The notes under the pieces: generated by a model
What the model was told of the DNA's origin: nothing
Databases searched by the model: none
Seen by the model: only the letters and a program-made list of their open reading frames with translations
Assembly: GCA_004431415.1 (NCBI GenBank)
Contig: QPMI01000629.1
Location: 1 to 64,000 of the forward strand
Length of the DNA stretch: 64,000 nucleotides
Source: Cyanophora paradoxa CCMP329
Lineage: Eukaryota > Plantae > Glaucophyta
Direction of reading: 5' to 3'
Part shown: in pieces, positions 1 to 64,000 of the stretch
Layout of the letters: the number at the start of each line of letters is the position of its first letter
How positions within the stretch are numbered: the stretch's first letter is position 1
Made by a program: the position numbers and the translations under genes

Positions 1-2661
1 CACCGGTGGGTGGTTGCTATTTCGCTACTCCCGAATGGATCGCAAGAAAGAAAGCAACCGTTAACGTTAAGAATATCGACGGACAAGATTGTTTTAAATA
101 TGCTATTTTGGCTCGTCTACACCGAAAGGACATTAACCGCCATAAAAGCTATGATCCCATTCAATATCGCCGATGGCTTAATGAACTGAACTTTAATAAT
201 ATCGAATTCCCGGTAGCATGCGATGCTGATGTTATCGATCGATTCGAAGAACAGAACCCGGACTTATCGGTTAATATCTACGGTGCCGATAACGAAAAGG
301 AGTCATTCTATCCGTTACATATGTCGAGCAATCCACGTAGAAAGAATAAGATTAACCTTTTACTCATCGAAAATACGGAGGAGAATAGAGGACATTATGT
401 AGCTATTGTGTCTCTAAGTCGCCTCCTTAAAACCACGTTTGATAAAGCATGTGATGGACGCATTTATTACTGTGAAACCTGTCTATCACGTTTCCGATCT
501 CAGGCGAAATTAGACCTACACATAGAAGCTAATCGGTGCATCGATTGGAGGGAAAGTAAGGGAAAATGTCCAAAACCCGATACTTACATGGAATTCGGAT
601 TAAAACACCTAAGAAAGACTGTATGGCTTCCTGTGATCTGTTACGTGAAAATCGAAGATCATTCGGTATCTGTGAGTGCAAACAAAACCAAACGGGAAAT
701 TAAAGCTGTGTCACTGAGAGTGGTAATAGGAGAAGAGGTGGTAGCTTTTCATTTTGAGGGAGCCGATCCTTTGGGTTCGCTGTTTGCCAAACTCATAGAA
801 ATTAGACCTCATGTAGTGCAAACCCTATTTAGAAATATTCCCATGCATCCACTCACAGAAGATCAGAAGGCAGAATATAGAACCACAAAGCATTGTTATA
901 TTTGCTTGCAACGATTCACAGCCGAAAACTTTTCGGTTCGCGATCACTGTCACCAAACGGGTGATTATATCGGGAAAGCATGCCGAAACTGTAACCTCCA
1001 TAGGCGAATCTCTAAACAAACAAAGGTAGCTATTGTCGTAGATCAAATGGACGAATGCGGACATGGGATATTCCGAAAATAGCCCAACAAGACGATACGC
1101 TACGTGTGGAGATTCTAAGTAAAAATTTCGATCAGTATCTATCGCTACAATGGGGCATGTGGAAATTCATAGATGCATCGCATTTTATGGATTTCCAAAG
1201 TGCAAATGTCGATGATCTTATGTTTAAATTCGAAGAATTCCGTAAATTGGCGTTTTCTCAATATGGATTAGATCCATGTCATTACGTTAGCGCTCCGGGT
1301 CTATCCTGGGATGCTATGTTAAAACATACAAAGGCAAAGATTGCACTTATCGATGATGTCGACAAATACGAATTTATTGAAAGAGCCATAAGGGGTGGAT
1401 TCGCCACTATGCCCACACGATATGCAAAGGTAGAAAATCCCGATGATCATATTGTTTTATTGGACGCAAATAATCTTTATGGTTATGCACTCAGCCAACC
1501 TTTACCTATTGGTGATTATCGATGGGAAGAAACCACAGAGGCACTGAAAGAAGTAGAAGGACGAAATGCATTTATTGAGGTCGATTTAGAATATCCTATT
1601 TCCCTCGAAGATCATTATGATTTCCCACTTATTGTGAATAAAGAAGTTATCACGACAGATATGTTAGGTGAATACCAACAAAACCTATTATATATGACAG
1701 GCGAAAAATTAACCAAAGATCCACGACTTACAGCAACATTTACACCAAAGACTAACTATGTCATATCACAACCTCTACTTATCTATCTCGTTAAAAAGGG
1801 TGTAGTCATAAAGGCGATTCATAAGGTGATCTCATTCGCTACTTCTTCTTTCATGAAATCTTACATAGCTCTGAATACAAGACTAAGACACGAATCAGGG
1901 AATAGATTCGAAAGCGACTTTTTTAAACTCATGAACAATGCGATATATGGAAAATGCTTAGAATCTTGTAGGGGTCGCTCTTCTGTAAAGATCGCCACAG
2001 TGAGAAACTATGTAAGAAATATGCCGCAAGTCCACTTATCAAAGCAACCAATTATTAAACGAAAACGCCTAGCGTTTGAAATGTATTCGAAACATGTAAA
2101 CTTTAGATAAACCCGTAGCTATTGGTGCTTTCGTTTTGGATTTTGCAAAGTTACATAATTATCAATTCTTTTATGAGGTGGTTAAAAAGAATGGAAACGG
2201 CTAAGCTACTATTCCACGATACCGATTCGTCTGTCTACTACTGAAAACCAATAATCTAAATGCGGACATGAAAGCTATCGGTGAACACCTCGATAGGAGT
2301 AATTATAATCGTGATCATCCATTATATAGTTTGTCGAATCGATTGACTCCGGGGAAGTATAAAAACGAATTCCAAATGCAAAGATCTTAGAATATGTGGG
2401 TTTGAGATCGAAACTTTACGCTTTCAGAACTGAAACCTATGAAAAAATAAAGATGTCCGGCACAGCATCTAAGGAAGTCCATTTGACGATTTTAAGAAAT
2501 GTCTATTCGAAGGTATCACCAAAACAGTAACAGTAAGAAACAAGCGACGGCAAGACCACAGCCTATATGATTTGGAGAGCAGAAGGGTGGCGCTAAACCA
2601 AATCGATAGCAAAAGGAAGATATCAAACGACGGCATTCACAGTGTCCCATTTGGTGTCTGA
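1..2661 (+). CDS. polB: Protein-primed family B DNA polymerase (Polinton-type pPolB), N-terminally incomplete and frameshifted (ORFs 6-1082, 1055-2110, then further frames to TGA at 2659-2661)
   Basis: N-terminal 'VNVKN..D.DCFKYAILA' and 'RDHCHQTGDYIGKACRNCNL' (EndoVII-like insert). Also 'GLDPCHYVSAPGLSWDAMLK', 'IRGG', motif A 'LLDANNLYGYALSQPLP', motif B 'KLMNNAIYGK', motif C 'FHDTDS' (~2212-2229), 'PGKYKNE', 'EYVGLRSKLYA' and C-terminal 'DSKRKI..DGIHSVPFG'. Confidence 0.93.
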
Positions 2662-2983
2662 TACACTGTATCTATACTTCTCTTTTTATTTTTTCGGTCT
2701 CCTAAAAGTAATATACCTCGGAGGATATGTAATAACCATATACATTTTTGAAATGGATCTTTTGGGTCAATTTCGTAGAAATTAGGTATGGGGTTCTCTT
2801 TCCATACTGGGTCGTCCATTATAAATATATCAGAGATTAGTAGGATGCGCACCATCTTAGCGAAAGTATTCCCGTATGAACTTGTCGATATCATAATGAT
2901 CCATTATCATAAGACGTGTCCGAATTGCTTTGATACTCGTATAATCACCAAAGGTAAATGTGGAAAAATTCTTATTTGTATGT

Positions 2984-3259
2984 CTAAAATTTAATCAAAT
3001 ACAACATAATGGTTTCTCTTCTATGACTATTCCCATGTTGTCCTTTTTCTGTATGCGTGAGAGTGTTTCTTAGAACACTGTCGGCAACCTGACCCTTAAT
3101 ATGGTTAAATCCGTAGGTTTGGAACGTTTTATTACATTGTAGGCATCTCACAGATACCTTTTCTTGTGCTTTCTTATAAACAGTGTCGGTATAATCAAAT
3201 TTATCCTTACCATGGACTGACATAGCGGTATCTATAAACTTTCTTGTTTTTTCATCCAT
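2984..3259 (-). CDS. Small DUF723/CapR-like zinc-ribbon protein (module typical of giant-virus/phage endonuclease-associated proteins), probably frameshifted
   Basis: 'KFIDTAMSVHGKDKFDYTDTVYKKAQEKVSVRCLQCNKTF..NHIKG' matches the 'FI.KA..VHGDKYDYS.V.Y....KV.I.C....F...NHL.G' pattern. TCTA motif 15 nt upstream of the ATG. Confidence 0.6.
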   Translation of the reverse strand: MDEKTRKFIDTAMSVHGKDKFDYTDTVYKKAQEKVSVRCLQCNKTFQTYGFNHIKGQVADSVLRNTLTHTEKGQHGNSHRRETIMLYLIKF

Positions 3260-3279
3260 TCCCTATATATACCTTAGAT

Positions 3280-4123
3280 TTATGGTAGCGGATCGCTACC
3301 GCCGACGGGATTGTATAGATTGGTGTTTAGATATTGACCGAATCGGTTAGCTGTTGCGATTGCGTCGTTTCTTTCGGCATACATAATAACTCTATAATTT
3401 CCGAGTTGTGTAGCTCTTATTATAAATTGGTTATCTTGCGTATCTAAAAGAGGTATTGAGTGGAACGCCTGACCGAAATTATCTATGGGGATAATATGTA
3501 TCGTAAGGCGTGGTCTTGCTCCGTCGGTTCTTCTACATAATGCGTAAATGTCCTCTGGTATCGTGTCTCTATATCTATAATGATTTCCTAAGGGTTCTAA
3601 TACATCGGCTACCGCTGTTTGTAAACTAATAATAATCGTATAAATCTTAATAAGGTAAGGCTCATTCATACCTGGGCAATATGTCCTAATTCGTGTGTTC
3701 TCATCATCGGGTTTGGCTGATCATTAACCAAAAGAGGCGCTCCACGATACCACCAACTCGGAGACCATCACCAATGTAAGCGCCTCCCGATCTACATTTA
3801 ATTGCTCCGTTTCTCGATTCATAAGCAAAGTTTGTTACCTTGTTATCATCATTGTAACTATCGGGATCTCCATAAAAAGCGTTAAAGTTTGCATTTGTTA
3901 CAAGGAGTTTCGTAGTTTTCACGATGCCATTGTTTTTATCACATCTTAACTCTTTCAGTCGCAATTTGTGTGTATCACCAAAAGTATTAAGAGTAGGTGC
4001 AAGTTCGGTAGATTCTAAACCATCGACATTATCGATAACGGCATGTTGTAATACGTGATTTGCCGGCGCGGCTAATGAAAGTTGCGCTGTTAAAATACGC
4101 TCAGGAGGTGCGGGTGCCGCCAT
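3280..4123 (-). CDS. Putative virion fibre/spike family paralogue 1 (split into ORFs 3704-4123 and 3280-3669)
   Basis: Colinear with 4143-4985: shared 'LKELRCDKNNGIVKTTKLLVTNANFNA...RSGGAYIGDG.RV.G' and a similar C-terminus ('R.D..A.A......N.NL.N....DP.P'). Confidence 0.65.
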
Positions 4124-4142
4124 TTAATATATTAAAACATAA

Positions 4143-4985
4143 TTATGGTGTGGGATCACCTGGGAACGGATCATCGTAGAAGTTATTTAGGTTGTTATCG
4201 GGATTGAGACCACGTGTAGCCGCCACAGCCGCTGGATCTGTTCGCATTCCGAAAATGAGAATATCGTAACCTCCTACTTCTGTTGTCCAAACATTGAACG
4301 TTGCGGGGTTCTGGTTATCAAATTCCACCCAACCTCTACCGCGTCCGATTCCCTGAACAAAGAAAGTATAAGCCGGTCCGATAATACCATTTTGTGAACG
4401 ACATATAGACTCAATAGATTTAGGAATAGCAATATTTGGTAGTAACCAATTTCCCATAATTCCATCGGGTTGTGTTGCATTTACGTTATCTACCCCAACT
4501 CTGACCATTCCAAACACATACGGATAGTCTCCACACGGAGTATACATACGGATACGTTGCGGATTGTCCGCATGCTCAGGTAGAGTATCGGGAATATCGG
4601 TAACGGCAACGGAGGATGCAAGCATACCCGACACACGACAACCGCCGCCAATAACAGCGCCTCCTGATCGGACAACAGCGGCGGCACGTTCTCCGTCAAA
4701 ATCTAACGTTCTAATATCCACACCCCATGCGTCAGGTTGCCCAATACCCGCGTTAAAATTCGCATTTGTTACAAGAAGTTGAGTCGTTTTAACCACTCCC
4801 GAATTCTTGTCGGCTCGTAGTTCTTTAACACGTATCATGCTGTTTTTATCGAATGCATTCGCGGAATTAGCGCGTTCCGTCGATTCCACACCGCGGATTT
4901 CGTCGGCTACCTCATGTTGTCGAAAGTGAACCGCGGGCGATCCCAATGCGTAAACAGGTAATTGCACACGATTATATTCACCCAT
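4143..4985 (-). CDS. Putative virion fibre/spike family paralogue 2
   Basis: Intact ORF, likely starting at MGEY (4985). Carries the shared N-terminal module 'H.V.D...G.ESTE....F..NSMIRVKELRADKNSGVVKTT..RSGGA.IGGG'. Confidence 0.7.
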   Translation of the reverse strand: MGEYNRVQLPVYALGSPAVHFRQHEVADEIRGVESTERANSANAFDKNSMIRVKELRADKNSGVVKTTQLLVTNANFNAGIGQPDAWGVDIRTLDFDGERAAAVVRSGGAVIGGGCRVSGMLASSVAVTDIPDTLPEHADNPQRIRMYTPCGDYPYVFGMVRVGVDNVNATQPDGIMGNWLLPNIAIPKSIESICRSQNGIIGPAYTFFVQGIGRGRGWVEFDNQNPATFNVWTTEVGGYDILIFGMRTDPAAVAATRGLNPDNNLNNFYDDPFPGDPTP

Positions 4986-5020
4986 TGCTTCTTTTACTAA
5001 GAAGGAAAGAAAAATAATGT

Positions 5021-5296
5021 TCATTGCTCTTCTGTGACATTGTTATACTCGATGCCTTTCTTTACAGTTCCCCTTTGGAATGCCTGTAATACAATCGCTT
5101 CCTTAGAGGTTGGTATCTGAACTCCTGATGAGATGCAAGATTGAATTTCTTTTTGAACAATATCATCGATTGCGATTCTTGCCCTGTTATGAACAACATT
5201 ATCAATCCAATCCTGAACAGAAGCAGCGCAATATTCCATTCCCAACTTTTCAATATCTGAGAGAGCCACTTGGTATATATGGTATATATTCGACAT
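5021..5296 (-). CDS. Small hypothetical protein resembling marine phage fibre-associated proteins
   Basis: Clean 91-aa ORF with upstream TCTA motif. 'MEYCAASVQDWIDNVVHNRARIAIDDIV' resembles small helical proteins found next to tail-fibre/C1q genes in aquatic phages (recognised from memory, not searched). Confidence 0.55.
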   Translation of the reverse strand: MSNIYHIYQVALSDIEKLGMEYCAASVQDWIDNVVHNRARIAIDDIVQKEIQSCISSGVQIPTSKEAIVLQAFQRGTVKKGIEYNNVTEEQ

Positions 5297-5317
5297 TCCT
5301 ATTTTATAGAGAGAAAA

Positions 5318-6340
5318 TTATGTGAGACTGAGAAGCTCACCTGTGAATGTTGTTCGATTTGTGTAGCTACCCCCATTATTTGTTACAAGTGTTACATACT
5401 CACCCATAGCAATGTTGAGAATTACACTAATGTAAAGCGGTTTATTCGTGAGAGTGGAGTTATTTTGTGTTATAATACTTTGACCCCCTGGGTCTTGGTC
5501 ATTTACTTTTAAAGAGAGACTTATTGGATTACTTGATGTTGAGTGGGTATATGCTGTAAATCTGTAATGACCCGCAACAGGAGCTGTGAACCTTCCATTA
5601 GTCACATTGAATCCATCCCTATTATTCAGAAACACTACTCCCCAATTGATAAGTGCAGTTTCACTGGTAGCAACATGAGGATAATTAAGTTGAACAGAAA
5701 ATCGAGGCTGATAGTCATATTTTAAATAACAATTTGTATTAATTGTCAAGCGATTGGTTTCCAGAGTAGCCACAATATCACTGTTGCGTTTCAAAACAAG
5801 ATTCACATTTGCTCCTGTATCGATCTCAGGTGTAACCACCTTGGAAGTTGCTGTTATTATCGATTGTGTTGTTTCTGGAATACTTATGCCTCCATGGGCT
5901 GTTACTGAACCTGTAAATGTGCTTGTTCCTGTAATGTTCACTTGATTGGCTGTTAGAGTTCCATCAATCCTTGCCCCATCTCCAATATATGCCCCTCCAC
6001 TTCTAACTGAAAGAGCAGCATTATTAATTGTATTATCAAAAGTAACTATTTTGGGTGTGGTGAACCCTCCCACATTGTCATAAATTGCTGTATCTGAAAC
6101 AATTTGACCTGATTGGACTTGGTTCTTGTTAGATACAATGAGACCTGTGGTTCTCACTTTTCCCCCATTGCGATCACATCGAATTTCTTTACATCTAATC
6201 ACAGAGTTCTGTGAAAACGAATCAGCCCCTGTTGTTTCTGTGCAAATAAACCCAGGTGTTGCATCTGTTACTGTATGGTTCAGTTGATGTATTTTTGGGG
6301 CGGCATAACAGAAAACAGGAACAGCAATTTGTGTAGACAT
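5318..6340 (-). CDS. Fibre family paralogue 3 with C-terminal C1q/TNF-like head
   Basis: Shared N-terminal module, beta-rich shaft, then the C1q signature 'PRFSV...INWGVVFLNNRDGFNVTNGRFTAPVAGHYRFT...GEYV...TFTGELL'. Confidence 0.8.
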   Translation of the reverse strand: MSTQIAVPVFCYAAPKIHQLNHTVTDATPGFICTETTGADSFSQNSVIRCKEIRCDRNGGKVRTTGLIVSNKNQVQSGQIVSDTAIYDNVGGFTTPKIVTFDNTINNAALSVRSGGAYIGDGARIDGTLTANQVNITGTSTFTGSVTAHGGISIPETTQSIITATSKVVTPEIDTGANVNLVLKRNSDIVATLETNRLTINTNCYLKYDYQPRFSVQLNYPHVATSETALINWGVVFLNNRDGFNVTNGRFTAPVAGHYRFTAYTHSTSSNPISLSLKVNDQDPGGQSIITQNNSTLTNKPLYISVILNIAMGEYVTLVTNNGGSYTNRTTFTGELLSLT

Positions 6341-6362
6341 TCTTTATACTATACAGATAATA

Positions 6363-7430
6363 TTATGTAGCACTAACAAGATCACAAGAAAGATAGTATC
6401 TGATATCAAATTGAAGAGTGGCACCAGAACTATTGCGCATATCAAAGGAGTCACCTTGAATAAGAGAAAGTAAAACTTCAAATGAAATTGGAGTTACAAA
6501 TGTATTAGAAATCCCGCGGACGGCATTGAAACCCTTGTTTGGAGGTTGTAGGATTTCCATTTAAATAAATGCTGGTAGCAATATGAGTATAAGAGGTTGT
6601 GCCAGCTCTCATGCATGCAAAGAACACCCTATATACTCCGGAAACAGGAGCTGTAAATTTTGTGGATGAAAAGTTTCCTTCATTGTTTACAAGATAAGCT
6701 CCACCTGTAAAGGAAAATGCTGTTGCATTGTTAAGTATTACTGTCCCTGTCAAACTAGGAGCTTGTCTTGATATATTCATTCTTGGGCAATAGGTTCGTT
6801 TCAGACCACTATTTTCCGGATTGTGATTACATTCAGATCTGTTATTGTCTTTTCGAGAGTGAAAATGGTATTTCCGTTTCGTTTGTAATTCATATTCACA
6901 TTTGTCCCATTGTCTATCTCAGGTGTTTGAACTCTTGTGGTTGCTTTTCGAGTTTCAACGCTAACAGTTCCCGAGAGTCCACCATTGAAGGTCATCAATC
7001 CTGTAAATGAACTTGTTCCATTCACATTAAATTGATTTGCTATGACAGTCCCCACCACAATTGCTCCATCACCAATGTATGCCCCTCCACTCTTGACCAC
7101 AAGAGCCGAGTTATTACTTGTGTTATCAAAAGTAACTATCTTTGCTGTGGTGAATCCACCCACATTATCATATATTGCTGAATCGGGGACTACCTGCCCT
7201 GCTTGAACTTGATTTTTATTCGAGATTATAATGCCTGTGGTTCTAATCTTGCCTCCATTTCGATCACATCGAATTTCTTTGACTCTGAGTATACTATTCT
7301 CTGTGAAAGAGGTATTGCTTGAAGTTTCTGTGGAAATATACCCAGGGGTTGAATCAACTACTCCATGAGAGGTGCTGTGAAGTGATTTTGCGGCGAGTTC
7401 ATAGTTTGGGATTTCTAATAGAGAGGTCAT
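6363..7430 (-). CDS. Fibre family paralogue 4 with a divergent C1q-like head (frameshifted: 6801-7430, 6505-6780, 6363-6560)
   Basis: N-terminal half highly similar to 5318-6340 ('KEIRCDRNGGK.RTTG.I.SNKNQVQ.GQ.V.D.AIYDNVGGFTT.KIVTFDNT'). Head contains 'FSSTKFTAPVSGVYRVFF' and 'LLSLIQGD'. Confidence 0.72.
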
Positions 7431-7449
7431 CTTTATAATTACGAAATAG

Positions 7450-10400
7450 TTAAATTGCGACAGCAATGTAATGGATTGTTACAGTTTTGGCTGTATTGTC
7501 CATTGCATATGGATCAGTGAAAAGTTCACATGTGAAATAGTCACTGTAAACATTTAACAGGTTCACAGTAAATATGACTGGTGTTGTAGCATTTGCCTGT
7601 CCTTCATGCCTTACTGTTGCTGTCACAACAGGAGGAGAAGCAAAGGCACTACTGAAATAGATGGTAAGATTGAACACATATAAATTATTGTAGTTCAAAA
7701 CAGGAGTAGTGTAAACATACTTTCCTGCTTTTATTTTCCCATTAAAATACGCATTGAGTTGACTGGATAGATCCGCTTCTGTAATGCATCTACTGATAGT
7801 CTGATTATTTGAAGGGTTCATAGCATAAAAGTTTCTTGCATAGGCATTTCCACGAACAAGTAAGGTCTTATCAAAGTAATTTTGCGAATTGTGGAAGAAC
7901 CATGTTTCTTCAAACATAGGTCCTGCTGGTTCTACAATCTGACCTGATCCTACATACATTGTGTTGTTCGCTCTGATGGTGGTAGCTGTGAATGGATCAA
8001 GAGTTGGTTTATTGGTCAGGTCATTGTAGTTGCCCGAAAAAATCGCTGGTTTGTTATAAATATCTGTATTCCAATCATGAGTGTGTGCAAAATCTGTAAT
8101 CTCTGCCTTTGTGTGGGTGTGACCTACATACGCAACATTTCCAAGATCTGTAATCTCTGCCTTAGTGTGGGTGTGACCTACATAAGCAACATTTCCGAGA
8201 TCTAATATCTCTGATTTAACATGAGTGTGAGCGAAATTAGTAATATCTGCTCGGGTATGGGTGTGTGCAAAATCTGTGATTTGGGATTTGGTGTGAGTGT
8301 GTGCAAAATCTGTGATTTCTGCCTTTGTATGGGTGTGTGATCTATTATTAAGGTCGAGGAAACTACCTGAAAATGCAACAGGATGTAGATTTGCTGCGGT
8401 GGGTTTATTAATTAGATCATTGTAGTCTCCTGTGAAAGAAATGGTTTTAGCTCTCCCCTTCCTACATAATCAGATGGTAGATCAATCTTTATAGGCATAA
8501 TAGCTGGATCGTCAGGTATCACATACTCACCTCCTGGATGAACCACAGGGAAGGTTTGATTACATTCAGTATGGACAAAAAGTTACATGCCGTTACTGTT
8601 CCATCAATAATCCCACCTGTTAGCGGAAGGTAATCACCTGTTACACCAATATTTATACCTGCAATGATTGTATCAAGTTCTGTTTCATCTATGTAGTTCT
8701 GGGCTTGTAGGTAATCTTCTGTAACAATTCTTGAAATTGTTTCATTGTGGATGTTTTTCGCTGAGGCTCTCTGATTGATTTCTAAGAGACCCTCACCAAC
8801 TCCATCATTATAATTTGTTTTTATCCATGATATCTCGCATCTCTTGTAGTCATCTCGATTTCCAATAAGAGCATTTGGTAACAATCTCTCTCTGGTGAAT
8901 ATTAATTTGGGTCTTGAACTATCTAAGTCACTTACATCAGTAACATTAATTTGGATTGCTGCATCTTTGTCATCATAGTTTGCTGGATCAGATGGAAGCG
9001 ATAATATTAAACTATCTGTCATTGGGATGTCATCAGCATAGTAGCTTGTCAGATAGATACCTGGTTTGGTGTCCATCAAACCGAAATTTCCGCCTGCTGC
9101 AATCATCTGCATTCTTGTGGGGGGTCTAATGTATAATTCGCCTTCCATTGTGGTGCCTGCATCTATTCCTTTTCGATTCACATAATATTCATCTAATCTT
9201 AATCTCTCTGGTATGGTATTACTTTGATAGAGAGTAACACCATGTGTGGTGTCGAATACATCACCTGCTGATGCAAACTTAGGCTGGTCATCTATTTCGC
9301 TCCACATGTGCCTATGGCAAAATCCTCGATCTCATCTTTGGTATGGGTGTGGTTTGATATCCAATCTAAAACAACATTAGAAGTGGGATGATGTGGTAGG
9401 TTTGCTTCTATATTCACAGTCAAATAATCGACGACTAAGTTGCTGGAATAAAGATTACTTGCCCAAAGGTTACTGGTGTAAATGTTACTTCCATAAATAT
9501 TACTTGCCCATATGTTACTTGTCCATATGTTACTTGCCCATATGTTACTTGCTGAAATGTACTTGTATAAATGTTACTTGTGACTGTAAGGTTTGTATCA
9601 TTTTTTATCACGAATAGTGAAAGAATATTAGTAAGTTCGCCTTCATCAATGTATCCCTGTTCTTCTAAATAATCTTCCGTTACCACTCTTGAAATATCTT
9701 CATTGTGTATATTTTTGGCGCTTGCTCTTTGATTGATTTCTAATAAACCTTCACCAACTCCGCCATTATAATTTGTTTTTATCCATGCTACCTCACATCT
9801 TCTATAATCATCTCGATCTCCTATAAAAGTATTAGGTAAAAGACGCTGCCGACTAAATACTAATTTGGGTCTCGATTGGTCAAAGTCGCTAACATCTGTT
9901 ACATTAATTTGTATTGCTGCGTCTTTGTTATCGCAACTATTTGGATCTAATGGAAGTGACGGTAGCGGAGGTAATACATTTGTCATCTCGATATCCTCAG
10001 GATAGTAGCTTGTTAAATAAATTCCGGGTTTCGTCTCATACAGACCAAAATTACCACTAATTGGTAAAATGCCTTCTCTTCTGGTGGTCTAATGTATAAT
10101 TCGGCTTCCATTCCTGTGCCTGCCTCTATTCCCATGCGATTAAGGTAGTGGTCATTTAATTGTAATCTTTCTTCTATGTTAATATTTCTATAAAGACTTA
10201 CGCCATGTTGGAAATCTGTTAATACATTTCCTGCGGATGCGAAAGTAGGTTGCTCATCGATTTCGTCCCAATTATGCCTATGATCTGCTGGTGGAAATTC
10301 AGTAGGTATGTTATCTAAATCTTCCCAATCGTGCCTATGCTCTGTCGGTGGGAATCTTTCCGGTTTGTTTAAAATGTCTTCCCATTCGTGTTCGTGGGGA

Positions 10401-11634
10401 TCTGGTGGAATGTGTCGGGTTTGTTAATAATATCCCTCCAATCTACGGTAAAATCGAAAAATCCCGGCTGTAATCCATCTGGTAATAACTCTTCATCTGG
10501 TATATGCGGCTGTTCGTAATCTATGTTAGGTGGATTTAATCCATGTGGTAAAAGTTGTTCGTCGTAAGGTTCGTAACGATCATATAACATATGGTTAGGA
10601 TCAAATCCATCCGGCAATTCTTCCACGTCTTCACATTCTTTATGTTCGAGAGGTATAACATTAATATCTGGTGCTAAGAGTTCCTCAGCGGGCGGTTTGT
10701 AATCTTTAAAAACTGGTTTATTATGGACTTTTTCCCAACTAACAAAATGCTGCCCAAACGCAACCGTTTCATCCGCTGTGTATTCTCTTCCTGGTTGTTT
10801 CTTTGGTGTAAGATCTGGTGGATCCCATGGAAGTGGAAAGGGAACCGGAGTAGGTCCGTAATGCTCTATGATCTCTCTTATGGTTTTCTCACTAACGAGC
10901 CGTTCCCCATTTGCATAAACATTACTACCATGAATATTTCGCCATTGTCGGGTTCTAATACCAAGGTCTTTCGTATTGGTTACCAAAGGTAGTAAATGCC
11001 GATCCATTTCGACAAGATCGGGATGTAAATGTATAGCTACTGGTTGACTGGGACTACTGTCGACAGTGATCGAATCTTTTTCTTTGGAAGTATCCGGTGG
11101 AAGAGTGAAACCAAACAGTGCATTAGTGTTTGAATTGGTGACAATGTCCTGTGGGTAAATATTATTGGTGTAGCGAATCTGATTCTCTTCACCATGTGGG
11201 GCTACCTGTAATATCTGAGGGATTTGTGTAATCGCATTTGATCCTTCATTATAGATTCTCAAACCGCTACGATGAACTCCCTTCTCATCCTGGACATTAA
11301 AAACCAAACGTCCGCTATCATAACGTGTGGGAATATCGGGATGCGTTCCACTTGCTTTAAGTTTCCGTGGTCTCCTTCTTGTTGCCTTGATCTCCGCAAC
11401 CGCGTTTTTTTTTACATTCCCCAAACTGAAAGCTATACTTACATCTTCTTTTTCTGGGTCTGTTTGATTCACTGTTAAAGCATGAATTCTGGGATGCGTC
11501 TTACTGGGTTTATCGGCGCTCTGATCAATTGACGCCGACCCTTTAATGGTGATATTATCAAAGTTAACATGTTTAGTGTTTCCTTTACCACTACCTGTTA
11601 TGGTTTGTAAATTTGCTGGATAATTGAAACTCAT
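7450..11634 (-). CDS. Giant phage-tail-fibre-like protein (~1,400 aa if joined), broken by frameshifts; H-type lectin/gp53-like C-terminal tip
   Basis: Fragments join across 1-nt shifts. Motifs: 'P..TNTKDLG...QWRNI', 'W.DI.NKP..FPP..H.H' repeats (10270-10445), a duplicated ~200-aa module, QVTYG pentapeptides, 'HTHTKAEITDF' repeats (8075-8340), and C-terminal 'IYFSSAFASPPVVTATV...VNLLNVYSDYF...IHYIAVA'. Confidence 0.68.
8075..8345 (-). repeat. Coding tandem repeat of HTHTK(A/S)(E/Q)ITD(F/L) units (phage tail-fibre HxH repeat)
   Basis: Recurring 'gtgtgggtgtg...aaatctgtaatctctgcc' units, about seven copies. Confidence 0.8.
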
Positions 11635-11683
11635 CCCTGGTTACTCTAATAATAGAGATTTATTAAATTTCAATAAAGTAAAG
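11635..11683. promoter_or_regulatory. Bidirectional viral promoter between the giant fibre gene and the patatin gene
   Basis: 49-bp divergent intergenic region. TCTA lies 18 nt upstream of the fibre ATG, and TAGA..ATTAAATT..AATAAaGTAAAG-ATG precedes patatin. Same layout as 15054-15097. Confidence 0.6.
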
Positions 11684-13218
11684 ATGCCCTTACGCGTAGT
11701 TTTAGCATTGTCCGGCGGCGGCGCACGTGGTATTATCATAACAAGGTTGTTAAAAGAAATAGAAACAAGAACGGGTAAACGCGTTATTGATTTGGTCGAT
11801 CTTGTAAGTGGAACGTCCACAGGCGGTATTATCGCTATCGGTCTCAATGTGAAAAATCCCGAATTTCCCGATGAACCTAAATTAACAGCTACCGACCTTC
11901 ACAATACTTACCTATATCATCTTCCTCTCATCTTTGCGAATCCGCGGAATATCATAGAGAATGCACTTTTCAATACTAAATATGATGTATCACCATTAGA
12001 AACCGCTATTTCTCTGTGACTGGGGAAGCTCTCATAAAAGATTCACTAAAAGATGTGGTTATTACGACGTTCGACACTGTAAGCATGAAACCAATTTTCA
12101 TAGCAAATGATAATGATTACAAGACTATACCAAGTAAAATAGCGGCACGTTCTACTTCCGCCGCTCCTACATATTTTGCTCCTGTCGATTACAACGGCAT
12201 GTGTCTAATTGATGGTGCTATATCAGGTAACAATAACCCAAGTGTTTGTGGTTATAGTCACGCAAAAAAGATTTATGATAACGATGACGATATTATAGTT
12301 ATTAGCATATCATGTGGTGAGGTTAACGAAACCGACGCACCAAATGTGGGTTACTCTTACGAAAGTGTGAATACCTGGGGTATTCTTTCATGGATTGCTT
12401 CCACCTCAGGGAGTCCATTAATCAATATGCTAATGGCTGCAAGTGAATTATCGGCTCTTGAAAAGATGCAAGAGTTTTTACCATATAATGATGACCAAGG
12501 ATACGCGCGATACTACCGTATCTCTGTGCCGCTTCCGAAAGATATCTTAAACTCCCTCGATGATACTTCTAAGATTCCAGACATGATCGCGGCGACTGAA
12601 ACGTATATACAAGCAAACGACGCCATGATAGATCGACTCTGTGAGTTACTTGTTACAAACTATGAGATTAAGAACCCTGTAAGATCCTATGTATCATCCA
12701 CCCTTAATAACATACCTCCTATCGATGCTAACTGGTATCTTCTATCAGATAATGCGTTTACCGCTTCTTCTGCAAAATTCGGAAAAGAGGCATTTAAAGC
12801 CCGCCCATCATTAACTGGATGGGAAGCGAATGCATCCGCAATTAACGGAGTATGGGAAACGCCTACTGAATATTTGCAAATAGCCTTCCCATATACATTT
12901 GAGGTCGCTTCTATAATTGCATATGGTTCAGGTATAACAACTGCGTTTATTAAGACTTTCAATGTTGCGACATCGCAAGATGATATAACATGGTCATTTA
13001 TCAAATATGAGGGTGTAAATAGAATGTTTGTATGTGAGAATATAAATAATGCTAATAACTCTGGGGATGTATCATATGCTATGGGGTTCCCACTTTCGGT
13101 AAATGATGTATTTTACATAGGTTATCCATTGAGAACACGATATATACGTATTTATCCTTTGGTATATATAAATGCTCCGACTATGAGAGTCGATGTTACG
13201 GGCGCATTTATACGGTAG
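11684..13218 (+). CDS. Patatin-like phospholipase fused to a C-terminal F5/8 type C (discoidin) domain; one frameshift near 12016
   Basis: Oxyanion 'LSGGGARG', nucleophile 'GTSTG', 'STSAAPTYF' and catalytic 'IDGA'. C-terminal discoidin motifs 'EYLQIAF', 'SQDDITW', 'RTRYIRIYPL...MRVDVTG'. Confidence 0.9.
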
Positions 13219-13401
13219 AAAAACGAGGGATTTTTTTCCGATTTTTTGATTATATATATGTATATGTATATATAATAATATTATTTATTATTTTTTCCAA
13301 ACATTTTGTTCTCGGTCAAACGGCATTACGGAGGTTTTGGTATATATAGTGTAAATATGTCGTGTATATATGGTGTATATATGTCGTGGGAATTTCGGAC
13401 A

Positions 13402-13530
13402 TTTCAGGACGATGGGGGGATGATTTCAGGACAATGGGGGGATGGTTTCAGGACGATGGGGGGATGGTTTCAGAACAATGGGGGGAAATAGTCAGAACAA
13501 TGGGGGAAATAGTCAGAACGATGGGGGAAG
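13402..13530 (+). repeat. G-tract minisatellite, 6 x ~21-22 bp (tcag(g/a)ac(g/a)atGGGGG(G)a...)
   Basis: Directly visible between the convergent patatin and integrase genes. Confidence 0.85.
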
Positions 13531-13775
13531 AAACCCAAAGAAACCAAAAATTCCAAGAAATTCATACAAACTGCTATAACTCTTCACCAACTGATCGCCT
13601 TTCAAAACCGCGACCATCGCCGGAATCCTCTTTTCATCCTCTACGCATCTAAGCTACTTCCGGGAACTGGATCGTAGATTTACCCGGGTTTGAGGTGCTG
13701 TATATGTCTCTTTTGAGGTCTGGAAGTCTGTATACCATCTCTGGCTGTTGACCTCTGATAGCTTCTGGGTTCCTG

Positions 13776-15095
13776 CTATGACCAACTTCTTAATTTCACG
13801 CTCCGCCTTCCTTTCTTCTTAGTTCTGGCTTGTGTTAGCGGTTCTTCTGGGACATCATCCGCTTTTTCGATGCCTTCCTTTCGTATCGCCGCATCCACAC
13901 GCGCTTCTTCTTTGGCTTGTTCTAATGCATCACCTGTGGGCGCCTCATGATACTCTACACCTTTGATAGGTAACAGTTCGTGGAAAGCAAACCTTCCATC
14001 GACCAATTCACCATTCGGATTTCGTAACCGAAACTTAAAACCCTCCCTACCCTCGACAGTATAAACGATCCGCGACCAATTGACACCCTGTTTAGCGAAT
14101 GGGTTCTTTTCTATTCTCACCCGCACAAACATACCCTTTTGAATACCGTCTAAGTAAGCCATCGACTTCTTAAACTTCTCGTCTTCTAAACCTATGATCT
14201 CTCTATAATGCTCATCTGTGGTTTCTGCGGGTTTTCTCTTAGTCGCTGAATGAACAGTATGATTATAATTATACTCAATGTCACCCAATACATCGAAAAA
14301 TCGCGCTGTGTTGTTTGCTATGCAATAGTTCGTAATAAGCCGCTTGATCTGCTTGTTAAACGCTTCAATTCTACCCTGACTACGATGATCTGCGACATCG
14401 CTAATCTGATGATCGATGAACTTCTTAGCAAGGTAGTTAGTGAACACCGTATTCGTAAATTCGCTCCCGCTATCACTTTGGACGCGTGCGATAGGTCGAG
14501 GGACTCTCTTTTGTAGCTGTTCGAAAGCGGCAAGAGTCGTAATAGCGCTCTTATCTCTCATCGGAATAATATAACCTGTTCTAAGCGTTGATTCCATCGC
14601 GGACATAAACGTATCGTATCCGTCATTTTGCTTCTTATAAGCCGGGAAAAACAGAAGATCTATAACATAGGTATCGAGAGGTTGCCTAATTGGTATCATC
14701 GGGTCTCTCTTTCTTGAAAGGGTAGGCGCGTTAATCTGAACGACTTCCTGTTTATCATACCATTCTTTCATCTTCTTATAGTCTTCATCTGGTAACTCCT
14801 TCCTCATAGCTCCGAAACCCTTGTATCCGGTGCGCGGATCGTAAAACTTCTTAGCAATCTTAGATTCTTTCGTTACAGTATCAGTAGGCAATGCCTCCGG
14901 GATCAGTTCTTTAACTATCTCAGACTTCTTTAAAATTCGTGTGTTTTTCTGTTCTATCGGAATGGTTATAGGTAGCATGTTACCCTGATCTTCTTTCATG
15001 CTCTTCTTTACGATCTTTGGAGTGGGTCTTAATCCTATCTGTGCTGACGGCATCTTTACCTTATTTCCGTAATTTAATTTTTCTATATAATTCAT
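13776..15095 (-). CDS. int: Retroviral-like DDE integrase (rve, Polinton type); true start probably the ATG at 15053
   Basis: 'YVIDLLF' (D1), 'VQSDSGSEFTN' (D2), 'QGRIEAFNKQIK' (E), 'YNHTVHSATKRKP', SH3-like 'GMFVRVR...F.K....WS..VYTV'. ORF intact; no chromodomain seen. Confidence 0.93.
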   Translation of the reverse strand: MNYIEKLNYGNKVKMPSAQIGLRPTPKIVKKSMKEDQGNMLPITIPIEQKNTRILKKSEIVKELIPEALPTDTVTKESKIAKKFYDPRTGYKGFGAMRKELPDEDYKKMKEWYDKQEVVQINAPTLSRKRDPMIPIRQPLDTYVIDLLFFPAYKKQNDGYDTFMSAMESTLRTGYIIPMRDKSAITTLAAFEQLQKRVPRPIARVQSDSGSEFTNTVFTNYLAKKFIDHQISDVADHRSQGRIEAFNKQIKRLITNYCIANNTARFFDVLGDIEYNYNHTVHSATKRKPAETTDEHYREIIGLEDEKFKKSMAYLDGIQKGMFVRVRIEKNPFAKQGVNWSRIVYTVEGREGFKFRLRNPNGELVDGRFAFHELLPIKGVEYHEAPTGDALEQAKEEARVDAAIRKEGIEKADDVPEEPLTQARTKKKGRRSVKLRSWS

Positions 15096-15097
15096 AA
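15054..15097. promoter_or_regulatory. Bidirectional viral promoter between integrase and AdoMetDC
   Basis: TCTA 12 nt upstream of the AdoMetDC ATG. On the other strand, TAGA..ATTAAATT..AATAAgGTAAAG-ATG precedes the ATG at 15053. Confidence 0.6.
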
Positions 15098-15499
15098 ATG
15101 AACCATCGGGGCTTCCATGTGATGTTAGATTACAAGTTTTCGAGTCCGCTAATTACGGGAGTGGACAACTTAGAGACCACAACAAAATGGTTAATGCACT
15201 TTTTACAAGATATTATACAAGAACAAGGTATACGAGTAGTTCACAAGCATTACGAGATTTTCGATGGTGGTCTTTCACCTCCGGGTTTTACATTAGTTCT
15301 CCTATTAGATGAGAGTCATTGCACCGCTCATTGTTACTCAGACGAGGGCATGTTAGCCATCGATATATTCAGTTGCGGAAGGGACGCGGAGGGAAAGACA
15401 TGTAATATATCATCGTTAATAGAAGAGAGGATAATAGGTATCTTTGGTGGATCTCCTAATACGGAGAGACATAAAGTATCGAGATTTCCGACACGGTAA
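15098..15499 (+). CDS. speD: S-adenosylmethionine decarboxylase proenzyme, short prokaryotic (class 1B SpeD/SpeH-like) type
   Basis: 133 aa. 'G.H.MLD' start and 'PPGFTLVLLLDESHCTAHCYSDEGMLAIDIFSCG', containing the E|SH pyruvoyl self-cleavage site and the SCG motif. Confidence 0.9.
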   Translation: MNHRGFHVMLDYKFSSPLITGVDNLETTTKWLMHFLQDIIQEQGIRVVHKHYEIFDGGLSPPGFTLVLLLDESHCTAHCYSDEGMLAIDIFSCGRDAEGKTCNISSLIEERIIGIFGGSPNTERHKVSRFPTR

Positions 15500-15548
15500 T
15501 AAGTGGTAAAAGAAGATGTAACAGGTTAATTAATTGTTTTTCAGTGTG

Positions 15549-15641
15549 GTGTTACAGGTGTTACAGGTCAATCCCAAAGTTCCAAGCCGCCGACCTCCTC
15601 CTAGGGGAAAGTTTGGGATGAACCTGTAACACCTGTAACAC
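15549..15641. repeat. ~35-bp inverted repeat (hairpin) downstream of AdoMetDC
   Basis: gtgttacaggtgttacaggtcaatcccaaagttcc ... ggaaagtttgggatgaacctgtaacacctgtaacac, with a ~20-nt loop. Confidence 0.85.
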
Positions 15642-15985
15642 ATACCATTATCAGTAAGAACCCATTAAAATAACATAATATCAGTCATAAAATACTATAA
15701 GTAATCATAAAGTATCATCAAGTATCATATATTATCCTTGTTGTATTATACACCCCGCGCTCCATACAGCACATTGTAGCTGTTTTAACACAATCGCGGC
15801 GCCATATCCGCTCCATATATGCTACGCATTTAATCGAGAAAGTACATTTTATTATTTTTCGACGGAATTCCGTTAGAATTTCATACATATTTCTTTTGAT
15901 ACATTTTACATATTTTACATATTATTCATTCACAATGCATACACATATTATTTCCATATCATTATACACGATAATGCGTAATATC

Positions 15986-16282
15986 ACACATAGACAATGC
16001 CCGCGTTTTATCAGGAGGCGTGATATAATTTATCTAAGTTTAAAATCCACCTCAAATACAAGTGATTACGAGAGATAGAGGTAAAATACATCGGAGATAC
16101 GAATACATTAAATTTCAGTAAGGGATACGTTAGTATTATATATGAAATACGCACATAAAAGACAAGAATAAAGGATAAAATACACATAAATTAACGTTAA
16201 ATATGCAAGAAATATAGGTAAATTATAAACAAATTATAATTAAACTTAGCCGAGGGATAAAACGCGGGCATTGTCTATGTGT
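15986..16282. repeat. Perfect 27-bp inverted repeat pair marking the viral right terminus (15986-16012 / 16256-16282)
   Basis: acacatagacaatgcccgcgttttatc and its exact reverse complement; GC-rich host DNA begins at 16283. Confidence 0.88.
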
Positions 16283-17767
16283 CACGCGACTAGCGCAAGA
16301 GGCGTGACCGCTGTCGGGCAGAGCCGAGCTACGTGGCTGCGTTGCGCTTGCGCCGAATCGCGGAGGGGGGGGGCAAGTGGCAGGGGGGGTCCGTAAAAGA
16401 CTTTCGGACTCTCCATTGTGATTGGCTGGGGCGTGCGGCGTCCTCCTACGCGACCGTGCTCGCGCCCGGCCTCACTCTTGCAGTACGGAATGTCTGGCAT
16501 AATGCAAGCATCCACTTCGAACTGGTCTGGTCCGTATATCTGCTCCCTGTGCGTCGCTGGACCTGGTTTTGTCCCGGGTGTTGGTGCCTGTTCCTGGGTC
16601 ACCCTTTGGTCGGACGGGACCGGGCGACATGGTTTCGGGGTCTCCTTGGGATGGGCTGTCAGGATGTACAGCGCGGCCCGGGTTTTGAGGAGGTCGGGAA
16701 AACAGGATTTGCGGTAGGGTTGGGCCCGAAGGAGAGGGACAGGGGAAGTGTTTCTCCCTTCCCCAACTAGTGTTCTGAAGGCGACTCGGTAGACTACAGC
16801 TCAAACACCAGCTCGACATCTCCGGGATCCTCCGGATCCTGCAGTCAGAATCCCGGGATCCTCCTGCAGTCAGCATCCCAGTATCCGATAGGCGAGGAGC
16901 GGGGGACTAGTACTGTTGTCAAGTGTGTACAGTACAAATGCGCATGCGACCGTCGGGCAGGCTTTCCAAAAAAACTAGAGCTTTTCCACAGGGTATCGAT
17001 TGATGCATGCGCAGGGGAGGCACAATCTCCAACTTGGCAACTGCGCATGCGTCTTTCAAAGTTTCACCCTAGTCATGCAGATCAAGACTCTGAGACACAA
17101 ACTGGCTGTATGTTGCAATATTAATATTCGAATTCATCGATTCAATGATTGTTTTTGCATACAAGTCCACACTCACGTGTGGTAGCACTGCCAATGATGG
17201 TCTGGTGCAGCTGCATTCGCATGCGCAGCTTTGGAGTAGGCCGGGCCCTACGTACGACAGGCTGTCGGGCGAAAAGCAGCGGGCTGCGGGCCGCCGCCCG
17301 CCGCGCCCGCGTCCCCGGGGCCCTTCAAGGCTTTCGGCGAGCCGCGCCGCCGCTCCCGGCCCCGGGCGCGGGGCGGGGTCCCCGGGGGTGGCCGGGCTCG
17401 GCGCGGTGGCGCGGCTCCCCTCGCGGGCGGGGGGTTCGCGGGGCTTAACTTGCTGCGGCTCGGGGCAGGGCGTAGGGTAGGGTGGGCGGCGGCTCGGCTC
17501 TCGGGAGAATGATCAGCCGGGAGGGCATCCGATCATCGGATGATCAGCGCGTCGAGCTCGCGCGCCATACTATGATTGAAATTTCCCTGAGGGGAGGTAC
17601 CCGGTGACCGGTCCTGGGTTCAACGGTTCGAATTCGAGCTTCAAGACTTGAGGGAAGATTTTAATTTTCAAACTCTTTCCTGAGGCCCTGAGGGGAGGTT
17701 CGAGCTTGAGGTTCGAGCTCAGCGGCTTTAATTTGAGGGGAGGTTTTTGGGTTGAGCGAAAAGGGTG

Positions 17768-17901
17768 GGTCCTCGCGGCCCGGCGCGTCTACAAAGCGTG
17801 CGGAATGCTTCTTCTACATCTCGAATGCGTGTCCTATTGCTCTGCGCGCGCGCCGCAGCCTGGGCGCGCGGAAAGTTGCTCGGGTCTGTGCAGGATCGAA
17901 G
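17768..17901 (+). repeat. Dispersed ~135-bp host repeat, second diverged copy at ~24881-25013
   Basis: 'gtcctcgcggcccggcgcgtc..caaagcgtgc.gaatgcttcttctacatctc...gcgcggaaagttgctcgggtctgtg.aggatcgaag' appears in both places. Confidence 0.7.
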
Positions 17902-18222
17902 TTTTGCGTTAACTGGGTCCTCGCGCTCTGGCGCATCTTCGAATTCCGAGCGCGCGCAACGCTTTGTTTACATCTCTTATGCATGTACTTGGGGAAGGAC
18001 CCCCTTCCCCTTCCCCCACTTGGGGGTGTTCGGGTGCCCACCCTAGGCCAAAATGAAATGTCCCGACCTCCCAAAACCCAGGTTTTCTCGCCGGATCCTA
18101 GCAAGCCATGTCCCTAGGAGTCCGGAAACGTGTTCCGGGAGATCCGGATCCCGTCGGGTCGACCAGGAATGAGCAATAACACATTTTCAAAAAAAGTGAT
18201 CTAGCGCCTCACCAAGTGGCGG

Positions 18223-18825
18223 TTAACTCACTCGGCTTATTTCTCGCGCGGGTAAGACTCTGAGATCTAGATCAGGATCGTATGCTGGAGATATCTGATT
18301 TGAATATACTGCCGGCCGTACACTCTAGGTGACTACAATTGGATGCCTGTAAACGATCAGGGGGCTGCACACGAGGCTAAGGTCTGTGACTAGACCGACA
18401 GCTACGAGGGTGCTGGCCTCTGGGCGCCTCAAGGGACGGTGTGGGCGGGAAACGCGAAATTGAGGCGGCTCGGGCGCCGCGCTTGCGTGCGAAAACGCGT
18501 ATGGGTACGCTAGTACAAGTTGACTACCTGAATCAAATTCGGAACTTGAAGTTTAGACTGCGAAACGGGGCTCGAACAGCCGGCTCGCTAACCTCAGTAA
18601 ATCTACTTTACTACCCATTAACTCACTCGGCTTATTTCTCGCGCGGGTAAGACTCTGAGATCTAGATCAGGATCGTATGCTGGAGATATCTGATTTGAAT
18701 ATACTGCCGGCCGTACACTCTAGGTGACTACAATTGGATGCCTGTAAACGATCAGGGGGCTGCACACGAGGCTAAGGTCTGTGACTAGACCGACAGCTAC
18801 GAGGGTGCTGGCCTCTGGGCGCCTC
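18223..18825 (-). repeat. 3' B1-A2-B2 split direct repeat block (B ~208 bp twice, A ~168 bp)
   Basis: 18223-18430 = 18618-18825; 18451-18618 = 23185-23352 (identical on reading). Confidence 0.92.
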
Positions 18826-20618
18826 CGATGCGAACGAAATATAATGAAGAGAAGCGGCATCCAATAAATGATATAAAATATGTTTGGTGTGAAGCAGCGA
18901 GGAAAGAGAAGAAAGACGATATCGATAAATCTAGAAGAGCGGGCTCGAGACTGGCCGGCGCCCTCACGGGGCCTGTGGCTGGCCTGATTGAGGAGCGGAG
19001 GCGGCAGACGGTGAGGGAGCTCGAGGAGGAGAAGGCGGCGGTGGCAGCGAGCCCTGGGTCTCGGGCCACTGAGGGGAGTCGGCGAGGAATCCGCTGATGG
19101 GAGCCGCTCCTTGAAAACGCTGATCTGTAGGCGAGAGAGCGGGTCGGCGAGCGTGTTCTCGAGGCCCGGGACGTGTACAGCGCGAAACTCGAAATGGTGG
19201 AGGGCGGAAAGGCGGTAGAGGGAGCGGAGGAGGGGAGCGAGGGCCGGCTGCGAAATGCGGCCGCCGGAAAGGGCATGGAAGACAGGTTTACAGTCGGTTT
19301 CAAAAATAATTCGCTGCTGCTGCCAGCTGGGGCCCCAGGTCGCCGCTGCGATGACGAGGGCCATCAGCTCGCGCCAGGGCATGCTGCGAGTCGTGCCCTC
19401 TGGCCAAGATCCGAAGGTCCACGAGCTGCCGAAAACTGCGCCGAAGCCGAGATTGCTGGCGTCGGTCTGGATTCGCAGCACCTTGGCCGACTGCCAGTCA
19501 GACGTAGGGATGAGCCGGACTCCGTGCAGCCGCTGGAGGAGGTCGCGCCACCATGTGAGATCCGCATGAAAGCCGGCATGAAGCCGGGCGCGATGGTGAT
19601 TGGCCCGTAGAGTGGCGAGCTGCGCCACGACCCGCCGAAGGAAAAAGCGCCCCGCGGGGACGACGGGCACGGCCGAGACGAGGGAGCCGGCGAGGGAGCG
19701 GAGCTGGCCGGCTGAGGCATGGCTGCGAGTGGCCCACTCCGCGAGCTTCGCCTCGAGGTCGGCGAGCCGCTCTGGGGACAGGCGGGCCACCATCGCGAGG
19801 CTGTCAAGCTCGATGCCGAGGAAGGTGAGGCGGGTGCCGGGTCCTTCTAGCTTATGCGGGGCCAGAGGAATACCAAGGTCCGCGCAGACCTCGAGCAGCA
19901 CGTCGATGTACCGCCGGCACTCGCCGGTGCCGGCCTGCCCGATGAGGAAAATGTCGTCGACATATCGGGTGGGATCGAGCCCACGACGGCGGAGGGCAAA
20001 ATCGAGGGCCTGGCCGAGGTCCTCGAAAATGCGGGGGGAGGAGCGGGCACCGAAGGGGAGGCAGAGGTCGATGAAAAATTCGAGGATGGTGGGATTGGAG
20101 CGGGAGGGGAGGGCGAAGCCGAGGAGCCACCAGTCCTTCCGCCGTACCGCCAGCAGGCGAAAAGCAGACTCGATATCCGCCTTAGCCATCTCGGCGCCGC
20201 GGCCGAGCTGAATCAGAAGCTCAATCGCTCTGCTGACCTTCGTATTCTGGTAGTGTAGCTCGTCAGGGTCGATGCCGCTGTTGACTGACGGGCCGCGGTG
20301 CTTGGGGTACGAAAGGTTGTGAATTCGGCGCCATTTGGTCGAACGCTTCTTCGGAATGGCGCCGACTGGGGAGGCAACGAAGGGGCGAGGGAGGAGACGG
20401 GAACGGGCCGGCGACCCGTCCCATGGCGATCTCCTTCTCGACGTCCTGTCGCACCACGTCGATGTGCTCAAGGGCAGAGGGCTCGGGGCGGGAAATTGCA
20501 GAGAAGGAAGGGCCGCGGTACTGCAGCGGGAAGCCGTGGGCGAACCCGTGTGCGAGGCGGGCGGCAAGGGAGGATCGGGGTGGCCCTCCAGGGCTGCGGC
20601 GATGCGATCGGGCCGCAC
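18720..20618 (-). CDS. Reverse transcriptase-RNase H (DIRS/Ngaro type); frameshifted near the N-terminus
   Basis: 'SPVGAIPKK..KWRRIHNLS', 'KADIESAFR', 'LPFGARSSPRIF', 'YVDD', 'FLGIELD'. RNase H: 'TDASNLGFG', 'ELMAL', 'FETDC', 'HVPGLENTLADPLSR'. N-terminal 'GFPLQY...EIAMGRVAGPF' lies in ORF 20263-20814. Confidence 0.93.
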   Translation of the reverse strand: MRPDRIAAALEGHPDPPLPPASHTGSPTASRCSTAALPSLQFPAPSPLPLSTSTWCDRTSRRRSPWDGSPARSRLLPRPFVASPVGAIPKKRSTKWRRIHNLSYPKHRGPSVNSGIDPDELHYQNTKVSRAIELLIQLGRGAEMAKADIESAFRLLAVRRKDWWLLGFALPSRSNPTILEFFIDLCLPFGARSSPRIFEDLGQALDFALRRRGLDPTRYVDDIFLIGQAGTGECRRYIDVLLEVCADLGIPLAPHKLEGPGTRLTFLGIELDSLAMVARLSPERLADLEAKLAEWATRSHASAGQLRSLAGSLVSAVPVVPAGRFFLRRVVAQLATLRANHHRARLHAGFHADLTWWRDLLQRLHGVRLIPTSDWQSAKVLRIQTDASNLGFGAVFGSSWTFGSWPEGTTRSMPWRELMALVIAAATWGPSWQQQRIIFETDCKPVFHALSGGRISQPALAPLLRSLYRLSALHHFEFRAVHVPGLENTLADPLSRLQISVFKERLPSADSSPTPLSGPRPRARCHRRLLLLELPHRLPPPLLNQASHRPREGAGQSRARSSRFIDIVFLLFPRCFTPNIFYIIYWMPLLFIIFRSHRRRPEASTLVAVGLVTDLSLVCSPLIVYRHPIVVT

Positions 20619-20769
20619 GGGCGTGGGGCGAGGCGGGGCGGGACGCCTGGGAGGAGCTCGTCGACATCAAAGTCAGGGACCTCAATGGAGAAAGGCGGCG
20701 GCGGCGGCGGCGCCCTGCCCCGGCGAGGAGGCGCGGCCCGGCTTCCGGAAGGCCCGAGCCTTGAGCACC

Positions 20770-21695
20770 AGCGGCGCTCGCCGCGGGGCCTGGAGGGCCG
20801 GCGGGCGAGGGCACGGGGAGGCGGCAGCGGCGCCTCCGGAGGGGCGGGGTAGACCCGCGAGCTCAGCGCGAGAGACAGCGCCGGCGGCGCCTGCCGCGGG
20901 GCCCGGGGGCCGGCGGGGCGAGGGCGCGGGGAGGCGGCAGCGGCGCCTCCGGAGGGGCGGGGTAGACCCGCGAGCTCAGCGCGAGAGACAGCGCCGGCGG
21001 CGCTCGCCGCGGGCCTGGAGGGCCGGCGGGGCGAGGGCACGGGGAGGCGGCAGCGGCGCCTCCGGAGGGGCGGGGTAGACCCGCGAGCTCAGCGCGAGAG
21101 ACAGCGCCGGCGGCGCCCGCCGCGGGGCCCGGGGGCCGGCGGGGCGAGGGCGCGGGGAGGCGGGAGCGGCGCCTCCGGAGGGCGGGTAGACCCGCGAGCT
21201 CAGCGCGAGAGACGGCGCTGGCGGCGCCCGCCGCGGGCCCGGGGGCCGGCGGGCGAGGGCGCGGGAGGCGGGAGCGGCGCCTCCGGAGGGGCGGGGTAGA
21301 CCCGCGAGCTCAGCGCGAGAGACAGCGCCGGCGGCGCCCGCCGCGAGGCCCAGAGGGCCGGCGGGGCGAGGGCGCGGGAGGCGGCAGCGGCGCCTCCGGA
21401 GGGGCGGGGTAGACCCGCGAGCTCGGCGCGAGAGACGGCGCCCGCAGCGCCCGCCGTGGGGCCCGGGGGCCAGTGGGCGAGGGCGCGGGGAGGCGGCAGC
21501 GGCGCCTCCGGAGGGGCGGGGTAGACCCGCGGACGCAGCGCGAGAGACGGCGCCCGCAGCGCCCGCCGTGGGCCCGGGGGCCGGCGGGGCGAGGGCGCGG
21601 GGAGGCGGCAGCGGCGCCTCCGGAGGGGCGGGGTAGACCCGCGAACTCAGCGCGAGGAACGGCGCCTGCCGCGGGGCCCGGAGGGCCGGCGGGGC
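20770..21695. repeat. GC-rich minisatellite, ~8 x ~112 bp, between the gag knuckle and RT
   Basis: Recurring 'ggaggcggcagcggcgcctccggaggggcggggtagacccgcgagctcagcgcgagag'. Confidence 0.85.
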
Positions 21696-23177
21696 GGGCT
21701 GCAGGGAAGGAGTTCTTGGCAGGGAGATGGAGGGGAGAGGGGCTGAGAAGGCGCGCAGCCTGCGGGCGGGCGCCGGGAGTGGCCGCTGGGGGAGGCGGCG
21801 GCCGCGCCTGAGCGCGAGGGGCTCAGAGGGGCCGCGCGAGCGGCCTCCGTCCCGCGAACGGCTGGTCGCGGCCCGGCACGCGTGCTCCTCGCCGTTGCGG
21901 CAGCCTGCTTGCCCGCACGCGACGCAGACGTGGCGGCGGCGGCAGCCTTCGCAGCGCCGCCCGTTGTTGTAGAGCCAGCAGACGTCCTCCCCCGGCTGGC
22001 CGGCGCCGTAGCGGGGGTCCTGGCGAACTGCGGCGCCCGCCGAGAGCCGCGGGGCCTCGTGGCGGGACGCGCTCGGGCGCCCAAGCGGGAGGGCCGCGGC
22101 GTGCGCTGAGGGCCGAAAGAAATCGGCGGAGAGGGGGCCGGGCTCATCGGAAGGCGGGGCGCTGTTGGTGACGGTCGTATTCAGAATCATTGAGTCTCCG
22201 TCGCCAAGATCGTGCGCTCGGGAGCGGTCAGCGCGCTCGGCGATCTGGCGCCGCATCCGGACCGAGTACTCGTAGGCTGATGCCCACGGGGCCCGGCGGG
22301 CGAGCGAGTAGATCTCCCACATGTGCAGGAAGATCTCGATCAGCCGGCGGTGCGACTCCTCGAAGTCCGGCTTGCCGGAGGGCAGGACCGGCATGTTCTC
22401 GCGCCGGCCCGCCGCCACCCCGAGGGCGGCAAAGCAGGCTCCGAAGTCGACGGCGTTGAGGTTGCGGGAGGAGGAGGGGGATCCGGAGGCGGAGCGCAGG
22501 CCGGCCGCGGAAAGGAGAGCGGAGATGGTGGGGTCGACGGAGGCGGGCTTATCGATCGGGTGGGAGGAGAAAGCGGGGCGGAAAACGTGGGGAAGGAGGT
22601 CAATGTACTCGCCGCTCAGGAGACGAGCGGAGAGCTCCGTGCCCGGGGCGCCGAGGGATCTGGGGAAGGTGGAGCCGCGCTCGCGATCAATTTTCGCGGC
22701 GGGTGTGCTATCGGTCGCGGGGGCCGCGGGCGAAGCGCTGAGGCGGGCTTCCAGGTGTGCAATTGCACGAGTGAGCTGATCCAAGCGCTGGGACGTCTCC
22801 GAATCGGCCGGGGCTGGCCGCCGCCGCTGGCGCGAAATTTTTGAATTTGCGGCGCCGGCTGCCTGGGACGGGCTCTCGATGCCTGCGAAGCGGACGCGTG
22901 CTGAATGCGGACGCTCGCCGAGCTCGGAGGCGCTGGTTTCTGCTCCGGAGACTGCCGAAGGTGCTGCGGCTGACTCTGAGTCGCTGGTGACCGGAGCGCG
23001 CGAGCCCCGCCTTGCCTGCACGAAAGTTGCCGAGGAAGTGGTTTTACGGCTGCTGCTGGCCGTCATGGTAGCGCTAGCTGAAGCGCGAGTTGTGCGGCGA
23101 GGTGCCGGAGCGGGACCGGCGGGACGCTCGCTGCTGTTGTCGGGGAGCCCTGACATGCTGTGCGTGTCCCTGTGCAC
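20976..23177 (-). CDS. Gag-like ORF1 of the Ngaro element
   Basis: Long ORF directly after A1, with 'LLSGEYIDL', 'W.SAYEYSVRMR' and a Cys/His knuckle 'CWLYNNGRRCEGCRRRHVCVACG'. The 3' part runs through a tandem repeat. Confidence 0.78.
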   Translation of the reverse strand: MHRDTHSMSGLPDNSSERPAGPAPAPRRTTRASASATMTASSSRKTTSSATFVQARRGSRAPVTSDSESAAAPSAVSGAETSASELGERPHSARVRFAGIESPSQAAGAANSKISRQRRRPAPADSETSQRLDQLTRAIAHLEARLSASPAAPATDSTPAAKIDRERGSTFPRSLGAPGTELSARLLSGEYIDLLPHVFRPAFSSHPIDKPASVDPTISALLSAAGLRSASGSPSSSRNLNAVDFGACFAALGVAAGRRENMPVLPSGKPDFEESHRRLIEIFLHMWEIYSLARRAPWASAYEYSVRMRRQIAERADRSRAHDLGDGDSMILNTTVTNSAPPSDEPGPLSADFFRPSAHAAALPLGRPSASRHEAPRLSAGAAVRQDPRYGAGQPGEDVCWLYNNGRRCEGCRRRHVCVACGQAGCRNGEEHACRAATSRSRDGGRSRGPSEPLALRRGRRLPQRPLPAPARRLRAFSAPLPSISLPRTPSLQPAPPALRAPRQAPFLALSSRVYPAPPEAPLPPPRALAPPAPGPTAGAAGAVSRAASAGLPRPSGGAAAASPRPRPLAPGPHGGRCGRRLSRRARGSTPPLRRRRCRLPRPRPAGPLGLAAGAAGAVSRAELAGLPRPSGGAAPASRALARRPPGPRRAPPAPSLALSSRVYPPSGGAAPASPRPRPAGPRAPRRAPPALSLALSSRVYPAPPEAPLPPPRALAPPALQARGERRRRCLSR

Positions 23178-23184
23178 GGGGCTG

Positions 23185-23352
23185 AACGCGAAATTGAGGC
23201 GGCTCGGGCGCCGCGCTTGCGTGCGAAAACGCGTATGGGTACGCTAGTACAAGTTGACTACCTGAATCAAATTCGGAACTTGAAGTTTAGACTGCGAAAC
23301 GGGGCTCGAACAGCCGGCTCGCTAACCTCAGTAAATCTACTTTACTACCCAT
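23185..23352 (-). repeat. 5' A1 repeat of the Ngaro element
   Basis: Matches 18451-18618 (aacgcgaaattgagg...ctttactacccat). Confidence 0.92.
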
Positions 23353-23934
23353 ATATCTACCGGACCAAGTGCGCCTGAATGCGCTTGATATGCCCGACGA
23401 TTCTTGTCATACATTACGAGACCGGAGAGGCACAGGGTGGCCCGCTAGGCCGCCTCAAGTACCTGTTGTACCGAGCGCCGAAAAAAAGCGCTCCTGAGAG
23501 TTTGTGGCGCATCGAGACTCGAGCAGGGGGGAATGGATGCCGATATCGTGTTGCAGTACCCGGCAGGCTAGCCAACTGTGTGCTGCTGCCATGCCAACAG
23601 CTGCCGAGTCAGTGCCGACTGGCTTTCGCGCTGGCCAACTATAGCTAGCTGAGCTCCGGCTAGCTGCACATGCCTTGCAATGCTGTAACAGCTCATCAAG
23701 CACTTCGGAACGTGAAAGAGTGCAGGAAGAAGACGCCCGCTACGCCGCCGCCGCGTTCCGGTGCGCGTAGCCGATGGTTCTGACTGCCCCGCGCCTGCCG
23801 TCCGCAGATGCGACACTCTTGCGCCGAAAGGTGCGCTCGCGCGCCGCCCGGCAATCTCGCGCCGGGCGTCGTGTCGTCAACGCGTGTCGTCGAACAGCTC
23901 CTCTCGCGCCGGAAGCCGACACGTGCCGCGCTCC

Positions 23935-24350
23935 GCAGCAGACGGCGGGCGGCGGCGCGGCGGCGCGGTCGCCGGGCGGGCGGAGGCTCTGCGGGCGGCG
24001 GCGCGGCGCGCCGAACGGGGAGCAGGCGCGGCGGGCGGCTGCGCGGCGTGCCGGGCGGGGCGGAGGCGCGACGGGAGGCGGCGGGGCTCGCCGACCGCCG
24101 GCGGGGCGGAGGCGCGGCGGCCGGCGGGCGGCGGCGCGGCTCCGGGCCGGCGGGCGGCGGCGCGGCTCCGAGGCTCGCCGGGCGGGACGGAGGCGCGGCG
24201 GCCGGCGGCGCGGCTCGCCGGGCGGGGCGGAGGCGCAGCGGGCGGCCGCGCGGCGCGCCGGACGGGGCGGATCCGGAGGCGCGGCGGGTGGCCGCGCGGC
24301 TCTTTGGGCGGGGCGGATCCGGGAGGCACGGCGGGTGGCGGCGCGGGGCG
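23935..24350. repeat. Very GC-rich degenerate tandem/low-complexity repeat
   Basis: Repeated ggcggcgcggc(tc)gccgggcgg units. Confidence 0.65.
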
Positions 24351-26647
24351 CAGGGCAAATTGTCCCATTCCCGCACGGCTTCTTGTTCCAGGTTTACGCC
24401 TAGCGAGCATTTGCTGCAGCCTGCAGACTCGAGCTCTGAGATGCTGTCTTTGTTGAATTAGACCACATGCATATGGCCACCTTGCACGAGCAGGGGGCGG
24501 CGCGGGGGCGAGTCGAAGACATCGAACTTAGAAACCTAACTGATTGACCTGCAAGTCCTCTTCCGGTCCCACGATCGCGAGCTCGATCGCGAGCCCGCGG
24601 CCGGCCCACCATCCCAGTTGCAATTGCAGGCGTTCGCGCAGCTCAGCGGCTCATGATCAGGGGCTGCAGGCTCTACAGAGTCAACACTCTCTAGATCTCT
24701 ATCTCGGCTAACCTGATCATGACCTTTCCTGCTCAACCGTTAGAGGTCCTTCCCCTCCAACAGGGGCAGTGCAACTGCAGTGTCCCTGTTCCGTTCATAT
24801 CGATGTGCACTGGCGCGGACGCGAGGGCGCGCGGAAAGATAAGCAGGTCCGCCCTGGATCAAATTTTCGGGGTCTGCTGCGTCCTCGCGGCCCGGCGCGT
24901 CCGCAAAGCGTGCAGAATGCTTCTTCTACATCTCAACTGCATATTCTATTGCTTTGCGCGCGCGCCGTGGCGTGAGCGCGCGGAAAGTTGCTCGGGTCTG
25001 TGAAGGATCGAAGTATTCCCATTGGTCACCTTCCTGCGCTGTTCCGGCTCCGAAAACTGGATTTCGGGAGTGCTCTGTCCTTGCTAAGCCTATGCGCGTG
25101 GATTGCGCGCGTCGCGGGACCGGGCGGGACCCGGATCAAATTTTAATTTCGGCCGAGTCTTTGAAGTGGAGCGTCTACGTATACATCGAGGGCGCCCGAA
25201 ATCGAGCTTGCCGCAGTGCGCACGCCCTCGCTTGTCATTCTGTATCGCTCTGGGGCGTCCGTGGCGCGTTTCGTCGCGGGACTGGGCGGGACCGGGTCCC
25301 ACCTTCTGACTCGGACCGCATTTGTCGGGGCTCAAGTACTGGATCGAATTGATCCAGAGGGAAATTCGATATTCGCGCGACGCCCACGGGGGAGCGGTCG
25401 TCTTAGGGGAGCCAGGACGTGAACGTGACAGGAATATATTTTCGGCTTGCATGTAGACGCTGCACTCCAAGAAAGCTCCGTCGAGTTACGGAGCTTGGGA
25501 GGTCGAAATTGGCAGGGCTAATTGTCGCACCGATGACACTCGTCGTGCACTGGCCACGTGCACGCAAGCGGTGCTTGTGGGAACTTGCCAGTTGCCTTCG
25601 TCAGTTGTGCCACACAATATGCAGTGCATGAACGTCCTGGGTTCGGCACCCCTCGATGAGAATGCTGTGATTGCTGCGGCCCTGAAGAGGCGTACGCGTG
25701 CACAAGCTGCCAGCCATGCAGCTGCAGCAGTCGCACTTGAAGGCTCGAGATCTGGCTGCCTTTGGCAGCCGGCAGCTGAAGATTGCTTTCAAGTTTGCAA
25801 TTGTCTGTTGCAATGGGGAGCCGGCCGTGGACGATTTCAACGCACAGAGCTCGAGCGCTTCAGCCGCCTCCATCTCCTCCATATGCATTGTGCTCTAGAT
25901 CTGTGGCCCAGTGGCACTGCAGCTAGCGCTGGACATGTATACGTATAATCATGGCCAGTACTAGTGATGCGCTCAAGATGAAGGTCTTGCTTCCGTGTTG
26001 GCACAACGAGGCCTTTGCAATCAGCACAGAAACATTTGCTGATCATGAGTCCCCCATTGTACTACGGTACTTTGTTTTGCTCATGTATCGCGGACCTTCG
26101 AACTCGTTTGGCTCCGCCCTCTGAGATCGATCGCGATATCCGCATGCGCGCGGGCCGCAACGGCCCTTGTTTGCATTCCCGGGATTTCGATCTGCATCCT
26201 GCGCAGTGCTTTGGAATTGGGTGCGAGGAGTTTCCCTGGGAAACGGTATGCACGTCGCCGAATTCAAGTCACCGCAGTTAGGCACGTAGTGGCAAGCAAT
26301 GTGCGGTGAATGAGCGCACTGGCATCCTGGACAACAAACAGCCACTTCAAAGAGCCCCGCGAAGGCTGCAGACGTATCCCGCGGCCGGCGCGGCTAGCAG
26401 GGATACAGCCTGGCAGCTTCAAATGGTGGGGGGGGCCCCGGGGGAGGAGCCCGATAGGAAACACAGCTCGACGTCGTCCGGATCCAGCCAGACAGTTTGA
26501 ACAGCGGCGCTAACCACAGCTACTAGGCTAACCACAGCGGAACGCCGTTGTATGCCATGATGCCATGATGCGCACTATAGGCTAGCGCTAGCGCTCAAGT
26601 TTAATTTTTCAAGTCAAGTCTATTAGAGCTTAATATATATATATATA

Positions 26648-28419
26648 CATACAGCTTGCTGTCACGGGGCCTCTTCACTTGCCAGTTCCCCGGCAAGTCC
26701 CTGGTCATCTTGCAGCTCCGTACCCCTTCTGGCCTCTTCCCCTTGCTCCTCCACTCCCGCCCCCGCGCGGCCCTCTTTCTGACGTACTCCTGGTTCAGCC
26801 CCCTCTTCAGCCCATCCTTCTTGCCCCTGCTTCTGCAACTGTGACGCCGAGCGGCACTATCTTTTTGAATGCCCCTCCCGCTGCTACGTCCCCGGTCTCT
26901 TTACGTCTGCATCCACTTTCCCGGATCCGAGTGCACGCCTCCTCGCCTCCAGAGCTCGCCATCACTCCGGCCTCCCTCGCCTCTGCTCTTGATTCTCCAT
27001 ACCCTTCGACCAGCCACACGATATCTCCTCCTCCACGTGCACCCTCCCTTCCCCCCTCGAGCTCCTCGGCATCTGCCCCGCTTCCGAGTGTCGGCGAGAC
27101 TGTCCTCTTTTCGGTCTCCCCGTCATTCCGACTCCCTGCTCCCCCTTCAGCGCCTCGGGTCCCTTCTGCAGGTCCTGTACCACTTCCTGGCGCTCGTGAG
27201 ATTCGCCGCCGGCGCCCTCGTCGGGCCCTTGCGCCCTCAAGCCCGTCTCTCTCTGCGCCGCCCATGGCCCCCGTGTCGTCTGATCCGGCACCACCCGACC
27301 TTCCTTCTGTTTCGCTGCCCTCTCTTCGGCGCCGGCAGCGATCCTCGTCACCTGCTCGTGACCCTTCCCCTGCCTCCGACCCCTCCTTGGCTCCCTCCTT
27401 GCCTCTTCCGTCTCGTAGACCTCCGCCGCGTTCCCGTCGTCGGATCTCTAGATCGACCCTCGACTCTCCGCCTTCCGCTGTCTGCGGGGTTCCTCATGAT
27501 CAGCCGCCGTGCTCGACACCGGCTGTCAGTGCTTTTCTCGAGAGCCGGTGTCGAGCACGGCGGCTGATCATGAGGAACCCCGCAGACAGCGGAAGGCGGA
27601 GAGTCGAGGGTCGATCTAGAGATCCGACGACGGGAAAGCGGCGGAGGTCTACGAGACGGAAGAGGCAAGGAGGGAGCCAAGGAGGGGTCGGAGGCAGGGG
27701 AAGGGTCACGAGCAGGTGACGGGGATCGCTGCCGGTGCCGAAGAGAGGGCAGCGAAGCAGGAGGAAGGTCGGGTGGCGCCGGATCAGACGACACGGGGGC
27801 CATGGGCGGCGCAGAGAGAGACGGGCTTGAGGGCGCAAGGGCCCGACGAGGGCGCCGGCGGCGAATCTCACGAGCGCCAGGAAGTGGGACAGGACCTGCA
27901 GATGGGACCCGAGGCGCTGAAGGGGGAGCAGGGAGTCGGAATGACGGGGAGACCGAAAAGAGGACAGTCTCGCCGACACTCGGAAGCGGGGCAGATGCCG
28001 AGGAGCTCGAGGGGGGAAGGGAGGGTGCACGTGGAGGAGGAGATATAGGGCAGCTGGTCGACGGTATGGAGAATCGAGAGCAGAGGCGAGGGAGGCCGGA
28101 GTGATGGCGAGATCTAGATCTGGAGGCAAGGAGGCGTGCACCCGGATCCGGGAAAGTGGATGCAGACGTAAAGAGACCGGGACGTAGCAGCGGGAGGGCA
28201 TGCGAAACGATAGTGCCGCTCGGCGTCACAGTTGCAGAAGCAGGGGCAAGAAGGATGGGCTGAAGAGGGAGCTGAACCAGGAGTACGTCAGAAAGAGGGC
28301 CGCGCGGGGCGGGAGTGGAGGAGCAAGGGAAGAGGCCAGAAGGGTACGGAGCTGCAAGATGACCAGGGACTTGCCGGGGAACTGGCAAGTGAAGAGGCCC
28401 CGTGACAGCAAGCTGTATG
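26648..28419. repeat. ~1.77-kb imperfect palindrome (arms 26648-27524 and 27543-28419, 18-nt spacer)
   Basis: The same Pro-rich translation appears on + (26679-27719) and - (27348-28892). The left arm begins right after a (TA)n tract. Confidence 0.9.
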
Positions 28420-31098
28420 GAGGGAGGAGCTCGAGGTAGAGGCGGGGCCAGCGGGCCAAGGAGCACAGGAATCGGGACCGCAGGGAATGGGGGGAAAGGA
28501 GCGTCGAGAGGGGCAGCTAGAGCTGGAATGGGGACGGGCCCGAGGGTCTCTTTAGGGGCCAGGACAGGAGGGGACGGTGCAGGAGGCGGGCGACCACCAG
28601 GGATCCCCAACGGGACGTCCCCACGAACGGCGAACTCCGCTGGATTTCGGAGGACAGAATTAATGTCACGCGAAGAGACGAGGTCGTCAGCACCACCCGA
28701 AGAGGGAGCACCCGATGAGTCAGAAGCAGAGCTCGAACTAGAACGATGAGAGCCGGCACTAGACTCTGAAGCGTGTTCGTCATCATCCGTGGCAGCCGGA
28801 TCATCAGCGTCAGCAGCAGCCAAACGAGCACGCCGCTCTTCCAACAAGGCCGAGGCCTGTGGAAGGGTGAACTCTAGAGATCTAGATGACATATTTCTGT
28901 CCCAGGCGGCAACAAGCGCGGCGCGGTTGTAAGAAGGTGCATCAACGTCAGCCTCCTCTTGATCGCACCGAGCGCGAGCAACCTGCTGTATGGAAAATAC
29001 GCCAGCGAGGACTGCTTCAAGTGATCGAAGGCAGAAGCTTTTAAGGTGGGGTTAACTGTAACTGGGGTTAATCTGGGACCGAGAGGATGTGGAGGAGAGA
29101 AAGGTCAGGCACCGCGACCTCCTCACGCTCATCAGGCGGAAGAGCAGACGCCTACAACTGCAGGCGTTCACGGATGAAATCCCAGAATGAACGAGAAAGA
29201 GGGCACGGCTAAGCCTGGAACGCGCGCGCCGGCTCTGGGCCGACCGGTGCGCGATCAATGCCGCATGGGAGAGGGACTGCCGCACTGCGGCATCTCCCAG
29301 GCCTCCAAACGTCGTCCGCGCCCGCCCCGCACAGGAGCTAGAACAAAAGAACGCGCCCGCGGACCCCGGCCCGCGCCCCGATAAAGCTCTGCCCCGCCTG
29401 CGACGGGCCCCTGCGCCTTCATAACGAACTTCGCGCAGCCCAGAACGCTGACTGCCCGCCGGAGTACAGTGGGTGGAAAGCAGCACTACGAGCCCAAGAG
29501 ATCTACGACACCACCAAGGTCCGCCCCTGGAGTCTACCCCCCCCCGGATGACTAACTAACCCCCGTAGGGGAGGGGGGGGGGGGGGGGGGGGGGGGGGCT
29601 ACACCTGGAGGCGACGAGGAGACTCCACCGCCAAGCCCCGCCTACGACGGCCTCACCCTCAGCCTATCGCCTACGGCCGCTCTCCGGGCCCCCGCGCCCG
29701 CTGCCGACCCGCCACCGCCCGCGCGACATGCGCTTCCATACCCCCCTCGCTATCGCCGACACGCTCGCCTCCCGCCGCCGCCGCCCCCCCCCGCCAGACC
29801 CGGCCCCCTCCCTCCGTCGCCCCAGTCGCCCCTCCCCGGTCCCCCCCCCGCTCCCTCCGCCTCTGCCGCTCTGCTGATCCCCCGCTACACCAGGGACGGG
29901 ATGCGTGCGGTGGTGCGGGCTGCCAGGCGGAAGGTCGTCTGTCGGCCGCTGAACCCATCTGCACCAGCCCCGGCCACGCGCCAGGACGGGGCGGTCCGAC
30001 CGCCGCGGAGGGGGCTCGTCATTGCCCGCGGCAGGGGGGAGGCGGTCGGCGGGCGGCTGGAAGCCCGGCGGAACGCGCCACTGGAACCTCCCTCCTCCCG
30101 ACCGCGGCCGCCCGACCCGGCCCCCCCCCCCCGCCCCGTCTCACTGCCCCACTCCTTCCCATGCTGCACCTCCCGCCCCTCCCCCTAGGCCTCCCCCTCG
30201 ACCGTACTCTTCCCGATGCCCAGAGCCCGGCGGCTCCATCAGGCCCGCTCCTGGATGAGCGAGCCCCCGGCGACACGGCAGGCCGTACCTTACTAAGTTA
30301 GCGTGTACAGGGTGGTTTAGATCATAGTACGCCTTCCCGGAGGCCTTAGCTAACTAGCCATAGCTTCAGCTGCAGCTCTTACTGTGCCGTACACGCCTGC
30401 TCTTCCTCTTCGTCCTTGGGTAGTCACTCCCCTCCCTGCGTAGGATCCTTCTTGTGCTGCAGCTCTAGAACTAGCTCTCCGGGTAGCCTCTCCGGGATCC
30501 ATCTACTTCCACATCCGAGCTCCGCCCGGTCCGATATCCGAAAGGCTTAGTCCCGTAGGTTTAATTTATCTCTCGACTTGACACAGATGGCATGGACACA
30601 TCAGTTATATCTCTATATGAGCTAGCCATTTGTCTCGGTGCACGTGTCACATGTACAGTGTGTGCGAATTCATTCATTACTTGACGATCGTCATGAATAT
30701 TTGTATTCGAACGAAAAGTGAGGATCTATAGCTCTAAATAGCTAAAACGTTTCTATCCTATAGCGTCCGGTGACGGCACCAGTTGCCTGTCCGACACCTC
30801 CGGCGACGGCACCAGTTGCCTGTCCGACGCCTCCGGTAACGGCATGCGCACCAGTTGCCTGTCCGACGCCTCCGGTGATGTTACCAGTTGCAATTGCCTG
30901 TCCGACGCCTCCGGCGACGGCACGTGCACTTGCACTGGTTGACGAATACATGAACAGCTACAGTATACTTACGATATTTATACTCGAAAACGAATAAGAG
31001 TAATTGCAATCGAATAATTATGTGAATTTATAGTAATTCCGCTCAAACGTTTGAATGGCGGCTCAGTTAACGTTTTATGTGTGTACGAGGAACGGCAA

Positions 31099-31969
31099 TC
31101 AGTGCTGCCTTCCAAACAGAAGAGCAACGGTCACTCCGAGGAGAAGGAGCATATGTATCATCTGAATTCGGAAGCTGGTGCAACGCCCCGCTGATAGTCC
31201 AGGACAGTACGGCATGCTGATAACATTGATGTTGGCGTTCGAGGTGGCGTTGGATGATGGTGACATCAGAGAGAACTGTCGCAAAGCGACGGCAAGCTCA
31301 AAATCAGCCTCGAGCTCCAGATCTAGATGAAATCTCAAGCTCGATCGCGAATTCGATCGCACCGGCGTGAGGTGGTTGCAGGTGGCAGTGTAGGCGCCGG
31401 AGGAGGCGGTGGCGCTGGCGCAGACCTCCCAGGCCTTGCTGGTGGCGTTGAAGAAGACAAGCGAGACGGCCTGGCCCGCCGCGATCGTGACGCCGCTCGC
31501 GACGGGGATCGTGAAGCTGACGCCCGAGCTGAACTCGCTGCTCAGCTGCCTCGCCCTGCCGGTGTCGTCGAGGCCCGTCGCCGTGACGTCCAGGATCGAC
31601 GCGACAAGGCGGTAGCCCGCAGGCGGCGCGGGGAAGGACGACGAGTTCTTGTACACACGCACGAGGGCCTGTTTCAAGCGTCAGAGAGAAGAGCAAAGAA
31701 ATCGAGACAATTGCAAGAAAGAACCTGGAAGTTCTTGATCCAGGCGTCAGTGGGGAAGGCAATCTGCCGGAAACGAAAATTCAGGAATCGAGCGCAGCAC
31801 TCGAGCTCGCCGATCGCAGATTGTAAATCGTAGATCGCGCACAGCTGCACCCGGAGAGTCCGAAATGCCGTTGAAAGTTACCCTGGAGCCGGCTGAGGGG
31901 CACACCTGCACGTCAAGCCGCGTTCATGATCATGAGTTGCACCGGTGGAGGAGTCAGTGCGATAGCTAA
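31099..31969 (-). pseudogene. Duplicated 3' fragment (GAIN/GPS and terminal exons) of the giant host gene
   Basis: Copy of 36344-37214; the match breaks off at 'gatagctaa', within the coding region. Confidence 0.8.
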
Positions 31970-34798
31970 TGGTTAGTGCACGTTTTTTAGAGGACGACAG
32001 ACACGAAGGAGAGCTAGAGCTAGAAATACCATCAACAGCGAAGGGATCCACATCCGATGATCACTAACAAGCGGAAGACAGAATTGAGAAAGATAAATCA
32101 CAGGAAGCAGACAAGTAAGCGGAACAACAAGACGCGTACGATGGGAAGGCTGAGGCGAAGCAGGACGATGCGAAAGGGCAGAGCTACGGCACGAAGAGGC
32201 TAGGATATATATACAGAAGACGGATCAGGCGGATCAAGAACAGGCAGAAGGACAGTCAAAGGAATCACCAAAGCCGGTCGGGGCCGAGGCGGGCAATCAA
32301 ACTGCAAACGACGGCGAACGACAGGTCGAGTAAAAGGACTAGCACTGAGAGTAATTCGAGCATCTACACTACGATCAGAATCCGAATCAGACCGAACTAA
32401 ACTAGTCGGAGAACGCCGGCGTCGGCGAGATACGACCAGCGAAGCAGAAGACGAAGCCAGATCTAGAGGCGGCGGCTCGGCGCCAAGGACAAGGACCGGA
32501 GGGCCCGGCCCCCCAACCCGCCGGAGAGAACCAGGAGAAGACGCAGGCTCGGCAAGCCGGCGACGGGTGCGACCACGAGTCCGTGAATTCGAAGAGATCG
32601 GGGAAGAAGGTCCCGAAGCCGAGGGCCCGGGAGCAGGGCCAGGAGAAGGCAAGCCCGGCGAGAAATCTGACCCAGAGCCCGGCGGCCGGAACCCAGCGAA
32701 CGACGACGACGAAAAGGCCCCCGAGGAGCCAAGACGGGGAAGCTCTCGAGAAAAGCACTGACAGCCGGTGTCGAGCACGGCGGCTGATCATGAGGAACCC
32801 CGCAGACAGCGGAAGGCGGAGAGTCGAGGGTCGATCTAGAGATCCGACGACGGGAACGCGGCGGAGGTCTACGAGACGGAAGAGGCAAGGAGGGAGCCAA
32901 GGAGGGGTCGGAGGCAGGGGAAGGGTCACGAGCAGGTGACGAGGATCGCTGCCGGCGCCGAAGAGAGGGCAGCGAAACAGAAGGAAGGTCGGGTGGTGCC
33001 GGATCAGACGACACGGGGGCCATGGGCGGCGCAGAGAGAGACGGGCTTGAGGGCGCAAGGGCCCGACGAGGGCGCCGGCGGCGAATCTCACGAGCGCCAG
33101 GAAGTGGGACAGGACCTGCAGAAGGGACCCGAGGCGCTGAAGGGGGAGCAGGGAGTCGGAATGACGGGGAGACCGAAAAGAGGACAGTCTCGCCGACACT
33201 CGGAAGCGGGGCAGATGCCGAGGAGCTCGAGGGGGGAAGGGAGGGTGCACGTGGAGGAGGAGATATAGGGCAGCTGGTCGACGGGTATGGAGAATCGAGA
33301 GCAGAGGCGAGGGAGGCCGGAGTGATGGCGAGATCTAGATCTGGAGGCAAGGAGGCGTGCACCCGGATCCGGGAAAGTGGATGCAGACGTAAAGAGACCG
33401 GGGACGTAGCAGCGGGAGGGGCATGCGAAACGATAGTGCCGCTCGGCGTCACAGTTGCAGAAGCAGGGGCAAGAAGGATGGGCTGAAGAGGGAGCTGAAC
33501 CAGGAGTACGTCAGAAAGAGGGCCGCGCGGGGGCGGGAGTGGAGGAGCAAGGGGAAGAGGCCAGAAGGGGTACGGAGCTGCAAGATGACCAGGGACTTGC
33601 CGGGGAACTGGCAAGTGAAGAGGCCCCGTGACAGCAAGCTGTATGGAGGGAGGAGCTCGAGGTAGAGGCGGGGCCAGCGGGCCAAGGAGCACAGGAATCG
33701 GGACCGCAGGGAATGGGGGGAAAGGAGCGTCGAGAGGGGCAGCTAGAGCTGGAATGGGGACGGGCCCGAGGGTCTCTTTAGGGGCCAGGACAGGAGGGGA
33801 CGGTGCAGGAGGCGGGCGACCACCAGGGATCCCCAACGGGACGTCCCACGAACGGCGAACTCCGCTGGATTTCGGAGGACAGAATTAATGTCACGCGAAG
33901 AGACGAGGTCGTCAGCACCACCCGAAGAGGGAGCACCCGATGAGTCAGAAGCAGAGCTCGAACTAGAACGATGAGAGCCGGCACTAGACTCTGAAGCGTG
34001 TTCGTCATCATCCGTGGCAGCCGGATCATCAGCGTCAGCAGCAGCCAAACGAGCACGCCGCTCTTCCAACAAGGCCGAGGCCTGTGGAAGGGTGAACTCT
34101 AGAGATCTAGATGACATATTTCTGTCCCAGGCGGCAACAAGCGCGGCGCGGTTGTAAGAAGGTGCATCAACGTCAGCCTCCTCTTGATCGCACCGAGCGC
34201 GAGCAACCTGCTGTATGGAAAATACGCCAGCGAGGACTGCTTCAAGTGATCGAAGGCAGAAGCTTTTAAGGTGGGGTTAACTGTAACTGGGGTTAATCTG
34301 GGACCGAGAGGATGTGGAGGAGAGAAAGGTCAGGCACCGCGACCTCCTCACGCTCATCAGGCGGAAGAGCAGACGCCCACAACTGCAGGCGTTCACGGAT
34401 GAAATCCCAGAATGAACGAGAAAGAGGGCACGGCTAAGCCTGGAACGCGCGCGCCGGCTCTGGGCCGACCGGTGCGCGATCAATGCCGCATGGGAGAGGG
34501 ACTGCCGCACTGCGGCATCTCCCAGGCCTCCAAACGTCGTCCGCGCCCGCCCCGCACAGGAGCTAGAACAAAAGAACGCGCCCGCGGACCCCGGCCCGCG
34601 CCCCGATAAAGCTCTGCCCCGCGGCCGCCTGCGACGGGCCCCTGCGCCTTCATAACGAACTTCGCGCAGCCCAGAACGCTGACTGCCCGCCGGAGTACAG
34701 TGGGTGGAAAGCAGCACTACGAGCCCAAGAGATCTACGACACCACCAAGGTCCGCCCCTGGAGTCTACCCCCCCCCGGATGACTAACTAACCCCCGTA

Positions 34799-34835
<37 letters not shown>

Positions 34836-35810
34836 CTACACCTGGAGGCGACGAGGAGACTCCACCGCCAAGCCCCGCCTACGACGGCCTCACCCTCAGC
34901 CTATCGCCTACGGCCGCTCTCCGGGCCCCCGCGCCCGCTGCCGACCCGCCACCGCCCGCGCGACATGCGCTTCCATACCCCCCTCGCTATCGCCGACACG
35001 CTCGCCTCCCGCCGCCGCCGCCCCCCCCCGCCAGACCCGGCCCCCTCCCTCCGTCGCCCCAGTCGCCCCTACCCGGCCCCCCCCCCGCTCCCTCCGCCTC
35101 TGCCGCTCTGCTGATCCCCCGCTACACCAGGGACGGGATGCGTGCGGTGGTGCGGGCTGCCAGGCGGAAGGTCGTCTGTCGGCCGCTGAACCCATCTGCA
35201 CCAGCCCCGGCCACGCGCCAGGACGGGGCGGTCCGACCGCCGCGGAGGGGGCTCGTCATTGCCCGCGGCAGGGGGGAGGCGGTCGGCGGGCGGCTGGAAG
35301 CCCGGCGGAACGCGCCACTGGAACCTCCCTCCTCCCGACCGCGGCCGCCCGACCCCGCCCCCCCCCCCCCCGCCCCGTCTCACTGCCCCACTCCTTCCCA
35401 TGCTGCACCTCCCGCCCCTCCCCCTAGGCCTCCCCCTCGACCGTACTCTTCCCGATGCCCAGAGCCCGGCGGCTCCATCAGGCCCGCTCCTGGATGAGCG
35501 AGCCCCCGGCGACACGGCAGGCCGTACCTTACTAAGTTAGCGTGTACAGGGTGGTTTAGATCATAGTACGCCTTCCCGGAGGCCTTAGCTAACTAGCCAT
35601 AGCTTCAGCTGCAGCTCTTACTGTGCCGTACACGCCTGCTCTTCCTCTTCGTCCTTGGGTAGTCACTCCCCTCCCTGCGTAGGATCCTTCTTGTGCTGCA
35701 GCTCTAGAACTAGCTCTCCGGGTAGCCTCTCCGGGATCCATCTACTTCCACATCCGAGCTCCGCCCGGTCCGATATCCGAAAGGCTTAGTCCCGTAGGTT
35801 TAATTTATCT
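31970..35810 (-). mobile_element. Unclassified GC-rich repetitive element (possible non-autonomous non-LTR retrotransposon remnant); truncated copy at 27543-30565
   Basis: Present as three partial copies, with a long Pro/Ser-rich reading frame, a poly-G tract and a weak zf-RVT-like 'CPLSRSFWDFIRERL' fragment near 34400. No RT or endonuclease motifs. Boundaries approximate. Confidence 0.4.
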
Positions 35811-36011
35811 CTCGACTTGACACAGATGGCATGGACACATCAGTTATATCTCTATATGAGCTAGCCATTTGTCTCGGTGCACGTGTCACATGTACGTATA
35901 CAGTGTGTGCGAATTCATTCATTACTTGACGATCGTCATGAATATTTGTATTCGAACGAAAAGTGAGGATCTATAGCTCTAAATAGCTAAAACGTTTCTA
36001 TCCTATAGCGT

Positions 36012-36170
36012 CCGGTGACGGCACCAGTTGCCTGTCCGACACCTCCGGCGACGGCACCAGTTGCCTGTCCGACGCCTCCGGTAACGGCATGCGCACCAGT
36101 TGCCTGTCCGACGCCTCCGGTGATGTTACCAGTTGCAATTGCCTGTCCGACGCCTCCGGCGACGGCACGT
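36012..36170. repeat. ~30-36-bp minisatellite downstream of the giant gene (copy at 30767-30925)
   Basis: About four copies of ccgg(c/t)gacggcaccagttgcctgtccgacgcct. Confidence 0.75.
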
Positions 36171-36343
36171 GCACTTGCACTGGTTGACGAATACATGAAC
36201 AGCTACAGTATACTTACGATATTTATACTCGAAAACGAATAAGAGTAATTGCAATCGAATAATTATATGAATTTATAGTAATTCCGCTCAAACGTTTGAA
36301 TGGCGGCTCAGTTAACGTTTTATGTGTGTACGAGGAACGGCAA

Positions 36344-39300
36344 TCAGTGCTGCCTTCCAAACAGAAGAGCAACGGTCACTCCGAGGAGAAGGAGCATATG
36401 TATCATCTGAATTCGGAAGCTGGTGCAACGCCCCGCTGATAGTCCAGGACAGTACGGCATGCTGATAACATTGATGTTGGCGTTCGAGGTGGCGTTGGAT
36501 GATGGTGACATCAGAGAGAACTGTTGCAAAGCGACGGCAAGCTCAAAATCAGCCTCGAGCTCCAGATCTAGATGAAATCTCAAGCTCGATCGCGAATTCG
36601 ATCGCACCGGCGTGAGGTGGTTGCAGGTGGCAGTGTAGGCGCCGGAGGAGGCGGTGGCGCTGGCGCAGACCTCCCAGGCCTTGCTGGTGGCGTTGAAGAA
36701 GACAAGCGAGACGGCCTGGCCCGCCGCGATCGTGACGCCGCTCGCGACGGGGATCGTGAAGCTGACGCCCGAGCTGAACTCGCTGCTCAGCTGCCTCGCC
36801 CTGCCGGTGTCGTCGAGGCCCGTCGCCGTGACGTCCAGGATCGACGCGACAAGGCGGTAGCCCGCAGGCGGCGCGGGGAAGGACGACGAGTTCTTGTACA
36901 CACGCACGAGGGCCTGTTTCAAGCGTCAGAGAGAAGAGCAAAGAAATCGAGACAATTGCAAGAAAGAACCTGGAAGTTCTTGATCCAGGCGTCAGTGGGG
37001 AAGGCAATCTGCCGGAAACGAAAATTCAGGAATCGAGCGCAGCACTCGAGCTCGCCGATCGCAGATTGTAAATCGTAGATCGCGCACAGCTGCACCCGGA
37101 GAGTCCGAAATGCCGTTGAAAGTTACCCTGGAGCCGGCTGAGGGGCACACCTGCACGTCAAGCCGCGTTCATGATCATGAGTTGCACCGGTGGAGGAGTC
37201 AGTGCGATAGCTAACTAGTGAATCGTCGTCACAAACCTTGAAGCCCCAGGGGTCAAACTCGGTGGCACGTGCCTGCACACCGCACGGAGTGTCGGGGCTG
37301 CTCAGCATGATCTGCCCGCGCCGAGTGTCATGCATATGATCAAGGGTAGAGCTTGAGGGGCCGGTTTAGATGTCAAAATCATTCCGAAGTCCTGAGGTTT
37401 CGATATGTTTTTCGTGGGACGTCATATTCATGATCACCTGGGCGGCCACTTGGTTGAGGGTGGTTTGTGTCTCGGCGCGGATTGAAGCGGCGGCCGTCGA
37501 GGTGGCGGGAATTGCTGAGAGCAGCCCGGAAAGGCTCGTCTGCAGGCTCTGCACGGTCCGAAGCCAACATCATGAACAGTGAAGATCAGCGGCAAAGACC
37601 AATATGCCCATACCTTTGCATCGATGCCAGCCTTTGTGGCGAGATCCTGCATTTTCATCATCATGCATATGTTCAGCGCGTGCGTCTCGGCCCATAGATC
37701 TAGACCATTAATATTACAAAGCGTGGTGAAAGCGCTCGCACAGGGTTGGCCTTGATGACGTTCAGTAGCAGAGTGGCGCCTTGGACGGCCGTGACTTCCG
37801 AGACCGCGCCGGTCTTGGCGGCGATGGGCGCGACCGACGAAAAGAAAGAGACCAGGGCCCCCGCGTTCTGCGATCGATCGCGATGAGGAACGCACAGACT
37901 ACGCTCTCGACAGATCTAGATAAGGAGAGAATTCGATGTCGACGTCAATGTAGTCTACCTCGGTGTTGGTGAGATCGACGCCTGACTTAGTGGCCTCCGT
38001 CGTCACGGCCTGCAGCAATGAATTCATATATATGCATGATCGATATCATGTATTCGTCTTCACATTCGTATACTGTAATCTCGAATCAGCACCCACCTTC
38101 ATGATGTTGGACATAACGTTCGAGAAGGAAGCGAGAAGGCTGTCGATCGCCGTGCGCACTGCGCGGCGATGGCGGCGGAGCTGGATGCCGGTCGCCGCAC
38201 TGTAGCGGTTCTTGAGTGTGCCGACGAGCGCCATGATCTTGTCCATCTTCTCCTTGAATCTTTCGTTTCCCTGCACACGCGGATGAGGGGACATATATAT
38301 TCAATCCGACGCTAGCGATCACAGTTATAAAACAATTAACGTTGGCGCACGTTCAGAATCGTGGCGACTTCCTTGTCGATGGCGTCCACAGCTGCCTGCC
38401 CAGAGCCGTCAGTGCATGTCGACAGCGCTCGCGATCGCCGGCGCGGACGTTGAAGTTCTCGGCGGCGTTGCCGGTGACAGGAACCAGCGGCTTAACCTCA
38501 ACAGAGGTAGCAATGGGGAAGGTTGTGATGCGCCCCGCGCTGTCCTCGACCGCCACGGTCAACTTGGCGGTAAGCAGCGTTCCGCTCTGCGCAATTCCCA
38601 GCCAGAATTCGAAATTGATTAGGAATTCCGAGGGAAGGGGCGGTGAGGGGGGGGGAGGGCGGCATCTTTTAATAATACAAACAGCTGCACGCACGTCGGG
38701 GAAGAAGAAAACGATAGACCCGTTGAGGACACCGACGTCGACGTCGCGAGCGATCGCGAGGGGCGAAGTCGAGATGTCCGAGCTCGAGGTGACGGTGTAC
38801 TTGAGAGGCGCTGAGGCCGACTGCCATCCCGAGCACGTCACCTGAAAATCATGCCCTCGCGTCATGGAGCTTTTCTGGCAATATATATACCTACGTATAT
38901 ACGCTTCCAGCTACTAGTCATATGCATGATCAGTGGCGCACCGTCACCTTCTCCACGCCCGCCCGGACTGACAGCGGAAAAACGAGGCACGATCCACCCG
39001 ACGGAGCCGCATCTGCGTTTTCAATTCCGTTTGCATAGTAATCGTAAAAAGACAACACACATTGACCCCACGCTTCACGCACCCCTTGCAGCTGGCGATG
39101 GTGAAGGCGAGGGAAAGCTCGTGGGCGGCAGAGACGGGGACGGGGACGGAGTCAACGTCCGGGTAACAGAGGCCGTGGTGAAGGTGACCGACGTCGCGAC
39201 TGAGGTAGCGGAGGCATCCGACTGCGTGGCATCGCACTTGTATTCGGTGCCAGCATTGAGAGCGACCTGCGCAGATGCCTCAATTTGAATTCGCATCCTG

Positions 39301-42300
39301 ATGATGCATACGAATCGCTATCGCGCTCCTGATCGTTATCTTCAGACAGCTATAAGTTAATCCCAGCGCTAGCAACAGCGGTGCAGGTGGGCGATGCACG
39401 CAAAAAAAATATATCGATATATATATATATAAGTTATTTTGTTAGCTTGGTGCGAGGAGCTCGCGATAGAGAGCGAGCCCGGGGGCCCGGGGCGGGCGGA
39501 CCTTGACGGTCGCCGTGGTCACGCCAGCAGTGAAGGTGGCCTCCACGGCGGCGAGCGCAGCCGCGCCCTTTGGCGTGCACGTGACGGCGGCCTTCGTTGC
39601 CGTGTTGACTACCGTCAGGGTGAACTCGACCTTCCCGTCGGCGTCGCGCGGCTTGTCGATTCCAGCGGTGGGGGCCGTGATGGTCGGAGCGACGGGCGCT
39701 GCAGATGCAGCGGCCGTGGTGAAGGTTACTGCCGCGGATGCGCCGGAAGTTCCCGACGGGTCCGTCTGAGTGGCAGTGCACGTGTGCTCGGTGCCGGCCG
39801 CGAGGGCGACCTGCGCGCACGCAAACCGTGAGCTTGCACCGATTACAATCTCCACATGCACAGGTCTAGATCTACACACAGATGTAAATATCATGAATAG
39901 CTAAATATAGGATCATATGTGTGTAAACGAAAGTGGGCGTGGAAGGTTTGGAGCTAGATTCTTGCACAACGATCGCGAGCCGCTGAGCTATAGATCTATA
40001 TATAGATTTCGGCGAAAGCTCTGGAAGTGCAGGTGGGCGATGCCCGCAAACGATATAATTAATATTATAAAACATTTTTGTTAGCTTGGTGCGAGGAGCT
40101 CGCGATCGAGCTCGAGCCCGGGGGCCCGGGGCGGGCGGACCTTGACGGTCGCCGTGGTCACGCCAGCAGTGAAGGTGGCCTCCACGGCGGCGAGCGCAGC
40201 CGCGCCCTTTGGCGTGCACGTGACGGCGGCCTTCGTTGCCGTGTTGACTACCGTCAGGGTGAACTCGACCTTCCCGTCGGCGTCGCGCGGCTTGTCGATT
40301 CCAGCGGTGGGGGCCGTGATGGTCGGAGCGACGGGCGCTGCAGACGTCGTGAAGGTTACTGCCGCGGATGCGCCGGAAGTTCCCGACGGGTCCGTCTGAG
40401 TGGCAGTGCACGTGTGCTCGGTGCCGGCCGCGAGGGCGACCTGCGCGCACGCAAACCGTGAGCTTGCACCGATTATGATCTCCACGGGTCTACACAAAGA
40501 TCTAAATCAAATATCATGAATAGGATCATATTTGTGTAAACGAAAGTGGGCGTGGAAGGTTTGGAGCTAGATTCTTGCGCAACGAGCCGCTGAGCTATTT
40601 ATATAGATCTAGATTTCGGCGAAAGCTCTGGAGGTGCAGGTGGGCGATGCCCGCAAACGATGTAATATTTTGTTAGCTTGGTGCGAGGAGCTCGCGATCG
40701 AGCTCGAGCCCGGGGGCCCGGGGCGGGCGGACCTTGACGGTCGCCGTGGTCACGCCAGCAGTGAAGGTGGCCTCCACGGCGGCGAGCGCAGCCGCGCCCT
40801 TTGGCGTGCACGTGACGGCGGCCTTCGTCGCCGTGTTGACTACCGTCAGGGTGAACTCGACCTTCCCGTCGGCGTCGCGCGGCTTGTCGATTCCAGCGGT
40901 GGGGGCCGTGATGGTCGGAGCGACGGGTGCTGCAGACGTCGTGAAGGTTACTGCCGCGGATGCGCCGGAAGTTCCCGACGGGTCCGTCTGAGTGGCCGTG
41001 CACGTGTGCTCGGTGCTGGCCGCGAGGGCGACCTGCGCGCACGCAAACCGTGAGCTTGCACCGATTACAATCTCCACATGCACAGGTCTAGATCTACACA
41101 CAGATGTAAATATCATGAATAGGATCATATGTGTAAACGAAAGTGGGCGTGGAAGGTTTGGAGATAGATTCTTGCACAACGATCGCGAGCCGCTGAGCTA
41201 TAGATCTAGATTTCGGCGAAAGCTCTGGAGGTGCAGGTGGGCGATGCCCGCAAACGATATAATTAATATTATAAAACATTTTGTAAGCTTGGTGCGAGGA
41301 GCTCGCGATCGAGCTCGAGCCCGGGGGCCCGGGGCGGGCGGACCTTGACGGTCGCCGTGGTCACGCCAGCAGTGAAGGTGGCCTCCACGGCGGCGAGCGC
41401 AGCCGCGCCCTTTGGCGTGCACGTGACGGCGGCCTTCGTCGCCGTGTTGACTACCGTCAGGGTGAACTCGACCTTCCCGTCGGCGTCGCGCGGCTTGTCG
41501 ATTCCAGCGGTGGGGGCCGTGATGGTCGGAGCGACGGGCGCTGCAGATGCAGCGGCCGTGGTGAAGGTTACTGCCGCGGATGCGCCGGAAGTTCCCGACG
41601 GGTCCGTCTGAGTGGCAGTGCACGTGTGCTCGGTGCCGGCCGCGAGGGCGACCTGCGCGCACGCAAACCGTGAGCTTGCACCGATTACAATCTCCACATG
41701 CACAGGTCTAGATCTACACACAGATGTAAATATCATGAATAGCTAAATATAGGATCATATGTGTAAACGAAAGTGGGCGTGGAAGGTTTGGAGATAGATT
41801 CTTGCACAACGATCGCGAGCCGCTGAGCTATAGATCTATATATAGATTTCGGCGAAAGCTCTGGAGGTGCAGGTGGGCGATGCCCGCAAACGATGTAATA
41901 TTTTGTTAGCTTGGTGCGAGGAGCTCGCGATCGAGCTCGAGCCCGGGGGCCCGGGGCGGGCGGACCTTGACGGTCGCCGTGGTCACGCCAGCAGTGAAGG
42001 TGGCCTCCACGGCGGCGAGCGCAGCCGCGCCCTTTGGCGTGCACGTGACGGCGGCCTTCGTCGCCGTGTTGACTACCGTCAGGGTGAACTCGACCTTCCC
42101 GTCGGCGTCGCGCGGCTTGTCGATTCCAGCGGTGGGGGCCGTGATGGTCGGAGCGACGGGCGCTGCAGATGCAGCGGCCGTGGTGAAGGTTACTGCCGCG
42201 GATGCGCCGGAAGTTCCCGACGGGTCCGTCTGAGTGGCAGTGCACGTGTGCTCGGTGCCGGCCGCGAGGGCGACCTGCGCGCACGCAAACCGTGAGCTTG

Positions 42301-45300
42301 CACCGATTACAATCTCCACATGCACAGATCTAGATCTACACACAGATGTAAATATCATGAATAGCTAAATATAGGATCATATGTGTAAACGAAAGTGGGC
42401 GTGGAAGGTTTGGAGCTAGATTCTTGCACAACGATCGCGAGCCGCTGAGCTATAGATCTAGATTTCGGCGAAAGCTCTGGAGGTGCAGGTGGGCGATGCC
42501 CGCAAACGATGTAATATTTTGTTAGCTTGGTGCGAGGAGCTCGCGATCGAGCTCGAGCCCGGGGGCCCGGGGCGGGCGGACCTTGACGGTCGCCGTGGTC
42601 ACGCCAGCAGTGAAGGTGGCCTCCACGGCGGCGAGCGCAGCCGCGCCCTTTGGCGTGCACGTGACGGCGGCCTTCGTCGCCGTGTTGACTACCGTCAGGG
42701 TGAACTCGACCTTCCCGTCGGCGTCGCGCGGCTTGTCGATTCCAGCGGTGGGGGCCGTGATGGTCGGAGCGACGGGCGCTGCAGATGCAGCGGCCGTGGT
42801 GAAGGTTACTGCCGCGGATGCGCCGGAAGTTCCCGACGGGTCCGTCTGAGTGGCAGTGCACGTGTGCTCGGTGCCGGCCGCGAGGGCGACCTGCGCGCAC
42901 GCAAACCGTGAGCTTGCACCGATTACAATCTCCACATGCACAGGTCTAGATCTACACACAGATGTAAATATCATGAATAGCTAAATATAGGATCATATGT
43001 GTAAACGAAAGTGGGCGTGGAAGGTTTGGAGCTAGATTCTTGCACAACGATCGCGAGCCGCTGAGCTATAGATCTAGATTTCGGCGAAAGCTCTGGAGGT
43101 GCAGGTGGGCGATGCCCGCAAACGATGTAATATTTTGTTAGCTTGGTGCGAGGAGCTCGCGATCGAGCTCGAGCCCGGGGGCCCGGGGCGGGCGGACCTT
43201 GACGGTCGCCGTGGTCACGCCAGCAGTGAAGGTGGCCTCCACGGCGGCGAGCGCAGCCGCGCCCTTTGGCGTGCACGTGACGGCGGCCTTCGTCGCCGTG
43301 TTGACTACCGTCAGGGTGAACTCGACCTTCCCGTCGGCGTCGCGCGGCTTGTCGATTCCAGCGGTGGGGCCGTGATGGTCGGAGCGACGGGCGCTGCAGA
43401 TGCAGCGGCCGTGGTGAAGGTTACTGCCGCGGATGCGCCGGAAGTTCCCGACGGGTCCGTCTGAGTGGCAGTGCACGTGTGCTCGGTGCCGGCCGCGAGG
43501 GCGACCTGCGCGCACGCAAACCGTGAGCTTGCACCGATTACAATCTCCACATGCACAGATCTAGATCTACACACAGATGTAAATATCATGAATAGCTAAA
43601 TATAGGATCATATGTGTAAACGAAAGTGGGCGTGGAAGGTTTGGAGCTAGATTCTTGCACAACGATCGCGAGCCGCTGAGCTATAGATCTAGATTTCGGC
43701 GAAAGCTCTGGAGGTGCAGGTGGGCGATGCCCGCAAACGATGTAATATTTTGTTAGCTTGGTGCGAGGAGCTCGCGATCGAGCTCGAGCCCGGGGGCCCG
43801 GGGCGGGCGGACCTTGACGGTCGCCGTGGTCACGCCAGCAGTGAAGGTGGCCTCCACGGCGGCGAGCGCAGCCGCGCCCTTTGGCGTGCACGTGACGGCG
43901 GCCTTCGTCGCCGTGTTGACTACCGTCAGGGTGAACTCGACCTTCCCGTCGGCGTCGCGCGGCTTGTCGATTCCAGCGGTGGGGGCCGTGATGGTCGGAG
44001 CGACGGGCGCTGCAGATGCAGCGGCCGTGGTGAAGGTTACTGCCGCGGATGCGCCGGAAGTTCCGACGGGTCCGTCTGAGTGGCAGTGCACGTGTGCTCG
44101 GTGCCGGCCGCGAGGGCGACCTGCGCGCACGCAAACCGTGAGCTTGCACCGATTACAATCTCCACATGCACAGGTCTAGATCTACACACAGATGTAAATA
44201 TCATGAATAGCTAAATATAGGATCATATGTGTAAACGAAAGTGGGCGTGGAAGGTTTGGAGCTAGATTCTTGCACAACGATCGCGAGCCGCTGAGCTATA
44301 GATCTAGATTTCGGCGAAAGCTCTGGAGGTGCAGGTGGGCGATGCCCGCAAACGATGTAATATTTTGTTAGCTTGGTGCGAGGAGCTCGCGATCGAGCTC
44401 GAGCCCGGGGCCCGGGGCGGGCGGACCTTGACGGTCGCCGTGGTCACGCCAGCAGTGAAGGTGGCCTCCACGGCGGCGAGCGCAGCCGCGCCCTTTGGCG
44501 TGCACGTGACGGCGGCCTTCGTCGCCGTGTTGACTACCGTCAGGGTGAACTCGACCTTCCCGTCGGCGTCGCGCGGCTTGTCGATTCCAGCGGTGGGGGC
44601 CGTGATGGTCGGAGCGACGGGCGCTGCAGATGCAGCGGCCGTGGTGAAGGTTACTGCCGCGGATGCGCCGGAAGTTCCCGACGGGTCCGTCTGAGTGGCA
44701 GTGCACGTGTGCTCGGTGCCGGCCGCGAGGGCGACCTGCGCGCACGCAAACCGTGAGCTTGCACCGATTACAATCTCCACATGCACAGGTCTAGATCTAC
44801 ACACAGATGTAAATATCATGAATAGCTAAATATAGGATCATATGTGTAAACGAAAGTGGGCGTGGAAGGTTTGGAGCTAGATTCTTGCACAACGATCGCG
44901 AGCCGCTGAGCTATAGATCTAGATTTCGGCGAAAGCTCTGGAGGTGCAGGTGGGCGATGCCCGCAAACGATGTAATATTTTGTTAGCTTGGTGCGAGGAG
45001 CTCGCGATCGAGCTCGAGCCCGGGGCCCGGGGCGGGCGGACCTTGACGGTCGCCGTGGTCACGCCAGCAGTGAAGGTGGCCTCCACGGCGGCGAGCGCAG
45101 CCGCGCCCTTTGGCGTGCACGTGACGGCGGCCTTCGTCGCCGTGTTGACTACCGTCAGGGTGAACTCGACCTTCCCGTCGGCGTCGCGCGGCTTGTCGAT
45201 TCCAGCGGTGGGGGCGTGATGGTCGGAGCGACGGGCGCTGCAGATGCAGCGGCCGTGGTGAAGGTTACTGCCGCGGATGCGCCGGAAGTTCCCGACGGGT

Positions 45301-48300
45301 CCGTCTGAGTGGCAGTGCACGTGTGCTCGGTGCCGGCCGCGAGGGCGACCTGCGCGCACGCAAACCGTGAGCTTGCACCGATTACAATCTCCACATGCAC
45401 AGGTCTAGATCTACACACAGATGTTAATATCATGAATAGCTAAATATAGGATCATATGTGTAAACGAAAGTGGGCGTGGAAGGTTTGGAGCTAGATTCTT
45501 GCACAACGATCGCGAGCCGCTGAGCTATAGATCTAGATTTCGGCGAAAGCTCTGGAGGTGCAGGTGGGCGATGCCCGCAAACGATGTAATATTTTGTTAG
45601 CTTGGTGCGAGGAGCTCGCGATCGAGCTCGAGCCCGGGGGCCCGGGGCGGGCGGACCTTGACGGTCGCCGTGGTCACGCCAGCAGTGAAGGTGGCCTCCA
45701 CGGCGGCGAGCGCAGCCGCGCCCTTTGGCGTGCACGTGACGGCGGCCTTCGTCGCCGTGTTGACTACCGTCAGGGTGAACTCGACCTTCCCGTCGGCGTC
45801 GCGCGGCTTGTCGATTCCAGCGGTGGGGCCGTGATGGTCGGAGCGACGGGCGCTGCAGATGCAGCGGCCGTGGTGAAGGTTACTGCCGCGGATGCGCCGG
45901 AAGTTCCCGACGGGTCCGTCTGAGTGGCAGTGCACGTGTGCTCGGTGCCGGCCGCGAGGGCGACCTGCGCGCACGCAAACCGTGAGCTTGCACGATTACA
46001 ATCTCCACATGCACAGGTCTAGATCTACACACAGATGTTAATATCATGAATAGCTAAATATAGGATCATATGTGTAAACGAAAGTGGGCGTGGAAGGTTT
46101 GGAGCTAGATTCTTGCACAACGATCGCGAGCCGCTGAGCTATAGATCAGATTTCGGCGAAAGCTCTGGAGGTGCAGGTGGGCGATGCCCGCAAACGATGT
46201 AATATTTTGTTAGCTTGGTGCGAGGAGCTCGCGATCGAGCTCGAGCCCGGGGGCCGGGGCGGGCGGACCTTGACGGTCGCCGTGGTCACGCCAGCAGTGA
46301 AGGTGGCCTCCACGGCGGCGAGCGCAGCCGCGCCTTTGGCGTGCACGTGACGGCGGCCTTCGTCGCCGTGTTGACTACCGTCAGGGTGAACTCGACCTTC
46401 CCGTCGGCGTCGCGCGGCTTGTCGATTCCAGCGGTGGGGGCCGTGATGGTCGGAGCGACGGGCGCTGCAGATGCAGCGGCCGTGGTGAAGGTTACTGCCG
46501 CGGATGCGCCGGAAGTTCCCGACGGGTCCGTCTGAGTGGCAGTGCACGTGTGCTCGGTGCCGGCCGCGAGGGCGACCTGCGCGCACGCAAACCGTGAGCT
46601 TGCACCGATTACAATCTCCACATGCACAGGTCTAGATCTACACACAGATGTAAATATCATGAATAGGATCATATGTGTACAAGTGGGGTTGAAGTTTGGA
46701 GCTAGATTCTTGCACAACGAGCCGCTGAGCTATAGATCTAGATTTCGGCGAAAGCTCTGGAGGTGCAGGTGGGCGATGCCCGCAAACGATGTAATATTTT
46801 GTTAGCTTGGTGCGAGGAGCTCGCGATCGAGCTCGAGCCCGGGGGCCCGGGGCGGGCGGACCTTGACGGTCGCCGTGGTCACGCCAGCAGTGAAGGTGGC
46901 CTCCACGGCGGCGAGCGCAGCCGCGCCCTTTGGCGTGCACGTGACGGCGGCCTTCGTCGCCGTGTTGACTACCGTCAGGGTGAACTCGACCTTCCCGTCG
47001 GCGTCGCGCGGCTTGTCGATTCCAGCGGTGGGGGCCGTGATGGTCGGAGCGACGGGCGCTGCAGATGCAGCGGCCGTGGTGAAGGTTACTGCCGCGGATG
47101 CGCCGGAAGTTCCCGACGGGTCCGTCTGAGTGGCAGTGCACGTGTGCTCGGTGCCGGCCGCGAGGGCGACCTGCGCGCACGCAAACCGTGAGCTTGCACC
47201 GATTACAATCTCCACATGCACAGGTCTAGATCTACACACAGATGTAAATATCATGAATAGTAAATATAGGATCATATGTGTAAACGAAGTGGCGTGGAAG
47301 TTTGGAGATAGATTCTTGCACAACGATCGCGAGCCGCTGAGCTATAGATCTAGATTTCGGCGAAAGCTCTGGAGGTGCAGGTGGGCGATGCCCGCAAACG
47401 ATGTAATATTTTGTTAGCTTGGTGCGAGGAGCTCGCGATCGAGCTCGAGCCCGGGGCCCGGGGCGGGCGGACCTTGACGGTCGCCGTGGTCACGCCAGCA
47501 GTGAAGGTGGCCTCCACGGCGGCGAGCGCAGCCGCGCCCTTTGGCGTGCACGTGACGGCGGCCTTCGTCGCCGTGTTGACTACCGTCAGGGTGAACTCGA
47601 CCTTCCGTCGGCGTCGCGCGGCTTGTCGATTCCAGCGGTGGGGCCGTGATGGTCGGAGCGACGGGCGCTGCAGATGCAGCGGCCGTGGTGAAGGTTACTG
47701 CCGCGGATGCGCCGGAAGTTCCCGACGGGTCCGTCTGAGTGGCAGTGCACGTGTGCTCGGTGCCGGCCGCGAGGGCGACCTGCGCGCACGCAAACCGTGA
47801 GCTTGCACCGATTACAATCTCCACATGCACAGGTCTAGATCTACACACAGATGTAAATATCATGAATAGCTAAATATAGGATCATATGTGTAAACGAAAG
47901 TGGGCGTGGAAGGTTTGGAGCTAGATTCTTGCACAACGATCGGAGCCGCTGAGCTATAGATCTAGATTTCGGCGAAAGCTCTGGAGGTGCAGGTGGGCGA
48001 TGCCCGCAAACGATGTAATATTTTGTTAGCTTGGTGCGAGGAGCTCGCGATCGAGCTCGAGCCCGGGGGCCCGGGGCGGGCGGACCTTGACGGTCGCCGT
48101 GGTCACGCCAGCAGTGAAGGTGGCCTCCACGGCGGCGAGCGCAGCCGCGCCCTTTGGCGTGCACGTGACGGCGGCCTTCGTCGCCGTGTTGACTACCGTC
48201 AGGGTGAACTCGACCTTCCCGTCGGCGTCGCGCGGCTTGTCGATTCCAGCGGTGGGGGCCGTGATGGTCGGAGCGACGGGCGCTGCAGATGCAGCGGCCG

Positions 48301-51300
48301 TGGTGAAGGTTACTGCCGCGGATGCGCCGGAAGTTCCCGACGGGTCCGTCTGAGTGGCAGTGCACGTGTGCTCGGTGCCGGCCGCGAGGGCGACCTGCGC
48401 GCACGCAAACCGTGAGCTTGCACCGATTACAATCTCCACATGCACAGGTCTAGATCTACACACAGATGTAAATATCATGAATAGCTAAATATAGGATCAT
48501 ATGTGTAAACGAAAGTGGGCGTGGAAGGTTTGGAGCTAGATTCTTGCACAACGATCGCGAGCCGCTGAGCTATAGATCTAGATTTCGGCGAAAGCTCTGG
48601 AGGTGCAGGTGGGCGATGCCCGCAAACGATGTAATATTTTGTTAGCTTGGTGCGAGGAGCTCGCGATCGAGCTCGAGCCCGGGGCCCGGGGCGGGCGGAC
48701 CTTGACGGTCGCCGTGGTCACGCCAGCAGTGAAGGTGGCCTCCACGGCGGCGAGCGCAGCCGCGCCCTTTGGCGTGCACGTGACGGCGGCCTTCGTCGCC
48801 GTGTTGACTACCGTCAGGGTGAACTCGACCTTCCCGTCGGCGTCGCGCGGCTTGTCGATTCCAGCGGTGGGGGCCGTGATGGTCGGAGCGACGGGCGCTG
48901 CAGATGCAGCGGCCGTGGTGAAGGTTACTGCCGCGGATGCGCCGGAAGTTCCCGACGGGTCCGTCTGAGTGGCAGTGCACGTGTGCTCGGTGCCGGCCGC
49001 GAGGGCGACCTGCGCGCACGCAAACCGTGAGCTTGCACCGATTACAATCTCCACATGCACAGTCTAGATCTACACACAGATGTAAATATCATGAATAGCT
49101 AAATATAGGATCATATGTGTAAACGAAAGTGGGCGTGGAAGGTTTGGAGCTAGATTCTTGCACAACGATCGCGAGCCGCTGAGCTATAGATCTAGATTTC
49201 GGCGAAAGCTCTGGAGGTGCAGGTGGGCGATGCCCGCAAACGATGTAATATTTTGTTAGCTTGGTGCGAGGAGCTCGCGATCGAGCTCGAGCCCGGGGGC
49301 CCGGGGCGGGCGGACCTTGACGGTCGCCGTGGTCACGCCAGCAGTGAAGGTGGCCTCCACGGCGGCGAGCGCAGCCGCGCCCTTTGGCGTGCACGTGACG
49401 GCGGCCTTCGTCGCCGTGTTGACTACCGTCAGGGTGAACTCGACCTTCCCGTCGGCGTCGCGCGGCTTGTCGATTCCAGCGGTGGGGGCCGTGATGGTCG
49501 GAGCGACGGGCGCTGCAGATGCAGCGGCCGTGGTGAAGGTTACTGCCGCGGATGCGCCGGAAGTTCCCGACGGGTCCGTCTGAGTGGCAGTGCACGTGTG
49601 CTCGGTGCCGGCCGCGAGGGCGACCTGCGCGCACGCAAACCGTGAGCTTGCACCGATTACAATCTCCACATGCACAGGTCTAGATCTACACACAGATGTA
49701 AATATCATGAATAGCTAAATATAGGATCATATGTGTAAACGAAAGTGGGCGTGGAAGGTTTGGAGCTAGATTCTTGCACAACGATCGCGAGCCGCTGAGC
49801 TATAGATCTAGATTTCGGCGAAAGCTCTGGAGGTGCAGGTGGGCGATGCCCGCAAACGATGTAATATTTTGTTAGCTTGGTGCGAGGAGCTCGCGATCGA
49901 GCTCGAGCCCGGGGGCCCGGGCGGGCGGACCTTGACGGTCGCCGTGGTCACGCCAGCAGTGAAGGTGGCCTCCACGGCGGCGAGCGCAGCCGCGCCCTTT
50001 GGCGTGCACGTGACGGCGGCCTTCGTCGCCGTGTTGACTACCGTCAGGGTGAACTCGACCTTCCCGTCGGCGTCGCGCGGCTTGTCGATTCCAGCGGTGG
50101 GGGCCGTGATGGTCGGAGCGACGGGCGCTGCAGATGCAGCGGCCGTGGTGAAGGTTACTGCCGCGGATGCGCCGGAAGTTCCCGACGGGTCCGTCTGAGT
50201 GGCAGTGCACGTGTGCTCGGTGCCGGCCGCGAGGGCGACCTGCGCGCACGCAAACCGTGAGCTTGCACCGATTACAATCTCCACATGCACAGGTCTAGAT
50301 CTACACACAGATGTAAATATCATGAATAGCTAAATATAGGATCATATGTGTAAACGAAAGTGGGCGTGGAAGGTTTGGAGCTAGATTCTTGCACAACGAT
50401 CGCGAGCCGCTGAGCTATAGATCTAGATTTCGGCGAAAGCTCTGGAGGTGCAGGTGGGCGATGCCCGCAAACGATGTAATATTTTGTTAGCTTGGTGCGA
50501 GGAGCTCGCGATCGAGCTCGAGCCCGGGGCCCGGGGCGGGCGGACCTTGACGGTCGCCGTGGTCACGCCAGCAGTGAAGGTGGCCTCCACGGCGGCGAGC
50601 GCAGCCGCGCCCTTTGGCGTGCACGTGACGGCGGCCTTCGTCGCCGTGTTGACTACCGTCAGGGTGAACTCGACCTTCCCGTCGGCGTCGCGCGGCTTGT
50701 CGATTCCAGCGGTGGGGGCCGTGATGGTCGGAGCGACGGGCGCTGCAGATGCAGCGGCCGTGGTGAAGGTTACTGCCGCGGATGCGCCGGAAGTTCCCGA
50801 CGGGTCCGTCTGAGTGGCAGTGCACGTGTGCTCGGTGCCGGCCGCGAGGGCGACCTGCGCGCACGCAAACCGTGAGCTTGCACCGATTACAATCTCCACA
50901 TGCACAGGTCTAGATCTACACACAGATGTAAATATCATGAATAGCTAATATAGGATCATATGTGTAAACGAAGTGGGCGTGGAAGGTTTGGAGCTAGATT
51001 CTTGCACAACGATCGCGAGCCGCTGAGCTATAGATCTAGATTTCGGCGAAAGCTCTGGAGGTGCAGGTGGGCGATGCCCGCAAACGATGTAATATTTTGT
51101 TAGCTTGGTGCGAGGAGCTCGCGATCGAGCTCGAGCCCGGGGGCCCGGGGCGGGCGGACCTTGACGGTCGCCGTGGTCACGCCAGCAGTGAAGGTGGCCT
51201 CCACGGCGGCGAGCGCAGCCGCGCCCTTTGGCGTGCACGTGACGGCGGCCTTCGTCGCCGTGTTGACTACCGTCAGGGTGAACTCGACCTTCCGTCGGCG

Positions 51301-54300
51301 TCGCGCGGCTTGTCGATTCCAGCGGTGGGGCCGTGATGGTCGGAGCGACGGGCGCTGCAGATGCAGCGGCCGTGGTGAAGGTTACTGCCGCGGATGCGCC
51401 GGAAGTTCCCGACGGGTCCGTCTGAGTGGCAGTGCACGTGTGCTCGGTGCCGGCCGCGAGGGCGACCTGCGCGCACGCAAACCGTGAGCTTGCACCGATT
51501 ACAATCTCCACATGCACAGTCTAGATCTACACACAGATGTAAATATCATGAATAGCTAAATATAGGATCATATGTGTAAACGAAAGTGGGCGTGGAAGGT
51601 TTGGAGCTAGATTCTTGCACAACGATCGCGAGCCGCTGAGCTATAGATCTAGATTTCGGCGAAAGCTCTGGAGGTGCAGGTGGGCGATGCCCGCAAACGA
51701 TGTAATATTTTGTTAGCTTGGTGCGAGGAGCTCGCGATCGAGCTCGAGCCCGGGGCCCGGGGCGGGCGGACCTTGACGGTCGCCGTGGTCACGCCAGCAG
51801 TGAAGGTGGCCTCCACGGCGGCGAGCGCAGCCGCGCCCTTTGGCGTGCACGTGACGGCGGCCTTCGTCGCCGTGTTGACTACCGTCAGGGTGAACTCGAC
51901 CTTCCCGTCGGCGTCGCGCGGCTTGTCGATTCCAGCGGTGGGGCCGTGATGGTCGGAGCGACGGGCGCTGCAGATGCAGCGGCCGTGGTGAAGGTTACTG
52001 CCGCGGATGCGCCGGAAGTTCCCGACGGGTCCGTCTGAGTGGCAGTGCACGTGTGCTCGGTGCCGGCCGCGAGGGCGACCTGCGCGCACGCAAACCGTGA
52101 GCTTGCACCGATTACAATCTCCACATGCACAGGTCTAGATCTACACACAGATGTAAATATCATGAATAGCTAAATATAGGATCATATGTGTAAACGAAAG
52201 TGGGCGTGGAAGGTTTGGAGCTAGATTCTTGCACAACGATCGCGAGCCGCTGAGCTATAGATCTAGATTTCGGCGAAAGCTCTGGAGGTGCAGGTGGGCG
52301 ATGCCCGCAAACGATGTAATATTTTGTTAGCTTGGTGCGAGGAGCTCGCGATCGAGCTCGAGCCCGGGGGCCCGGGGCGGGCGGACCTTGACGGTCGCCG
52401 TGGTCACGCCAGCAGTGAAGGTGGCCTCCACGGCGGCGAGCGCAGCCGCGCCCTTTGGCGTGCACGTGACGGCGGCCTTCGTCGCCGTGTTGACTACCGT
52501 CAGGGTGAACTCGACCTTCCCGTCGGCGTCGCGCGGCTTGTCGATTCCAGCGGTGGGGGCCGTGATGGTCGGAGCGACGGGCGCTGCAGATGCAGCGGCC
52601 GTGGTGAAGGTTACTGCCGCGGATGCGCCGGAAGTTCCCGACGGGTCCGTCTGAGTGGCAGTGCACGTGTGCTCGGTGCCGGCCGCGAGGGCGACCTGCG
52701 CGCACGCAAACCGTGAGCTTGCACCGATTACAATCTCCACATGCACAGGTCTAGATCTACACACAGATGTAAATATCATGAATAGCTAAATATAGGATCA
52801 TATGTGTAAACGAAAGTGGGCGTGGAAGGTTTGGAGCTAGATTCTTGCACAACGATCGCGAGCCGCTGAGCTATAGATCTAGATTTCGGCGAAAGCTCTG
52901 GAGGTGCAGGTGGGCGATGCCCGCAAACGATGTAATATTTTGTTAGCTTGGTGCGAGGAGCTCGCGATCGAGCTCGAGCCCGGGGGCCCGGGGCGGGCGG
53001 ACCTTGACGGTCGCCGTGGTCACGCCAGCAGTGAAGGTGGCCTCCACGGCGGCGAGCGCAGCCGCGCCCTTTGGCGTGCACGTGACGGCGGCCTTCGTCG
53101 CCGTGTTGACTACCGTCAGGGTGAACTCGACCTTCCCGTCGGCGTCGCGCGGCTTGTCGATTCCAGCGGTGGGGGCCGTGATGGTCGGAGCGACGGGCGC
53201 TGCAGATGCAGCGGCCGTGGTGAAGGTTACTGCCGCGGATGCGCCGGAAGTTCCCGACGGGTCCGTCTGAGTGGCAGTGCACGTGTGCTCGGTGCCGGCC
53301 GCGAGGGCGACCTGCGCGCACGCAAACCGTGAGCTTGCACCGATTACAATCTCCACATGCACAGGTCTAGATCTACACACAGATGTAAATATCATGAATA
53401 GCTAAATATAGGATCATATGTGTAAACGAAAGTGGGCGTGGAAGGTTTGGAGCTAGATTCTTGCACAACGATCGCGAGCCGCTGAGCTATAGATCTAGAT
53501 TTCGGCGAAAGCTCTGGAGGTGCAGGTGGGCGATGCCCGCAAACGATGTAATATTTTGTTAGCTTGGTGCGAGGAGCTCGCGATCGAGCTCGAGCCCGGG
53601 GGCCCGGGCGGGCGGACCTTGACGGTCGCCGTGGTCACGCCAGCAGTGAAGGTGGCCTCCACGGCGGCGAGCGCAGCCGCGCCCTTTGGCGTGCACGTGA
53701 CGGCGGCCTTCGTCGCCGTGTTGACTACCGTCAGGGTGAACTCGACCTTCCCGTCGGCGTCGCGCGGCTTGTCGATTCCAGCGGTGGGGGCCGTGATGGT
53801 CGGAGCGACGGGCGCTGCAGATGCAGCGGCCGTGGTGAAGGTTACTGCCGCGGATGCGCCGGAAGTTCCCGACGGGTCCGTCTGAGTGGCAGTGCACGTG
53901 TGCTCGGTGCCGGCCGCGAGGGCGACCTGCGCGCACGCAAACCGTGAGCTTGCACCGATTACAATCTCCACATGCACAGGTCTAGATCTACACACAGATG
54001 TTAATATCATGAATAGCTAAATATAGGATCATATGTGTAAACGAAAGTGGGCGTGGAAGGTTTGGAGCTAGATTCTTGCACAACGATCGCGAGCCGCTGA
54101 GCTATAGATCTAGATTTCGGCGAAAGCTCTGGAGGTGCAGGTGGGCGATGCCCGCAAACGATGTAATATTTTGTTAGCTTGGTGCGAGGAGCTCGCGATC
54201 GAGCTCGAGCCCGGGGGCCCGGGGCGGGCGGACCTTGACGGTCGCCGTGGTCACGCCAGCAGTGAAGGTGGCCTCCACGGCGGCGAGCGCAGCCGCGCCC

Positions 54301-57300
54301 TTTGGCGTGCACGTGACGGCGGCCTTCGTCGCCGTGTTGACTACCGTCAGGGTGAACTCGACCTTCCCGTCGGCGTCGCGCGGCTTGTCGATTCCAGCGG
54401 TGGGGCCGTGATGGTCGGAGCGACGGGCGCTGCAGATGCAGCGGCCGTGGTGAAGGTTACTGCCGCGGATGCGCCGGAAGTTCCCGACGGGTCCGTCTGA
54501 GTGGCAGTGCACGTGTGCTCGGTGCCGGCCGCGAGGGCGACCTGCGCGCACGCAAACCGTGAGCTTGCACCGATTACAATCTCCACATGCACAGGTCTAG
54601 ATCTACACACAGATGTAAATATCATGAATAGCTAAATATAGGATCATATGTGTAAACGAAAGTGGGCGTGGAAGGTTTGGAGCTAGATTCTTGCACAACG
54701 ATCGCGAGCCGCTGAGCTATAGATCAAGATTTCGGCGAAAGCTCTGGAGGTGCAGGTGGGCGATGCCCGCAAACGATATAATATTTTGTTAGCTTGGTGC
54801 GAGGAGCTCGCGATCGAGCTCGAGCCCGGGGGCCCGGGGCGGGCGGACCTTGACGGTCGCCGTGGTCACGCCAGCAGTGAAGGTGGCCTCCACGGCGGCG
54901 AGCGCAGCCGCGCCCTTTGGCGTGCACGTGACGGCGGCCTTCGTCGCCGTGTTGACTACCGTCAGGGTGAACTCGACCTTCCCGTCGGCGTCGCGCGGCT
55001 TGTCGATTCCAGCGGTGGGGGCCGTGATGGTCGGAGCGACGGGCGCTGCAGATGCAGCGGCCGTGGTGAAGGTTACTGCCGCGGATGCGCCGGAAGTTCC
55101 CGACGGGTCCGTCTGAGTGGCAGTGCACGTGTGCTCGGTGCCGGCCGCGAGGGCGACCTGCGCGCACGCAAACCGTGAGCTTGCACCGATTACAATCTCC
55201 ACATGCACAGGTCTAGATCTACACACAGATGTAAATATCATGAATAGGATCATATGTGTTTCAAGTGGAAGGTTTCAAGTTTGGAGCTAGATTCTTGCAC
55301 AACGAGCCGCTGAGCTATAGATCTAGATTTCGGCGAAAGCTCTGGAGGTGCAGGTGGGCGATGCCCGCAAACGATGTAATATTTTGTTAGCTTGGTGCGA
55401 GGAGCTCGCGATCGAGCTCGAGCCCGGGGGCCCGGGGCGGGCGGACCTTGACGGTCGCCGTGGTCACGCCAGCAGTGAAGGTGGCCTCCACGGCGGCGAG
55501 CGCAGCCGCGCCCTTTGGCGTGCACGTGACGGCGGCCTTCGTCGCCGTGTTGACTACCGTCAGGGTGAACTCGACCTTCCCGTCGGCGTCGCGCGGCTTG
55601 TCGATTCCAGCGGTGGGGGCCGTGATGGTCGGAGCGACGGGCGCTGCAGATGCAGCGGCCGTGGTGAAGGTTACTGCCGCGGATGCGCCGGAAGTTCCCG
55701 ACGGGTCCGTCTGAGTGGCAGTGCACGTGTGCTCGGTGCCGGCCGCGAGGGCGACCTGCGCGCACGCAAACCGTGAGCTTGCACCGATTACAATCTCCAC
55801 ATGCACAGGTCTAGATCTACACACAGATGTAAATATCATGAATAGCTAAATATAGGATCATATGTGTAAACGAAAGTGGGCGTGGAAGGTTTGGAGATAG
55901 ATTCTTGCACAACGATCGCGAGCCGCTGAGCTATAGATCTAGATTTCGGCGAAAGCTCTGGAGGTGCAGGTGGGCGATGCCCGCAAACGATGTAATATTT
56001 TGTTAGCTTGGTGCGAGGAGCTCGCGATCGAGCTCGAGCCCGGGGGCCCGGGGCGGGCGGACCTTGACGGTCGCCGTGGTCACGCCAGCAGTGAAGGTGG
56101 CCTCCACGGCGGCGAGCGCAGCCGCGCCCTTTGGCGTGCACGTGACGGCGGCCTTCGTCGCCGTGTTGACTACCGTCAGGGTGAACTCGACCTTCCCGTC
56201 GGCGTCGCGCGGCTTGTCGATTCCAGCGGTGGGGGCCGTGATGGTCGGAGCGACGGGCGCTGCAGATGCAGCGGCCGTGGTGAAGGTTACTGCCGCGGAT
56301 GCGCCGGAAGTTCCCGATGGGTCCGTCTGAGTGGCAGTGCACGTGTGCTCGGTGCCGGCCGCGAGGGCGACCTGCGCGCACGCAAACCGTGAGCTTGCAC
56401 CGATTACAATCTCCACATGCACAGGTCTAGATCTACACACAGATGTAAATATCATGAATAGCTAAATATAGGATCATATGTGTAAACGAAAGTGGGCGTG
56501 GAAGGTTTGGAGCTAGATTCTTGCACAACGAGCCGCTGAGCTATAGATCTAGATTTCGGCGAAAGCTCTGGAGGTGCAGGTGGGCGATGCCCGCAAACGA
56601 TATAATATTTTGTTAGCTTGGTGCGAGGAGCTCGCGATAGAGAGCGAGCCCGGGGGCCCGGGGCGGGCGGACCTTGACGGGCGCCGTGGTCACGCCAGCA
56701 GTGAAGGTGGCCTCCACGGCGGCGAGCGCAGCCGCGCCCTTTGGCGTGCACGTGACGGCGGCCTTCGTCGCCGTGTTGACTACCGTCAGGGTGAACTCGA
56801 CCTTCCCGTCGGCGTCGCGCGGCTTGTCGATTCCAGCGGTGGGGGCCGTGATGGTCGGAGCGACGGGCGCTGCAGATGCAGCGGCCGTGGTGAAGGTTAC
56901 TGCCGCGGATGCGCCGGAAGTTCCCGACGGGTCCGTCTGAGTGGCAGTGCACGTGTGCTCGGTGCCGGCCGCGAGGGCGACCTGCGCGCACGCAAACCGT
57001 GAGCTTGCACCGATTACAATCTCCACATGCACAGGTCTAGATCTACACACAGATGTAAATATCATGAATAGCTAAATATAGGATCATATGTGTAAACGAA
57101 AGTGGGCGTGGAAGGTTTGGAGATAGATTCTTGCACAACGATCGCGAGCCGCTGAGCTATAGATCTAGATTTCGGCGAAAGCTCTGGAGGTGCAGGTGGG
57201 CGATGCCCGCAAACGATGTAATATTTTGTTAGCTTGGTGCGAGGAGCTCGCGATCGAGCCCGAGCCCGGGGGCCCGGGCGGGCGGACCTTGACGGCGCCG

Positions 57301-60300
57301 TGGTCACGCCAGCAGTGAAGGTGGCCTCCACGGCGGCGAGCGCAGCCGCGCCCTTTGGCGTGCACGTGACGGCGGCCTTCGTCGCCGTGTTGACTACCGT
57401 CAGGGTGAACTCGACCTTCCCGTCGGCGTCGCGCGGCTTGTCGATTCCAGCGGTGGGGCCGTGATGGTCGGAGCGACGGGCGCTGCAGATGCAGCGGCCG
57501 TGGTGAAGGTTACTGCCGCGGATGCGCCGGAAGTTCCCGACGGGTCCGTCTGAGTGGCAGTGCACGTGTGCTCGGTGCCGGCCGCGAGGGCGACCTGCGC
57601 GCACGCAAACCGTGAGCTTGCACCGATTACAATCTCCACATGCACAGTCTAGATCTACACACAGATGTAAATATCATGAATAGCTAAATATAGGATCATA
57701 TGTGTAAACGAAAGTGGGCGTGGAAGGTTTGGAGCTAGATTCTTGCACAACGATCGCGAGCCGCTGAGCTATAGATCTAGATTTCGGCGAAAGCTCTGGA
57801 GGTGCAGGTGGGCGATGCCCGCAAACGATGTAATATTTTGTTAGCTTGGTGCGAGGAGCTCGCGATCGAGCTCGAGCCCGGGGCCCGGGCGGGCGGACCT
57901 TGACGGTCGCCGTGGTCACGCCAGCAGTGAAGGTGGCCTCCACGGCGGCGAGCGCAGCCGCGCCCTTTGGCGTGCACGTGACGGCGGCCTTCGTCGCCGT
58001 GTTGACTACCGTCAGGGTGAACTCGACCTTCCCGTCGGCGTCGCGCGGCTTGTCGATTCCAGCGGTGGGGCCGTGATGGTCGGAGCGACGGGCGCTGCAG
58101 ATGCAGCGGCCGTGGTGAAGGTTACTGCCGCGGATGCGCCGGAAGTTCCCGACGGGTCCGTCTGAGTGGCAGTGCACGTGTGCTCGGTGCCGGCCGCGAG
58201 GGCGACCTGCGCGCACGCAAACCGTGAGCTTGCACCGATTACAATCTCCACATGCACAGTCTAGATCTACACACAGATGTAAATATCATGAATAGCTAAA
58301 TATAGGATCATATGTGTAAACGAAAGTGGGCGTGGAAGGTTTGGAGCTAGATTCTTGCACAACGATCGCGAGCCGCTGAGCTATAGATCTAGATTTCGGC
58401 GAAAGCTCTGGAGGTGCAGGTGGGCGATGCCCGCAAACGATGTAATATTTTGTTAGCTTGGTGCGAGGAGCTCGCGATCGAGCTCGAGCCCCGGGGCCCG
58501 GGGCGGGCGGACCTTGACGGTCGCCGTGGTCACGCCAGCAGTGAAGGTGGCCTCCACGGCGGCGAGCGCAGCCGCGCCCTTTGGCGTGCACGTGACGGCG
58601 GCCTTCGTCGCCGTGTTGACTACCGTCAGGGTGAACTCGACCTTCCCGTCGGCGTCGCGCGGCTTGTCGATTCCAGCGGTGGGGGCCGTGATGGTCGGAG
58701 CGACGGGCGCTGCAGATGCAGCGGCCGTGGTGAAGGTTACTGCCGCGGATGCGCCGGAAGTTCCCGACGGGTCCGTCTGAGTGGCAGTGCACGTGTGCTC
58801 GGTGCCGGCCGCGAGGGCGACCTGCGCGCACGCAAACCGTGAGCTTGCACCGATTACAATCTCCACATGCACAGGTCTAGATCTACACACAGATGTAAAT
58901 ATCATGAATAGCTAAATATAGGATCATATGTGTAAACGAAAGTGGGCGTGGAAGGTTTGGAGCTAGATTCTTGCACAACGATCGCGAGCCGCTGAGCTAT
59001 AGATCTAGATTTCGGCGAAAGCTCTGGAGGTGCAGGTGGGCGATGCCCGCAAACGATGTAATATTTTGTTAGCTTGGTGCGAGGAGCTCGCGATCGAGCT
59101 CGAGCCCGGGGGCCCGGGGCGGGCGGACCTTGACGGTCGCCGTGGTCACGCCAGCAGTGAAGGTGGCCTCCACGGCGGCGAGCGCAGCCGCGCCCTTTGG
59201 CGTGCACGTGACGGCGGCCTTCGTCGCCGTGTTGACTACCGTCAGGGTGAACTCGACCTTCCCGTCGGCGTCGCGCGGCTTGTCGATTCCAGCGGTGGGG
59301 CCGTGATGGTCGGAGCGACGGGCGCTGCAGATGCAGCGGCCGTGGTGAAGGTTACTGCCGCGGATGCGCCGGAAGTTCCCGACGGGTCCGTCTGAGTGGC
59401 AGTGCACGTGTGCTCGGTGCCGGCCGCGAGGGCGACCTGCGCGCACGCAAACCGTGAGCTTGCACCGATTACAATCTCCACATGCACAGGTCTAGATCTA
59501 CACACAGATGTAAATATCATGAATAGCTAAATATAGGATCATATGTGTAAACGAAAGTGGGCGTGGAAGGTTTGGAGCTAGATTCTTGCACAACGATCGC
59601 GAGCCGCTGAGCTATAGATCTAGATTTCGGCGAAAGCTCTGGAGGTGCAGGTGGGCGATGCCCGCAAACGATGTAATATTTTGTTAGCTTGGTGCGAGGA
59701 GCTCGCGATCGAGCTCGAGCCCGGGGCCCGGGGCGGGCGGACCTTGACGGTCGCCGTGGTCACGCCAGCAGTGAAGGTGGCCTCCACGGCGGCGAGCGCA
59801 GCCGCGCCCTTTGGCGTGCACGTGACGGCGGCCTTCGTCGCCGTGTTGACTACCGTCAGGGTGAACTCGACCTTCCCGTCGGCGTCGCGCGGCTTGTCGA
59901 TTCCAGCGGTGGGGGCCGTGATGGTCGGAGCGACGGGCGCTGCAGATGCAGCGGCCGTGGTGAAGGTTACTGCCGCGGATGCGCCGGAAGTTCCCGACGG
60001 GTCCGTCTGAGTGGCAGTGCACGTGTGCTCGGTGCCGGCCGCGAGGGCGACCTGCGCGCACGCAAACCGTGAGCTTGCACCGATTACAATCTCCACATGC
60101 ACAGTCTAGATCTACACACAGATGTAAATATCATGAATAGCTAAATATAGGATCATATGTGTAAACGAAAGTGGGCGTGGAAGGTTTGGAGCTAGATTCT
60201 TGCACAACGATCGCGAGCCGCTGAGCTATAGATCTAGATTTCGGCGAAAGCTCTGGAGGTGCAGGTGGGCGATGCCCGCAAACGATGTAATATTTTGTTA

Positions 60301-63300
60301 GCTTGGTGCGAGGAGCTCGCGATCGAGCTCGAGCCCGGGGCCCGGGGCGGGCGGACCTTGACGGTCGCCGTGGTCACGCCAGCAGTGAAGGTGGCCTCCA
60401 CGGCGGCGAGCGCAGCCGCGCCCTTTGGCGTGCACGTGACGGCGGCCTTCGTCGCCGTGTTGACTACCGTCAGGGTGAACTCGACCTTCCCGTCGGCGTC
60501 GCGCGGCTTGTCGATTCCAGCGGTGGGGCCGTGATGGTCGGAGCGACGGGCGCTGCAGATGCAGCGGCCGTGGTGAAGGTTACTGCCGCGGATGCGCCGG
60601 AAGTTCCCGACGGGTCCGTCTGAGTGGCAGTGCACGTGTGCTCGGTGCCGGCCGCGAGGGCGACCTGCGCGCACGCAAACCGTGAGCTTGCACCGATTAC
60701 AATCTCCACATGCACAGGTCTAGATCTACACACAGATGTAAATATCATGAATAGCTAAATATAGGATCATATGTGTAAACGAAAGTGGGCGTGGAAGGTT
60801 TGGAGCTAGATTCTTGCACAACGATCGCGAGCCGCTGAGCTATAGATCTAGATTTCGGCGAAAGCTCTGGAGGTGCAGGTGGGCGATGCCCGCAAACGAT
60901 GTAATATTTTGTTAGCTTGGTGCGAGGAGCTCGCGATCGAGCTCGAGCCCGGGGGCCCGGGGCGGGCGGACCTTGACGGTCGCCGTGGTCACGCCAGCAG
61001 TGAAGGTGGCCTCCACGGCGGCGAGCGCAGCCGCGCCCTTTGGCGTGCACGTGACGGCGGCCTTCGTCGCCGTGTTGACTACCGTCAGGGTGAACTCGAC
61101 CTTCCCGTCGGCGTCGCGCGGCTTGTCGATTCCAGCGGTGGGGGCCGTGATGGTCGGAGCGACGGGCGCTGCAGATGCAGCGGCCGTGGTGAAGGTTACT
61201 GCCGCGGATGCGCCGGAAGTTCCCGACGGGTCCGTCTGAGTGGCAGTGCACGTGTGCTCGGTGCCGGCCGCGAGGGCGACCTGCGCGCACGCAAACCGTG
61301 AGCTTGCACCGATTACAATCTCCACATGCACAGGTCTAGATCTACACACAGATGTAAATATCATGAATAGCTAAATATAGGATCATATGTGTAAACGAAA
61401 GTGGGCGTGGAAGGTTTGGAGCTAGATTCTTGCACAACGATCGCGAGCCGCTGAGCTATAGATCTAGATTTCGGCGAAAGCTCTGGAGGTGCAGGTGGGC
61501 GATGCCCGCAAACGATGTAATATTTTGTTAGCTTGGTGCGAGGAGCTCGCGATCGAGCTCGAGCCCGGGGGCCCGGGGCGGGCGGACCTTGACGGTCGCC
61601 GTGGTCACGCCAGCAGTGAAGGTGGCCTCCACGGCGGCGAGCGCAGCCGCGCCCTTTGGCGTGCACGTGACGGCGGCCTTCGTCGCCGTGTTGACTACCG
61701 TCAGGGTGAACTCGACCTTCCCGTCGGCGTCGCGCGGCTTGTCGATTCCAGCGGTGGGGGCCGTGATGGTCGGAGCGACGGGCGCTGCAGATGCAGCGGC
61801 CGTGGTGAAGGTTACTGCCGCGGATGCGCCGGAAGTTCCCGACGGGTCCGTCTGAGTGGCAGTGCACGTGTGCTCGGTGCCGGCCGCGAGGGCGACCTGC
61901 GCGCACGCAAACCGTGAGCTTGCACCGATTACAATCTCCACATGCACAGGTCTAGATCTACACACAGATGTAAATATCATGAATAGCTAAATATAGGATC
62001 ATATGTGTAAACGAAAGTGGGCGTGGAAGGTTTGGAGCTAGATTCTTGCACAACGATCGCGAGCCGCTGAGCTATAGATCTAGATTTCGGCGAAAGCTCT
62101 GGAGGTGCAGGTGGGCGATGCCCGCAAACGATGTAATATTTTGTTAGCTTGGTGCGAGGAGCTCGCGATCGAGCTCGAGCCCGGGGGCCCGGGGCGGGCG
62201 GACCTTGACGGTCGCCGTGGTCACGCCAGCAGTGAAGGTGGCCTCCACGGCGGCGAGCGCAGCCGCGCCCTTTGGCGTGCACGTGACGGCGGCCTTCGTC
62301 GCCGTGTTGACTACCGTCAGGGTGAACTCGACCTTCCCGTCGGCGTCGCGCGGCTTGTCGATTCCAGCGGTGGGGGCCGTGATGGTCGGAGCGACGGGCG
62401 CTGCAGATGCAGCGGCCGTGGTGAAGGTTACTGCCGCGGATGCGCCGGAAGTTCCCGACGGGTCCGTCTGAGTGGCAGTGCACGTGTGCTCGGTGCCGGC
62501 CGCGAGGGCGACCTGCGCGCACGCAAACCGTGAGCTTGCACCGATTACAATCTCCACATGCACAGGTCTAGATCTACACACAGATGTTAATATCATGAAT
62601 AGCTAAATATAGGATCATATGTGTAAACGAAAGTGGGCGTGGAAGGTTTGGAGCTAGATTCTTGCACAACGATCGCGAGCCGCTGAGCTATAGATCTAGA
62701 TTTCGGCGAAAGCTCTGGAGGTGCAGGTGGGCGATGCCCGCAAACGATGTAATATTTTGTTAGCTTGGTGCGAGGAGCTCGCGATCGAGCTCGAGCCCGG
62801 GGGCCCGGGGCGGGCGGACCTTGACGGTCGCCGTGGTCACGCCAGCAGTGAAGGTGGCCTCCACGGCGGCGAGCGCAGCCGCGCCCTTTGGCGTGCACGT
62901 GACGGCGGCCTTCGTCGCCGTGTTGACTACCGTCAGGGTGAACTCGACCTTCCCGTCGGCGTCGCGCGGCTTGTCGATTCCAGCGGTGGGGCCGTGATGG
63001 TCGGAGCGACGGGCGCTGCAGATGCAGCGGCCGTGGTGAAGGTTACTGCCGCGGATGCGCCGGAAGTTCCCGACGGGTCCGTCTGAGTGGCAGTGCACGT
63101 GTGCTCGGTGCCGGCCGCGAGGGCGACCTGCGCGCACGCAAACCGTGAGCTTGCACCGATTACAATCTCCACATGCACAGGTCTAGATCTACACACAGAT
63201 GTAAATATCATGAATAGCTAAATATAGGATCATATGTGTAAACGAAAGTGGGCGTGGAAGGTTTGGAGCTAGATTCTTGCACAACGATCGCGAGCCGCTG

Positions 63301-64000
63301 AGCTATAGATCAAGATTTCGGCGAAAGCTCTGGAGGTGCAGGTGGGCGATGCCCGCAAACGATATAATATTTTGTTAGCTTGGTGCGAGGAGCTCGCGAT
63401 CGAGCTCGAGCCCGGGGGCCCGGGGCGGGCGGACCTTGACGGTCGCCGTGGTCACGCCAGCAGTGAAGGTGGCCTCCACGGCGGCGAGCGCAGCCGCGCC
63501 CTTTGGCGTGCACGTGACGGCGGCCTTCGTCGCCGTGTTGACTACCGTCAGGGTGAACTCGACCTTCCCGTCGGCGTCGCGCGGCTTGTCGATTCCAGCG
63601 GTGGGGGCCGTGATGGTCGGAGCGACGGGCGCTGCAGATGCAGCGGCCGTGGTGAAGGTTACTGCCGCGGATGCGCCGGAAGTTCCCGACGGGTCCGTCT
63701 GAGTGGCAGTGCACGTGTGCTCGGTGCCGGCCGCGAGGGCGACCTGCGCGCACGCAAACCGTGAGCTTGCACCGATTACAATCTCCACATGCACAGGTCT
63801 AGATCTACACACAGATGTAAATATCATGAATAGGATCATATGTGTTTCAAGTGGAAGGTTTCAAGTTTGGAGCTAGATTCTTGCACAACGAGCCGCTGAG
63901 CTATAGATCTAGATTTCGGCGAAAGCTCTGGAGGTGCAGGTGGGCGATGCCCGCAAACGATGTAATATTTTGTTAGCTTGGTGCGAGGAGCTCGCGATCG
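36344..64000 (-). CDS. Giant spliced cell-surface protein: at least 40 FN3/Ig-like repeats, Pro/Ser linker, REJ-like segment, GAIN/GPS, hydrophobic C-terminus (5' end outside window)
   Basis: GT-AG exons join in frame: repeat exons (e.g. 39810-39502), 39266-39083, 39012-38942 ('APSGGSCLVFP'), 38841-38695 ('VTCSGWQSASAPLKY'), 38586-38449 ('LTVAVEDSAG'), several helical exons, 36913-36608 ('FFNATSKAWEVC...TCNHLTP') and 36520-36344 ('FSLM...MLLLLGVTVALLFGRQH*'). Confidence 0.82.
39434..64000 (-). repeat. ~615-bp tandem array, 40 complete units; each unit is one phase-0 exon (309 nt; 300 nt in two units) plus one ~300-nt intron
   Basis: Every unit has acceptor 'gcgcgcag|GTCGCC' and donor 'GTCAAG|gtccgc'. 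The exon encodes 103 aa, VALAAGTEHTC...TTATVK. Confidence 0.95.

Follow-up and report, generated by a model that had tools for sequence, protein, structure and literature searches.

The first 16,282 bp of the 64,000 bp stretch of DNA analysed here (the window) belong to an endogenous DNA virus of Polinton type that is present in many copies, and form its right-hand part. In full, our reading, to which we give a probability of roughly 70%, is of a multicopy endogenous virus of Polinton type that probably inserts by an rve integrase, has a protein-primed DNA polymerase without proofreading motifs, and carries what is likely an arginine decarboxylase and not an S-adenosylmethionine decarboxylase (AdoMetDC). 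The window begins within the polymerase gene (pPolB) and holds the right-hand 16.3 kb of the element (Table 1). Its host is probably a glaucophyte alga, Cyanophora or a close relative, judging from the named matches to a domain shared by the fibre genes and from domain combinations as published for Cyanophora PLVs. The original prediction, made from the DNA letters, was partly confirmed in what it observed and partly supported in how it interpreted this.

Table 1. Features of the element in the window
Feature	Position	Strand	Remarks
Polinton-type protein-primed DNA polymerase, 3' part	1..2655	+	vOTU Cys/His, Zn finger, endonuclease VII-like insert, palm; several frames
Small Zn-finger/endonuclease-like gene remnant	2984..3259	-	phrog_4605 E 1e-5, phrog_681 E 2e-4; matches L013 ORF
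Shared N-terminal domain + head of unknown family, gene in two frames	3280..4123	-	Colinear with intact P0023, pieces 62% and 49% identical
Intact 293-aa gene, shared N-terminal domain + unknown head related to P0023 head	4143..5024	-	
91-aa protein	5021..5296	-	35%-identical homologue after C1q-like gene, same order, on T4-type phage contig
Intact 340-aa fibre: shared N-terminal domain, beta shaft, C1q head	5318..6340	-	PF00386 E 4e-10; Foldseek C1q E 1e-9
Paralogous fibre, C1q/BclA-like head, three pieces	6363..7430	-	74% DNA identity to 5910-6265
Long fibre, probably one gene (~1,390 codons), several pieces	7450..11634	-	PF12789 E 1.6e-9 in two stretches; PF09458 E 5e-4; tail-fibre PHROGs
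Patatin phospholipase fused to F5/8 discoidin domain	11684..13218	+	GGGxRG, GTSTG, DGA motifs; one frame break near 12.0 kb
G-rich tandem repeat, 21-22 bp	13401..13529	.	Between converging genes
rve integrase, intact	13776..15095	-	D146-D208-E244; PF00665, phrog_956
Class 1b pyruvoyl decarboxylase, intact	15098..15499	+	S73, H78, C93 kept; HCYSD replaces HTWPE; likely L-arginine decarboxylase (SpeDA type)
Inverted repeat, 33 nt	15549..15641	.	91% complementary
Right terminal region	15986..16282	.	Final 28 nt recur inverted at 15986-16013, 27/28 identical

Composition and right terminus

The G + C content is 0.392 for positions 1-16282 and 0.627 for 16283-39400, and a change-point scan placed the best break at 16262. 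The rightmost base of the element is exactly 16282: in both of two runs, two 43-nt high-depth contigs end there, and other contigs of the same runs continue past it into differing flanks. The composition step and these contig ends bear out the proposed AT-rich island with a defined terminus. Of the terminal features expected of a Polinton (terminal inverted repeats and a target-site duplication of 5-6 bp), the right terminus is sharp and common to the copies, and the left end lies beyond the window. The terminal 29-mer had no exact match in metagenome contigs, and Rfam and ARAGORN gave no matches in the window. Colinearity with homologues and gene spans covering about 93% of 1-15499 are consistent with the element being intronless, as had been proposed.

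Polymerase and integrase

Profile searches identified the predicted pair of pPolB (PF03175, E 1.6e-13) and integrase (phrog_956, E 3e-11; PF00665, E 5e-4, under the Pfam cut-off), the latter with all three residues of the DDE triad of Polinton integrases. The integrase query found no confirmed relative in IMG/VR and, in metagenomes, one distant Polinton-like contig (L089). The first ~220 codons of the polymerase, including the TP region, lie upstream of the window; the vOTU Cys/His and palm motifs within it align with those of eight relatives, as in a protein-primed PolB.

The ExoI and ExoII motifs are absent from the polymerase, with about 90 residues deleted, and the same holds for the intact relative P0035. 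Among the other full-length polymerase matches, an ExoI-like motif was present in 62/63 and an ExoII-like motif in 63/63, and the spacing across the region was 123-207 aa (54 of the 63 measurable) versus 32 aa here. The ExoI region of the window lies inside a 701-nt contig that has no differences from it at a depth of 520. The polymerase thus has no proofreading motifs, and copying without proofreading is predicted.

The polymerase also bears on whether the element is a mavirus-type virophage, a reading that is hardly tenable. Mavirus-type virophages likewise combine pPolB with rve, and mavirus pPolB keeps just an exonuclease remnant (PMC11071308, in the part available). They differ, however, in polymerase family and length: the best polymerase matches are Polinton-type with PF02945, the intact relative has 1083 aa where a mavirus-type pPolB is short, and the combination of ~1,080 aa and an endonuclease VII insert is that of Polinton/alpha-adintovirus enzymes. 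Moreover, eight IMG/VR relatives carry Polinton-type gene sets (in L002 an MCP, PF21738, E 7e-56), and MCP-VIR is 0 for glaucocystophytes in Table S6 of PMC12220804. Genes for a virophage MCP, penton, protease and S3H helicase would lie beyond the window. Of the label 'Polinton/virophage-like' the first half is supported and the second is not. Exonuclease loss here and in mavirus looks convergent, the tree containing no mavirus.

No match to capsid, penton, ATPase or Ulp1 protease was obtained with 14 capsid-module queries in the window, which starts inside pPolB. It is quite unlikely that the element is capsid-less or helper-dependent and lends its fibres and enzymes to particles of other copies or of a different PLV family resident in that genome. 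Such dependence would agree with the capsid module missing from the window, with a Polinton MCP counted just twice among 156 glaucocystophyte elements, and with contigs hinting that the genes of other copies stand in a different order (joint 2836/15073); but the same Table S6 counts 97 minor-capsid and 139 Pox_A32 genes (PMC12220804, as far as available), an 8-kb fibre block would be costly without a particle, and the left part of the element is simply beyond the window.

Fibre cassette and patatin-discoidin gene

The cassette of fibre-like genes, put at about 8 kb in the original prediction, occupies 8355 bp (3280-11634), wholly on the minus strand, and shows C1q, PTR and H-lectin domains together with tail-fibre PHROG matches. 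Four of its genes share a new N-terminal domain and have differing heads, two of C1q type and two unknown; this domain is likely a capsid anchor. The long fibre is laid out as an N-terminal domain, acidic/Pro repeats, a duplicated ~300-aa unit, pentapeptide repeats, PTR repeats and a C-terminal H-type lectin.

One of the four fibres was predicted to be trimeric. Residues 1-210 of the 340-aa fibre gave a homotrimer prediction score of 0.84, versus 0.00 for the best of three controls; this mark was reached by 21/30 solved homo-pairs and 0/23 single chains and is a rough guide for three copies. Between prediction runs, 93% or more of the contacts agreed (pLDDT 70-73); resemblance to phage fibres of solved structure may explain the high score. 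The monomer model was confident in the C1q head only, and the AlphaFold model of the 293-aa ORF had no usable fold (pLDDT 31.5). By its order after a C1q-like gene, the 91-aa protein is a possible fibre assembly helper.

The shared domain had eight matches, and the only named ones were Cyanophora paradoxa EukProt entries, just 26-31% identical and from related elements. Neither this domain nor the patatin query had a confirmed relative in IMG/VR, and the ESM Atlas returned only weak or unnamed phage clusters. The proposed lipase-lectin fusion was recovered by profile search as patatin plus F5/8 domain, and an elaborate entry module on an endogenous Polinton-type element is supported.

A decarboxylase of SpeD fold

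The polyamine enzyme had been called AdoMetDC. Its SpeD fold was upheld (PF02675, E 3e-12), and the Ser, His and Cys of self-cleavage are present; the substrate was probably misassigned, and on its sequence relationships the enzyme is probably an arginine decarboxylase of SpeDA type. This reading follows from the missing HTWPE proline, the MGII relatives and a speY/speB neighbourhood that matches the assayed group. The protein scores 46 bits against TIGR03330, below the cut-off of 75.65. It retains another proline (SPPG), and we infer that the diagnostic SpeDA proline is that of HTWPE.

The GTDB loci were ranked with patterns drawn from the subfamily of the window protein itself, and the best 80 of 542 confirmed loci all came from MAGs of marine euryarchaeotes/Thermoplasmatota, those with a finer name being Poseidoniales/MGII throughout. 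The HxxP proline occurs in 0/80 of them; 78/80 have a deoxyhypusine-synthase-like neighbour and 13/80 an agmatinase-like one. In the tree, a clade of 30 rows with support 100/100 unites the window protein with homologues from MGII, PLVs and giant viruses, and the protein groups with MGII/Poseidonales homologues beside speY/speB; members of that group are assayed arginine decarboxylases (PMC10407285, as far as available).

Alternatively, the small gene could encode a genuine AdoMetDC; by consuming SAM and producing its decarboxylated form, the enzyme would lower host CpG methylation and let the element escape silencing. The PF02675 match and the catalytic residues would suit this, as would reports that C. 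paradoxa has 32% mCG with repeats and viral genes silenced (PMC12344493, in part), that the C2 protein of a geminivirus counters methylation by stabilising plant SAMDC1 (PMC7248346, in part), and that class 1b AdoMetDCs have been validated in two eukaryotic viruses; an AU test also did not reject grouping with 10 proline-bearing phage proteins (p 0.256). Against it stand the absent proline, the sub-threshold TIGR03330 score, the speY/speB neighbourhood of the relatives, and BLAST scores of 92-116 bits to 80 MGII proteins but 39-50 bits to 70 proline-bearing viral proteins. Since the enzyme grouped with SpeDA, we regard the anti-methylation reading as decidedly improbable. Literature searches found no paper joining Polintons with S-adenosylmethionine decarboxylase and no relevant passage joining them with arginine decarboxylase.

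Copies, empty site and frameshifts

A search for other copies had been advised, and depth together with several flanks at the shared terminus showed the element to be multicopy. In run X1, element contigs had depths of 350-940 and the terminal 43-mers 992 and 521, versus 141-147 for the single-copy flank (rough ratios). The element was present in 20 runs from 19 studies under one organism label. A bacterial or phage contaminant contig was rejected, because the element is multicopy, has several GC-rich flanks and adjoins a eukaryotic Ngaro retrotransposon.

In run X1 the insertion site is empty: there the flank continues, at the depth of single-copy DNA, into other host sequence. This suggests recent movement. 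Five genes are frameshifted, a point missed in the original prediction: pPolB, with no fewer than five changes of frame, the patatin gene, the long fibre and two of the smaller fibre genes. Of the 12 of 66 indel rows listed, 11 are single bases absent from the window, and the same defect is seen in the single-copy flank; the frameshifts are probably mostly long-read consensus or assembly errors. Because only 6/11 missing-base sites lie in a same-base run, some breaks may be real decay. One RNA run touched 9/30 bins and is uninformative on expression.

We think it unlikely that the family is real and mobile while this copy is dead through true frameshifts, or that its junction with the flank is an assembly misjoin. 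The breaks in five genes, the flank arrangement in run X1 and the lack of a contig bridging 16282/16283 among the 16 of 42 pieces listed speak for one or the other; yet the junction falls exactly on the terminus common to other copies and shares no homology with the sequence of the empty site, nearly every indel is the loss of a single base, a defect that the flank shows too, and the integrase, the decarboxylase and two fibre genes are intact.

Comparison with known elements

The proposal of an undescribed lineage with unusual cargo was largely not borne out: fibres, discoidin-patatin and AdoMet_dc counts all appear in the available part of PMC12220804 (2025). There, phage-like fibres are common in PLVs (section 13), PTR-PTR-H_lectin occurs in a Cyanophora paradoxa PLV, discoidin-patatin fusions occur in glaucocystophyte PLVs, and Table S6 counts 66 AdoMet_dc, 89 lipases, 85 rve and 49 PF03175 for the glaucocystophyte elements. 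With the fibre and lipase cargo already catalogued, the headline is ordinary. As the window shares with those Cyanophora PLVs/EVEs the PTR-PTR-H_lectin fibre, discoidin-patatin, rve, a PF03175 polymerase and a PF02675 gene, it probably belongs to the same family. Table S6 shows 0 in every protease column for glaucocystophyte elements; on this point the term 'PLV' would fit better than strict Polinton.

In the same source, as far as available, PF02675 figures as a table column without substrate analysis (elsewhere in Table S6, 45 in Rhodomonas PLVs and 27 in Cryptomonas PLVs), and exonuclease loss, a shared fibre N-terminal domain and insertion polymorphism were not met; 'C1q' has no occurrence in its text and supplements. 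A literature search found no earlier report of the arginine decarboxylase reading/HCYSD, the polymerase exonuclease loss, the shared fibre N-terminal domain or the empty site.

Like group 1 Polintons/alpha-adintoviruses (PMC8502044; Krupovic 2024, PMC11071308, in part), the element has a vOTU-bearing pPolB with an endonuclease VII insert and an rve integrase; unlike them, it has lost the exonuclease motifs, carries a far larger accessory block and resides in a non-animal host. Alpha-like PolB and integrase were reported in Cyanophora contigs (Starrett 2021, PMC8502044), and the main text of PMC10120064 does not mention Cyanophora. With SpeDA of MGII/Poseidonales, Gimesia and Nannochloropsis (Li 2023, PMC10407285, in part) the decarboxylase shares the class 1b fold, the S/H/C set and the lack of the HTWPE proline. 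It is 38-52% identical to MGII-type proteins beside speY/speB, the likeness to assayed SpeDA being one of group and description. In contrast to SpeDA systems, the gene stands alone, without speB or speY, in a eukaryotic DNA virus.

Proposed life cycle and significance

In the life cycle that we propose, pPolB would start synthesis at the ends from the terminal-protein domain that it carries, and would copy DNA without proofreading, and capsid, penton and ATPase genes, presumably upstream, would package the DNA. Fibres would decorate the particle: a single long one with PTR and H-lectin domains, and four short trimeric ones that have one probable anchor domain in common and exchangeable heads. 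Patatin-discoidin would attach to glycan or membrane and cleave phospholipid during entry. The decarboxylase, after self-cleavage at E72-S73, would convert arginine to agmatine, giving polyamines for replication or DNA packaging, and the integrase would insert new copies.

A broader proposal, which we put forward tentatively and at somewhat below even odds, is that MGII-type pyruvoyl arginine decarboxylases, mislabelled AdoMetDC, form one clade common to the small and the giant DNA viruses of algae and would be the first of their kind in eukaryotic viruses. By the same proposal, the glaucophyte lineage has a second, independent proofreading-less pPolB, presents interchangeable trimeric heads on a single new anchor domain and continues to insert in cultured cells. 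Pyruvoyl arginine decarboxylases are described, in the sources as far as available, in phages and cells only. If the PF02675 genes encode arginine decarboxylases, an accessory gene frequent in PLVs has been misannotated. If the loss of proofreading is real, this Polinton polymerase of full length would be a further exception, besides mavirus, within family B. An empty-site polymorphism would offer a culturable alga for watching PLV integration, in a lineage where the major capsid protein has largely escaped recognition.

Genetic make-up of the element

Pfam and PHROG scans of the element (1-16282) revealed a type B DNA polymerase (pPolB) that contains an endonuclease VII-like insert, together with an rve integrase and patatin, F5/8, C1q, PTR, H-lectin and PF02675 domains. 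The G + C content is 39.2% in 1-16282 versus 62.7% in 16283-39400, and the shift is best placed at 16262. These data bear out the original prediction of pPolB and integrase in an AT-rich island with patatin-discoidin cargo and about 8 kb of fibre-like genes; the fibre block measures 8355 bp, on one strand throughout. The window opens within the polymerase gene, at a point matching residue 219 or so in an intact 1083-aa relative, and 14 queries from relatives found no capsid, penton, ATPase or protease match in the whole 64-kb window. The CpG observed/expected ratio was 0.34-0.56 in the four fibre ORFs at 5318-9307 versus 1.1-1.6 in the pPolB, integrase, patatin, decarboxylase and 3280-5024 genes, a compositional mosaic which suggests a swapped block.

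The pPolB gene has at least five frame changes, and four other genes are broken into pieces. Among 12 indels listed (54 further ones lie beyond these), in 11 the window lacks a single base, in many cases where a gene is broken; a same-base run was present at only 6 of these 11 sites, and single-base loss was also found in the single-copy flank. The frameshifts are probably mainly consensus error, with real decay possible for some.

Host and related elements

A profile search with the N-terminal domain common to four fibre genes retrieved 8 proteins among 1.84 billion representatives; of the six looked up, the only named ones were Cyanophora paradoxa entries, with 26-31% identity to the window fibre. 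The available part of PMC12220804 describes discoidin-patatin fusions in glaucocystophyte PLVs and a PTR-PTR-H_lectin combination in one C. paradoxa PLV. The host is therefore probably Cyanophora (probability roughly 0.85), and both family and cargo, predicted to be an undescribed lineage and unusual, are already in print there. We conclude that the element is a real glaucophyte Polinton/PLV that has probably already been catalogued. For 156 glaucocystophyte elements, Table S6 of that paper counts rve 85, PF03175 49, lipases 89, AdoMet_dc 66, Pox_A32 139, mCP_bulzu 97 and no protease; the Polinton-type MCP (MCP-POL) is counted just twice, versus 139 for the ATPase. The major capsid protein of this lineage may have gone unrecognised so far.

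Terminus and insertion site

Words of 8001-18000 were present at 57-69% in 20 runs from 19 studies, all under one organism label. In DNA sequencing run X1, depth was 141-147 in the single-copy flank and 350-940 in element contigs; two 43-nt contigs (depths 992 and 521) stop exactly at 16282, and others continue from 16282 or 16283 into differing GC-rich flanks. Therefore, the terminus is exact at 16282, as predicted, and the family is multicopy, with very roughly ten ends of this type. A 1010-nt contig in X1 and in a second run, X18, holds just the 46 terminal bases (16237-16282) between unrelated flanks; it is a lone terminus left as a relic at another genomic site. Contigs in all three DNA runs (depth 396-803) join 2836 and 15073 on opposite strands with a short side of only 28-34 nt, hinting at family members with the integrase after the polymerase region.

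In X1, 16283-16420 lies on a 183-nt contig (depth 147) with 44 different bases ahead of it; X18 has no cover there. None of the matches listed (16 of 42 pieces) bridges 16282/16283, and this junction may be an assembly misjoin. The simplest reading is an insertion that is present in the assembled line and missing from X1.

Downstream, 18223-23352 (-) is a retrotransposon with a gag-like ORF and RT/RNase H, which we take to be of the Ngaro type from its repeat layout: split direct repeats pair 18451-18618 with 23185-23352 and 18223-18430 with 18618-18825, both at 100%. No tyrosine recombinase ORF was recognised within it. At 26648-37214, a 4.4-kb direct duplication (99%) occurs together with a 1.8-kb inverted repeat (96%). 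The stretch 39435-64000 consists of a ~615-bp unit repeated in tandem about 40 times (~98% identity), in which GC-rich coding-like parts alternate with AT-rich intron-like parts, and is possibly a giant repetitive surface-protein gene.

DNA polymerase

The best polymerase matches were Polinton-type, the named ones coming from coral, dragonfly and snail genomes, and the IMG/VR relatives carry Polinton gene sets. The window polymerase retains the vOTU Cys/His and palm motifs; ExoI and ExoII can no longer be recognised, and a stretch of some 90 residues ahead of ExoIII is missing. Among the 63 other matches of at least 1000 aa (out of 119), a pattern search found ExoI in 62 and ExoII in all 63, with a motif spacing of 123-207 in the 54 where it was measurable. 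The intact relative P0035 (46-50% identity over two main pieces) likewise has neither motif, and in both the spacing is 32; a quick tree of 27 rows made them sisters (SH-aLRT 100). The ExoI region lies on a 701-nt contig with 0 differences at depth 520, so the loss is one of the lineage. This loss would be convergent with that in mavirus.

Fibre genes

In the four genes the shared domain, of ~120 aa, is followed by C1q or unknown heads, and in relatives by a C1q head or yet another head; it would serve as a capsid anchor. The C1q head resembles C1q domains of known structure (E 1e-9). Residues 1-210 predicted as three copies gave a trimer score of 0.84 versus 0.00 for the best control, a mark reached by 21/30 solved homo-pairs and 0/23 single chains and only a rough guide for three copies. 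Prediction runs had 93% or more of their contacts in common (pLDDT 70-73), and the high score may stem from resemblance to fibres of solved structure. Behind the C1q fibre lies a 91-aa gene; in a T4-type phage contig, a 35% homologue of it likewise follows a C1q-like gene (identified by motif, with no Pfam match), which supports a phage derivation of the module.

Decarboxylase

The decarboxylase retains S73, H78 and C93. It has HCYSD where solved AdoMetDCs have HTWPE, and scored 46 on TIGR03330 versus a cut-off of 75.65. A GTDB scan, whose patterns favoured the protein's own subfamily, gave 542 loci; the best 80 (38-52% identity) all came from MAGs of marine euryarchaeotes/Thermoplasmatota, assigned to MGII/Poseidoniales wherever a finer name was given, and none had the HTWPE-position proline. 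A deoxyhypusine-synthase-like gene adjoins 78 of these 80 and an agmatinase-like gene 13. A 30-row clade (100/100) united the protein with MGII-type sequences, four PLV-like contigs and giant-virus contigs; grouping it instead with 10 proline-bearing phage proteins was not rejected by the AU test (p 0.256).

Proline-less decarboxylase genes in PLV-like metagenomic contigs
Contig	Position	Placement
L010	5367-5741	same clade as window protein
L014	157-531	same clade as window protein
L015	3869-4243	same clade as window protein
L016	885-1259	same clade as window protein

These four genes lie near capsid-like genes and an A32 ATPase (below cut-off in L010), and primase genes occur in L010 and L015.

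As far as the available part of PMC10407285 goes, MGII/Poseidonales homologues encoded next to speB and speY act as arginine decarboxylases, and a proline that never varies in true AdoMetDCs is absent from SpeDA proteins; the likeness of the window protein to assayed SpeDA is drawn from that description. Judged by motif, score and MGII-type clade, the predicted AdoMetDC identity probably does not hold, and the protein is quite likely an arginine decarboxylase. Phages have pyruvoyl arginine decarboxylases and two eukaryotic viruses true AdoMetDCs, according to the part of PMC9992855 available; a direct name-pair search found no literature link of polintons to either arginine decarboxylase or S-adenosylmethionine decarboxylase. 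To the published family the element thus brings modest, testable additions: a likely arginine decarboxylase, a polymerase without proofreading, a modular fibre domain and an empty-site polymorphism.

Follow-up and report, generated by a model that had tools for sequence, protein, structure and literature searches.

We found that a Polinton-like virus (PLV) element integrated in the genome of the glaucophyte Cyanophora paradoxa CCMP329 carries an intact class 1b proenzyme of the SpeD fold, which probably decarboxylates L-arginine to agmatine, as SpeDA enzymes do, and not S-adenosylmethionine (SAM). This substrate assignment draws on the clade into which the protein falls and on the genes that accompany its relatives. 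It departs from the earlier note on this DNA, whose title called the gene an S-adenosylmethionine decarboxylase (AdoMetDC), a name that the tree, the gene neighbourhoods and the fusions, all pointing to the SpeDA clade, make probably wrong. The window, i.e. the whole stretch of 64,000 nucleotides that was analysed, holds one end of the element and the host flank beyond it (Table 1).

Table 1. Features of the element within the window
Feature	Position	Strand	Evidence
Protein-primed DNA polymerase B and endonuclease VII-like segment, several frames, 5' part beyond the window, approximate end	1..2661	+	ORFs, profiles
Run of fibre/adhesin-like ORFs (N-terminal domain common to four ORFs; C1q and H-lectin domains), several apparently split	3280..11634	-	profiles, copy gaps
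Patatin-like phospholipase with a discoidin (F5/8) domain at its C terminus, divided here between two ORFs	11684..13218	+	ORFs, profiles
rve-type integrase, open frame, likely start 15053	13776..15095	-	profile matches, homologue
AT-rich spacer, 44 nt, with TATATA run	15054..15097		sequence, upstream comparison
Class 1b proenzyme of a SpeD-fold pyruvoyl decarboxylase, probably SpeDA acting on L-arginine	15098..15499	+	ORF, profile, fold, tree
Inverted repeat of 33 bp with 91% complementarity, 50 nt past the stop codon of the decarboxylase	15549..15641		repeat search
Terminal region with perfect 27-bp inverted repeat (15986-16012 / 16256-16282), arms 243 nt apart	15986..16282		repeat search

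The 133-codon frame of the decarboxylase is complete and stop-free in the ORF analysis, with ESH at residues 72-74 and SCG at residues 92-94, as the earlier note had described it. A Pfam profile search matched the protein to PF02675 with 47.3 bits (cut-off 25, E 3e-12), and its Ser73, His78 and Cys93 align with S63, H68 and C83 of the Thermotoga maritima AdoMetDC; all 10 invariant columns of alignment A1 are kept. The AlphaFold model, built from a 39-sequence alignment, reached a pLDDT of 94.4, and its top Foldseek matches were the AdoMetDCs of T. maritima (1VR7) and Aquifex (E 1.7e-7 and 2.3e-7). The ORF encodes an intact SpeD-fold proenzyme of class 1b. On the model of the T. maritima enzyme, the predicted cleavage point lies between Glu72 and Ser73, and self-cleavage would yield a 72-residue beta chain and an alpha chain that bears the pyruvoyl group. 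The likeness to the T. maritima class 1b AdoMetDC (PDB 1TLU, 1VR7) comprises the fold (TM 0.70) and the equivalents of the three catalytic residues, whereas identity across the structure is about 20%; where T. maritima has H-T-W-P-E the ORF has H-C-Y-S-D, and an Asp precedes its ESH site.

The ORF lies in a block of low GC content (bases 1 to ~16300, 36-46% GC per kb versus 51-83% past it), and a step from 36% to 70% GC at ~16300 marks the right edge of the element, ~0.8 kb beyond the decarboxylase stop. The element extends past the left end of the window, so that only one of its ends is included. The polymerase segment matches the protein-primed PolB profile PF03175 (E 1.6e-13), and the gene is broken in this copy. 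Searches of the window with Pfam and by tblastn with 11 PLV-like proteins gave no match to a capsid protein, packaging ATPase or protease, the left part of the element lying beyond the window, and the label 'Polinton-like virus' therefore rests on the pPolB, rve, fibre-like and lipase genes. This gene set supports the viral location that the note had proposed, and together with the H-lectin domain, the discoidin-patatin fusion and the AdoMet_dc gene itself it resembles that of the glaucophyte PLVs tabulated by Bulzu et al. (2025; PMC12220804). The absence of a spermidine synthase from the window also held, with none among the 18 ORFs scanned in an element that exceeds the window's left end.

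The four ORFs at 3704-7430 share a nameless N-terminal domain of ~120 residues (37-59% identity) and differ in their C-terminal heads (C1q and others). The stretch resembles a modular fibre array, and contig joints suggest that copies differ there. The best NCBIfam match of the patatin-discoidin gene was the model for CBASS cGAMP-activated phospholipase (E 4e-12, far below the cut-off), and other copies diverge from this gene around 12942-12974. A near-identical multi-copy contig spans 15940-16269. The note had placed the ORF inside the terminal repeat; in a window that holds a single element end we found local hairpins and no long partner repeat, which did not confirm this placement. The inverted repeats at 15549-15641 and 15986-16282 are possibly replication or integration signals. 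Past ~16300 the flank includes a reverse-transcriptase element (18200-23360 and 26648-33645) with repeated end segments and nested long inverted repeats (300-600 nt, 97-98%), and a tandem array at 39400-64000, possibly a satellite, in which a 615-bp unit recurs ~40 times and many of the repeats are ~100% identical over 300 nt.

Directly upstream of the decarboxylase lies the divergently oriented integrase, confirming the head-to-head arrangement seen in the note. The integrase matched PF00665 (rve, E 5e-4) and an IS481-like model (E 1e-14), each below its curated cut-off, and a single-sequence search of viral contigs returned no relatives. The gap between the two genes is 2 nt if the first ATG of the integrase is used and 44 nt if the ATG at 15053 is used. 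Because a homologue with 72% identity starts near 15053, this is the likely start and the spacer is 44 nt long; lying between divergent starts, it is likely a common promoter region.

At least half of the sampled words of positions 13700-16400 occur in 20 public sequencing runs of one organism, and in three DNA runs ~2500 short contigs per run cover the element stretch with many variants. These variant contigs fit a multi-copy family. Contig depth, which gives no copy number, summed to 2283, 2493 and 2269 over the gene bin, was far lower over the flank bin at 16801-17400 (543, 489 and 163), and reached 3605, 3548 and 2769 over the integrase bin, which the gene bin did not exceed. One further run, taken to be RNA, had no depth over the gene bin, which bears on expression neither way. 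In all three DNA runs, contigs linked 2836 to 15073 across opposite strands, with a short side of only 28-34 letters, which could reflect an inverted inner block of 12 kb or another gene order in further copies.

We placed the decarboxylase in two phylogenies, a careful tree of 57 hand-picked rows out of 193 (143 columns) and a quick tree of all 193 rows, from which 17 short proteins had been left out beforehand. In the careful tree the ORF falls inside a clade with 98/94 support together with marine group II (MGII) archaeal, chrysophyte (P0041) and viral proteins; a split with 99/99 support sets the 12 rows of canonical or outgroup SpeD apart. The quick tree agrees, with the canonical SpeD split at 97. 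An extra group that joins the 98/94 clade is one that we take, from its sequences, to be planctomycete-like. The description 'prokaryote-type' in the earlier note holds for the fold, but the ORF stands closest to a giant-virus-like gene and to unnamed metagenome proteins, and the clade includes protist genes.

The composition of this clade corresponds to that of the well-supported SpeDA clade of Li et al. (2023; PMC10407285), which unites MGII/III archaea, Gimesia, Solirubrobacter, Nannochloropsis and Tribonema. Six of six tested proteins of that clade were active on arginine and none of the six on ornithine or lysine (PMC10407285). Our trees were built without the validated SpeDA proteins DAC51064, AIF02979, WP_081459519, XP_005856029 and KAG5182568, and the match between the two clades is therefore one of taxon and gene order, not of sequence. 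The ORF shares 40-50% identity with the archaeal genes and sits on a long branch (0.9), so that its substrate could have shifted again.

Gene neighbourhoods point in the same direction as the trees. Among the best 80 of 494 GTDB matches, 79 had archaeal titles (marine group II where the title was specific), 77 had DHS/speY within 4 kb of the speD homologue, and 14 had an arginase-family gene nearby, always in the order speB-speD-speY; both neighbours were sought with single-protein tblastn queries, which may undercount them. The speB-speD-speY cluster is the context of the validated MGII enzymes (PMC10407285), and agmatine is a substrate of SpeY (PMC13625781). None of five such genomes (incomplete assemblies of 1.3-2.5 Mb) gave a match to spermidine synthase, whereas 10 of 14 control genomes did. 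The ORF resembles SpeDA in size, fold and catalytic Ser/His/Cys, and in that no spermidine synthase partner was found among the ORFs scanned, and it groups with the MGII genes of speB-speD-speY clusters; it differs in being solitary, with neither speY nor speB, and in residing in an integrated small eukaryotic DNA virus, while the SpeDA clade as described in the available text of PMC10407285 names no viral member.

Fusion partners were surveyed in 41 long homologues out of 164. We found DHS in five (one below cut-off), a PQ-loop domain in five, an NNMT-type methylase in four, and an arginase-family and a SET domain in one each; none of the 41 carried a spermidine synthase. In P0046, P0052, P0104 and P0135 the SpeDA-like domain is fused to an NNMT/PNMT-type methyltransferase, in two of them also to deoxyhypusine synthase, and such proteins may possibly provide a single-chain, three-step route to methylated agmatine or polyamine. 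In P0030, P0036, P0038, P0063 and P0128 a PQ-loop membrane domain is fused to the SpeDA-like domain, an arrangement that may possibly couple a transporter to the decarboxylase. Some PQ-loop proteins are basic amino acid transporters.

The nearest relatives of the ORF make up a separate subfamily, whose pattern is SPPGF..LDESH..AHCYS. An Asp at S-2, a Tyr at H+2 and the lack of Pro at H+3 are common to the ORF and all 80 of the best 80 of 494 GTDB matches, and the canonical H-x-W-P proline occurs in 1 of 175 motif instances of the subfamily. All 69 canonical viral SpeDs have Pro-Glu at the H+3 site, the canonical group having been drawn after the motif was seen. The ORF lacks the H+3 Pro and has an upstream Pro; the diagnostic Pro of PMC10407285, illustrated in its Fig. 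8, is matched to neither by the available text. The validated AdoMetDC of phage phiYS40 (L250:8096-8530) also lacks the H-x-W-P Pro. This exception limits the diagnostic use of the residue, and we dropped the proline as a main argument on substrate.

We considered that the ORF might nevertheless be a true AdoMetDC, supplying decarboxylated SAM to a host spermidine synthase or draining SAM and so weakening methylation-based silencing of the element, the latter being an idea of the earlier note. Fold and catalytic residues are identical in kind, SpeDA has diverged little from SpeD (PMC10407285), the eukaryotic viruses HaV01 and YSLPV2 have validated class 1b AdoMetDCs (PMC9992855), and four of the homologues contain an additional, SAM-dependent methylase domain. 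Since a eukaryotic host would provide spermidine synthase, the absent partner proves nothing by itself. Against SAM as the substrate stand the separation of canonical SpeD in the trees, a score of 46 bits against the SpeD/SpeH equivalog model TIGR03330 (cut-off 75.65), nearest prokaryotic relatives that adjoin speY and lack speE, and the failure of MGII and Solirubrobacter members of the SpeDA clade to complement a delta-speD mutant (PMC10407285). We therefore regard a true AdoMetDC as unlikely. The anti-silencing role is likewise unlikely, because the ORF is probably an arginine decarboxylase; CpG is undepleted (o/e 0.98 in the element, 1.05 in the flank), which lends that role no support yet is compatible with it. 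The note had cautioned that arginine or ornithine is the substrate of some homologues, in line with the SpeDA placement, and arginine as the substrate would explain the missing spermidine synthase.

A shift to L-ornithine, as in SpeDC, or to another basic amino acid would give putrescine directly and dispense with a host agmatinase, and for a gene that stands alone this activity would be the more useful one, following an argument made in PMC10407285 for ornithine. One virophage protein has SpeDC-like residues, with its best match in Atribacteria (PMC7805220, Table S1), and one phage enzyme takes both substrates (PMC9992855). We consider this shift improbable, as the four residues diagnostic of SpeDC, Gln, Thr, Phe and Tyr (positions taken from the alignment text of Fig. 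S5), are all missing from the ORF, and neither ornithine nor lysine was a substrate for any of the six proteins tested from the matching clade. There is a similarly small chance that the gene is an inactive or unexpressed passenger, newly acquired or decaying with the element. Several neighbouring genes are broken in this copy, and the joint found in each of the three DNA runs suggests another arrangement of this place in further copies. Yet the frame is full-length with every invariant column kept, its composition (GC 41%, GC3 0.40) matches that of the remaining element ORFs (GC3 0.21-0.49), and no variant or gap fell within it among the matches listed for the DNA-run contigs (40 of 1464 variant rows, 12 of 75 gap rows). 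The family also recurs in glaucophyte and cryptophyte elements (PMC12220804) and on PLV-like contigs, as detailed below.

The probable arginine decarboxylase has relatives in other viruses. Two IMG/VR scans, the second covering 80 of 528 matches, yielded 18 loci of the ORF subfamily, of which 6 are PLV-like, 8 giant-virus-like (on evidence of varying strength) and 4 phage-like; a single-sequence search of viral contigs had returned no relatives of the decarboxylase. The PLV-like loci are four contigs of 18-19 kb and two fragments, in which an A32-type ATPase adjoins capsid-sized ORFs. These ORFs had no Pfam match, and a single-sequence fold of the presumed capsid of L175 reached a pLDDT of 32, so that L002, L003, L006 and L174-L176 owe the name PLV-like solely to their size, their A32-type ATPase and the layout of their genes. 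L002 also carries two neighbouring capsid-sized paralogues that are 49% identical (3208-6080). An NCLDV capsid was found in one of three records searched. The phage records held only distant canonical SpeDs, with 25-47% identity across parts.

In the careful tree the ORF pairs with the unnamed protein P0019 (99/88), and the two are sister (96/89) to a gene on the giant-virus-like contig L092, which encodes Erv1/Alr, RNase III and D5. PLV-like L174/L175 pair with L008/L011 (98/92), L006 with L172 (93/85, unstarred), and L002/L003 with L004 (100/100), whose identity is unsure as it showed no giant-virus hallmark. A single clade of the ORF and five PLV-like rows, a group set by gene content before the first tree, was rejected (AU p 7e-6). 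The PLV-like carriers are not one clade, and their four lineages each stand beside giant-virus-like copies, an observation that is neutral as to direction. At none of the 19 viral loci of the clade did we find a match to agmatinase or DHS beside the gene, and the downstream steps must therefore come from elsewhere.

Genes of this Pfam family have been tabulated in elements of the same kind. Table S6 of PMC12220804 gives PF02675 counts of 66 in Glaucocystophyceae (156 elements), 45 in Rhodomonas lacustris (706), 17 in Cryptomonas pyrenoidifera (57) and 10 in C. borealis (177). The glaucophyte elements of that study share with the present one lipases (89), rve (85), pPolB (49) and the discoidin-patatin fusion, which is reported from glaucophyte and rhizarian PLVs. 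The supplement of PMC7805220 (Bellas and Sommaruga, 2021) lists AdoMet_dc in one virophage and a cluster, PC_0120, of 22 proteins from virophage and GKS2 PLV clusters, which one column calls 'DNA methyltransferase'. In the material available from these two studies the genes are table entries without a substrate assignment, and AdoMet_dc is absent from both main texts; they are likened to the ORF by family label, and the one sequence compared is SpeDC-like.

Viral and phage class 1b AdoMetDCs, arginine decarboxylases and ornithine decarboxylases are established as polyamine genes (Li et al., 2023, PNAS; PMC9992855). Like the present element, those viruses carry single SpeD-fold auxiliary polyamine genes, some of them switched to arginine (HTVC201P) or ornithine; they differ in that the tested eukaryotic viruses have true AdoMetDCs and the switched enzymes are from phages. 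HTVC201P lies outside the clade of the ORF in the quick tree, on a long branch, and the available text of PMC9992855 makes no mention of 'Polinton'. Full-text searches, with most subscription journals outside their range, found no report that joins Polintons or PLVs to this enzyme or to polyamines, and no paper that proposes an arginine substrate in PLVs. The gene terms are likewise absent from the main text and supplements of PMC10120064 and from the main text of bioRxiv 10.64898/2026.10.13.758929, whose supplements could list the gene. The SpeDA enzyme type and the presence of the AdoMet_dc family in PLVs and virophages (supplementary tables) are already known, whereas the assignment of arginine as substrate to an enzyme of eukaryotic viruses may be new, as may the recurrent pairing of PLV with giant virus copies in the tree.

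We propose that the element-borne proenzyme would cleave itself at Ser73 and then convert L-arginine to agmatine. When the element is active, enzymes of the host or of a co-infecting giant virus might carry agmatine on to putrescine and to spermidine or homospermidine, and the raised polyamine supply could serve translation and DNA packaging; we advance these two steps more cautiously than the first. The role in polyamine supply that the note had suggested is thus supported, by way of an arginine-decarboxylating clade. A single PLP-free gene of 133 codons would be a cheap entry to the polyamine route, and it would likely pass between giant viruses and small PLVs in common host cells. More speculatively, and with considerable doubt on our part, small PLVs may have swapped a pyruvoyl arginine decarboxylase with giant viruses at least four times and may use it during co-infection to turn arginine into agmatine, and so either to feed their own replication with polyamines or to starve the giant virus of arginine. 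If so, a eukaryotic virus of 20 kb would possess a true auxiliary metabolic gene, which would act as a metabolic lever in the conflict between host, giant virus and PLV.

If the ORF does act on arginine, part of the 'AdoMet_dc' genes of PLVs (138 counts in four host groups; PMC12220804) would be mislabelled, and the decarboxylase gene would serve to trace exchange between PLVs and giant viruses. In that case the SpeDA clade would reach from cells into eukaryotic viruses, giant and small, and a need for polyamine metabolism would recur even among viruses of ~20 genes.

Follow-up and report, generated by a model that had tools for sequence, protein, structure and literature searches.

A tandem exon–intron array in Cyanophora paradoxa probably codes for a long stalk of Ig-like domains within a single, very large gene

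On the minus strand of the window analyzed here (64,000 nucleotides of Cyanophora paradoxa contig QPMI01000629.1), 40 exon–intron units of ~615 bp follow one another in tandem. That this array is protein-coding is well supported by homology, predicted fold, the contrast in divergence between exons and introns, and GC3, as had been proposed in an earlier, sequence-only reading, in which the stretch was taken for more than a satellite. Each unit would represent one 309-nt phase-0 exon with its intron of ~306 nt. In the explanation that we favor, and consider probable, the array occupies the middle of a very large minus-strand gene for a single-pass surface protein, in which a tail follows the repeat stalk and comprises a REJ-like region, a GPS-like motif and a transmembrane (TM) helix.

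With a period above 500, the array escapes TRF, and it was found instead by a general repeat search, which gave 40 copies spaced by 592–639 bp, and by pattern matching of the borders. Matching the splice sites across the window returned 41 acceptors (CAG|GTCGC) and 40 donors (GTCAAG|GTCCGCC), which set 40 exons running from 63743 down to 39502. These patterns bear out the 40 GT-AG-bounded phase-0 exons described earlier and place them on the minus strand, which had not been given. The statement that most exons measure 309 nt is true of 24 of the 40; two others are 300 nt long, and the remaining 14 (307–308 nt) are frameshifted. All intact array exons are in phase 0 at both ends. The introns measure 285–330 nt, mostly 305–307 nt, except the final one. 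The features of the array are as follows:

63744..64000, minus strand: incomplete intron, cut by the end of the window; the array goes on beyond it, toward the 5' end of the gene
39502..63743, minus strand: tandem array, 40 units of ~615 bp (border patterns, repeat search, exon lengths, divergence)
43198..43505, minus strand: exon 34, frameshifted, with C4 replacing C5 at 43363–43370 (pattern matching, run comparison)
42582..42890, minus strand: exon 35, intact, 309 nt, with the C5 run at 42747–42755
40141..41032, minus strand: units 38 and 39, with 300-nt exons (41032–40733 and 40440–40141) and an in-frame 9-nt linker deletion
39267..39501, minus strand: last array intron, 235 nt, the 5' part like the array introns and the 3' part diverged

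The 9-nt deletion of units 38 and 39, also noticed in the earlier reading, turns the linker AAASAA into SAA and keeps the frame. A repeat stretch with the tryptic peptides around it is VEFTLTVVNTATK. No RNA family was found by an Rfam scan of positions 36000–43000. Because the window ends within an intron, more than 40 units make up the array. Units with an 'SAS' linker, absent from the window, occur in two published gene models of the same contig (g21481 and g21482; P0002 and P0003), and among the DNA contigs, those of the array have a depth of 3583–4840 vs. 84 for the unique flank (ratio ~43–58). The genome probably holds ~45–55 units.

Each array exon begins with the final third of an Ig-like domain, passes through an Ala/Pro linker and ends two thirds of the way into the following domain. 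The intron falls between residues 65 and 66 of ~100, inside a predicted beta strand, and splicing at GTCAAG|GTCGCC would join the first 65 residues, from one exon, to the last 35, from the next, into one Ig-like sandwich. The published models P0003 and P0006, which span the junction, were used for the tests of the whole domain. With an alignment of mostly bacterial sequences, AlphaFold2 modeled it as an eight-strand beta-sandwich (pLDDT 91.1, pTM 0.81), whose fifth strand (residues 61–67) spans the exon junction. Structural neighbors of the model were an FN3 domain of NCAM (Z 11.1, the top FN3), glucodextranase domain B (Z 10.1) and a BIg domain of SiiE (Z 9.7). In a Foldseek search of the PDB, all matches were generic FN3/E-set domains with E above 0.002. 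When two exons were modeled by AlphaFold from the single sequence, the result was poor (pLDDT 65) and was left out of the fold search. The AlphaFold2 model, with its mainly bacterial alignment, agrees with an Ig-like sandwich of ~90–100 residues that is repeated head to tail, and it supports the view that joined exons would rebuild a two-Cys Ig-like/FN3-like domain, as the sequence-only reading had suggested in proposing an intron in mid-domain. GT-AG borders, constant phase and a contiguous domain across the junction occur together here, as in a spliced tandem-exon gene.

A phmmer search of the whole library (1.84 billion proteins) retrieved first a paralog in C. paradoxa itself, tig00000478_g1260 (P0005; 3741 aa), with ~38 copies of the domain and 40% identity, and then bacterial Ig-like repeat proteins, among them one from Agrococcus (E 2.9e-20) and an LPXTG protein of Microlunatus (E 1.5e-10). 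The junction-spanning domain aligns to the paralog and to the bacterial repeats with zero gap at the exon junction. All of the domain copies tested in the bacterial relatives (32/32) are Pfam Big_13, and a mixed profile matched SiiE (1e-23), the RII region of MpAFP (3e-10) and Bap. In Pfam, neither the exon nor the junction-spanning domain matched Big_13 (PF19077), the only signals being below the cutoff (Invasin_D3, E 0.28; Big_10, E 0.0044), and a profile built from C. paradoxa alone found nothing below E 0.07 among PDB sequences. Aligned to the bacterial set with hhalign, the C. paradoxa domain reached a probability of 76.6% and E 2e-5 over only 32 columns; the C. paradoxa-only HMM scored a mean of 7.8 bits vs. 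0.7 +/- 1.9 for shuffled sequences. On these measures the similarity is weak for any single domain. Similarity to bona fide Big_13 members is significant, and the gathering score of the profile is not reached. Neither exon nor domain matched Pfam fn3 (PF00041), so that of the FN3/Ig-like label given earlier, the likeness to FN3 stands at the level of fold, while the sequence places the domain closer to the Big_13/BIg repeats of bacteria. It is probably a divergent relative of these repeats, which make up the extender regions of giant adhesins.

Over units 1–35, exons had a mean pairwise substitution divergence of 0.06%, vs. 0.88% for introns, substitutions being ~15 times fewer in exons. The introns are indeed of low divergence, as had been noted, but the exons are clearly more conserved, so the claim that both are nearly alike in homogeneity holds in part. 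The GC3 of the exons is 82%, vs. 53% G+C in the intron, and the closing half-domain compared with the array gives a dN/dS of 0.30. We consider it probable that purifying selection acts on the exons and that the near-identity of the units would be maintained by unequal crossover or gene conversion. The homogeneous center and diverged edges of the array fit unequal crossover, in line with the concerted evolution proposed before, and with symmetric phase-0 exons, as had also been foreseen, a change in copy number or exon skipping preserves both frame and domain.

In the 14 short exons, the frame is lost through 17 single-base deletions. If these were real, the array could be in decay, a pseudogene or satellite left from a repeat that formerly coded for protein and now yielding no functional product. 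Besides the proportion of frameshifted exons in the assembly (14/40), the lack of a transcript contig in the RNA-labelled runs and the introns' homogeneity, close to that of the exons, agree with such decay, and homogeneity by itself needs no selection. Yet the deletions do not behave as relaxed selection would predict. Twelve lie at one position, in the C5 run, where the change to C4 is found in 12 non-adjacent units, and four in G3 runs, so that all but one (16/17) are in homopolymers. Deletions are about equally common in exons (1.57 per kb) and introns (2.14 per kb) while exon substitutions are ~15 times rarer, which is the signature of technical error. An Illumina-based contig (depth 4553) spans the C5 run of exon 35 unbranched and has the intact C5 only, and no DNA contig carried the C4 form of the exon 34 type; since contigs may drop variants, this favors error, short of proof. 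Along with the GC3 and dN/dS values, the fact that both 9-nt variants stay in frame also argues against decay, which we regard as improbable. The assembly was produced from PacBio RSII reads with Canu and Quiver, then corrected with Illumina data by read mapping (PMC6704402), and PacBio homopolymer errors that escaped this correction most likely account for the 14 frameshifted exons. Provided that they do, the window encodes a product of ~4,114 aa, and the stalk of more than 4,000 aa claimed earlier stands on that same favored condition. A rod of more than 4,100 aa of tandem Ig-like domains might, by analogy with bacterial extender arrays, be ~0.2–0.3 um long. If real and expressed, the gene and its protein would be among the largest of this model glaucophyte.

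In the published annotation, where the contig is named tig00021439, the array appears as ~20 small gene models (g21463–g21482, in EukProt). The EukProt EP00741 entries P0001–P0004, P0006 and P0053–P0056 (tig00021439_g21463–g21482) match the units exactly, intron read-through included, and in four of them the TVK|VALAAG junction is already spliced as proposed here. Their presence in EukProt speaks for taking the annotation as correct, that is, for ~20 small genes of 124–408 aa, each with its ATG within the 'intron' and ending by read-through. But the single-unit models contain a circularly broken domain, its last third placed ahead of its first two thirds, and have ends that derive from the intron (MIFTS..., ...VRPPRAPGLELDRELLAPS), whereas homologs carry the domain uninterrupted at this junction, and the boundaries of P0054 and P0056, together with their odd internal mini-introns, coincide with frameshift sites. 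That the annotation is right is thus very hard to believe. Most likely, it breaks one gene into ~20 spurious small ones because long-read homopolymer errors were left unpolished inside the repeat, and other giant repeat genes are probably hidden by the same artifact.

The spliced junction GTCAAG|GTCGCC, by which the earlier reading could be checked, was not seen in the Logan contigs of the RNA-labelled runs. Two such runs of C. paradoxa (X21 and X24) gave only chance matches of 18–22 nt, and a third, which carries another organism label (X20), gave one unspliced 163-nt contig of depth 2. When one exon and a published three-exon model were each compared with proteins by word index, every match was a gene model from this same contig, and none was an RNA-derived protein. 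Under the general rules of U1 pairing, GTCCGC is a weak donor. No literature match was found for the contig name tig00021439, and the accessible part of the supplement text of PMC6704402 contains no array gene.

Downstream of the array, a diverged half-domain exon starts at 39266 and completes the last Ig-like domain, closing the array as the sequence-only reading had stated. Most likely, this exon is joined through 14 short introns to a tail of 577 codons. The proposed exons are as follows:

39083..39266, minus strand: closing exon, diverged half-domain (VALNAGTEYKCDATQSD...) and then a Pro/Ser-rich linker; donor GGG|GTGCGT
38948..39012, minus strand: putative 65-nt micro-exon, which would restore the frame from the closing exon to the REJ-like exon
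38449..38841, minus strand: two proposed REJ-like exons, 38841–38695 and 38586–38449 (Pfam below cutoff, ESM Atlas, frame check)
36970..38395, minus strand: range of nine proposed short exons (GT-AG, in frame, no stop)
38395–38351, 38270–38097, 38009–37959, 37867–37742, 37646–37614, minus strand: first five of the nine
37548–37438, 37311–37237, 37150–37088, 37008–36970, minus strand: last four of the nine
36608..36913, minus strand: proposed 306-nt exon ending in ...YTATCNHLTP, GPS-like together with the next exon (FSLM...)
36344..36520, minus strand: putative final exon, with a hydrophobic helix (MIHMLLLLGVTVALLFG) and only three more residues before the stop codon

The REJ profile (PF02010) reached 16.1 bits in Pfam (E 0.0045), short of its gathering cutoff of 25, and a feature search of the ESM Atlas gave REJ clusters in 28 of 30 matches (best 0.95), which serves as a lead only. 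The product of the nine-exon block, largely helical-looking and then Cys-containing, had no family match in Pfam. Across the 306-nt exon and the next, TATCNHLTP|FSLM contains C-x-H-L-T-x-F, which by eye we take to be a GPS-like motif; the first Cys of C-x-C-x-H-L-T/S-x-F is missing, and a proposed 87-nt intron interrupts the motif. The exon had no match in the Pfam, PDB sequence or Atlas searches, nor did a word search with the 192-aa GPS/TM ORF find one. The putative TM helix lies ~40 residues after the motif. A direct splice from 39083 to 38841 was rejected as out of frame by one base, and the 65-nt micro-exon was preferred.

That the tail has to invoke a micro-exon is one reason to consider that the gene might instead stop at the in-frame stop at 39077, into which the closing exon runs 6 nt past its proposed donor. 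The Ig-like stalk would then still be coded, the protein being secreted or otherwise anchored, and the downstream exons would form a separate gene; the RNA-labelled contigs provided no evidence for the tail junctions either. Set against this, the path of 15 exons and 14 introns proved in frame, stop-free and bounded by GT-AG throughout when checked exon by exon, on the same strand as the array and with the next exon only ~70 nt away. Its mean intron of 84.9 nt agrees with the genome mean of 86 bp (PMC6704402). The phases are not artifacts, because the flank matches an Illumina contig base for base, and the order of Ig-like repeats, REJ, GPS and TM is a known architecture. We therefore regard an end at 39077 as unlikely. 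In the favored gene, the stalk would be followed in order by the Pro/Ser linker, the REJ-like region, the GPS-like motif and a single C-terminal membrane helix, and it may hold an N-terminal part, coded outside the window together with any signal peptide, off the cell.

The closest parallels are the bacterial adhesin extender arrays, the kringle IV-2 repeat of LPA and the polycystin-1/REJ ectodomain. In adhesin extenders, tens to more than 100 repeats of nearly the same DNA sequence form a rod that carries other domains outward (PMC5550230, PMC7493085). Like the extenders of MpIBP (RII), SiiE, Bap and LapA, the array codes for tandem Ig-like beta-sandwiches of similar size (103 aa/309 nt here vs. 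104 aa/312 bp in MpIBP RII); such proteins are its nearest relatives outside the species, and both kinds of array are broken or mis-annotated in assemblies. Unlike them, it is eukaryotic, with an intron of spliceosomal type inside the domain in every repeat, its domains alone fall below the Big_13 threshold, and in place of an RTX or type I secretion part it has the REJ-like/GPS-like/TM tail.

In the human LPA kringle IV type 2 array, as in the NBPF Olduvai and DMBT1 SRCR arrays, exon and intron are kept near-identical by concerted evolution. The array shares with them a near-identical coding tandem unit of exon plus intron, and, as in LPA, an intron of the unit interrupts its domain. In LPA, the KIV-2 copy number sets protein size (PMC11261928). 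The unit described here differs from KIV-2 in having a single exon and ~0.6 kb rather than several kb, and in its fold. If real and expressed, it would be an unusually clean eukaryotic case of exon-plus-intron concerted evolution in which selection is seen only in the exons.

Polycystin-1, the sea-urchin REJ proteins and the adhesion-GPCR ectodomains carry a tandem Ig-like run, REJ, and GPS immediately ahead of a membrane helix. The proposed gene, with its REJ-like signal and HLT-x-F motif, follows this order, but its repeats are not PKD, it has one C-terminal helix instead of a 7- or 11-helix body, and its REJ signal is below cutoff, while GAIN/GPS had no match by profile or fold tool. The gene would link the bacterial adhesin extender module with the polycystin/REJ-type ectodomain plan in an early-branching alga. 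As a tentative history, a Big_13-like BIg extender module may have arrived by horizontal transfer, gained an intron within its domain and been amplified through unequal crossover, intron included, to ~50 near-identical copies as the stalk of a polycystin-1/REJ-like receptor; stalk length might be tunable, between strains or by frame-neutral skipping, and a recent sweep could have carried the 309-nt form through the center, leaving an older form of 300 nt at both edges. The paralog has the same domain in tandem, with two Cys and a Q/T-rich F–G motif, but its copies have diverged and are arranged as a three-domain super-repeat.

Repeat finding in the window showed a tandem repeat at 39.4–64 kb, with a period of 592–639 bp and 40 copies, which was not detected by TRF because its period exceeds 500. 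Its coding sense is the minus strand, on which pattern matching found 41 acceptors (CAG/GTCGC) and 40 donors (GTCAAG/GTCCGCC), which together delimit 40 exons between positions 63743 and 39502. The exons are 309 nt long in 24 of the 40 units, 307–308 nt in 14, and 300 nt in two (units 38 and 39) that have lost an in-frame 9-nt linker piece, and the introns are mostly 305–307 nt. Acceptor number 41, at 39269, begins a diverged exon (VALNAGTEYKCDATQSD...). The sequence-only reading was therefore accurate as to the 40 exons, their acceptors and donors, and the diverged closing exon, with the qualifications that the array lies on the minus strand and that the assembly shows frameshifts in one third of the exons. 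Because the window edge falls within an intron, the array is longer than the portion visible.

The earlier reading of the array as coding is largely supported, as several independent lines agree: homology, fold, exon/intron variation, composition and the closing exon. For the tests spanning exon junctions, the database's own published proteins were used as queries, and the whole-library search was made with a published two-exon model. This search detected a C. paradoxa paralog outside the window (tig00000478_g1260; 3741 aa, ~38 copies of the same 98-aa domain, 40% identity) and bacterial Ig-like repeat proteins, among them one from Agrococcus (E 2.9e-20) and an LPXTG protein of Microlunatus (1.5e-10). 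In the alignment, the domain spanning the exon junction was collinear with domains of the paralog and of the bacterial proteins, and no gap fell at the junction. The paralog has no Pfam annotation, and its match scores recur at each third domain, suggesting a three-domain super-repeat.

With the homolog alignment (mostly bacterial), AlphaFold2 predicted an eight-strand sandwich (pLDDT 91.1, pTM 0.81) in which the junction, at residues 65/66, lies inside strand 61–67; the single-sequence run was poor (pLDDT 65). The structural neighbors of the model were FN3 domains (best NCAM, Z 11.1, with 91 residues aligned at rmsd 2.2 Å), the BIg domain of SiiE (Z 9.7) and domain B of glucodextranase, while Foldseek alone gave generic matches only. 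Mean pairwise substitution divergence among units 1–35 was 0.88% in introns vs. 0.06% in exons, and G+C was 82% at third codon positions vs. 53% in the intron consensus. Between the closing exon and the array, 37 of 96 bases differ, and dN/dS is 0.30.

Each of the 32 aligned bacterial relatives matched Pfam Big_13, many of them Big_6 as well, and the mixed profile matched SiiE (1e-23), the MpAFP/MpIBP RII tandemer (3e-10), Bap and a Lap adhesin. Searched alone, none of the C. paradoxa domains reached any Pfam threshold, and no match below E 0.07 was found among PDB sequences. Against the bacterial profile they gave 76.6% probability, confined to the last 32 columns, and an HMM built only from C. 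paradoxa domains scored the bacterial domains at a mean of 7.8 bits vs. 0.7 ± 1.9 for shuffles. Since the relatives are Big_13 yet the C. paradoxa domains are below threshold, we describe the array domain, from profiles and the predicted model, as a divergent Ig fold of Big_13-like type whose topology is FN3-like, without assigning it to a Pfam family.

The reference annotation splits the array into ~20 small genes. By word search, a one-exon query retrieved the EukProt C. paradoxa proteins tig00021439_g21463 to g21482, models of 124–408 aa that match the window exactly, start within an intron (MIFTS...) and read through to the next intron (...VKVRPPRAPGLELDRELLAPS). In four of these (P0003, P0006, P0054 and P0056), 2–4 exons are already spliced together at TVK/VALAAG, two of them with odd mini-introns located at frameshift sites. 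Beyond the window there are at least three further units, since g21481 and g21482 have units with a "SAS" linker that it lacks. Every unit also has long open stretches (128–130 aa) in alternative reading frames and on the complementary strand (39434–39894 and equivalents); these are expected in G+C-rich DNA and are a trap for ORF-based gene calling. No paper naming the contig was found in a literature search.

The exon frameshifts are probably artefacts. All 17 frame lesions are single-base deletions; 12 are a C5-to-C4 change scattered across non-adjacent units, and four are in G3 runs. Single-base deletions occur at 2.14 per kb in introns and 1.57 per kb in exons, whereas substitutions differ 15-fold, which fits sequencing error rather than mutation under the selection revealed by the substitutions. 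The assembly was made from PacBio RSII reads with Canu and Quiver, with Illumina correction via read mapping (PMC6704402). In a C. paradoxa DNA run, a 274-nt contig (depth 4553) crosses the C5 run of unit 35 unbranched, and no contig matched the C4 form of unit 34; this evidence is supportive and not final, because contigs can drop variants. The unique flank 38300–39464 was matched base for base in the same run at depth 84 vs. 3583–4840 for array contigs, a ratio that suggests, as a rough figure, ~43–58 units.

Downstream of the array, we propose a 15-exon path that reaches a stop at 36344 and begins with:

39266–39083, minus strand: closing exon, with a Pro/Ser-rich linker at its end and a good donor (GGG/GTGCGT)
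39012–38948, minus strand: proposed 65-nt micro-exon, with canonical sites, which restores the frame

Direct splicing of the closing exon to the next long ORF was rejected as out of phase. Every exon of the path is bounded by GT-AG, in frame and stop-free, the frame having been checked by a local script. Its introns are 53–126 nt long (mean 84.9), the published genome mean being 86 bp (PMC6704402). The unusual donor hexamer GTCCGC, which all 40 introns of the array use, is found again at one intron proposed for the tail (after 38449), hinting that the splice machinery of C. paradoxa may accept it. Read exon by exon, the products of the proposed tail begin with a REJ-like stretch that was below the Pfam cutoff (REJ, E 0.0045), and in an Atlas feature search 28 of its 30 matches were REJ clusters (best 0.95). 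Next come a segment that looks helical and a beta part whose end, ...YTATCNHLTP, we take to resemble, together with the FSLM... after it, the GPS cleavage motif; Pfam, PDB and Atlas searches with the GPS-like exon were all blank. The tail ends with a hydrophobic helix and three residues.

A direct duplication (27540–31969 and 32760–37214; 4.46 kb, 99.06% identity, spacing ~5.2 kb) takes in the last four proposed exons, GPS-like and TM, plus 3.6 kb downstream. The duplication could be genuine and segmental, in which case it would supply a spare 3' end, or it could have arisen in the assembly. Its copies contain runs of 31 G (29568–29598) and 37 G (34799–34835), and a 900-nt piece also occurs in inverted orientation (26648–27545 vs. 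33645–32742).

Junction reads, the key test named in the sequence-only reading, were not observed in the contigs of the RNA-labelled runs, which, for contigs only, is absence of evidence. None of the database records matching the stretch was marked RNA. In two RNA-labelled C. paradoxa runs, array and tail exons were uncovered, with chance matches of 18–22 nt only, and a third run gave a single unspliced contig (163 nt, depth 2).

We infer splicing, expression and a membrane receptor. The product would be a single-pass surface protein with a rod of 40 to ~55 tandem beta-sandwiches as ectodomain and a REJ/GPS-type juxtamembrane part. MpIBP has ~120 repeats of 104 aa and spans 0.6 µm (PMC5550230), and scaling from it the stalk would be ~0.2–0.3 µm long. 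All exons are phase 0 and each encodes the final part of one domain plus the initial part of its neighbor, so that frame and fold survive when units are gained, lost or skipped. The array center is almost invariant, most differences are in the last five units, and 300-nt exons occur at both ends. A nearly invariant center with differing ends is expected under unequal crossover, as had been proposed earlier, by which the 309-nt variant would have spread through the array middle. The gene belongs with known kinds of system and is not a new kind.

Elsewhere in the window, 1–16300 is a block of 38–42% G+C adjoining host DNA of 60–77% G+C, with dense intronless ORFs. They include a protein-primed type-B DNA polymerase (PF03175, 1.6e-13), a weak rve-like integrase, a C1q-domain fibre-like protein, a patatin and F5/8-type-C fusion, and an endonuclease VII-like protein; the block resembles an integrated element of Polinton-like or virophage-like type. 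A 632-aa ORF at 18720–20618 (minus strand), which combines a reverse transcriptase (RVT_1, 1.4e-10) with an RNase H-like segment, lies beside a 113-bp tandem repeat at 20764–21696 (~8 copies, 77% G+C), and together they are probably a retrotransposon.
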